From positions 225,553 to 257,552 of the forward strand of contig JBHLKY010000003.1 of assembly GCA_048886185.1 (NCBI GenBank): a DNA stretch of 32,000 nt, in the 5' to 3' direction. This DNA is from Candidatus Hermodarchaeota archaeon (GTDB lineage Archaea > Asgardarchaeota > Heimdallarchaeia > Hodarchaeales > Hodarchaeaceae). Under the pieces are notes generated by a model. That model searched no databases and had not been told where the DNA came from. It worked only from the letters and a program-made list of their open reading frames with translations. Positions 1 through 32,000 of the stretch are shown piece after piece. Position numbers and translations under genes: made by a program. How positions within the stretch are numbered: the stretch's first letter is position 1; each line of letters begins with the position of its first letter.

Positions 1-357
1 TCTACCATCTTACCCCAGCACAGGAATTCTTGATCTATACTATACTCTCCATACACAAAGACGTTCTTTAATTGGCGAACTGGGAAAAAGCTGGAAAATA
101 AATGACAAATAAGGGAATGATTGAAAAAATTAGACTCTTGGCTACTATGAGGCAAGGTGACCTGTAATCAAATACTTTATCTTAGAATATGCCCAGGTAC
201 CTTTTAAACAACTGAATTCAACCTATTCATGGGATATCTATAATTCTGGATAATAAAACTTCTTATAGTTCTGATTCAAAGTGACAAAGGGAGTACCAAT
301 ATGGTATGGCTCCTTCATATAAGGATAGTTGAAATGAGAGACATCTTCTTGGGAATC

Positions 358-1410
358 TTATTTTTTGGAAAAAGCCTGAAAACGCTTTAATACAGGGATT
401 GAGACCAAAACTGCCACGAGAGTAACGAATCCTGATCGCCAGGTAATTCCAGAAGAAAAATCAGTTGATTCCGAGACAATGGATTCATGGGTCACGCCAG
501 AAACAAAATCCGTTGTTTCAGTGAGCTTGGATTCAAGAGTAACGGAAGGAGTTATGGACTGATCAAAATAATGAAAAATCAGTGTATTTGTGAAATCTAA
601 TAATGAGTCGAGAAAAGAACTCGCAACAGGGATGGTACAGATACGTTGCCCTGAACAGGTATCATCATCAACCCGCTCGCGTATTTTTGTTTGCAAAGTT
701 GCATTCCAAGTAATGGTCAGAGTATTCTGATATCCCCCTCCATCACACATAGCATCTGGAGTCCAATACTTCCAAGATTGCCACCGGTGGGCTAGATTAG
801 TCAGTAAATAATTACACCACTCTCCCCATTCAGAATACAAAATCTTTACTCGAAGAGAAAAGGGGGACGGATAAGGAAAATAGTCAGGGTTAAGATCTTG
901 ATAGTTATATCCATAATTTAAGAATTTATAGTCTATAAACGCTGAACCATTAGCAAAGTAAGAAGCACTCAAACGACTCGCACCGAACCAGCAATTAAAT
1001 TTATCATACACAAGCTGTAACTTGACAGGCCCATCTACAGGGAGGGGAGGAGAAGACCAGGATAGATTATATAGACCAATGAGGTTAGAGTTAACAAAAA
1101 AAGCTATACTCCCACTCCCATCCGAAGATAGGGGAGTATCGAACCAATATAAGCGTCTTGCTCCCGAAGAGAGCGCGAGAGTGTCACTAAAGCCCCATGA
1201 CGTGAGAATAGAGACATTGAGAGCTTAATCCTTTGTTACAAGGAAAATGGGAAAAAATTGTGTTGTGATAACATTATTAACCATCCAAGTGATCTCAAAC
1301 TCCTCAGAGGTTAATGTCATGGTTTCTAAGTCGCCTTTAGACCAGATTAATAAGCCCGAGAGAAAGATACCAACAATAAAAATTGAAAAAATGGCACGGG
1401 ACCCCCGTAT
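358..1410 (-). pseudogene. Secreted, C-terminally anchored hypothetical protein interrupted by an in-frame TAA (ORF track shows only 358-1011)
   Basis: The frame of 358-1011 stays open to 1224, has TAA at 1227-1225, then is open again to a signal-peptide-like start (ATA-RGSRAIFSIFIVGIFLSGLLIWSKG, 1410) preceded by AGGAGG. The C-terminus has an S/T linker, TM segment and KR tail. Confidence 0.6.
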
Positions 1411-1511
1411 CTTTAGCTCCTCCTAATTTCTTTCAGAACTTACTTCCATAGTGATGAAATAAGGAATTATCATTAATAAATCAATTGATAGATGTAATTC
1501 TGAAACACAAC

Positions 1512-1620
1512 AAAAACAGACAGATATTAGGCCGATTTGCTCATCTAAGAAGATTGACACTCCTGAAGCCAAATGACGATAGGTACGCAAAATTTCCAAA
1601 CGGTTAACCCTTGCACGATC
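1512..1620 (+). repeat. Intergenic repeat copy R1 (degenerate, full length)
   Basis: cagatattaggccga...actcctgaagcc...tgacgatagg...aatttccaaacggttaaccc. Confidence 0.85.
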
Positions 1621-1670
1621 AGTAGGGGACTAATTATACTTATAAGATTACCTCATAAACAATGAAAGGC

Positions 1671-2273
1671 TCATTTATTATAATTTTTTCCAATACTAAA
1701 GGCTTTAGCAATGGAGTTTCCTAAAATCCAATATTCCCCTGATCCAATTAATAAGGGGTTGACTTTTTTGATATCTGCGGAACATCTAGCTATATTGCTG
1801 CCAGTAAGATATTGCTCTCCAATATATGCCTCAACTATCTCAGCAAAGAAGATATCTCCCTCAGGAAATACATCAGATAAATGTTTAATAACTTGGCATT
1901 CAAAGTTTATTGGACATTCCATGATCATAGGTGCCGATCTGAGTGTCCCATAGAAAGACTGGAAAACTGTTGACTTATCTACATTGTGTCCCGAAACAGT
2001 ACCACAATAATCAGTTACTTGGACTAATTCCGCTGAAGGGATATTCACACTAAAAGACTTATTTCCTTTGATACCTTGAGTTGTATAGTGTTGTTTTGCA
2101 GTAGAAATATAGATGGTTGGGGGAGCAGATATCCGAAGCACCCCAAAATTACCAATCACATTATATGTAGGTTTATTGTTGACATTAGCGCCAATTAATA
2201 TAATTGGCATAGCAGGTAGTATTAACTGGGGACCACATTTGATTTTTTCACTACTCTCATTGGTAATATTCAC
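1671..2273 (-). CDS. Flavin reductase family protein (FMN-binding split barrel, flavoredoxin-like)
   Basis: PMPIILIGA, SFSVNIPS, DYCGTVSG, APMIMECPINFECQV, FFAEIV motifs; GTG start with GGAGG upstream. Confidence 0.9.
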   Translation of the reverse strand: MNITNESSEKIKCGPQLILPAMPIILIGANVNNKPTYNVIGNFGVLRISAPPTIYISTAKQHYTTQGIKGNKSFSVNIPSAELVQVTDYCGTVSGHNVDKSTVFQSFYGTLRSAPMIMECPINFECQVIKHLSDVFPEGDIFFAEIVEAYIGEQYLTGSNIARCSADIKKVNPLLIGSGEYWILGNSIAKAFSIGKNYNK

Positions 2274-2417
2274 AAGTCAACCTCCATAGATGCAAGACCA
2301 TATCATATCAGTTAATTCTGGGACATTGTACTTTTAAATTTTGAACATAACCAAGAAAAAATGGTTATTAGCCATCTCATTAACCATTCCCCGAAAACCC
2401 CAAAAACCTTCAAATAT

Positions 2418-2520
2418 GATACAGATTCACTCATACAAGACACTACTGGCTCCTTACGCCATCTGATAATAATTCCATTGAATTTCCACAATTTTTGAGA
2501 AAATTAGCCGTGTACGATTA
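2418..2520 (+). repeat. Intergenic repeat copy R2 (degenerate)
   Basis: tacaagacactactggctccttacgccatctgata...gaatttccacaatttttgagaaaattagccgtgtacgatta; the terminal tta is the stop codon of the 2518-3168 gene. Confidence 0.75.
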
Positions 2521-3168
2521 GTGGTCTTTAGATTTATTTCGTCGTTTTAGCAGCACAAAGGAAGTACAGAGAAGAAGAAGAAACTGCCATCTAAGTGAAG
2601 AACTAGTCGTAATCGTGGCTAATTCAGTCGTGGTTGAGGTAAAACGTGAGGAAGTAGGTAATGGCCAGGTGGGGAGACTGTGAAAAAGACCCTGGGAACT
2701 GAATGAAGTCCAGAAAATACCCATGTTTACAGTTGTGATCTTTACATAAAATAGTCCATCATCTATGAAATTAGTGTTCGACGATCCGTTTATAAGAAAA
2801 GCGTGAGAGTTACCAGACAAGAGTGTGATAGAGGGGGATAAATCAATAATTACACGAGTATAATTCCAAGTTTGGCCATAGGAAGTGATTACCTGAGTAA
2901 TTTCAAGCTTGGTTAATTCAGTTGGGATCTCACCGTTATAATGGAGACGAAAAACTACTTGTCGAAAGGAAGGGATATCACCAGGACTAATAGTACCAGT
3001 ATAATTGGGGGGAATGGGTACTCCAATATCACACATAAAATCTAAATGGCCAACAACCTCTCCCTGAAATACTGAATCCGTACCAGTAACAGAACCAATG
3101 AAAAGTAAAAAAGTACAACTGAAAAGGCATATTTGGAGGAAAAAGAGTGGACGGGCTTCCATTTTCAT
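2518..3168 (-). CDS. Secreted, C-terminally anchored hypothetical protein (paralog of 25070-25690)
   Basis: N-terminal signal peptide, T/S-rich linker, TM segment and KRRNK tail; GAGGAG upstream; N-terminus nearly identical to 25070-25690. Confidence 0.85.
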   Translation of the reverse strand: MKMEARPLFFLQICLFSCTFLLFIGSVTGTDSVFQGEVVGHLDFMCDIGVPIPPNYTGTISPGDIPSFRQVVFRLHYNGEIPTELTKLEITQVITSYGQTWNYTRVIIDLSPSITLLSGNSHAFLINGSSNTNFIDDGLFYVKITTVNMGIFWTSFSSQGLFHSLPTWPLPTSSRFTSTTTELATITTSSSLRWQFLLLLCTSFVLLKRRNKSKDH

Positions 3169-3254
3169 TCACTCCTCACTCTAGGGATAATATCGGGGAA
3201 GAATTATATAAAATTTGTTATTCCCGAAAGAATTCCATTTCCCAAAAATAAATC

Positions 3255-3367
3255 AAAAGCCTACAGAGATTAGACCGAACCTGCTCTAACAGAAGCTACT
3301 AACTCCTTACAACCATCTGAGACAAGAAACATCTCAATTTTCACCTAGTCGCCATTATACGATTAAT
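3255..3367 (+). repeat. Intergenic repeat copy R3
   Basis: aaaagcctacagagattagaccgaac...gctctaacagaagctactaactcct...ccatctga; right half degenerate, ends atacgattaat. Confidence 0.85.
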
Positions 3368-3488
3368 GGGATACAACTTTAAACAATTAAACTCAGTTAA
3401 CAAAAGATCCTAAACAGTTAGTACAAGCTGAATTTTAACATAATTTCCCCATGAAGCGAGGTTACAACTTTTCAAACTTAAAAGATTC

Positions 3489-4391
3489 TTGGAAAGGAAA
3501 ACCGCAATAATGAAACGTGTAATTATCAATATGGATCCTGGAATGGGAGTAAAGTATCGGGACATAGATGATGGTATAGCACTCCTTTATCTCATGACTT
3601 CACCTGATATTTCAATTGAAGGTATTACAATCAATTTTGGAAATACTCCTTCAGAACAGGGGTATCAGATAGCACGAACACTTCTAAAGATGACAAAAAG
3701 CACTATTCCTTTATTTAAGGGATCACAATCAAAGGCTGACTTGGGAAAACTCAATCCCTCAGTTGAATATTTAATAAAAACAGTGATTGAAAATCCAGGA
3801 GAGATTTCTTTATTAGCTACAGCACCCCTGACCAATATTGCAACAGCAATGATGTATGAAGAGGAATTTATGGACAATCTATCTGACCTAATTATTATGG
3901 GAGGGACATTAAAATTCAGACCATTTTCATTTTTTGGAGAATTTAATTTCCACTTAGACGCTAAAGCAGCAGCATTAGTATGTACAACCCCTATTCATAA
4001 GACATTAATTACTATGGATGTCTGTTCACAAACCGTTTTCCAACAACAGCATTTAAACAAGCTAAAACAAAAAACGACAATTGTTTCCAAATATCTAATG
4101 AAAATTATTCCTCATTGGTTGGAACTAAACAAAAAAATTTTTTGGAGGGCCAAAGGGTTTTTTCCATGGGATGTAGTAGCTGCGCTTTATTTAACAGATG
4201 ACCATTTATTTGATAGGAACCCATACACTTTGTCAATTCGTGAAACTGGTGTCCGCTCTGGTAGTATTCAAAATGTCATCCCCCGTGATAGTTTTAAGTC
4301 AATTAATGGACGGATACCCCTTAATATTCCTCTTCAGTTGAAATACAATTTGGCTATGGAAAAAATTATCTCCACATTATATGACTTTTAA
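3489..4391 (+). CDS. Inosine/uridine-preferring nucleoside hydrolase family protein
   Basis: N-terminal MDPG...DIDDGIAL Asp motif, APLTNIA, EFNFHLD, FPWD; probable ATG start at 3510. Confidence 0.92.
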   Translation: MERKTAIMKRVIINMDPGMGVKYRDIDDGIALLYLMTSPDISIEGITINFGNTPSEQGYQIARTLLKMTKSTIPLFKGSQSKADLGKLNPSVEYLIKTVIENPGEISLLATAPLTNIATAMMYEEEFMDNLSDLIIMGGTLKFRPFSFFGEFNFHLDAKAAALVCTTPIHKTLITMDVCSQTVFQQQHLNKLKQKTTIVSKYLMKIIPHWLELNKKIFWRAKGFFPWDVVAALYLTDDHLFDRNPYTLSIRETGVRSGSIQNVIPRDSFKSINGRIPLNIPLQLKYNLAMEKIISTLYDF

Positions 4392-4450
4392 CATACTAGA
4401 AGCTAAATTGATAAGAGATATTTTTTCCTTAATTTAGATTTCGAAGTTAA

Positions 4451-4538
4451 ACACAGACCGAATGCTCTCTACTTGAAGCAAACGACTCCTGAAGTTATCT
4501 GACGAAAGGCCCACTTAATTTCCGCACGACTAGCCCTT
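4451..4538 (+). repeat. Intergenic repeat copy R4
   Basis: cagaccgaatgctctctacttgaagcaaacgactcctgaagttatctgacgaaaggcccacttaatttccgcacgactagccc; overlaps the TAG stop of 4530-6161. Confidence 0.9.
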
Positions 4539-6161
4539 ACGCCTTCGGATTACATTCACTAATGTCACTACAAATAATGTGATGACACCCATTTCAAAAA
4601 TCTGGAGAAAAAATTGCAGCAATGAGGGAAATCCTGGGGAGATGAAGTGAGAACCGCTCGATGAGCTGCATGAGGAAATCATTGCCTTGGTTGTAGTATT
4701 GATAAAGCCATTATCAGGTGTGGGTTGGATTGAAGAATGAGGAGACAAAATATTAGACGTAGGGTCTCCATTCTCAAATATAAAGATAGCTCCAGAGGTG
4801 GTTGCATACCAAAAGCCTTGAGTACAACTAGCATTGACTCGGATGAGATACTGAGTTCCATTCCCCACAGTGGTACTATCCCAGATATATGACGTTGTGC
4901 TGAGGTTTGCAATTAAGATGATCCAGGAGATGCCCTTATCTGTGGAATAGGAAACCAAATAAGTGATTGGATGACTATTTAAATCAGTTGCAGGAGTCCA
5001 TTGGAGTGTGATGTTCCCTGAAAAAATTGGTCCACCGCTAGGACTAATGATTACAGCAGGTAGGAGATGATAGGGAGTAACTAAAGGCGAAAGATCTGAA
5101 TTAGTTTCTATTCCTGGAATGGGATAAGGTTGATCAACAATCCCATCCATATTAGCATCAGGAGTGATCCAGTCATCCCAAAAGTTATCTGAAAAATGAT
5201 TATTTGAACCCTGGTCTGCCGTTTGGGATCCCCCCCTATTATTTCCTAAGAACATATTGGCTTGAATCTTGTTGTTATTACTTCTATGTGTAAGCTCCAC
5301 CCCATAATCACTGTTGTTGGCAAAATAGTTGCCAGAGAGAATATTTCTCGAAGATTGAAGGTAAATACCACTTCCACTGTTGTTAATGATCATGTTTCCA
5401 GACAGGATACCATATCCAGAACCATCTAGGTAAATACCAAGCTCATTATTGTTACTAATGGTATTTCCCGTCAACAGACAATATATACCAACTAGATCAA
5501 TTCCCCAATAATTATTGGAAACAAAGTTGTTGGATAAAGAGATACCCCTAGATTGAAGAATTTGAATACCCATTTCAGTGTTATTAGCGATAATGTTACT
5601 TGATAAATGAGTATTAACACAGAAACGAAGGACAATTCCTCTTCCATTGATATTAGCGATAGTATTATTAGACATACCGATATTTTCAGAGTAGCTAATA
5701 AAAATTCCAAAGCCGTGATTAATGACTATATTCGACAAAATGTATCCATTTGTAACATTCTGAAAATAAATACCATAATATCCGCCATTTAAAACACAAT
5801 TGCGGATTTGAAAATAAACATCAGTATTACTAATTTCTATCAATCTCCTGGTTGGGTAGCCAGTAATATTAAGACCATCAATGATGAACGGAGCTGACGG
5901 GGTTCCCTCTCCAGTCCAGTTCTCTTCTTCTATAAGAGTTTTGAACTCTTCATTTCCATTAATTGAGAGAGGTGAATGGATTACATGTTGAATTAAGACT
6001 GGAGTAGATGGTTGGTTATTATTTTTCCCAATGTTGATTCTTGAAGACCATCCAGAGGACATCACATTAATTGGACAGAGAAAAGAAATGAAAAACAGAA
6101 TCACTGAGATTTTGGTAAAAAACATTTTACTATGAATGAGCTGTTTTAACTCTAGGTACAA
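4530..6161 (-). CDS. Surface protein with NosD/CASH right-handed beta-helix repeats, Ig/FN3-like domain and C-terminal anchor
   Basis: Repeated NNxIxNN-GIxL units, SINGNEEF...GEGTPSAPFII, NFWDDW, TLQWTPATD...YLVSYS, TM segment with RRRKG tail. Confidence 0.88.
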   Translation of the reverse strand: MYLELKQLIHSKMFFTKISVILFFISFLCPINVMSSGWSSRINIGKNNNQPSTPVLIQHVIHSPLSINGNEEFKTLIEEENWTGEGTPSAPFIIDGLNITGYPTRRLIEISNTDVYFQIRNCVLNGGYYGIYFQNVTNGYILSNIVINHGFGIFISYSENIGMSNNTIANINGRGIVLRFCVNTHLSSNIIANNTEMGIQILQSRGISLSNNFVSNNYWGIDLVGIYCLLTGNTISNNNELGIYLDGSGYGILSGNMIINNSGSGIYLQSSRNILSGNYFANNSDYGVELTHRSNNNKIQANMFLGNNRGGSQTADQGSNNHFSDNFWDDWITPDANMDGIVDQPYPIPGIETNSDLSPLVTPYHLLPAVIISPSGGPIFSGNITLQWTPATDLNSHPITYLVSYSTDKGISWIILIANLSTTSYIWDSTTVGNGTQYLIRVNASCTQGFWYATTSGAIFIFENGDPTSNILSPHSSIQPTPDNGFINTTTKAMISSCSSSSGSHFISPGFPSLLQFFLQIFEMGVITLFVVTLVNVIRRRKG

Positions 6162-6258
6162 ATTCTTCCCATCTCAATAATCAGGAATTAGCTTTTCTAC
6201 TATAAGAAGATTCTGAAAATGAAGAAATATGTTAGAAATTCTTTAGCTAAAATGGGTA

Positions 6259-7077
6259 TCAAATTTCTTTAGAAAAGGGTTTGTCCTTAAACAACTCTGA
6301 TCTAGCTTTTAATACTTTTAGAGTTAAATCGTAAAAAATTTGGCTAGTAATTTTTTTATCGCTTGGTTTAATCTCATAATACGAAAATCCCATCTCTTCT
6401 ACTAGTGACTGTTCATCTGTAATAATCTCTTCAAAAAGCTCTTCTTTAGTAGGATGTAGAGACCTGTCGTTTTGAATCTTGAGAAAAGTGGGTGTATAAA
6501 CCTCCTTCATGATAAATCCTACTATTGCAATAGGAATTGAAAGGTGAATACTTTTAATTTCTTTGTACCAATCGTTCACTGCATTGAAAGAATCTCTATT
6601 GCTCTTATCAAAAGTAATAACAGCTGCTGATCCATGATAATAACTTAGTTGGCATTTTCTAAAAAACTCTTGACTAGCTATATCCATGAGTATTAGCTTA
6701 ATATTGTTACCATCTACCTGAATCTGTTTGGTCATAATGTCCACTCCCTGAGTAGGTAAATGATTAGTAGTAAATTTCCCTTCAGCATAGCTCCGAACCC
6801 AGTTATTCTTCAACTCACTTGGATAACCTATTAGACAGATTTTCAACAATTCTTTAGGGGGATAACAAGCCTTACAGGCCAAATTTAAACACTTAATTTT
6901 CTCTCCCCTTCTGTTTCTAAAAAACTCTTTGAATCTAGCCCCACAAAACAAACATTCTTGCCGTCTAATCCACCCTCTTTGTGAAATTAAGGTGATACAG
7001 AACTCACACGTGTGTCTTTGACAGCGAGAACACTGAATAAGAAAAGTATCCCTTCCACAGATCTGGCATTGATTCAT
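6259..7077 (-). CDS. Cys-rich zinc-finger fused to a Rab-like small GTPase domain with degenerate G-motifs
   Basis: CxxC pairs at the N-terminus; LKICLIG, PTQGVD...KLILMDIASQEFF, YYHGSAAVITFD..NRDSF..VNDWYKEI resemble Rab/Ras; GKS/T and NKxD are absent. Confidence 0.8.
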   Translation of the reverse strand: MNQCQICGRDTFLIQCSRCQRHTCEFCITLISQRGWIRRQECLFCGARFKEFFRNRRGEKIKCLNLACKACYPPKELLKICLIGYPSELKNNWVRSYAEGKFTTNHLPTQGVDIMTKQIQVDGNNIKLILMDIASQEFFRKCQLSYYHGSAAVITFDKSNRDSFNAVNDWYKEIKSIHLSIPIAIVGFIMKEVYTPTFLKIQNDRSLHPTKEELFEEIITDEQSLVEEMGFSYYEIKPSDKKITSQIFYDLTLKVLKARSELFKDKPFSKEI

Positions 7078-7264
7078 ATTTTCCCTTCTTTTATATATCC
7101 AACAAAATTCCCTTTTCGTAATTTAAGGTGCCTATTGTAATAAAAGATTATCTCGAGAATCTCTCAGAGTTTCTAGAAGATATTTCCTCGATTTTGAACT
7201 GGAGATAAGAAATTTCTAATTTTTTGTCGGAATTCCAACATTATTCCCTAAAATACAATCTTAT

Positions 7265-7376
7265 CAGACAGAAACCAAATCATTTCTGCTTTAATTGAAA
7301 TAAACGACTTATAAAGCCACCAGACGATAGCTTTTCTCATAAATCTTAATTTCCACAATTTTTAAGAAAATTAGCA
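7265..7376 (+). repeat. Intergenic repeat copy R5 (left half degenerate)
   Basis: aaacgacttataaagccaccagacgatagctt...tcttaatttccacaatttttaagaaaattagc. Confidence 0.85.
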
Positions 7377-7601
7377 CTTGAACTCAATGAACATTATTGT
7401 TTAGAGACATTTCGAAAGCGTTTCAGTATAGAGATTAAGACTAACACAACTAAAAGAGGGATGAATAAGCCTTTTATACTTGATAGGTCCTATTATCATA
7501 AACAATTACATCAGTTAGCTGAAACGAGACCCATAGGGAGACAGGACAACCAGAATCTGTTATTACAGCAGAATTATTGATGCCAAACATATCGAAATAG
7601 T

Positions 7602-8243
7602 ATGGATGAAAACATTATGATAAGAACGGAAGGGTTTCTTCAATGGATTGAAGAGAGTTTTACAAGCCCACAGGAGTTTAGACTGACTTATTCAGGGGAA
7701 TTACCATATGGACGGAATTTCAATCTCCGTTTTAAGAGAACTAGTTCATTAATGAAAGGAAATCAATGGTACCTTTTCAAAGCATTACCCTCAGAACTAA
7801 CTGTTGAAACAGCTTATCAGCTTGCAGTGGAAAGAAATCAAGTAATAAAAGGAAAAAGCAAAATTCTCAAATTTTTAGTGGATTTTCTCGTGTTTATCTA
7901 TGTCTCTGAGAAATCCATACCTCAAAATGTCTTGGATTGCCTTGGAAATTTCTATTCGGTGAAAAAAAGGCATTTTCAGAATGTTCATGAAGTGAACTTC
8001 TTTCTAGATACTTCAACTGGATATTACACCAAACCCAAACGAACAGGGTATTTTGGGTGGATTCCGTTAAAGAGATTGATAGGAGAGGTTGAAAGGTTTA
8101 TTTTTGAACCTTACAACCAATGGATTCAGTCAAATCAAGGAAGTAAGGAACAAATCGCAAACTTTTGTCATAATTGTGGACAAAAAAACACTGACAAGTA
8201 TAAATACTGTGAGAAATGTGGAGCGAATCTCGTGTCCCAGTAA
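7602..8243 (+). CDS. Hypothetical protein with C-terminal double zinc ribbon
   Basis: FCHNCGQK...YCEKCGANL at the C-terminus. Confidence 0.8.
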   Translation: MDENIMIRTEGFLQWIEESFTSPQEFRLTYSGELPYGRNFNLRFKRTSSLMKGNQWYLFKALPSELTVETAYQLAVERNQVIKGKSKILKFLVDFLVFIYVSEKSIPQNVLDCLGNFYSVKKRHFQNVHEVNFFLDTSTGYYTKPKRTGYFGWIPLKRLIGEVERFIFEPYNQWIQSNQGSKEQIANFCHNCGQKNTDKYKYCEKCGANLVSQ

Positions 8244-8373
8244 CATAGAGAACATACCAAAACAAAACCAATTTTTCAGAAAATGAGTATTGGCGCGATT
8301 AGTGTTAAACATGTTGGTCGAAATTATTGTCCAAAATCTCAATTCTAAAGAAAAATCACGAGGTTAACAAAGG

Positions 8374-8398
8374 TTATATATCTATATATGTAGATATA
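8374..8398 (+). promoter_or_regulatory. TATA-like box overlapping an 8-bp inverted repeat (candidate vapBC autoregulatory operator)
   Basis: TTATATA at 8374-8380; TATATCTA-N6-TAGATATA at 8377-8398, just upstream of vapB. Confidence 0.45.
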
Positions 8399-8410
8399 GA
8401 CTGAAGAAGA

Positions 8411-8653
8411 ATGGTATCTAAAACAATCTCAGTAACCGAAGAGGTATATATGCTCCTCAAACGAATGAAATTACCTCACGAAAGCTTTGGAGAGACGATC
8501 GAAAGATTATGCAAGAATTTTACAACAGAAAACTTGCTAAAATGGTATGAAAACACAGATGGGTGGAAAGACATGACTAACGAGGAGTTCCATGAAATCG
8601 ATGAGGTAATAACAGATTTCGGAAAGAATTTTAAGCCCCAGAAAGCGGATTAA
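8411..8653 (+). CDS. vapB: Archaeal VapB-family antitoxin
   Basis: KTISVTEEVYMLLKRMKLPHESFGETIERL signature; directly upstream of a PIN gene. Confidence 0.88.
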   Translation: MVSKTISVTEEVYMLLKRMKLPHESFGETIERLCKNFTTENLLKWYENTDGWKDMTNEEFHEIDEVITDFGKNFKPQKAD

Positions 8654-8655
8654 CA

Positions 8656-9069
8656 ATGATCTTGGTTGATAGTACATTTTTAATTGATGCATTACGAAAA
8701 AAGCCCAATGTGCGAAAATTCCTACAAAAAAATCCAACAGAGATATTATTTACGACAGAAATAAATGTTTTTGAGTTATATCTAGGATTACATTCAAGTA
8801 AGATCCTAGAAAAAGAGGTAGCTCTTTTCGCAAAACGAAAACAACCTCTGGAAGAATTGATCACGAAATTCCAAGTACTCTCATTTAGAAGAGGGGAAGC
8901 AATAGAATCAGCAAAAATTCTAGGAAAACTGTATAGATCGGGGAAACCAATTGAGTTTCGTGATGGGCTAATTGCAGGGATAGCTATTGCAAATGGTATA
9001 AAGAAAGTACTGACAAGGAATACTGACCATTTTAGACGAATTAAAGAGATTGAAGTACTATCCTATTGA
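8656..9069 (+). CDS. vapC: PIN-domain VapC toxin
   Basis: ILVDSTFLID, EINVFEL, DGLIAGIA, TRNTDHF motifs. Confidence 0.93.
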   Translation: MILVDSTFLIDALRKKPNVRKFLQKNPTEILFTTEINVFELYLGLHSSKILEKEVALFAKRKQPLEELITKFQVLSFRRGEAIESAKILGKLYRSGKPIEFRDGLIAGIAIANGIKKVLTRNTDHFRRIKEIEVLSY

Positions 9070-9084
9070 AGACAAAAACACACT

Positions 9085-9186
9085 AAAAAGTGGACAGATG
9101 TTAGACCGAAGGCGCTCTAGCAGAAATAAAGGACTCTTTAAACTACCTGACGAAAGGTTCGCTTAATTTCCACACGGGGAGCCCTT
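9085..9186 (+). repeat. Intergenic repeat copy R6
   Basis: aaaaagtggacagatgttagaccgaaggcgctctagcagaa...ggactc...acctgacgaaaggttcgcttaatttccacacggggagccc. Confidence 0.9.
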
Positions 9187-9206
9187 GGAGCAGCTAAAAA
9201 AGGATA

Positions 9207-9475
9207 TTACTTTGTTTGAGACTTTTGAATAATACCTACGACCATTCCAAGGAAAAATAAGACAGCTGCGGTATTCTGAATATGATATCCAGTAAATGAC
9301 GGAATAACAGGTTTGGAATTACTCCTAGTAACCTCCACAACAATATGGCGCTTAAGACTTCCGTTATGAATCAGAATGTTTGAATAATAATTACAGGAAC
9401 CAGAACTATCGTGTTAAAAAGAAGAAGAATCATTCCAAAGACAGCTGCTAGGATCAAACCCCTCTTTGATTTCAC
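9207..9475 (-). pseudogene. Probable degraded small membrane-protein gene
   Basis: GTG-KSKRGLILAAVFGMILLLFNTIVLVPVIIIQTF, then TGA (9373-9371) and further hydrophobic sequence needing a frameshift to reach ...AAVLFFLGMVVGIIQKSQTK*. Confidence 0.35.
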
Positions 9476-9766
9476 CCAACGCGCCACTCAAATATTGGAT
9501 GATTCATTAGAATAATAAAAGGCTGTCGAATAGTAAGTTCTATTCTCAGGACAGATACAACATTACACGACGTCAAACAGAAAGAGAGGGAAAGACAACA
9601 GTGTTACCATAATGAAATCGACCTTTTCATGAGCTTGAAGAATTAGTACAAGAATTTTTTGACTTATAAGACACTTTCTTTTTACCTATTAGTTTTATTC
9701 TGAATGGATTATTGGTTCTTATTGCTTATTGGTGAGATCTTCTTGATACTCCATTTATCACTGAAG

Positions 9767-10246
9767 TTAACCAGCCACTGCCAAATATCTGTCATAAACC
9801 CACCATACAATAAAAAATACACCAAAAATTATCCAATCAATAATCCAGAAGAGGGGAATCGGGAAATCAATTTGAAAAAGATCCCATAAGGGGGTCCAGA
9901 GTGGATCACCGAATTTCCATGTACCTTGAAAAAGGGCCTTAGTCAGCCAGTGGCCAATATCTTGAAAAAATTGGACTAAAAAAGCACCACCAATAGTCAA
10001 TAACCAATCAGTTTTCTCTCGGGTGAGGAATGGAACGATAGATAACATCAAAAAAATAAAAAACGCGTAAAGCATCCAATAGAACGGAAAATTATGGAGT
10101 TCATAATCCAAATAATAGACAAATGCCTGGGCTTCAATACCTCCAAGTAGTAAGGCAATCAAACCAGCCCAAATGATAATTATAGCCTTATCAAATCTAT
10201 CCAAGTCGATACGACGATTTTTCATTGCAGTTACACCTGATTTCAA
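9767..10246 (-). CDS. Hypothetical multi-pass membrane protein
   Basis: Four hydrophobic segments; probable ATG at 10225. Confidence 0.8.
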   Translation of the reverse strand: MKSGVTAMKNRRIDLDRFDKAIIIIWAGLIALLLGGIEAQAFVYYLDYELHNFPFYWMLYAFFIFLMLSIVPFLTREKTDWLLTIGGAFLVQFFQDIGHWLTKALFQGTWKFGDPLWTPLWDLFQIDFPIPLFWIIDWIIFGVFFIVWWVYDRYLAVAG

Positions 10247-10426
10247 ACAATAGTTATCAGTTTGAAATAATTGATTATAATTATAAGTGATTACTGCTGA
10301 AAAAAAGTGAAAAAAAGATAAAATCTAGTAAAAAAACACCTATTGTATTTTCCCCAAACCTCCATAAAATATGATTAGCAATGAAGGAAACACGTGAATT
10401 TAATAATTTACCCGAAAAAAAGACAT

Positions 10427-10495
10427 AAAGCGTACAGATATTAGACCGAAAGCGCTCTCAGAGAAGCTAACGACTCCTGAAGCCACCTGACGATA
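10427..10495 (+). repeat. Intergenic repeat copy R7 (well-conserved left two-thirds, truncated on the right)
   Basis: aaagcgtacagatattagaccgaaagcgctctcagagaagctaacgactcctgaagccacctgacgata, then unrelated sequence. Confidence 0.95.
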
Positions 10496-10497
10496 AA

Positions 10498-10887
10498 AAG
10501 TGTAAGAACTCAGGATTAGTTGTTGCTATCTGTTTCATGATTTTGTTATTAAATTTTTCTTTCAATCTTTCATTCGTGATTTTCTGGTTAATTCTCTTGG
10601 GAACAGCATTCGATTTTTCGATGACCGAAGTGCCTGTCCTTCTCACACAAGTGGCATCAGACTCCAATGGAACGGTTTTATCACTAAAACAAGCTGTAAA
10701 TGCGGGAGCTTTAGCAATTGATTCCACTTTGAGCGGAATTATCTGGATTAGCTTCGGATATGGAATACATGGTCTATTATTTGCGATAATAGCGTTTACA
10801 GGGGCTTTGATTGGTTATTTCAATATTAGAATTGTTCCAGAGAACGAACTTAAGCCTTTAAATGCTGTAATACCAAAAATTCTTTGA
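10498..10887 (+). pseudogene. Probable 5'-truncated fragment of an MFS-type transporter (last ~3 TM helices)
   Basis: Hydrophobic helices with a TQVASDSNGTVLSLKQAVNAGALAIDSTLSGIIWISFGY pattern resembling MFS TM10-12; the frame starts right after truncated R7. Confidence 0.5.
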
Positions 10888-11169
10888 AGTGATCTGAAAG
10901 AACTAGCCAACCCTCCTCTTTTTATTAAATTTTTTCGAATTCAGCCTCAACTGAGGTGATAATAGCCTTCAATGGATCTTTGGAATTATAATTGATCTGT
11001 GTTTTTCTCTAAATATATCTTTGGTAAAACACATTTGCTTACATTCTATTGTGTATGCATTGATCTCAAAATTTTAAAAATCTTATTTTTTTTTCCAATA
11101 AGAATTCCATCTTTTCTAGCTCTCCTCAACTTATTTCTTTAAATAAGCGAAAAAAGGTTCATAGAGCTA

Positions 11170-13347
11170 TTGAAACTTCAATTAAGGATAACAGCAACAT
11201 TTAGGTGGATAATAAATTTGAAAAAGCAGAAAAAATTCGTTTTAATACTTATCATAATTATATTAGGTTCATTTTTACTTGTTTGTGGCTTTAATACTAC
11301 CTTTTCGGTAAATACAACATCTTTGACGAAACTACGAAGTAGTAAGTTTTTATCCACCTCTCAGAATTTCAGGGTTGACCTTGAAAGAAAAGAAGACCAA
11401 TTCCTTGACATTTCTACTTCTGAAAACTCCTGGACTTATATGTTATATCTGGATGCTGATAATGATATAGAAAGAGATGCTGTTCAAGATTTGGAAGAAA
11501 TTGAACGTGGTGGTGGAAGTAATTCCGAAATTAATGTTATTATTCTATTCGATAGAATACCTGGGTATGATGATAGTCATGGGAATTGGAGTGGTAGCCG
11601 TTATTATTTAGCCTCTGAAGATCAATCATCAGTTGAATTTGATTCCATTCTTTTAGAGGACTTAGGAGAAGTAGATATGGGTAATCCCACCACTCTCATT
11701 AATTTCCTCAGCTTCTGTTTTGAAAATTATCCTGCTGAGAATTACTGCTTGGATTTATGGAATCATGGCTGGGGAGTATATGGTATGTGTGCTGATGAAA
11801 CGAATTTTGATGAAAGTATGGGATTATCACTAGATACTATCCAATATGCCATAACAAATTCCACTGGTACTTATGGAACTGAAATTGACGTAATTTCTAT
11901 GGACGCGTGTAATATGAACACGTTGGAAGTTGCTTGGGAGCTAAGAAATTTATGTAAGTATTTTATCGCTACAGAAGATACAACTCATGGCTATGAATAT
12001 GAACCTATTATTCGAGGGCTTCTGGATGCTCCCGAAATGACTGCTTTTGAGTTATGTAGATTAATGGTTGATACTTATGCAAATGAATTCGATTCGTGGG
12101 ACTCAAATTGCTTATCTGTTATTAATGAATCTCTAATTTCTGAGATTATACCCTATATCAATAACTTCACAGACAAGCTAACTTATTGCTTAACTGAACT
12201 TGCTTATGAAAAATTGTTTTTGTGGATAAGAGAAAGCAGTCTGGACTTTTTTGGAGATGAATTCGTTGACTTAATTACTTTTACAGAGAAAATAACATCC
12301 TTTACCAATTATGAACCTCTCAAAAGAGTCGCCAATGAACTTGTGCATTTTTTGGAACAATTGGTTGCGTATAATTGGCAACAGAGTTCATACCAAGGAG
12401 CTGCACGAGGAATAAGCATCTACTTACCTTATACTTCCAGACAAGAGATATTTTACATGTTGAATAATTATGTGGATCAGATTGGGGTATTCGAAGGGAT
12501 GGATTGGCAAAGGGACTCACAATGGGATGAGTTTCTTGAGCTATACTGGCGTCAGAGCTATTATATTGTCCAACCAGGACCTAGTCGTCTTCCTTTAGGA
12601 GATCCAACTGATGAGTTTTCTCTTTCTCAAGCTGAAGGAAAATTGTTCCGAATAAGATTTTGGCAAGAAGCAATTTATGAATTCACGTGTCGAATATCCT
12701 CGGGTGATATAGATATGCTAGTTCTAAGCTCTGAGAGATATATTGGTGGAAGTTATCTTATTAATCCTAATGACGGTTCAACTGAATATTGTCGTTTTTA
12801 TCTTCCAAGGGATACTTATTATATTTTTTTGACTGGAATAGGTTCTAATTCCAGTTGTACAATGGAGGTGAACCAATTTTATCCTCAGAACCTCTCTTGT
12901 AATACCCCTTATAGGTTTTTTGGGGGCACAAAACAAGGAGATAGTACAGGACATTTCATTCAAGACTTACATCATTACTTTCGAGTTGAAATGGGAAAAG
13001 GAAATTATACGATTGTTCTTCGGAATTCAGAACTAGCAAATCATCAATTAACAATATATGATAACTCTTGGATTCAAATCCTTTCCTTTGAACCAGCAGG
13101 TTATGGAAAAACTATTACTTCGAATTATAATTCTACCAATAATGTAACAATTCTCTATTTTGAAGTAATTGGACTTGAAGGTGCAGGAAGCTTTACAATA
13201 GAAATTATAAACAATGAATTTAACCAAAAACCTGTATCATCTTCAGAAGAATTATTTACTTCCCAAAATTCTAGCGGTTTTTTGTATACTCTTGTGATTC
13301 CATTAGGAATGCTAGTACCCATCTATAAAAAGAAATTTGATAGGTAA
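11170..13347 (+). CDS. Clostripain-family (C11) cysteine peptidase, secreted and C-terminally anchored
   Basis: WTYMLYLDADNDIE, GEVDMGNP, LWNHG (catalytic His), MDACNM (catalytic Cys); N-terminal hydrophobic segment; TM segment with KKK tail. Confidence 0.93.
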   Translation: MKLQLRITATFRWIINLKKQKKFVLILIIIILGSFLLVCGFNTTFSVNTTSLTKLRSSKFLSTSQNFRVDLERKEDQFLDISTSENSWTYMLYLDADNDIERDAVQDLEEIERGGGSNSEINVIILFDRIPGYDDSHGNWSGSRYYLASEDQSSVEFDSILLEDLGEVDMGNPTTLINFLSFCFENYPAENYCLDLWNHGWGVYGMCADETNFDESMGLSLDTIQYAITNSTGTYGTEIDVISMDACNMNTLEVAWELRNLCKYFIATEDTTHGYEYEPIIRGLLDAPEMTAFELCRLMVDTYANEFDSWDSNCLSVINESLISEIIPYINNFTDKLTYCLTELAYEKLFLWIRESSLDFFGDEFVDLITFTEKITSFTNYEPLKRVANELVHFLEQLVAYNWQQSSYQGAARGISIYLPYTSRQEIFYMLNNYVDQIGVFEGMDWQRDSQWDEFLELYWRQSYYIVQPGPSRLPLGDPTDEFSLSQAEGKLFRIRFWQEAIYEFTCRISSGDIDMLVLSSERYIGGSYLINPNDGSTEYCRFYLPRDTYYIFLTGIGSNSSCTMEVNQFYPQNLSCNTPYRFFGGTKQGDSTGHFIQDLHHYFRVEMGKGNYTIVLRNSELANHQLTIYDNSWIQILSFEPAGYGKTITSNYNSTNNVTILYFEVIGLEGAGSFTIEIINNEFNQKPVSSSEELFTSQNSSGFLYTLVIPLGMLVPIYKKKFDR

Positions 13348-13790
13348 TTTCAATATCAGAATTTAGTGTTAGCAACTAAATTTCAATACAATAACTGATT
13401 ATAAGTTCTTTTAACCTCTTCTAAATAGAGTGCATATATTTTTCAGCCAAACAAATCAATCTAATTTGCTAAAAATGAGAAGTCCAAAATCATCATTTCA
13501 TAGCTCATTAGACTTCATAGAAAACATTTTCAAAACTATTTTTACTGGCAGAGGACAATCTGATCACCATAGAAGAACAGACCAGCAAAATCGGGTGGAA
13601 ATACTACCTCTGGAAGTTTCCTAGGGTGCTTGAGACGAAACACCAGGGCCCCCTACTAGGCATTAAAACTGGGAGACTGAATTATAGTCCAAGAATAGGG
13701 TTCATTTAAGAGGCGGATCTAGATTCTATTGCTAGGATTTATGATCTCAAGTCCTTTGACAGAAAACCTCAGCTACAGGAGTAAGGCGAA

Positions 13791-14204
13791 TTGTTCATTC
13801 CAATGCTCACAGCGTTCTTACTTTCCCGAGAAGAAGCGGCTAAGACGAGAGTACTTATCAGGAAGTTACTCCTGGTTAATGAGGTGATCTCTTTTCTCTC
13901 ATCTTTTCTTTCAATCTCAAGTTCTCCGAATTACAGACTTTTTCTACCGTTTTCGTATCCCCTAGGGCTATCATATAGCGTTGCCCCAGAAGCAATTTAC
14001 CCTCCCTACATTACTTGGTATGTGTGGTTATTCCTCCCAAGGGATTTCTACCCAAGTCCCACATTTCAATTCACACTACAACTTGAAAGAGTCGAAGTTC
14101 TTCTCATAAAAACATTCTTTTTCTTCGTATTCCTTGCGATTAATACTATTGTTTCGGTTAGTGTCCTCCTCTTAGTGAAACGAGCCAAAGACGCCAAAAA
14201 TTAG
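13791..14204 (+). CDS. Hypothetical membrane protein
   Basis: 137-aa ORF with hydrophobic segments and a basic tail; no family recognised. Confidence 0.5.
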   Translation: MFIPMLTAFLLSREEAAKTRVLIRKLLLVNEVISFLSSFLSISSSPNYRLFLPFSYPLGLSYSVAPEAIYPPYITWYVWLFLPRDFYPSPTFQFTLQLERVEVLLIKTFFFFVFLAINTIVSVSVLLLVKRAKDAKN

Positions 14205-14224
14205 ACTATGTATCCGAGGTGTGA

Positions 14225-15127
14225 TACCTGATTTCAAGGAAACCATTCCTTAGAAACTTTATATATGAAAGACTACTTTTAATACGAGAATTATTAGCCA
14301 GTAATGGATCGATTTTCGTTCATTTAGACTGGCATTCAGTACACTATGTTAAAGTGATTATGGATGAAATTTTTGGGCGTAAAAACTTCAGAGCAGATAC
14401 AATCTGGCAACGAACACCAGGGCACCATTTGTCATCAACAATGGATGTCATGACAGATGTCATCCTATGGTATAGTAAAACCGAAGATGTGGTGTACCAC
14501 CAACAATACCAGTACCTAACTGATGAGGAGATAAAGGAAAAATTCCCCTATATTGAGAAGGAAACAGGACGCCGATTCACCCACGAAAAACTTGAACAGA
14601 GTGCAAACGCGTACAGTATAGGTGAGAAAAGAAGAATCGGTAATAGAGAGGTTACTACAAACGTGGGTTGGCGTTGGACACAAGAAACATTTGATAAGAG
14701 ATCAAAAGATAATCCTCATCTAATTTTTTCGACAAGTAAAGGAAGACCACGATACAAGCGTTATGCTGATGAATACCTAGGCAGAAAGATTGGTAACCTT
14801 TAGACTGATATTCCATCACTTGCCTCAAATGAAAAGGAACGATTAGGGTATCCAACTCAAAAACCCGAAGCTTTACTCAAGAGAATTACAGAAATGACTT
14901 CTAATGAGGGAGATATTGTTGCTGACTTCTTCTGTGGGTCTGGAACTACTTTAGTAACAGCCGAAAAGCTGAATAGACGATGGATAGGAGTAGATTTCTC
15001 TGATTATGCCGTTGAATTGACAAAAAAACGATTTTTTTCAATAAAAAAGTCCAAAAACTTGGTTAAAGAAGGAGAATTTTACGAAAAAGTAGCGAAACCG
15101 TTTGAAGTATTAATTCTTACCAAGTAA
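14225..15127 (+). pseudogene. N4/N6 (beta-class, Mod-like) DNA methyltransferase, N-terminally truncated with an internal TAG
   Basis: One frame: YERLLLIRELLASNGSIFVHLDWH...MDEIFG...GNL*TDI (TAG 14801-14803)...GYPTQKPEALLKR...GDIVADFFCGSGTT...WIGVD; no DPPY/F motif upstream. Confidence 0.88.
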
Positions 15128-15166
15128 TTATCAACCTTAATCACAAGCTATAGAGGAACATCGAGT

Positions 15167-17242
15167 TTATTCCTTTGAATTTGATCTCTTCCTTAAAAGA
15201 AGGACAATTATCACCAATTCAAACACAAAGAAATAAGATGCTGCATTGTTTGTTGTTGTTCTGGTATTAGATTGAGTGGGTATGGAAGTTAACTGTTCAT
15301 ACAACTTGGGTGTTATAAAACCCTCAGTCCATGATGGTCTTTCAGGAGTAGTTCCTTGATCAAGTAATTCCAACCACTCACTATCTGTCATACGTTCTCC
15401 AAAAGGTGTTGTAAATTCATAATAAGAAAAAACTAAGCCAGCACCAGCAATGTAATCACCCCCATGTTTATAAGCTATAAGGATAGGATTAAAATGCGCT
15501 GTTGCTTCGTGTAATGTAACCCTGATGTTTGGTTCTGTTAAAACATCAGCAATAAGTGCTGGACTTTTTTCATTTTCAGAGTACATATGAAATGATTTAA
15601 GTGATCCCCCAATATCGTGAATTTGGCTCTGTTCCATATCTGTGAGAGTTTCTCCCTGTTCTATTTTCTTAGCCATTGCCCCAAAATTCTGACATAAAGA
15701 GATTATAATTTCTGTTTGCTTTAAAAAACGATTTCGATCAGTTTCATTCAGATAATTCATACAAATTCTTTTTGCAGCTAATACCATATTCTTTAATGAA
15801 TCCCAAAAAGCAGATACAGGCTCAATCAACCCTTTCTCCTCACTTACACACTCTGGTATGAAAGTTTGTTTCCCATAAAGAATTACATCATGCCGTAACT
15901 GGGTCCATGAAGCTAACATAGAATTGAGTCGTAGTAATTGCCATGGTTCTATCTGAGTAAACCATGGAAGGTAGGTGGGTTTACTTAATGTTTCATAACT
16001 TGTAAGAGTTCTAAGGGTCTTTAGCCAACTATTATAAACAGAACGTTCCCAATAAGTTGTAGGAAGATTGTCAAAGTACGTTGTTGCAGCAATAAGATTC
16101 TCGGTGAGGTTGGGTGTGTTCTTTTTTTCTTCAAAAAGCAAATCATCTGCTTTTTCACTCCCCATAACAGTTGCAGCAATTTCTAACCCATTAGAACATC
16201 TAAAGGGAGTATTAGGATAGGAGACATTATGAAAAACCTCACTATCAGGAAGATATTTCTCTCCTAAGAATTGGATATATTTCGGAGGGATTCGACCAGG
16301 CCAAGCTTGACGAGTAGAATCTATCTTAGATAAAGGATAGATTGGTCTGGCGAGTTCTATTTGCAATAATGTAATGTTTTCATCAGCCTCAAAGTCACTT
16401 GGCCTAGAGTTTGATCCAAAACATGAGTTAATAGCCTTATTAAGCATAGCAGGAGTGATACTGTCAGCAATATTTACGAGATAACTTGTTATGTTATATA
16501 ATGCCTCCCATTTGTTCTTTAGAATGTTATCATTCCACAATGTCAAAGAAAACAATATACTTTGACGTAGTTCATGTATAGCTTCTTTGGTACTGTTTGA
16601 ATCCCAATCATCATCCACTCTAAATATCCGTCTGCTAACCCATTTCATCGCTCTAAAGTATTTTTCAAGTGTGCTATCTCCCTCATAATACCCTCTTACC
16701 TTAAATTGGGTGTAATCTTCGCCTGGGAAATATTCAATTAGATTTTGTTCAACAATTTTTCTTAGAAAAGAATTAATGGTCTCATTAACCTCGTTTGGAA
16801 TTTCGGGATCAAGCTCTAGGAGTTTTGTTGCAACTCCGAAAAAAACAAGATTCCTTTTGAGAGCCTCTTGAATGTTTGAATTATTAGGTGAATTGGAATA
16901 ATCCAACAGGGTTTGTTGATACATTCCCCAAAGGAGATCTTGTAGATCCTCAGAGAGTTTGTTTTTTTCTATTTTTTTCAACTGATCCTCAATTAAAGTA
17001 TGAAATAGGTGTAACATTACATCTGCGGTCACAAACGAACCTACAGAACTGAGTTGTATATCCAAATAGAAATCTGAGGATTTTTCAATCCACTTGTCAT
17101 TCAAAACTAAGAATCCATTGGTTAAAAGGATCTCTTGCTGTGTTACATTAATTGGAAATAATTCTAAAAGCTCATCGAAGTTATAAGGAACTGAATCATT
17201 ATTTGCATTGCTAATTGAGATAAAATCAGTTAACCCAGCCAT
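15167..17242 (-). CDS. DUF3160-family surface protein with C-terminal anchor
   Basis: HLFHTLIEDQLKKIE, EDYTQFKVRGYY, YFRAMKW, LASWTQLRHDVILYGKQ, GLVFSYYEF; T-rich linker, TM segment and RKR. Confidence 0.85.
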   Translation of the reverse strand: MAGLTDFISISNANNDSVPYNFDELLELFPINVTQQEILLTNGFLVLNDKWIEKSSDFYLDIQLSSVGSFVTADVMLHLFHTLIEDQLKKIEKNKLSEDLQDLLWGMYQQTLLDYSNSPNNSNIQEALKRNLVFFGVATKLLELDPEIPNEVNETINSFLRKIVEQNLIEYFPGEDYTQFKVRGYYEGDSTLEKYFRAMKWVSRRIFRVDDDWDSNSTKEAIHELRQSILFSLTLWNDNILKNKWEALYNITSYLVNIADSITPAMLNKAINSCFGSNSRPSDFEADENITLLQIELARPIYPLSKIDSTRQAWPGRIPPKYIQFLGEKYLPDSEVFHNVSYPNTPFRCSNGLEIAATVMGSEKADDLLFEEKKNTPNLTENLIAATTYFDNLPTTYWERSVYNSWLKTLRTLTSYETLSKPTYLPWFTQIEPWQLLRLNSMLASWTQLRHDVILYGKQTFIPECVSEEKGLIEPVSAFWDSLKNMVLAAKRICMNYLNETDRNRFLKQTEIIISLCQNFGAMAKKIEQGETLTDMEQSQIHDIGGSLKSFHMYSENEKSPALIADVLTEPNIRVTLHEATAHFNPILIAYKHGGDYIAGAGLVFSYYEFTTPFGERMTDSEWLELLDQGTTPERPSWTEGFITPKLYEQLTSIPTQSNTRTTTNNAASYFFVFELVIIVLLLRKRSNSKE

Positions 17243-17555
17243 TAATAACGAAATTAGTAGAAATACTTGACATAAATGAAAAATCTGTTGCTTTTGGATA
17301 AAAAAGAAGAAAATCTTCTTCAGTATTAGATCCCCGTCCCTAAACTAGCCAAACCTCAATTAATAAGTTTTCCATTGATGAATGACTCTAAATATAAAAT
17401 ATCAAATACTCATATGCTATGAAAAATATCGTTTTATCAGACAAAATATATAGGAGGAACAGCTACTTCCTAGGGAAAGTGTGGTTGGTGAGATATCTGC
17501 CAAAAAAGTTGATTGACAGTGGAAGAACGTCAAGAAAAATGATAGGTGGAAGAGA

Positions 17556-18122
17556 ATGGCCTTAAAACCTCCAAGCAGACACGTCAAGACGATCCGTGAG
17601 CTGATTTATTGGTATTATGCAGACTTGATCGCACGGGCAGCAGGCTTTGAGGGACAATATGGGTTTGTAATGTCGCGATACAAAAAATTGAAAATGGGAG
17701 AAATAAAATGGGCATCATCCATCCGAGACAAACAAAAAGAATGGGAAAAGGGGCAGGTGTGTGTCTATTGTGAAGCAACTGAAACTGTGACACACGACCA
17801 TATCATCCCCGCCTCAAGAGCTGGGGTGGATCCACGGGTGAAAAGCCTTCTGGAGTCAGCAGATAACTGCGTATGGGCGTGTAAATCCTGCAATAGTAGC
17901 AAAGGGGCTCGTGACATCTTTGAATGGTACGGAGAGGAGAAGATCAATGATATTCCGCGATTAGTGTTATCCAAATTTCTTAAGTTGGCATACCGACTGC
18001 ATGAAACCCAGGGAACGCTAGATTTACAAGACCTAGATATGGACGGGATGTTGAACATCTACGATTTAGGAGTGGTCATCACACACCTGATTGCGAAACT
18101 CTCAAGGCAATCGAGTGGTTAG
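17556..18122 (+). CDS. HNH endonuclease
   Basis: CVYC...THDHIIP...DNCVWACKSCNSSKG. Confidence 0.9.
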   Translation: MALKPPSRHVKTIRELIYWYYADLIARAAGFEGQYGFVMSRYKKLKMGEIKWASSIRDKQKEWEKGQVCVYCEATETVTHDHIIPASRAGVDPRVKSLLESADNCVWACKSCNSSKGARDIFEWYGEEKINDIPRLVLSKFLKLAYRLHETQGTLDLQDLDMDGMLNIYDLGVVITHLIAKLSRQSSG

Positions 18123-18179
18123 ATACAAAGGGCATGAACAGCAAACGAATGTAAACTAAAAACGTGAAAAGAGGGATTT

Positions 18180-18545
18180 ATGTTTAAAATTAGGAATATG
18201 GAGAGACAAGACGTGGAAACAGTGGCGCGAATGGTCGCTTTAGATCATAATGAGGACCCGAAACAGGGATATAAGGAGGCAAAAGAACATACGTTAGATC
18301 ATTTAAAGATTGTCCACCAACATTGCTATGTAGTAGAAAATGAAGAAAATAAAATCATAGCAACAATGATTCTGCATCCACAAAAGGAGACTTTTGAAAT
18401 CGAAGATTTCCACATAAAAGATATTCGACACAACAAAGAAGCGCTAGAGGTACTTAAGGCGAAATTGCTCGAATACTTAGAAACAGTTCAAACAGAGATA
18501 ATATGCTGCCCTTATGCCCTCAAAAGACTTCTGACAACATATTAG
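18180..18545 (+). CDS. GNAT-fold-like small protein (atypical or truncated)
   Basis: FKIRNMERQDVETV start and CYVVENEENKIIATMIL beta-strand pattern; no clear acetyl-CoA-binding motif. Confidence 0.55.
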   Translation: MFKIRNMERQDVETVARMVALDHNEDPKQGYKEAKEHTLDHLKIVHQHCYVVENEENKIIATMILHPQKETFEIEDFHIKDIRHNKEALEVLKAKLLEYLETVQTEIICCPYALKRLLTTY

Positions 18546-18581
18546 AAACACGGTAATAATTTTACTTCTCTAAAAATAAAC

Positions 18582-18670
18582 AAAGAGCATACAGATCTCA
18601 GACCGAAAGCACTCTAAGAGAAGCTGCTGACTCCTGAAGTTCAGTGTGATTAATGATAGAAAGCTTCAAT
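18582..18670 (+). repeat. Intergenic repeat copy R8a (left half canonical, right part divergent)
   Basis: aaagagcatacagatctcagaccgaaagcactctaagagaagctgctgactcctgaag, then ...gatagaaagcttcaat. Confidence 0.9.
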
Positions 18671-18864
18671 ATAAATCACTTGAATTTTTCAGATCACTAA
18701 GAAGAATGAAACAGTGAAAGTTCAATTTTACCGATATATGGCGTTTTACACCGATCCTGACTGTTTCTACATACATGAAGGTTGAAATAATCTTTACTAG
18801 GATGGAACTCCTTTCTATATTTACGAAAACAAATGTTTATATTTACAGATGTATACAACAATAT

Positions 18865-19149
18865 ATGCTGATTAAAGTGAATGAAACGATTACTTCAAGA
18901 TTAGAAAAGGAAGATATCGATTTATTAGATAAATTTATTCAAATGGGTCTTTTTGCAAATCGTAGCGAGGCTGTAAGAGTTATTATGTCAAAGGAACTGA
19001 AAAAAATAGCAAAAAAGCAGCTGAAAAGCGAAATACAAAGGACTTTAGAAATGAAACCTCTCTTAACAGAGCAAGAATTACTAGCAATTGGAAATCGATT
19101 ATTTCCTTCCTCTGTAGCATCTCATGTAGCTGAAGGGCGAGAGAGATGA
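18865..19149 (+). CDS. Ribbon-helix-helix (CopG-like) antitoxin
   Basis: TITSRLEKEDIDLLDKFIQMGLFANRSEAVR RHH pattern; ATG at 18865 preferred over the ORF-track start 18775; ATGA overlap with the PIN gene. Confidence 0.82.
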   Translation: MLIKVNETITSRLEKEDIDLLDKFIQMGLFANRSEAVRVIMSKELKKIAKKQLKSEIQRTLEMKPLLTEQELLAIGNRLFPSSVASHVAEGRER

Positions 19150-19685
19150 AACGAGTATATATAGATACGAGTGTCCTTCTCGCTAAGTGGATTCCAACCG
19201 ATCTTTTTCATGAAGAAAGTAAAAAAATTGTTGAAGCAGTAAAAACCGAAAGAATTAGAGGAATCGTTTCAGGACTAGGTCTAGCAGAAGCATCCTCTGT
19301 TGTTGAAAGACAACAGGGCAAATTTGCACCGGATCTGGCGCCAGAAATCTCGTTAAGTGCAGAATATCTCAAAAGAATTGTAATGATTCCGCATTTAGAG
19401 ATCCTAGATATTGTTTATCCAATTCAGATGGTAATCGCAGGGTCACAATTGGAATTATCCCTGATCTATTGGCAATCGCTAGATCTCGCCCCAAAATTCC
19501 ATCTGAAAACATTAGACAATCTACATCTAGCCATAAGTGTTCTTAGTGACAAATTGAAAGGGAGACCAATTGATTATTTTGTCACAGGAGACCATGAAAT
19601 TGTCTCGAATGCTCATCAAATTAAAACCGAATGTGGCTTTTCGAGCATGTTTCCTGATCAATTGGTTACATTAGAGGGGTTATGA
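19146..19685 (+). CDS. vapC: PIN-domain VapC toxin
   Basis: VYIDTSVLL, LAEASSV, KTLDNLHLA, FVTGDHE. Confidence 0.9.
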   Translation: MKRVYIDTSVLLAKWIPTDLFHEESKKIVEAVKTERIRGIVSGLGLAEASSVVERQQGKFAPDLAPEISLSAEYLKRIVMIPHLEILDIVYPIQMVIAGSQLELSLIYWQSLDLAPKFHLKTLDNLHLAISVLSDKLKGRPIDYFVTGDHEIVSNAHQIKTECGFSSMFPDQLVTLEGL

Positions 19686-19686
19686 A

Positions 19687-19748
19687 ACTCCTAGAGCCAC
19701 CTAACGATAGATTTTGTGGAAAAGCTTAAGTTCCACACGGTTAGCCCT
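19687..19748 (+). repeat. Intergenic repeat copy R8b (right half only, abuts the vapC stop)
   Basis: actcctagagccacctaacgatag...gcttaagttccacacggttagccc. Confidence 0.88.
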
Positions 19749-19934
19749 CAAGAAAAATCCCCGCAATAGTCTTCATATCTGTGAAGTGAACCATATAAAA
19801 CGGAAGACCACGATCTTCAACAAACTGCTGATCTTCCTCCGCGGAAATGATCTCAGAGGTGAAAATCAATCCAACAACCACAATTGATCCTGTGGGAATG
19901 GATGAATTACACTTGCAGGTGGTTGAATACCACT

Positions 19935-21185
19935 TCAGTTAAAAGTAGATTCTTTGTTATATTGGACTAGCTTATGGAGAATAATAGCATATCCAGTAAG
20001 GGAAATAGTTTGGCAGATTCCGATAGAGAAATTCAATGAAAGATTTGGACATACCACTAGAAATAGTAGGATAAGTTTCCTGGTTCTGGAAAATGTACTA
20101 TTTAGAGAAAAATCCCTTAAGATAAGTACTGAAATAGAAAGGGTAGGAAAAACAGGTAGTAAATGAAGTATTGGAGGAACAAGTGGTTCATCAAATCCAA
20201 TCAGAAAGAAGATATAGATGATTATTAAGAAGAACCAAAGTACTTTATGTTCAATAAATCGAACTCTCTTAGGAAGAAATATTACTTCATTTACCTTATT
20301 ATCATTCCACTTGATCCATTTTTTTTGCTTAGAAAAATAAATTACAAGATGAGCAGCTATAAAATAGAAAAAAAACCAAAAAATGAGGTATAAAGCAAAG
20401 AAAAATAGCGTAAAATAGTAGTACGGATTTGGTGTCAGATAATTTGGGAATTCATAAAAGAAGAAGCTTTTAAAAGCGATAACTATTAGTTCCAAGGGAG
20501 AACTTGGCTGTTCCTTGTGGTAAGACCAATTTGGTTTAACAATATTTAGAAATAGAAGATTACATTCAGACAGGAAAAAAAATGTCGTTAAATTTAATAT
20601 CAGAAAGGAGGGTAATCCCAGAATGAACGAATTGGAGGGGAGAAATCTTTTCTGATGATGGAGAAGGTACAAAACAAAAAAGACAAAGGGAACTCCAAAC
20701 ACCAAAAAAGTCATCATTAATACGAATAAATTCTCTAAAATCTCATTATTTTTGGCAAAATTGATGAAATCGTAAGTGAAAACGGCCATAACCAGTACCA
20801 AAACCCCAACAGCATAGAAAATAACGAGGAAATTCCTATGCGAAAGAAATTCATTCCACACCTCCTGTATGGTTTTGCTTCCTTCTGCGTAGTCAACATC
20901 AGGAAGAGGAGATAAACTAAATGTCAGTTCTTCGCTCTCTAAAGTCTCCAGAAGAGAATAAATACGAGCACCCGCCTCTGATAGATAATAATCACCATTC
21001 TCAGCTTTATGGATCAAGGGAGAAAGTTTATCTAGATGAAAGGAAAATTTTCCAGTAGATTCAAGCTTTAATCTTTTAAGCATGTCTGAATAGGAGAGGG
21101 GCTCCACGAAGAGAATTTGAAGGATTTTAATGCGAATAGGATGATTGATAAGCTGAACAATTTTTGCTATTTCATGAGATCTCAT
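19935..21185 (-). CDS. ArsR-like winged HTH fused to a multi-pass membrane domain
   Basis: INHPIRIKILQIL..EPLSYSDMLKRL...TGKFSFHLDKL.PLI.K...GDYYLS, followed by several TM helices. Confidence 0.85.
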   Translation of the reverse strand: MRSHEIAKIVQLINHPIRIKILQILFVEPLSYSDMLKRLKLESTGKFSFHLDKLSPLIHKAENGDYYLSEAGARIYSLLETLESEELTFSLSPLPDVDYAEGSKTIQEVWNEFLSHRNFLVIFYAVGVLVLVMAVFTYDFINFAKNNEILENLFVLMMTFLVFGVPFVFFVLYLLHHQKRFLPSNSFILGLPSFLILNLTTFFFLSECNLLFLNIVKPNWSYHKEQPSSPLELIVIAFKSFFFYEFPNYLTPNPYYYFTLFFFALYLIFWFFFYFIAAHLVIYFSKQKKWIKWNDNKVNEVIFLPKRVRFIEHKVLWFFLIIIYIFFLIGFDEPLVPPILHLLPVFPTLSISVLILRDFSLNSTFSRTRKLILLFLVVCPNLSLNFSIGICQTISLTGYAIILHKLVQYNKESTFN

Positions 21186-22579
21186 GATGTACTGAACTCC
21201 CTCACAGGTTCTATTAGTTTCTTGAACAAAATTAAGAAACCAGTTAGACCAAGTATTTGAATTAGGATAATCAATAATTTTGATATGAGTAGTATAGGGG
21301 TTGTTATTTCGAATAATACATTCATGAACAAGATAGAGTCACCAATTATCAACAAAAGAAAGACCGTGGGTTCAATTACAATGAGGATTACTAAAAGAAA
21401 AGTAAGTTTCTTTTGATTCTTGAGTCGAGTAAAGTTTATCAAGAGAATTACGATACAAATCACCATAGTGGGCAAAATGGGCACAAAATGGATGTAAGAG
21501 GGGATGAATGAGCCATCTGGAGGAAGGAAAAACTCAAGTTGACGTTGTGTGGAGGCATCAAAGATCCAAGGTGAGGAAAAAATTATGATGAAAAAGTATA
21601 GTGTTATCAGACTTAACCAGAATCTCTTATCTTCCAAGATCTGGAGTTTTCTTGGAAAAAAGATTGGCTCTGTAGATAAAGAAGAGGACCACTTCCACCC
21701 CACTAGAGGGGATATGAGATACAAGAATATTATCAGAATAATGCTAATCATAAGCCAAAAGAAAGCTCTATCCAAATGTAAATAATAGGTATTTTGAGGA
21801 TAGAGAAATTCATTAAACAGAATAGTTTTGAGATACCCCCAAAATATCTCAGGAAGAGTACCAGCAAAATAAAACCATTCCTCTTTCTCCCAGTGTCCTG
21901 TTTGAGGATTAAATTGATAATACTCTTCTGGAAGAGCGAGAATTGCATTAATGAAATAATGCGTTTGATCTAAGAAGGATAAAAACGCAGAATAAAGTAA
22001 AATAAAGGAAATCATCCCAGATATTAGATAAGAAAAGGATTTATGGTAAATTCTACAAAAGAAAATAAAATGAACAAAAAATCCGACAAGAAAGAAGAAA
22101 AACACAAGAGAAAATGGATTTGTAAAGGATTCAAAAAATAAAAATGTGTTATCTTGTCCCAAAGTTCGGAAAAGCTGATATAATCCACCGAGGACGAACA
22201 GTACCCCTATGTAATGATAAAATACGCTTGGTGGCCTTTTAACAAACTGTAGAAAACGCTCACGGAGAGGTAGGGCACCCACTTCTTTGCGGCCTATCAC
22301 GGGCAATAAATCGTCTATAACCTCATCATTCTCAATAGATACTAAAAATGAATGAGATATGTGTCCCTCTGACGATAAAATATAATTTCCATCCCCATTT
22401 TTGGTGATAAGCGGGCCTAACGTATCTAAATGAAATGAAAGCCTGCTTGTCGATTCTAATGAGAGATATTTCAATAAATCCGAGAAAGATCTAGGAGCAG
22501 CATAGAGTAATCTGATAATGGTAATTCTAAGAGGGTGAGACACATAGCTTAGAAATTTCGCTGTACTAATAGATTTCAT
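21182..22579 (-). CDS. ArsR-like winged HTH fused to a multi-pass membrane domain (tandem paralog)
   Basis: SHPLRITIIRLL...SFSDLLKYL...SRLSFHLDTL.PLITK..DGNYILS; GAGGTG upstream; 4-bp overlap with the next gene. Confidence 0.85.
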   Translation of the reverse strand: MKSISTAKFLSYVSHPLRITIIRLLYAAPRSFSDLLKYLSLESTSRLSFHLDTLGPLITKNGDGNYILSSEGHISHSFLVSIENDEVIDDLLPVIGRKEVGALPLRERFLQFVKRPPSVFYHYIGVLFVLGGLYQLFRTLGQDNTFLFFESFTNPFSLVFFFFLVGFFVHFIFFCRIYHKSFSYLISGMISFILLYSAFLSFLDQTHYFINAILALPEEYYQFNPQTGHWEKEEWFYFAGTLPEIFWGYLKTILFNEFLYPQNTYYLHLDRAFFWLMISIILIIFLYLISPLVGWKWSSSLSTEPIFFPRKLQILEDKRFWLSLITLYFFIIIFSSPWIFDASTQRQLEFFLPPDGSFIPSYIHFVPILPTMVICIVILLINFTRLKNQKKLTFLLVILIVIEPTVFLLLIIGDSILFMNVLFEITTPILLISKLLIILIQILGLTGFLILFKKLIEPVREFSTS

Positions 22580-23046
22580 AAGACCACACCTCTTTTAAGC
22601 ACCCATTGCCTTAAAATCATTTTGACAAATTTCTTAGGTCAGGAAAAATAGATAACACAAAGAACAGAAAGTATTAACCTTTTGTAATACAGTTATTGAA
22701 TCCCTTCCTCGGCGCACTAACTCTTGAGGTCAAATATTATGACTTCAAAGGGGAGAAAGCTGCAAAAGAAACCCCTGCATTAAATTTGGTGTCATCCTTG
22801 CTAACTTTGATTACTCTCTTTATATTACATCAGAGACGATCAAATTTCAAAACAAAATGAGTATAACAACATTCGCAAAAACATTCAATGAATTGCTAGA
22901 GAAAAGGATGATGTAACTTTCTGTCTAGTTTTGAATCTGTTATCTGCCGATGAACGAGTTTAATTGAATCAGAGAGGCGATTGTACGCTTTTTTCTCTCT
23001 AAGCCATCGAATAATACTATTGCTTACTTCTAATAGATCAAATCCT

Positions 23047-24228
23047 TTATTTGGTACGGCGTTTCTTCACGAGGGGAACAAGAGTAAATATGAAAGTAAT
23101 CATAATTACGCTAAAACCGAATCCTGACCCAGATGAAACATCTGACCCATTACTGAACATGAGCCAGGTGGTGGCGTTTGCAGAATAACCAAGGGTGTCA
23201 ACAATTTCAAAGGTCCATGTGGAGTTTCCTGAAGTGGGAGTCAAGAAAAAACTCCATTCAGTTCGGAAAGTATCATTGGTCTCATAGAGAGAACCATTCT
23301 GATAAAGGTTGTAATGGTCAAAGTGATTATCGATTCCCTCAAAAATAATTTCCACAGGGTCACTGGAATCAACAATTTGACCCGGAGGAGCAGAAACGGT
23401 TGGATAACCGTCATCAATCAAGCCAGCTAAATTAGTAATTCTACGAGAGTAATCATAGTAGAGATTATCCTCAATACTGTATTGAATATTTCCCTTCACA
23501 TAGAGACCACTCGTTTTTTCATATTCAAAACGACTAGTAAATTCCGTGTACCCTTCAGGGATAGTATTACGCTCAAGAACCCAGGTTTCATAACCTTGGA
23601 GCACATTCTCGCCACTAACGGTGAAATTTTCATCGACAATTTGACCAATTTCCCAATCCGTCACATTGACATCGAAAACATTGGTGAGACTCCCAACCGC
23701 CCCAAAACTAGAGGCAAAGTCCCACGTGTAACTATATACTTCAGAACTATCATAGAACGCGAGCAGGATGACATGCGTTGCCCCATACGGATTTTGGGCC
23801 AGGACCCGCTCGCCTGTGTATTTGTTAACATTTCGAGTGAGGCGAAACGAAAAAGTTGAAGCATTTTCATCAGCCAGTTCGTAAAAGTCGTCATCCAGAA
23901 ATTTAACGCCATAATGAGTAGGAAAGTAGGTGACAGAAGCCCGCTTTTGGTAGGCATCATTGATAGACAAAGTGTAATCTTTCTCAAATTTCACAATAGA
24001 ACTGGAAAGAGAAGTCACCAAAACTTCTTCAGTAATACTGTAATCAATGACCCATTCAATGCCAAAGGGGTCACTAACCGCCTCATTAAGAAAAAATGTA
24101 TTTTCTTCCAATACTATAGTGCCATCAGGGATGAGAAATAACTCTGAATTGGCACCAACTGACAAAGGATGGAAATTTTGAACAGAAAACATAATACACA
24201 AGCATAATACGATTTTTATTACCCTCAC
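23047..24228 (-). CDS. Secreted hypothetical protein with C-terminal Ig-like domain and anchor
   Basis: Signal peptide, YNLYQNG...WTFEIVDTLG Ig-like segment, SGSGFGF-TM-KKRR. Confidence 0.85.
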   Translation of the reverse strand: MRVIKIVLCLCIMFSVQNFHPLSVGANSELFLIPDGTIVLEENTFFLNEAVSDPFGIEWVIDYSITEEVLVTSLSSSIVKFEKDYTLSINDAYQKRASVTYFPTHYGVKFLDDDFYELADENASTFSFRLTRNVNKYTGERVLAQNPYGATHVILLAFYDSSEVYSYTWDFASSFGAVGSLTNVFDVNVTDWEIGQIVDENFTVSGENVLQGYETWVLERNTIPEGYTEFTSRFEYEKTSGLYVKGNIQYSIEDNLYYDYSRRITNLAGLIDDGYPTVSAPPGQIVDSSDPVEIIFEGIDNHFDHYNLYQNGSLYETNDTFRTEWSFFLTPTSGNSTWTFEIVDTLGYSANATTWLMFSNGSDVSSGSGFGFSVIMITFIFTLVPLVKKRRTK

Positions 24229-24290
24229 ACATCATACCTCTAGTTAATAGTGAATGGAATATCTAAATATCAAAGCAATCATCATAAAAA
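24170..24290. repeat. Segment duplicated at ~31860-31962 (gene start and upstream region of 23047-24228)
   Basis: acataatacacaagca.aatacgatttttattaccctcacac...gtgaatggaatatctaaa.tatca.agcaatcatcataaaaa present at both sites. Confidence 0.9.
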
Positions 24291-24393
24291 GCTTTGGATC
24301 GGGTTTCTTAGGAGTTGAAAACGAGAAGATGCAGGATTACACATTAGTCTTTCCTCCTTAAATAGAGAACAATAGCCATGGCTTATAACCAAT

Positions 24394-24843
24394 TTATTCC
24401 CACCATTCCTTCACAACCTTCAAATGAAATGAAATCGATGGGGTAGGTGCAAGTGGGTTAAATTCATCCGCTCTAAACTCGAATCGATAAGTACCATTAT
24501 GGGAAACCGAATATTCCTTGTAGCCGTTGTCTTCCACTAATACTCCCACTGAAACTGCACTTGTAGCTACTTGAGTAAAATACATTCGCATTTTACAATC
24601 TGTGACATCGTTAAAATTCGTAATAGTAGCGGTAACTTTATCATTCGTGTTAAAAAACCACCAATCAGTCCAATACGCATTAATCAAACCATTTCCAGCA
24701 ACCTCCATATCCCCATCAAATAAATCTTTTTGACGAAGTTTTGGTTCTGATTCTGGTGAGGTACACCCACTCAAAAATACAATAAGGCAAAATACCAGCG
24801 GTATAGAAATTTTAGTCAAGAAATTTTTTATATTTCTACTCAA
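24394..24843 (-). CDS. Putative lipoprotein
   Basis: Basic N-terminus, hydrophobic stretch and LSGC lipobox-like motif; TTG start with GAGGTG upstream. Confidence 0.7.
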   Translation of the reverse strand: MSRNIKNFLTKISIPLVFCLIVFLSGCTSPESEPKLRQKDLFDGDMEVAGNGLINAYWTDWWFFNTNDKVTATITNFNDVTDCKMRMYFTQVATSAVSVGVLVEDNGYKEYSVSHNGTYRFEFRADEFNPLAPTPSISFHLKVVKEWWE

Positions 24844-25000
24844 AATTTACTCACCTCTTAGAGAATATCTTCAAATCTAGAATTCTCATCAATCCTCGAT
24901 TGATGTGAAACTTTAACTTACTAACCTTTTTAAATCTAATGAATTAAATCATCATATTCATCAAAGTAGTTCTAAAGAGATTGTAGTTTTCCTGAACTTT

Positions 25001-25072
25001 AACAGTGAGCGAATCTGCTTTATGAGAAGCTAACGACTCCTGAAGCTACTTGATGATAGTTCCGCTTAATTA
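25001..25072 (+). repeat. Intergenic repeat copy R9 (truncated on the right by a gene stop)
   Basis: tatgagaagctaacgactcctgaagctacttgatgatagttccgcttaattaa. Confidence 0.88.
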
Positions 25073-25690
25073 ATTCAACTTATTTCTAGTCCGTTGTCTT
25101 GAAAGTAAAATGAAAACACAGAAGAGAGGAAAAAAATACAACCATCTAGGAAAGGAGTTAGTAGCATTAATAGAGGGAGAAGTGGTTAATGGCCAGTCTG
25201 GGAGACTCTTGGAAATACCCTCTGAGCTGAAGGAAGGCCAATAAATGCCCAGATTAGCCGTCGTGATCTTGACATGAAACAGCCCACCCTCAATGAAATA
25301 AGGGGAGCCAGTAACTTGGAAGGTAGCAGAACCACCAGACACGAGTGTAAGGGGGGAAAAGAAATCAACACTCCCATGAGAATAATTCCAAGTTTGGCTG
25401 AAAGCCGTGATTTCCTGAGTAACATCAAGATGAGTAATTTCAACGGGTATCTCCCCACTAAAACCGAGGCGAAAAATCACAGTGTCATAGCCAGCGACAT
25501 CATAGTGCTGATAGCTAATAGTGTAATTAGTGTAATTGGGAGGTGACACTCCTGCAATCCCGAAATCACCAAGATGGCCAAGAACCTCTCCCTGAAATAC
25601 TGAATCCGAACCAGTAACAGAACCAATGAAAAGAAATAAAGTATAACTGAAAAGGCATATTTGAAAGAATAAGATTGGACGGGCCTCCAT
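25070..25690 (-). CDS. Secreted, C-terminally anchored hypothetical protein (paralog of 2518-3168)
   Basis: MEARP.F F.QICLFS.T..LFIGSVTG.DSVFQGEV.GHL shared with the paralog; TM segment and basic tail. Confidence 0.85.
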   Translation of the reverse strand: MEARPILFFQICLFSYTLFLFIGSVTGSDSVFQGEVLGHLGDFGIAGVSPPNYTNYTISYQHYDVAGYDTVIFRLGFSGEIPVEITHLDVTQEITAFSQTWNYSHGSVDFFSPLTLVSGGSATFQVTGSPYFIEGGLFHVKITTANLGIYWPSFSSEGISKSLPDWPLTTSPSINATNSFPRWLYFFPLFCVFILLSRQRTRNKLN

Positions 25691-25783
25691 TTTCGTTCAC
25701 TCCTCACTCTAGGGAGAATATCTGGAAAGAATGATATAAAATTTGTTATTCTTGAAAGAATTCCATTCCCCGAAAAATAATAC

Positions 25784-25905
25784 AAAAGCGTACAGAGATT
25801 AAACCGGGAGCGCTCTATGAGAAGTTAACGACTCCTAAAGCCATCTGACGATAGGTTCGCTGAATTTCCACAATTTTTTAAAAAAATTAGCCCTGGTGCG
25901 ATTAA
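25784..25905 (+). repeat. Intergenic repeat copy R10 (most complete)
   Basis: aaaagcgtacagagattaaaccgggagcgctctatgagaagttaacgactcctaaagccatctgacgataggttcgctgaatttccacaattttttaaaaaaattagccctggtgcgatta. Confidence 0.95.
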
Positions 25906-25928
25906 TGCCAATCACCATTTTCCCTAGA

Positions 25929-26474
25929 TTAAATTTTAATATTTTTGCGAAGTAATCCCAATACTTGGAGGGAAAGTAAATATTCTCTAATTTGCTCTTC
26001 TTTATTTTCTTTCAGAATCGCTCTTCCAAGCTGGATAAATATCGTCAGCGAGTCAAGGATTACAGATGCCTTCACAATTTTATTATTTTTAAAATGAAAA
26101 AGAAATGCCATGTCATACTTAACCCGATTTCCTGTAGGTGGAATCCCAATAAAGTACCCCTTATGGGTTCCTTCAAATGGGCCATAAAGCCAAACTTTAT
26201 CCTTTTCAGCCACAATCTCTTGTATTGAATATTTTAAATCAGGAAAAGCAATCAAACCTTCTTGAAATAGTGATTTGACTGCTTTTATCCCCCTTCTCTC
26301 TGGTTCTTCACGATAGGGGAGATTTTTCCATACGACATTAGGATCAAAGCAATTATCAAATAACGCTAAATTATTACTATTATAAGCTTCTACCACCATT
26401 CTCGCGATTCGTTTATTTTCTTCCTTAGACATCTTAAGAAAACTCCAAAACGTGAATTGATCAAATCTAGACAT
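25929..26474 (-). CDS. SnoaL-like ester cyclase (NTF2-like fold)
   Basis: EENKRIARMVVEAYN, AFPDLKYSIQEIVAEKDKV, GTHKGYFIGIPPTGNRV, FKNNKIV. Confidence 0.92.
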   Translation of the reverse strand: MSRFDQFTFWSFLKMSKEENKRIARMVVEAYNSNNLALFDNCFDPNVVWKNLPYREEPERRGIKAVKSLFQEGLIAFPDLKYSIQEIVAEKDKVWLYGPFEGTHKGYFIGIPPTGNRVKYDMAFLFHFKNNKIVKASVILDSLTIFIQLGRAILKENKEEQIREYLLSLQVLGLLRKNIKI

Positions 26475-26545
26475 TAACTCCTAAAAAGATTTTGGGGAAA
26501 AGGGGAAGGATAGATCAATTTACAAAAATACTCCGAAAACAGACC

Positions 26546-26642
26546 AAAAGCGTACAGAGATTAGACCGAAAGCGCTCTACAAGAAGCTCCTGACTCCTGA
26601 AGCCACCAGCCGATAGCTTTACTAAAAAATTTTAATTTCCAT
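26546..26642 (+). repeat. Intergenic repeat copy R11
   Basis: aaaagcgtacagagattagaccgaaagcgctctacaagaagctcctgactcctgaagccaccagccgatag...tttaatttcca. Confidence 0.95.
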
Positions 26643-26717
26643 ACCATCAAAGGATGAAGATAACGAAATCATAACACTTATAATACTCGGTGTAAAAGTA
26701 CTACCAGGTATAATGCA

Positions 26718-26996
26718 ATGTCAACAGTGAAATTTACAGAGACAGAGAAATTAAAACAACTTCAAGCCCGGATATACCTCTTAACCAATCAACAGGTAAC
26801 TCAACAGGAAATATTAGAGTACGCGGTAAATATCCTTACTGATAATATAGATCTGCTGGTTGAAAGGTTACAAGCAGGATCAAAAATTTTCACACCCGAA
26901 GAAATCAAAAAAATTCGAGCAAAGGCATCTCATTGGGGAGAGGATACCAAAGAGCTCTCAAGTACAATTGATGAAACACTTTATGGAAAGTCATGA
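26718..26996 (+). CDS. Putative antitoxin
   Basis: Small protein ending STIDETLYG, a typical VapB-like C-terminus; ATGA overlap with the PIN gene. Confidence 0.75.
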   Translation: MSTVKFTETEKLKQLQARIYLLTNQQVTQQEILEYAVNILTDNIDLLVERLQAGSKIFTPEEIKKIRAKASHWGEDTKELSSTIDETLYGKS

Positions 26997-27415
26997 AGAT
27001 GGCCATTTTAATAGATACGGGTTTTTTCGTCGCTCTCGCTAATAAAGATGACAATAATCATGACCGAACCAATAAGCTGCTAGAGGATTTGGTGACAGGA
27101 AAATGGGGAGCACGAATCACAACCGATTATATCTTGGATGAAGCAATCACCGTGACATGGGCTCGAACAAAGAATAAAGCACTAGTGAAAGAGGTATACG
27201 ACCTCTTTCTGGGATCAGAAGCAATTTGTATAGTACAACCGATTCCTCACGAAATACTCGGGGAAATATGGGCGATATTTCAACAATATTGTACACCAAA
27301 AAGACCACTGAGCTTTACCGACTGTTCACTCCTAACCTACGCAAAGAAAAAGGGGATCGATTATCTCTTGAGCTTTGATAAGGAATTTGATGGACTAGTC
27401 AGTAGGATTCATTGA
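26993..27415 (+). CDS. vapC: PIN-domain VapC toxin
   Basis: ILIDTGFF, TDYILDEA, LSFTDCSL, LSFDKEF. Confidence 0.93.
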   Translation: MKMAILIDTGFFVALANKDDNNHDRTNKLLEDLVTGKWGARITTDYILDEAITVTWARTKNKALVKEVYDLFLGSEAICIVQPIPHEILGEIWAIFQQYCTPKRPLSFTDCSLLTYAKKKGIDYLLSFDKEFDGLVSRIH

Positions 27416-27462
27416 ACTAATCAAAGAATTACTCACTCATTTCTCAATCCTCAAAAATCGCA

Positions 27463-27550
27463 AAAAGCGTACAGAGTTGAGACCGACACCGCTCTCAGAG
27501 AAGCTCCTGACTCCTGAAGCTCAGTGTGATTAATGATAGAAAGCTTTAAT
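27463..27550 (+). repeat. Intergenic repeat copy R12a (same type as R8a)
   Basis: aaaaagcgtacagagttgagaccgacaccgctctcagagaagctcctgactcctgaagctcag...gatagaaagctttaat. Confidence 0.92.
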
Positions 27551-27805
27551 ATAAATCACTTGAATATTTCAGATCACTGAGAAGAATGGAACAATGAAAG
27601 TTCAATTTTACCGATATATGGCGTTTTACATCGATCCTGACTGTTTCTGCATACATAAAGGTTGAAATAATTTTTACTAGGATGGAACTCCTTTCTATGT
27701 TTACGAAAACAAATGTTTATCAAATTAAAACCGAATGTGGCTTTTCGAGCATGTTTCCTGATCAATTGGTTACATTAGAGGGGTTATGAAACTCCTAGAG
27801 CCACC
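27510..27805 (+). pseudogene. Internally deleted second copy of the 18630-19701 RHH-vapC module
   Basis: 27521-27720 matches 18641-18840 (about 10 substitutions) and 27721-27805 is identical to 19617-19701 (vapC 3' end); 18841-19616 is missing. Confidence 0.95.
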
Positions 27806-27845
27806 AAACGATAGGTTTCCCAAAAAATCTTAATTTCCACAAATT
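27791..27845 (+). repeat. Intergenic repeat copy R12b (right half)
   Basis: actcctagagccaccaaacgatagg...tcttaatttccacaaatttt. Confidence 0.88.
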
Positions 27846-27919
27846 TTATTTCATTATATTCTTGGTAATTCTGCTTTATAAAGCCAATTACTGACGATAA
27901 GACTAGTTTCCTATTTGGA

Positions 27920-27974
27920 TAAAAAAAATATATAATATAAATATAAATATATATAAATATATTTATTTTTTTTA
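27920..27974. repeat. Pure-AT low-complexity tract bounded by an 11-bp inverted repeat
   Basis: taaaaaaaata ... tatttttttta flanking ataaat/tata units. Confidence 0.7.
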
Positions 27975-28029
27975 AATGAAATTTTAGACTCATTATTACG
28001 TTTCGACCAATGAAGGAAATAGTGAACTC

Positions 28030-30237
28030 ATGAAAAAACATAAGTATCTAGTAGTAATTCTACTCATCTTACTGACAAGCATCACTGGAATATTCTTTTC
28101 TAGTGGAATTAATGACAGTATTACGGAAAATAATCTCATATCATCAATGATAGATTATACAACGAACTTTGCTAACTTAACTGGCTATGGTCAGCAAGTG
28201 TGGGATCTAGCTTTTTCTCCCGATGATTCAATGATAGCTTCTAGTAGTGGTGATGGCAGTGTTCGTGTGTGGAATGTAATCAATGGCCAAACTATTCACT
28301 TACTCCAAGGGCATTACTTTAATGCTTATTCTCTAGATTTCTCTTTAGATGGGTCAATCTTAGCCTCAGCTGGGTGGAATGATCAAAAGATCAATTTTTG
28401 GAATGTTACTTCTGGCAACCTTATAGACTCGTGGCATGAGGCCTTTCGGGGATGGCAAATAGCCTTTTCACCGATAGAAAAGGACTTACTCGCATACCCT
28501 TATAGGAATACTACCATTTTAAGAAATGTGACTGATGGAACACTTATCCATAACTTGACAGGGCATACCGACATAGTGTGGAGTGTTGATTTTTCATCCG
28601 ACGGATTATTACTTGCAACGTGCTCTGGAGATAAATCCATTAAAATTTGGGATGTGGCGACTGGCCTTGAGATACGTACCCTTACAGGCCATGAAGATCA
28701 TGTCCAAACTGTCTCTTTTTCAGCCAATAACTCGATTCTTGCCTCTGGAGGTTCTGATGAAACCGTTAAACTTTGGGACGTTGACACAGGTGCTCTTCTT
28801 CAGACTCATGATGTTGGTTACCATGTTTTTACAGTTGATTTCTCACCCCTTGACCCTGATATTTTAGTTTCAGGAGGTGGTGTGCCCTCAGATCCAATAC
28901 AACCTACACCTGTTCAACTCTGGAATCTTACTACTGGAAACGTACAAGACCTGACTGGGCATATGAATACTGTTGTAGGGACGGCATTTTCCCATGATGG
29001 GACAATAATTGCTTCGTGTGGAGTTGACCGAACCATCAAACTCTGGGGGGATTATCCCCCTTATGAATATCCCTCCGTTACGGGCATTGACTGGCCTACA
29101 TCCACGCCTGAGGAGCAAGGCCTAGATTCCACGGTTTTGGAGGGAATTCAAGGATTTGGAGGGAATGATATCGAGGGTCTTGACAGCTTGTTAGTAATTC
29201 GGCATAGCCACTTGGTCTTTGAGGAATACTACACAGGCGAAGGATACCAATATACTCCAGAATCCAGGCATATTCTGTACTCTGTAACAAAGAGTTTTAC
29301 TTCTGCTCTCATTGGAATCGCCATTGAAGAAGGATTTATTCAGGACGTGCATCAAAAAGTCTTAGATTTTTTCCCTGATATGACATTTAATAACACTGAT
29401 TCCCGAAAGGAGGCCATGACTCTTGAACACCTCCTCACGATGACCACAGGTCTAGAGTGGAACGATGAACCCGAGCATATTCTAATGACGAGGACCAATG
29501 ATACGCTCCAGTATATTTTGGATAAACCTATGGTGAGCGACCCAGGCACAGCCTATAACTACAACACTGGGGCTTCACATGTCCTCTCTGCGATTCTTCA
29601 ACAAACAACGGGCTATACTAAAACCCTTGATTTTGCCATTGAATACCTCTTTGAACCGTTAGGGATTGAAGAGCCCGATATTATTTGGCAGACGGATATT
29701 CATGGCCGCAGCCACGGTGGAAATCAACTCTACCTCACTCCCCGCGGGATGGCACGATTTGGGCAGCTTTACTTGAATAATGGTTCATGGAATAATAAGC
29801 AAATTGTACCGGCTGACTGGGTTAACACCTCAACGAGTACTCATGTGGCGCCTGAAAACGCGTTGTTACCTGGGGCTGCTGGATATGGCTACCAGTGGTG
29901 GACCTATGAAGATGCTGTCAAATCCGTCGCAGGGTACACAGCCAGTGGGTACGATGGGCAGATTATCTACGTTATGCCCCGTGAAGATATTGTGGTTGTG
30001 ACCACTTCTCATCAGTGGCGTGATCCTCATATTATCCCCAAATTTGTTGCAAGTGCCATTATTCCTGAGGAGACTTCAGCAACAAGAATGACCTCTATGT
30101 CTACCTCCAATACCACCAGTACCATGACTAGCGAAACGACAACTACCACCAGCGGAACACCTAGCACACCCCTCTTTCTAGTGATTACCAGTCTGATTCT
30201 GGGTGTGGTGCTTTTTAGAAGAAGTAAAGGGTATTAA
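28030..30237 (+). CDS. Secreted WD40 beta-propeller fused to a class C beta-lactamase-like serine hydrolase, C-terminally anchored
   Basis: About 7 WD40 units (GH..V.SV.FS.DG..LA..S.D..IK.WD); WPTSTPEEQG, S-V-T-K (SxxK), YNYNT, GYGYQWW, ASGYDGQ; T-rich linker, TM segment and RRSK. Confidence 0.92.
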   Translation: MKKHKYLVVILLILLTSITGIFFSSGINDSITENNLISSMIDYTTNFANLTGYGQQVWDLAFSPDDSMIASSSGDGSVRVWNVINGQTIHLLQGHYFNAYSLDFSLDGSILASAGWNDQKINFWNVTSGNLIDSWHEAFRGWQIAFSPIEKDLLAYPYRNTTILRNVTDGTLIHNLTGHTDIVWSVDFSSDGLLLATCSGDKSIKIWDVATGLEIRTLTGHEDHVQTVSFSANNSILASGGSDETVKLWDVDTGALLQTHDVGYHVFTVDFSPLDPDILVSGGGVPSDPIQPTPVQLWNLTTGNVQDLTGHMNTVVGTAFSHDGTIIASCGVDRTIKLWGDYPPYEYPSVTGIDWPTSTPEEQGLDSTVLEGIQGFGGNDIEGLDSLLVIRHSHLVFEEYYTGEGYQYTPESRHILYSVTKSFTSALIGIAIEEGFIQDVHQKVLDFFPDMTFNNTDSRKEAMTLEHLLTMTTGLEWNDEPEHILMTRTNDTLQYILDKPMVSDPGTAYNYNTGASHVLSAILQQTTGYTKTLDFAIEYLFEPLGIEEPDIIWQTDIHGRSHGGNQLYLTPRGMARFGQLYLNNGSWNNKQIVPADWVNTSTSTHVAPENALLPGAAGYGYQWWTYEDAVKSVAGYTASGYDGQIIYVMPREDIVVVTTSHQWRDPHIIPKFVASAIIPEETSATRMTSMSTSNTTSTMTSETTTTTSGTPSTPLFLVITSLILGVVLFRRSKGY

Positions 30238-30592
30238 ACTCCCCCTTTTCCTTTTCTCATTCATTATAGAGAATTATTTCACTAGATTTTTTATCTTTTT
30301 TAGTAAAAACTCTAAATCATTGTTCAATCCAACTTAAAAATTTCTTGATAAATTGGGTCACTACGAGGTTTATAGGGAGATATTAGTTGAAATTCTAGCA
30401 GAGTGATTCTCTCCAGCTCGCACTTATGCATTTATCTTAAATTATTAATATTGAGGTCTGATTCATAAATGACTACTTAGGGGTAATTCCTTTATGTAGT
30501 GATTGAATCAATTAGTTTTTAGGTAAGCATTCTTTTTTGTTGTCACAATACAGAGAGAGCGAAGTGACTTCAACGATTTATATCCTATATGA

Positions 30593-30972
30593 GGTTCAAG
30601 TTTGTTTGATAGAGATATCCGTGTAACAGTGTTAGGAAATACGGGCGTGGGCAAAACCACATTAATTGACCGCTTGAAAGGTTCAGATGTTCATAAAATT
30701 GTCAGTAAAAAGACCCTTGAGATTAATATCGAAGAAAAAAAATTAAATTAAAAAGATCTGAGCCTCACCCTTGGTATTCACCTGAAAAACATCGTAGGTA
30801 TCGCATAATTGCGATAGACAACCCAGGTGGCTTTAAGCTCTGTCATAAGTGGCGCGAGGTTATGCGAAAAAATAAAACTAGTGTATATAGTAAAATATCA
30901 ATACTGTACAAATACTCTACGAATTTCTCATATCGACTTATCGTTTTTCTTTTTAGGAATTTCGAATATTAA
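30593..30972 (+). pseudogene. Frameshifted and truncated small GTPase (absent from the ORF track)
   Basis: RVTVLGNTGVGKTTLIDRL (P-loop, 30635-30661) in one frame and YRIIAIDNPG (G3-like, 30817) in another; the switch falls at the A8 run 30735-30742. Confidence 0.7.
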
Positions 30973-31003
30973 TGCATCCTTAGGTATTATTGGAGATTGT
31001 TAA

Positions 31004-31831
31004 ATGTCCTCACATATAAAATCAACAGATATTCTTGGAGATTACTCTCTCAAAGATTTTCCTCTCAACCGACAGATTCTTAGTGAGATATATGATGAAT
31101 TTTTAAAGAAGCATTATTCCATAGGTTACATTGAAGTTCCTGTTTCTAAAGGTAAAGAATTGATAAAAAAGTTTTCAGAGAAGACAGGGGAAAAAATTTC
31201 TTTCACAGCATGGATTGTTAAATGTATCAGTGACGCTCTCATTCAATTTCCAGAGTTTAATTCATATCGTAAGGGGAGAAAAGAGCTGGTAACGTTTAAT
31301 GACATTGATATAATTGTTATGGTGGAAAGACAGTTACCAAACAAAGTTATTCCCATTCCTTATTCTATTCGGAAAACCACGACGAAAGACTTACTATCTA
31401 TTTCTAGGGAAATTCGGACTGCACAAAGTATGGTAGTAACAGAGGAAAATCAGCTGCTTGATCCTGGAGTCCTTAAAAGATTTTATCCATACATTCCAGC
31501 ATTTATTCGTCATCGTCTGATAAGACGGATTATTAAAGATCCTTTTTATATTAAGAAACAAGGAGGATTAATTGTGGTTACCTCTGTTGGTATGTTTACT
31601 AATACTCGTGGGTGGGTAGGTGGATTTGGGGGGATAACTACCCTCAATTTCGCAATTGGTGGAATCACCCAAAAACTCGTTAAATCTGGTGATTCTATAA
31701 AAGAAGAGCAATGTTTGCAGATAACAATCTCTCTTGACCATGATATTATTGATGGGGGTCCTGCTGCTCGTTTTTCAGCTTATTTAGTTGATTTAATTGA
31801 AAGTGCTAGTGGTCTATCGGAATTGATCTAG
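31004..31831 (+). CDS. 2-oxoacid dehydrogenase acyltransferase catalytic-domain (CAT-like) protein
   Basis: KISFTAWIVKC, VTSVGMF, ITISLDHDIIDGGPAARF; no lipoyl domain. Confidence 0.9.
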   Translation: MSSHIKSTDILGDYSLKDFPLNRQILSEIYDEFLKKHYSIGYIEVPVSKGKELIKKFSEKTGEKISFTAWIVKCISDALIQFPEFNSYRKGRKELVTFNDIDIIVMVERQLPNKVIPIPYSIRKTTTKDLLSISREIRTAQSMVVTEENQLLDPGVLKRFYPYIPAFIRHRLIRRIIKDPFYIKKQGGLIVVTSVGMFTNTRGWVGGFGGITTLNFAIGGITQKLVKSGDSIKEEQCLQITISLDHDIIDGGPAARFSAYLVDLIESASGLSELI

Positions 31832-31859
31832 TGATAAAACTCGCGATAAACAACAAAAC

Positions 31860-31992
31860 AACATAATACACAAGCACAATACGATTTTTATTACCCTCAC
31901 ACTTCATACCTTTAATTGAAAGTGAATGGAATATCTAAAATATCAGAGCAATCATCATAAAAATTCTCGATTGATGTGAAACTTTAACTTAC
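31860..31992 (-). pseudogene. Remnant: first ~13 codons plus upstream region of a second copy of the 23047-24228 gene, joined to sequence matching 24881-24922
   Basis: MRVIKIVLCLCIM then a stop within ~15 codons; ctcgattgatgtgaaactttaacttact shared with 24895-24922. Confidence 0.8.
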
Positions 31993-32000
31993 TGGTCTTT

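Follow-up and report, generated by a model that had tools for sequence, protein, structure and literature searches.

An array of gene modules joined at probable copies of the 23S rRNA gene end and trailer in a Hodarchaeales archaeon

Described systems and comparison with the locus

Tandem accretion at the 3' ends of stable-RNA and housekeeping genes is known from islands that target tRNA and tmRNA genes and from the 'accretion-mobilisation' arrays of streptococcal ICE and CIME. The Xer-dependent pdif modules of Acinetobacter plasmids are bordered by 28-bp dyads in alternating orientation. Eukaryotic rDNA harbors the R1 and R2 retrotransposons in the 28S gene and, in yeast, a recombination hot spot at the 3' end of the rDNA unit. 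In archaea the 3' trailer of the pre-rRNA takes part in the 23S processing stem, in which a bulge-helix-bulge-type motif is cut by the splicing endonuclease. Sedentary chromosomal integrons and CALINs also occur in archaea (Ghaly et al. 2022, PMC9668308), and integrons and CALINs are reported to be enriched in the Asgard group (PMC9668308). No published description of orphan 23S tail arrays was found in the literature.

The locus analysed here, a window of 32,000 nt (the whole stretch of DNA under study) from a genome designated G000, resembles tandem accretion in that its direct repeats are copies of a target gene 3' end (aligned to the 23S rRNA genes of the congeners G008 and G005), that the arrays of G008 and G005 start at the intact gene, that the repeats are co-oriented and that, as in some members of that class, an integrase is lacking. 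It differs in that the target is the 23S gene with its trailer, that the modules carry 1-3 genes each and number dozens, that the repeats measure 140-165 nt or include up to 326 nt of the gene, and that no recombinase-family match occurred among the array genes scanned here. With sedentary integrons and CALINs it shares a long chromosomal array of small unrelated modules, rich in toxin-antitoxin genes, separated by one repeat family and varying in content among relatives, but it has no attC hairpin, IntI or attI, its genes run both ways with upstream regions of their own, and its repeat derives from an rRNA trailer. The initial annotation, which had placed the array in a probable Asgard archaeon and called it integron-like or novel while doubting that it was an ordinary integron, was correct as to host, array form and that doubt; membership among integrons or CALINs was not sustained. 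An integron was rejected as attC hairpins, IntI/attI and co-oriented promoterless cassettes were all absent from the stretches scanned, and a CALIN (at least 2 attC within 4 kb, no integrase) was rejected as the sites are not attC-like. As in pdif arrays, there is no dedicated integrase, and the modules between the recombination sites are small, of either orientation and in many cases toxin-antitoxin pairs; the 28-bp dyad of pdif was not seen here, and the tails are all co-oriented. As in eukaryotic rDNA, the end of a large-subunit rRNA gene appears as the preferred place of landing or recombination; the eukaryotic cases, however, are in-gene retrotransposons or changes in rDNA copy number, while here foreign genes appear to stack behind a single operon and, as far as seen, there is no reverse transcriptase.

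The repeat and the gene modules of the window

Scanning of the window, with filters off, using a sequence-only covariance model constructed from the repeat copies (model R1) gave 14 matches with E values from 5e-30 to 8e-6, all on the plus strand; all other matches had E values of at least 0.37. These are exactly the 14 same-strand copies located by the initial annotation, and four of them proved to be halves of two split copies (18573 with 19686, and 27455 with 27790), the second pair duplicating the first. The 12-mer core ACTCCTGAAGCC, allowing up to 2 mismatches, was observed 15 times against 1.6 expected, and 0 of 100 shuffles reached 15. Every copy is intergenic or overlaps just the final codons of a minus-strand ORF, in keeping with the earlier placement between genes. 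The repeat unit, previously given as 100-120 bp, measured about 140-165 nt, and the palindromic core ascribed to it was not recovered: DNA folds of four copies on both strands were no better than shuffles (z -1.1 to +0.9), and RNAalifold on 12, 17 and 14 copies returned 0 pairs on either strand. Folding revealed no terminal inverted repeats or self-complementarity in the repeat, and neither folding nor inspection by eye revealed an Xer/dif-type dyad (28-bp site, inverted 11-bp arms, 6-8 bp spacer).

The copies are called tails here, from the relationship described in the next section. Tails and modules are as follows, with R1 scores in bits.

1503..1637, minus strand: tail 1, in minus-strand order 23S end, trailer, T-rich end (80 bits, E 1e-24)
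1671..2273, minus strand: flavin-reductase-like protein (Pfam PF01613)
2394..2537, minus strand: tail 2, degenerate and of the long form, its 23S end bearing an inserted A/T palindrome (63 bits, alignments)
2518..3168, minus strand: 216-aa protein, family unassigned, paralogue at 25070-25690
3245..3380, minus strand: tail 3 (72 bits)
3489..4391, plus strand: inosine-uridine nucleoside hydrolase (Pfam PF01156)
4439..4556, minus strand: tail 4 (73 bits)
4530..7077, minus strand: NosD/beta-helix protein and Ras-family small GTPase
7251..7400, minus strand: tail 5, AT-rich, with both insertions (60 bits)
7602..9069, plus strand: zinc-ribbon protein, VapB antitoxin and VapC (PIN) toxin
9080..9208, minus strand: tail 6 (86 bits)
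9767..10246, minus strand: 159-aa protein
10416..10525, minus strand: tail 7, 23S-proximal end diverged (74 bits, model positions 3-114)
10537..18545, no single strand: tail-free 8-kb stretch with a clostripain-family peptidase, a broken N6/N4 DNA methylase, DUF3160, an HNH nuclease and small ORFs
18573..18671, minus strand: trailer-distal half of a split tail, following the consensus until GACTCCTGAAG and divergent beyond
18775..19685, plus strand: two-gene module within the split tail, a 124-aa protein and a PIN-domain protein (Pfam PIN/PIN_3)
19686..19751, minus strand: 23S-proximal half of the split tail, following the consensus back from ACTCCTAGAGCC (27 bits, model positions 59-115)
19935..24843, minus strand: tail-free 5-kb stretch with two DUF7347 winged-helix paralogues and two proteins of unassigned family
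24994..25109, minus strand: tail 10 (60 bits)
25774..25915, minus strand: tail 11, the top copy of the window (98 bits, E 5e-30)
25929..26474, minus strand: SnoaL-like protein
26536..26672, minus strand: tail 12 (R1 match)
26718..27415, plus strand: 92-aa protein and PIN toxin (VapBC-like)
27455..27848, minus strand: second split tail, made up of 27455-27552 (distal half), what is left of the insert, and 27790-27848 (proximal half); identity to 18570-19737 is 90-92%, 767 nt being absent

ORF and Pfam contents agreed with the earlier description of a repeat-delimited array of unrelated 1-3-gene modules rich in toxin-antitoxin genes. Genes occur on both strands, and most modules have 46-200 nt of upstream DNA of their own (12 nt at 10537). 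Minus-strand genes end 0-40 nt short of a tail or overlap it, and plus-strand genes end 1-47 nt from the far end of a tail. In the split tails, ACTCCTGAAG and ACTCCTAGAG flank the 18775..19685 module, bordering both sides of the toxin-antitoxin insert.

In the whole genome, nhmmer detected 20 copies, all at 220-253 kb of contig C3 or on contig C46 and on one strand in each array, and the covariance model gave 27 matches; copies are confined to C3 (218-253 kb) and C46 (11.7 kb). Copies were present in 19 of the 21 other genomes of the genus and in none of 40 genomes outside it. The scan of genome and relatives that the initial annotation had proposed gave, in G000, two one-strand arrays and not copies scattered in random orientation, and the order and content of the modules were species-variable, not conserved. 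Modules are common with G008, G010, G017 and G003 at 70-92% identity, with different order and neighbours. Two genes of the 10537..18545 stretch are also in the G008 array, one of them tail-flanked there; the gene of the 159-aa protein was found in four further genomes whose flanks are not common; the 26718..27415 module is 83% identical to a module of G010, in which the trailer-distal half of tail 12 and this adjoining VapBC-like module stay together. Tail 6 with both flanks is present at about 97% identity in a relative from an unrelated estuary run, X6. Beyond the main arrays, G010 has tail pairs at two more places, and solitary tails occur within long contigs of G008, G011 and G015.

As reported earlier, the ORFs of the window include no recombinase. 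IntI or another tyrosine recombinase was likewise absent among the ORFs of C46 and of the 20 kb upstream. The suggested recombinase at the array ends did not materialise in or beside the arrays as far as they are assembled; on the right, the array continues past the contig end. No recombinase family was recognised among about 65 array ORFs scanned in G000, G010 and G005. Matches to PF00589 in G000 lie only on C4, C27 and C70, and the integrase of C70 type was found in just 8 of 22 genomes, away from arrays, while one conserved tyrosine recombinase, taken to be XerA-like, was found in all six genomes searched. With integrases missing in and next to the arrays, exchange could be due to a recombinase supplied in trans (e.g. 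the XerA-like one) or to general homologous recombination guided by the tails.

Relation of the repeat to the 23S rRNA gene

Judged from sequence alignment, the repeat in its minus-strand reading consists of the final ~26-30 nt of the gene for 23S rRNA and, behind them, ~115-135 nt of 3' trailer; this trailer includes the 3' strand of the stem that serves in pre-23S processing, and its end is T-rich and terminator-like. Contig C8 of G008 ends in the 3' part of a true 23S gene (328 bits to Rfam LSU_rRNA_archaea, model positions 2545-2987, truncated where the contig stops); the final repeat copy is the trailer of this gene, and at least 25 co-oriented copies lie ahead of it over 47 kb. The window copies, tail 1 (1503..1637) among them, can be aligned to the G008 23S end and trailer. 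In G005 a true 23S gene (1220 bits) is followed by its own tail, a 3.6-kb insert of three genes, none a recognisable recombinase, and a second tail about 93% identical to the first from CATCACTAATCG to TATTTTCGAA. The array thus begins at an intact 23S gene in both G008 and G005, the sole two genomes with the 23S 3' part and its flank assembled. The G000 assembly contains no 16S or 23S gene, a point against the explanation given below, and we therefore infer the contact between array and operon in G000 from these congeners. Orphan copies across the genus have two recurrent start points, about 326 nt and about 26-30 nt upstream of the 23S end. The repeat is homologous to the archaeal pre-rRNA trailer, and the 23S leader of G008 is complementary to, and pairs with, the segment GCGGACCTATCGTCAG.TGGCTTAAGG of the trailer, whereas the orphan copies have no leader partner nearby and therefore cannot form the processing stem in cis.

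Origin of the array and rival explanations

Observed, and the basis for an explanation, are the nature of the repeat, the clustered and co-oriented arrangement of its copies, the contact between array and 23S gene in two congeners, the insertion flanked by direct repeats and the species-variable content. We favor serial Campbell-type insertion combined with tail-to-tail exchange behind the rRNA operon, with a probability of about 0.6. A circular DNA carrying a tail would recombine with the resident tail behind the 23S gene, the inserted genes would end up between two tails in direct orientation, and repeated insertion would give stacked modules; later tail-to-tail exchanges would delete, duplicate and reshuffle modules, and unused tails would decay. 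We infer the circular intermediates and the direction of these events. The window is best explained as a section of a gene island, at least 45 kb in size and variable, whose modules are joined at orphan tails.

That the repeat is a site of recombination is plausible in view of the copies that are split or halved, of a hybrid tail seen in a different sample and of the G005 insert. To that extent the earlier proposal of a site-specific recombination site is plausible; the repeat itself is a copy of the 23S tail and not a dedicated site. Half tails in G010 and G000 break at most ~12 nt from the core. One contig of run X6 carries a tail-1-like core and a tail-2-like end joined straight to gene 2518-3168 (at 2516), and this joint lacks the flavin-reductase module (1671..2273). 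No circular or excised form was seen among the assembled contigs of public runs, in which most 'joints' were paralogue artefacts. Further points count against serial insertion behind the operon: no tail occurs in the final 4 kb of the window, which should face the 23S gene; no recombinase is linked to the arrays; G010 and G017 show arrays or small tail pairs with the rRNA gene absent from the stretches read; and, at the divergence available, shared modules mostly occur without matching flanking tails, a pattern that does not delimit the mobile unit. Tail quality rises only weakly in the direction of the 23S gene (G008: rho 0.32, p 0.10; G000: rho 0.31, p 0.20), and strict 'newest next to gene' stacking is therefore unsupported.

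A dedicated integron-like system, in which orphan tails would be maintained attachment sites and a site-specific recombinase encoded elsewhere would cut at or near the core to move single cassettes, is possible and distinctly less probable. The clustering of split- and half-tail breakpoints at the core would suit it, but this clustering is weakly significant (about 0.03, an estimate) after correction for half-tail detectability, no dyad symmetry was seen in the core, and segment similarity between neighbouring tails is uniformly low with no extra drop at the core. Conserved blocks (80-99% against 40-60% in the spacers, 79 tails of four species) also point to maintained sites; these blocks coincide, however, with functional parts of the true trailer (processing stem, 23S end), and their conservation may therefore reflect the source and not selection on orphans. 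The sharp outer limits of tails, recurrent across species, and the tyrosine recombinase conserved in the six genomes searched are consistent with such a system, while many orphans are clearly decaying: those farthest out in the array score 16-26 bits, and the orthologue of tail 12 in G010 has suffered deletions. We regard as tentative, well short of even odds, the wider proposal of a Hodarchaeales cassette-capture platform, in which the 3' trailer of the rRNA operon would dock like attI, orphan copies would be active exchange sites and a recombinase encoded elsewhere (XerA-like or of another family) would move 1-3-gene cassettes between cells and species. If correct, it would be an independently arisen integron analogue in the closest archaeal relatives of eukaryotes and an echo of the recombination hot spot at the eukaryotic rDNA 3' end.

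The T-runs in which the tails end on the rRNA-sense strand, and the spacing of gene ends (minus-strand genes 0-40 nt before a tail or overlapping it, plus-strand genes 1-47 nt from its far end), would agree with tails kept as cis-elements, either one-directional terminators or insulators or RNA-processing signals, that shield the island from rRNA read-through and were spread by ordinary duplication. This explanation leaves the G005 insert with its direct repeats, the split tails and the retained 23S pieces (26-326 nt) unaccounted for and is unlikely on its own; a cis-acting role may be compatible with serial insertion as a secondary benefit. Less probable still is a selfish dispersed element of rRNA-trailer origin (MITE, REP or SINE-like) that inserts between genes. 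Some tails do lie outside the main arrays (the G010 pairs and the single copies of G008, G011 and G015), but all those found in G000 sit in two arrays on one strand, terminal inverted repeats and hairpins are absent, and the DNA between copies differs between species, while insertion into conserved gene order would have kept that order. Hardly any credence can be given to a true integron or CALIN with attC sites recombined by IntI: the arrayed small unrelated modules with many toxin-antitoxin pairs and the reported enrichment of both in Asgard archaea (PMC9668308) are outweighed by the absence of an attC-type fold on both strands, genes in both orientations with their own upstream regions, array contigs without a tyrosine recombinase and the homology of the repeat to the 23S end and trailer.

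If serial insertion and tail-to-tail exchange behind the rRNA operon are the correct explanation, the end of this operon would be one of the chief places at which a single Hodarchaeales genus takes up and shuffles accessory genes, resulting in species-differing islands of 35-50 kb. It would represent a testable route of horizontal gene flow, without an element-borne integrase, in the lineage nearest eukaryotes, and would account for the breaks of metagenome assemblies at rRNA operons and islands in the group. For annotation, 'integron-like' arrays of Asgard archaea may consist of displaced gene tails and not of attC sites. Among the accessory genes concerned would be toxin-antitoxin pairs and genes for small GTPases and for beta-helix proteins of the surface; both the NosD/beta-helix and the Ras-family GTPase families were met again in the arrays of each of the four species compared.

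23S rRNA origin and distribution of the repeat

The repeat family of the window was recovered by repeat finding, and alignment at the fourteen places given in the initial annotation yielded a single unit. A sequence-only covariance model (R1) was built from 17 full copies and run on the window with the filters off, which revealed 14 matches with E values of 5e-30 to 8e-6, all on the plus strand and at the positions claimed, the next best match having E >= 0.37. The unit is about 140-165 nt long and not 100-120 bp as first proposed, and two split copies account, by their halves, for four of the 14 places, the second copy being a 90-92% duplicate of the first minus 767 nt. The 12-mer core, ACTCCTGAAGCC, occurs 15 times in the window against 1.6 occurrences expected. 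Searches of the window with Rfam (E <= 1) and ARAGORN detected no known RNA and no tRNA.

Analysis of the congener genome G008 indicated where the repeat comes from. The 3' part of a minus-strand 23S rRNA gene, truncated by the contig end, closes contig C8 of this genome (Rfam LSU_rRNA_archaea, 328 bits, model 2545-2987), and contig C9 starts with the 5' half of 23S and with 16S in the same orientation. The last R1 copy of G008 (C8:53840-53965) is the own end and trailer of this true 23S gene; the 23S model stops at ...CTAATCGCACAAGGGCTAACCGTG and the trailer continues to a T-rich stretch. The window copies were alignable along their whole length to this true 23S end and trailer. Judged by eye, the trailer part GCGGACCTATCGTCAG.TGGCTTAAGG has its complement in the G008 23S leader (CCTTAAGC..GACG..ATAGGACCGC) and is therefore read as the 3' strand of the stem at which pre-23S is processed, in which the core named by the initial annotation would be one strand of the outer helix. 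No leader-like partner of the core was found on the other strand. In a second congener, G005, a tail likewise comes after a long true 23S (1220 bits, model 1568-2987) and belongs to it. The repeat is thus almost certainly an orphan copy of the 23S end plus trailer, and is called a tail below. Since both 16S and 23S are absent altogether from the assembly of the genome studied here (G000) and from those of G010, G015 and G017, contact between array and rRNA operon is visible in only two genomes, G008 and G005, and is present in both.

The true 23S of G008:C8 contains a 320-nt intervening sequence (L029:8309-8628) in the peptidyl-transferase region, between ...GGGAACGTGA and GCTGGGTTTAGACC, the ends of which are complementary (GACTTAGC / GCTAAGTC); the 23S of G005 is devoid of it.

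Other identities of the repeat were considered. Read on the minus strand it gives a peptide, ..LIAQGLTVWKFSGPIVRWLQESGASRRALSV*, and a coding remnant was rejected because the frame is broken by insertions not divisible by three and because the rRNA origin accounts for the sequence. A C/D-box sRNA (CUGA..UGACGA, judged by eye) was dismissed, as boxes and spacings vary between copies. Where putative small hairpins were looked for between the conserved blocks, the copies mainly showed a short form GTCCG versus a long A/T palindrome (ATTTTnGGAAAAAT), which is an insertion polymorphism.

A profile search of the 75 contigs (4.84 Mb) of G000 located copies only at 220-253 kb of contig C3 and on the 11.7-kb contig C46, on a single strand per contig. 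A better model added four weak copies, with which the C3 array reaches to about 7.5 kb ahead of the window, which itself extends to the end of C3. The R1 model matched 19 of the 21 other genomes of the genus and none of 40 that belong to other genera within the order and class. In the relatives the tails were again clustered and co-oriented, with at least 25 copies over 47 kb in G008:C8 and 12 copies over 27 kb in G017:C126. The scan of the genome and of its relatives suggested by the initial annotation showed copies that are clustered, co-oriented and, among the genomes searched, confined to the genus. The pattern that the initial annotation had named as counting against its reading, copies scattered in random orientation, was not found, and a MITE/REP-type repeat was rejected on this ground. 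A pattern scan of metagenomes retrieved only six short contigs, with one to three tails each and without rRNA.

Modules between the tails

The following modules lie between the tails of the window:

flavin-reductase-like gene
nucleoside hydrolase
SnoaL-like protein
9767-10246, minus strand, 159-aa protein
216-aa gene of no known family, with a paralogue in a later module
NosD/beta-helix protein and Ras-family GTPase
zinc-ribbon protein, VapB and VapC
two further PIN modules

Two longer stretches of 8 and 5 kb are free of tails. On C46 and in the 8 kb before the window the types of gene are the same, with NosD, Ras, DinB, TPR, zinc ribbon and a nucleotidyltransferase/HEPN pair. Genes of the window lie on both strands, as the initial annotation had noted in setting the array apart from classical integrons. 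Minus-strand genes end within 40 nt of the 23S-side end of a tail or overlap the tail, with the exception of 9767-10246, whose stop is ~560 nt from tail 6 (at 9080); plus-strand genes end 1-47 nt from the far end of a tail. Most modules have 46-200 nt of upstream DNA of their own (12 nt at 10537).

When 191 array ORFs of four species were clustered, only four families proved to be present in at least three species: Ras GTPases, NosD-type proteins, a zinc-ribbon protein and a small Cys-rich protein. A small protein rich in Cys, of about 90-130 aa with eight invariant Cys and no Pfam match, is encoded in G000 at C3:220467-220745 (L002:14915-15196), 5 kb before the window. Its family occurs in 1-8 copies per genome in 20 of 22 genomes of the genus, and at least eight of the 11 best-scoring members are in or near 23S-tail arrays (G000, G008 twice, G010, G012 twice, G014 and G017).

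Comparison with the arrays of G008 and G010 gave these counterparts:

window 9756-10387: G008 6852-7482 (92%)
window 17509-18103: G008 17683-18277
window 13761-14202: G008 25318-25774, there a single gene between two tails
window 26666-27423: a G010 module, along with the trailer-distal half of tail 12 (at 26536)

Modules are common to several species, in other orders and beside other neighbours, which is taken as a further sign of recombination at tails. In G003, tails flank an MFS gene that in G000 is situated immediately beyond the array. Synteny of the flanks was looked for between the G000 array and G010 and none was detected, and the divergence between G003 and G008 is too great for clean cassette indels. 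The 159-aa gene is present in four other Hodarchaeota/Heimdallarchaeota MAGs (L058-L061) at 71-97% protein identity, with no common flanks, the homology stopping a few tens of bases from the gene in every pair; it is also found in genomes without any tail within 3 kb.

Several other genes of the window were recorded. At 14354-15127 an N6/N4 DNA methyltransferase is split into two ORFs (149 and 77 aa), and an HNH nuclease gene follows 2.4 kb on; this may be what is left of a restriction-modification module. Adjacent paralogues at 19935-22579 (416 and 465 aa) have an N-terminal DUF7347 winged-helix domain in common, and one of them gave a faint Csa3-like match (PADLOC, E 7e-4); PADLOC gave no usable result for ten unassigned proteins. 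Just past the last tail, 28030-30237 encodes a 735-aa protein in which a WD40 beta-propeller is fused to a serine beta-lactamase/transpeptidase-like domain. The contig end (31860-32000) is a 90-93% copy of two regions within 24188-24929, inside the array, without the gene (149 aa) that separates these two regions there; the assembly therefore probably broke because of a repeated module.

Signs of recombination and search for a recombinase

In G005 a tail follows the true 23S, and after 3.6 kb with three genes comes another. Between CATCACTAATCG and TATTTTCGAA this pair of tails shows about 93% identity, and outside these limits no relationship, the sequence picture classically expected of a Campbell-type insertion. 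The insert codes for one Schlafen/AlbA_2-domain protein and two proteins of no known family; none of the three is recognisable as a recombinase. A 403-aa protein of the insert has the appearance of a membrane protein, and the ESM Atlas gave no informative result for it. One tail of the window is interrupted by a two-gene PIN module: the tail consensus stops at GACTCCTGAAG and resumes at ACTCCTAGAGCC on the other side. Six further half tails of G010 and G000 are broken at most about 12 nt from the core, which is only suggestive of recombination because half tails are detectable solely if broken near the middle. Across the genus two start points of orphans recur, about 326 nt (at TATCTATTGGACG) and about 26-30 nt (at (G)CCACTAATCG) before the 23S end; orphan tails of the window are of the short class only.

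Public sequencing runs were examined as Logan contigs, and stretches without cover in runs X5 and X6 were not counted as evidence. A contig of X6, an unrelated estuary run, joins a core like that of tail 1 (at 1503) and 26 nt resembling the end of tail 2 (at 2394) to the gene 2518-3168 (95% identical), the flavin-reductase module between them being missing. As a single contig of depth 5, it is a weak sign of recombination at tails. Most joints (10495>2840, 7370>19724, 18838>19615, 20000>10461, 10490>9132) are paralogous tails or a later part of the window on earlier copies, and not the circular cassettes whose detection had been suggested.

Matches to PF00589 in G000 were restricted to contigs C4, C27 and the start of C70 (truncated) and none fell within the arrays, in agreement with the earlier remark that the window holds no recombinase. 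The C4 tyrosine recombinase (C4:43052-43534; E about 1e-45), which we take to be XerA-like, was present in all six genomes searched. The C70-type recombinase is sporadic (8 of 22 genomes of the genus); in G010 it is at 737 kb, apart from every array, distances in this genome being soft since it is a single record without rRNA genes and probably a joined MAG. The C70 gene itself (C70:2-784, L003) is cut by the start of its 3.6-kb contig, and nothing was found to connect it with the arrays.

Tail decay and models of array assembly

Conservation among 79 tails from four species is concentrated in seven blocks (80-99%) separated by spacers (40-60%). The blocks correspond to positions of the 23S end and processing stem, and the true tail of G005 deviates at precisely the positions at which co-evolution of its own stem would be expected; inheritance from working trailers can therefore explain the pattern without selection on the orphans. 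Many orphans are degenerate: those farthest out in the G000 array score only 16-26 bits, and tail 12 has suffered deletions in its G010 counterpart. Nearest-neighbour tails were 63-93% identical and, in 35 of 63 cases, shared a genome. Identity to the true tail did not fall steadily with distance in G008, and tail quality showed a weak, non-significant trend with distance from the 23S side. We conclude that the arrays are old and reshuffled and that some tails are scars.

As a whole account we favour, with a probability of roughly 0.6, serial insertion of circular DNA bearing a tail behind the rRNA operon, in which each insertion would duplicate the tail, followed by tail-to-tail exchange and tail decay. 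The enzyme might be a recombinase acting in trans, or exchange might proceed by homologous recombination guided by the 140-165 nt of homology. A dedicated integron-like system with working sites (a subset reading) is possible, if doubtful: half-tail breaks near the core speak for it, and against it speaks the similarity compared segment by segment between tails, which was equally low throughout, with no hot spot at the core. A purely regulatory element in cis, with tails placed close to gene ends, is unlikely, and a selfish repeat dispersed over the genome is very unlikely, the copies being clustered and on one strand.

Least probable of all is a true integron. The array has the look of a sedentary integron, a likeness that the initial annotation had pointed to, but it fails the defining tests of both integron and CALIN. 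Published archaeal integrons retain IntI, ORFs in one orientation and the canonical attC fold (PMC9668308), and none of these holds for this array. The palindromic core initially described was not borne out: in single-stranded DNA folding, both strands of four copies were no more stable than shuffles (z -1.1 to +0.9), and RNAalifold on 12, 17 and 14 copies, on both strands, gave no consensus pair. In how it works, the array is most like tandem accretion at the 3' ends of stable-RNA genes in which some members have no integrase. The novelty lies in the target (23S end and trailer), in the small size and the number of the modules, and in the lack of an integrase among the array ORFs scanned; a full-text literature search for rRNA-tail arrays found no paper describing them.

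Two insertion polymorphisms were also observed in the tails of G000, G008 and G010, namely an A/T palindrome (AATTTTTnnnAAAAATT) precisely at the 23S end and a palindrome (AGATTTTnGGAAAATCT) replacing the strand that pairs with the leader in the true trailer.

Follow-up and report, generated by a model that had tools for sequence, protein, structure and literature searches.

The ~140-nt repeat that punctuates the analysed window (a stretch of 32,000 nucleotides from an Asgard archaeon) is an orphan copy of the 3' trailer of the rRNA operon and no attC site, and two of its copies are each interrupted by the same small module. Recombination between such trailer copies has probably built the array and still reshuffles it; the module is probably a non-autonomous cassette which was inserted twice and whose second copy (copy B) is dead.

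In the window's genome (G000) the repeats are confined to kb 218-253 of contig C3 and to contig C46, apart from one weak match each on C7 and C71. All copies in the array have one orientation, and the intervening genes have both. Such arrays are found in 12 of 21 genomes of the same genus, where their cargo comprises small GTPases (the largest family), surface proteins, beta-helix proteins, lipases, TPR proteins, toxin-antitoxin (TA) and defence pairs, and MNT-HEPN pairs. The arrays hold swappable accessory genes in the majority of the examined genomes of the genus; gene flow in Asgard archaea is relevant to the assembly of the eukaryotic gene set, and few mechanisms of gene capture are known there. 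We found no paper in the literature that describes cassette arrays of rRNA trailers.

A module that interrupts two repeats

Alignment revealed that module copy A (18640-19701) and copy B (27520-27805) are the same unit present twice. Positions 18581-18840 match 27461-27720 (92% over 260 nt, E 1e-103) and 19608-19737 match 27712-27841 (92% over 130 nt), which confirms the duplication as real and far above chance level; the 4.84-Mb assembly contains no third copy. Each copy interrupts one repeat in the order left (L) arm and core, module, core and right (R) arm (Table 1).

Table 1. Repeat copies, module parts and neighbouring genes in the window
Feature	Coordinates	Strand	Evidence and remarks
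Full repeat copy	1481..1621	+	nhmmer
Further repeat copies	2386-2520, 3227-3365, 4455-4539, 7241-7382	all +	nhmmer
Full repeat copy	9057..9189	+	nhmmer E 2e-27
Full repeat copy	10395..10526	+	nhmmer E 1.5e-28
Site A left half-repeat, L arm + core, ending ...GACTCCTGAAG	18556..18639	+	nhmmer repeat profile, HMM 7-90; match ends at core, following DNA not R-arm-like
Module leader, non-coding, 225 nt	18640..18864	+	18640-18840 retained in copy B
Antitoxin candidate, 94 aa, ribbon-helix-helix-like	18865..19149	+	4-nt overlap with toxin start
PIN-domain toxin, VapC-like, 179 aa	19146..19685	+	PIN_3 28.0 bits (cut-off 27), PIN E 4.5e-4
Module-borne core copy AACTCCTAGAGCCACC, TAGAG variant	19686..19701	+	HMM 80-95; recurs unchanged at 27790-27805
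Site A R arm, short type	19702..19749	+	nhmmer
Partial repeat copy, HMM 53-124	25008..25079	+	nhmmer E 4e-13
Full repeat copy with TTAGCCC... 23S-end part	25756..25904	+	nhmmer E 5e-33
Full repeat copy, orphan rRNA trailer	26515..26638	+	nhmmer E 1e-28
Unrelated second vapBC-like pair, 92 aa + 140-aa PIN	26718..27415	+	PIN E 1.1e-12; lies between the 26515 repeat and site B
Site B left half-repeat, L arm + core	27439..27519	+	nhmmer HMM 10-92; nearest relative of L arm is the neighbouring repeat at 26515, not site A
Copy B relic, left block (= 18640-18840)	27520..27720	+	94.5% identical to A
Copy B relic, right block (= 19617-19701, vapC end 69 nt + core)	27721..27805	+	85/85 nt identical to A
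Site B R arm, long type	27806..27848	+	nhmmer, repeat family D5; matches R arm of the 26515 repeat at 24/30

The original prediction, a duplicated unit with both limits of homology inside the repeat, is borne out, the flanking arms being at the background identity of the repeat family. Over 18575-18611, the distal part of the L arm, 12 of 37 positions are different between A and B (identity 68%, against a family background of 62 +/- 11%), and at 18612-18639 they agree at 26 of 28 positions, equally well as the remaining repeat copies do. Because both values are at family level, the homology specific to A and B begins where the core ends on its right side, between 18639 and 18640, within the repeat to which the prediction had assigned it (R8a). 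At the other end, AACTCCTAGAGCCACC is the same in both module copies, whose TAGAG variant is shared by no other of the 106 aligned repeat copies. Past this sequence the R arms are 53% identical, as in the background; each has its best match among other repeat copies, and they represent the foreseen short "ACGG" and long "AATTTT" types. No likeness to a repeat arm was detected at the module ends (shuffle p = 0.35 and 0.52), and the repeats are therefore genuinely split; on this test we rejected the idea that the module ends are decayed arms. These data support the view that the module behaves as a unit whose ends lie inside the repeat, in the stretch CTCCTGAAG followed by CCACC.

An ordinary segmental duplication or an assembly artefact, with no involvement of the repeat, is hardly credible. 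The genome is a fragmented MAG with a contig end in repeated DNA, as an artefact might have it, but the homology ends inside the repeat on both sides with flanks at background, 11 substitutions and a deletion of 776 bp separate the copies, and both forms were found in independent Logan contigs assembled from four runs of a single sediment study, the probable origin of the DNA. There they have similar depth, and the 87-nt stretch common to both has about double depth. An empty repeat and a circle joint are not present in these contigs, which is uninformative either way, since contigs drop rare variants; two Logan joints (25059>27822 and 18103>25884) with sides of less than 30 nt were disregarded.

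Copy A carries a candidate TA pair of the vapBC type (18865-19685), predicted from the gene order and the 4-nt overlap typical of vapBC. It resembles VapBC in the small upstream gene overlapping the PIN gene and in the acidic residues of the PIN protein (D7, E48, D124 and D149, identified by eye), and differs in the weak assignment of the antitoxin (RHH_8, E 0.02, under the Pfam cut-off) and in the geneless state of copy B. The leader gave no Pfam or Rfam matches. The sole other homologue of the module in the genus, in genome G011, is 70% identical, and no repeat of the trailer type is detectable around it. For the toxin, a homologue with 67% identity and the same antitoxin was found in a same-genus MAG.

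The expectation that the second copy would likewise be an RHH-vapC unit has to be abandoned. Copy B is a deletion relic and no TA module: a stretch of 776 bp (18841-19616) with the entire antitoxin and most of the PIN toxin is gone, and the copy retains just the 201-nt non-coding leader (11 mismatches to A) and the final 69 nt of vapC. The deletion joint, at 27720/27721, shows a 2-nt microhomology (AT).

The repeat as an orphan rRNA trailer

The repeat corresponds, in reverse complement, to the final ~25 nt of the 23S rRNA gene and to its 3' trailer; read on the minus strand, the trailer part consists of one (3') strand of the 23S processing stem followed by an oligo-T terminator. In the same-genus genome G008 the array continues directly into the 23S gene: on contig C8 an archaeal LSU rRNA (Rfam model 2545-2987, minus strand) directly abuts the right end of the last repeat, and the next contig (C9) carries 16S and the 5' half of 23S in the same orientation. 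This adjacency was seen in G008 only, the genome of the window having no assembled rRNA genes; a search of the whole genomes with RF02540 located 23S in G008 only. One repeat of G000 matches the 23S terminus at 96% over 28 nt, and the R arm of site A finishes with the start of the 23S 3' terminus in reverse complement (...CACGGTTAGCCC), its tail being equivalent to the 23S 3' end in G008. An Rfam scan of the window gave no family at E <= 1. Moreover, 19 of the 22 genomes of the genus contain repeated 23S 3' fragments of ~330 nt.

The 23S leader and trailer are predicted to co-fold (-81 kcal/mol) into a long interrupted helix, with the stem corresponding to repeat HMM positions 71-110. In archaea the processing stem of pre-rRNA is a leader-trailer helix with a bulge-helix-bulge motif (PMC8339473). 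A canonical motif of this kind could not be placed in the predicted helix, in which the conserved repeat core represents the 3' strand. In contrast to a functional stem, no leader partner lies close to the orphan copies, which cannot serve rRNA maturation and mark DNA joints. By the Rfam assignment, the co-fold and the 28-nt match, the repeat is the 23S end plus trailer rather than a dedicated site of unknown origin.

Probable crossovers in the processing-stem core

We examined 115 copies of the repeat in eight genomes belonging to the genus (73 full, 16 left-only and 24 right-only). Left-only copies end mostly at HMM positions 81-95 and right-only copies begin mostly at 68-82, so that the half-repeats overlap in the core (HMM ~71-95). 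The right-only cluster is partly an artefact, because local alignment with a profile made from G000 copies misses degenerate L arms, which some right-only copies starting at HMM 71 retain. The left and right arms have unlinked histories: among 106 aligned copies from the eight genomes the pairwise identities of L and R arms are uncorrelated (r = -0.07, n = 1524), compared with r = 0.22-0.37 for segments within an arm and r = 0.05 for core versus R arm.

At both sites A and B the left core contains TGAAG and the right core TAGAG. Since the TAGAG variant is exclusive to the two module copies, the right-hand core moves with the module, and this fits a Campbell-type crossover, which would have occurred at about the junction of ACTCCTGAAG and CCACC. 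This marker, the half-repeat overlap and the uncorrelated arms are three independent tests that agree on one zone, and they support in part the prediction that modules move as units by crossover within the repeat. The duplicated module offers a rare view of one such joint at the nucleotide scale: the exchange is confined to some 10-16 nt within the processing-stem core, and the incoming DNA supplied its own core copy.

The same 10-nt stretch (ACTCCTGAAG) directly borders the module on both sides at A and B, as it would if a transposon-like element had entered the repeat and created a 10-bp target-site duplication. We regard this as very improbable, because such a duplication should yield an identical pair and the TGAAG/TAGAG change would need two independent origins. 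Furthermore, no terminal inverted repeats or transposase were found in the module, and elsewhere in the arrays the overlap of half-repeats varies from ~10 to ~24 nt.

Breakpoints had also been expected to cluster at one position of the repeat. The overlap in the core agrees with this, but further cassette borders coincide with the 23S end of the repeat, with a fixed point inside 23S or with no repeat whatever, and the core is therefore a hotspot and not the sole joint. Together with the neighbouring block (HMM 81-104) it makes up the longest series of columns conserved, for the most part, at >90%, and because it is the most conserved block of the repeat, a bias of crossovers towards it requires no dedicated enzyme.

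Diverged trailers might recombine by the homologous or short-homology pathways of the cell (loop-out of circles, Campbell re-entry, or gene conversion after breaks), the pile-up in the core reflecting the longest near-identical stretch common to all copies. This explanation, which we consider rather unlikely, agrees with the conservation of HMM 81-104, with the absence of a recombinase gene from all arrays searched, with cassette borders in further conserved blocks, the 23S terminus among them, and with the ample homology offered by the ~330-nt 23S fragments. It is opposed by the shortness of the identity between module and target (10-16 nt on one side, nothing recognisable on the other), which is very little for homologous recombination, yet the joint arose twice. 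In addition, the flanking arms bear no visible co-conversion.

Proposed mechanism and related systems

According to the mechanism that we favour, the array of this Heimdallarchaeota-type Asgard archaeon would lie downstream of its 16S-23S rRNA operon, punctuated by co-oriented orphan trailers, and would grow and be reshuffled by recombination inside these copies, with a hotspot in the processing-stem core GAAGCT...GACTCCTGAAGCCACC. The RHH-PIN module (18640-19701), presumed non-autonomous and devoid of its own recombinase, would have a short copy of the core (ACTCCTAGAG) at one of its ends. We infer a circular intermediate and a site-specific recombinase acting in trans: a module circle with the joint ...ACTCCTAGAG-TTCAGTG... 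would recombine with a trailer copy between ACTCCTGAAG and CCACC, giving the order L arm and core, module, core and R arm at two different repeats. Copy B (27520-27805) would afterwards have lost 776 bp by illegitimate deletion and become a dead relic. The core joint provides a concrete substrate for an enzyme search and for the detection of circles in sequencing reads.

No tyrosine or serine recombinase or IS110-type genes (PF00589, PF00239, PF01548) were found on the array contigs of G000 and of up to eight relatives, all searched as fragmented assemblies. The three PF00589 matches of G000 are located on C4, C27 and C70, all away from the array, and no repeat lies beside the genus-conserved second tyrosine recombinase (C27:43051-43944) or the truncated one carried by C70, a contig of 3.6 kb. 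When upstream genes and the most frequent protein clusters of the arrays were scanned with Pfam, cargo alone was identified.

An attC site is an imperfect palindrome (R''-L''...L'-R') which folds as a single-stranded hairpin, and the cassette joint is formed between G and TTRRRY of the R' box. The array recalls integrons or CALINs in its co-oriented sites between small, unrelated, swappable cassettes of one or two genes, TA cassettes (common in chromosomal integrons) included; moreover, integrons, mostly integrase-less, were reported to be enriched in Asgard MAGs (Ghaly et al. 2022; PMC9668308). A classical integron or an attC cluster without integrase, its sites folding single-stranded and cut by IntI at the R' box, is nevertheless a very unlikely identity for it. 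An attC-like hairpin was sought and rejected: 8 + 12 strand/copy DNA folds were no better than shuffles (both strands, z -1.5 to +1.0), and mutual information over 106 copies revealed no long-range complementary pairs. The supposed R' box, GTTAGCC-like, is the 23S 3' terminus, and the module joints (between HMM positions 90 and 91) fall ~35 nt from it, in the middle of a site that is an rRNA flank. Gene orientation is mixed, and neither an IntI-type tyrosine recombinase nor an attI heading the array was found in the fragmented assemblies searched (G000 and the array contigs of eight relatives). Searches based on attC may call such trailer arrays integrase-less integrons.

Archaeal "gene capture" at the 3' ends of tRNA and tmRNA genes was reportedly described by She et al. 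in 2001. Accretion at such ends is also known from the tycheposon islands of Prochlorococcus (bioRxiv 10.1101/2020.12.28.424599). As in these islands, the 3' part of a structural RNA gene (here the 23S terminus and trailer) recurs as direct repeats, the cargo is stacked unit by unit behind that gene, and many units have either lost an integrase or never possessed one. In G008 the array reaches the 23S gene on C8, which continues on C9; the rRNA of G000 is unassembled. The differences are the target (the 23S 3' end with its processing-stem trailer instead of a tRNA), the repeat length (~140 nt, in some cases accompanied by ~330 nt of 23S) and the units, which often hold a single gene; no element-encoded integrase was found beside an att site in the arrays. 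The Xer-dependent dif modules of Acinetobacter plasmids and the IMEX elements are likewise recombinase-less, having short sites and using a host recombinase in trans. The present modules share with dif modules their small size, the lack of a recombinase and the frequent TA pairs, but inverted arms of the dif kind, with a 6-bp spacer between them, are missing from the core, and the sites are co-oriented.

It is conceivable, though on balance doubtful, that the orphan trailers are working sites of a cassette-capture system behind 23S which is served by a trans-acting recombinase, is widespread in Asgard and other archaea, and moves eukaryote-like genes such as those of GTPases between species. 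If so, and we suggest this tentatively, capture at trailer sites might be what archaea have in place of the integron, with a different kind of site, the processing-stem DNA of the pre-rRNA.

In genome G010 the ends of the array are not visible because this assembly, although listed as one contig, consists of contigs joined by runs of 100 N. It contains a counterpart of the unrelated second vapBC-like pair of the window, 83% identical and flanked by half-repeats.

Homology limits of the duplicated module

The window forms the final 32 kb of contig C3 (assembly of 4.84 Mb, 75 contigs, G+C content about 35%) and is adjoined by Ras-family GTPase genes. It contains 14 copies of a repeat of about 140 nt (left arm, core, right arm), all on the plus strand and separated by genes of both orientations. 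Across the assembly this repeat occupies C3:218-253 kb and contig C46 (11.7 kb), and elsewhere gives nothing but weak single matches on C7 and C71; arrays of the family are present in 12 of 21 same-genus genomes. A repeat profile was built, to which all copies were aligned (HMM positions refer to this profile).

Two repeats are split by copies of one toxin-antitoxin (TA) module, at sites A and B (see table), and no third copy of the module was found in the whole assembly. The original prediction that the homology stops inside the repeat at both ends was borne out. In the distal left arm (HMM 30-62) the two sites share 70% identity, where the background for the family is 62 +/- 11%. At HMM 63-90 they match at 26 of 28 positions, and since other copies are equally close to A and to B in this segment, the pair-specific homology starts where the core ends on its right side (18639|18640). 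On the right side both sites carry AACTCCTAGAGCCACC, including a TAGAG core variant which is absent from the rest of the 106 aligned copies. Beyond it the right arms drop to 53% identity, which is the background level; they are of different types and each is nearest to some other repeat copy. Neither the first 60 nor the last 110 nt of the module is any closer to the repeat arms than shuffled sequence is. Taken together with the homology limits, this means that both sites have the structure left arm and core, module, core and right arm.

The description of the second copy as a TA module has to be abandoned. Site B corresponds to site A lacking 776 bp (with an AT microhomology at the joint) and therefore retains only the non-coding leader (201 nt) and, of the PIN gene, the last 69 nt, with neither the antitoxin nor a functional toxin. 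Divergence between the copies is uneven, with 11 differences in the 201 nt of the left block (18640-18840) and none in the 101 nt of the right block (19617-19701) and core.

Coordinates of the features discussed (window positions unless a locus, L, extracted from a related genome is named)
Feature	Coordinates	Remarks
Site A, intact module	18640-19701	
RHH-like antitoxin candidate	18865-19149	94 aa; weak match (E 0.02)
PIN toxin gene	19146-19685	179 aa; PIN_3, 28 bits; overlaps the preceding gene
Site B, relic copy	27520-27805	
Segment missing from site B	18841-19616	
Left A/B alignment	18581-18840; 27461-27720	92% identity
Right A/B alignment	19608-19737; 27712-27841	92% identity
Unrelated TA pair	26718-27415	
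HNH endonuclease gene	17556-18122	188 aa
Secreted/membrane-protein paralogues	2518-3168; 25070-25690	minus strand; ~74% DNA identity
Gene with repeated 5' flank	23047-24228	
First copy of flank	24188-24929	
Second copy of flank	31860-32000	last 140 nt of C3
Gene within insert	24394-24843	149 aa
~330-nt 23S 3'-end copies	L014:18938-19264; L013:12760-13069; L014:11368-11670; L020:257-566	
Stretch of the G008 23S gene with extra sequence	L014:19290-19620	
Mosaic repeat of G010	L016:19776-19941	

The core as a proposed joint

Because the right-hand core moves with the module while the left-hand core follows the local consensus, a circle integrated by one crossover is the simplest history; the same difference between the two cores opposes a target-site duplication. 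A module circle joined as ...ACTCCTAGAG-TTCAGTG... would undergo a single crossover at ACTCCTGAAG|CCACC in a trailer copy. The joint of the circle would read ...TTATGAAACTCCTAGAG-TTCAGTGTG..., and the empty repeat at both sites would read left arm...ACTCCTGAAG-CCACC...right arm. Such a crossover would have occurred twice, with the second copy decaying afterwards. No recombinase was found in the module or on any array contig searched; the recombining enzyme is putative. The main rival explanation is that the cell's own recombination machinery acted at the best-conserved block of the repeat; its weakness is a shared stretch of only 10-16 nt on one side of the joint.

The circle model concerns two sites; the core also appears as a border elsewhere. 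A set of 115 repeat copies from eight genomes includes 73 full, 16 left-only and 24 right-only ones. Most left-only copies stop at HMM 81-95 and most right-only copies begin at HMM 68-82, although the cluster starting at 71 is partly an alignment effect, as inspection revealed degenerate left arms in some of its members. In at least five right halves and at least six left halves, all of them independent, unrelated DNA runs directly up to the core. Pairwise identities of left and right arms are uncorrelated (r = -0.07, n = 1524), with correlations of 0.22-0.37 between sub-segments within an arm, 0.31 between left arm and core, and 0.05 between core and right arm. These values place the break in linkage at roughly HMM 80-105.

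The unrelated TA pair of the window is flanked by half-repeats in the same-genus genome G010, where the left arm beside it is of the type of the genome analysed here and not of the G010 type. This suggests that cassettes travel between species along with an arm. The G010 repeat following this pair is a mosaic (left-arm start, right-arm fragment, then left arm, core and right arm), which looks like the product of nested recombination events.

Origin of the repeat

Comparison of relatives' arrays showed that some repeats are followed on the right by about 300 nt of conserved DNA with a sharp end, and Rfam matched this stretch, on the minus strand, to the 3' end of archaeal LSU rRNA. In genome G008, contig C8 has an array of more than 50 kb whose last repeat directly adjoins a 23S gene truncated by the end of the contig (model positions 2545-2987). 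On contig C9, the 16S gene and the 5' half of 23S share this orientation. The last 25 nt or so of the right arm are the 23S terminus (27 of 28 nt match between one repeat of our genome and the G008 terminus). The 23S 5' leader and trailer co-fold at -81 kcal/mol, one strand of the stem being formed by repeat positions ~71-110, and the far end of the left arm is, in the rRNA sense, a succession of oligo-U tracts, like archaeal terminators. All this identifies the repeat as an orphan copy of the rRNA operon 3' trailer. The array is seen downstream of the operon in G008; as rRNA genes are absent from the assembly studied here, we infer the same adjacency to 23S. Between model positions 2545 and 2720, the G008 23S gene also has about 380 nt in excess of the Rfam model, probably an rRNA intron.

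Not every cassette border falls in the core: some coincide with the 23S end of the repeat, and others lack any repeat. Copies of the 23S 3' end (about 330 nt, 73-96% identity) follow some repeats in 19 of 22 genomes of the genus, with up to 13 per genome. Nearly all share the inner end ...CAACACGT, which falls some 30 nt ahead of the sarcin-ricin loop (Rfam model ~2721). This end appears to be a second fixed joint, one that lies within the 23S gene.

The closest systems include tandem islands at tRNA/tmRNA genes (10.1101/2020.12.28.424599) and integrons (PMC9668308), from which these arrays differ in target, in site length and origin, and in that no integrase was found. A classical integron was rejected, by available tests, for want of a hairpin and of covariation, and because the joints lie at a distance from the R'-like box, in reality the 23S terminus. 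Literature searches turned up no account of rRNA-trailer cassette arrays; the new detail is the joint at nucleotide level, the core variant carried by the module, and arms with unlinked histories.

Other genes of the arrays

The largest protein cluster of the arrays comprises Ras/Roc-like small GTPases (24 members in six genomes: G000, the genome analysed here, G003, G008, G010, G012 and G014). Common in the same arrays are RagA/Gtr1-like GTPases and beta-helix (NosD-like) surface proteins. Two genes ahead of site A, inside the array, lies an HNH endonuclease gene, which has 82% DNA identity with a G008 array gene that has different neighbours; its product is a possible DNA-cutting candidate. 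The two paralogous secreted/membrane-protein genes each stand directly before a repeat, and their divergence is too great for homology limits to be fixed. Finally, the end of the contig repeats the 5' flank of the gene at 23047-24228. The first copy of this flank holds a 602-bp insert with a gene of its own, and the insert-free form, which is the second locus, is present in Logan contigs of all four runs of one sediment study.
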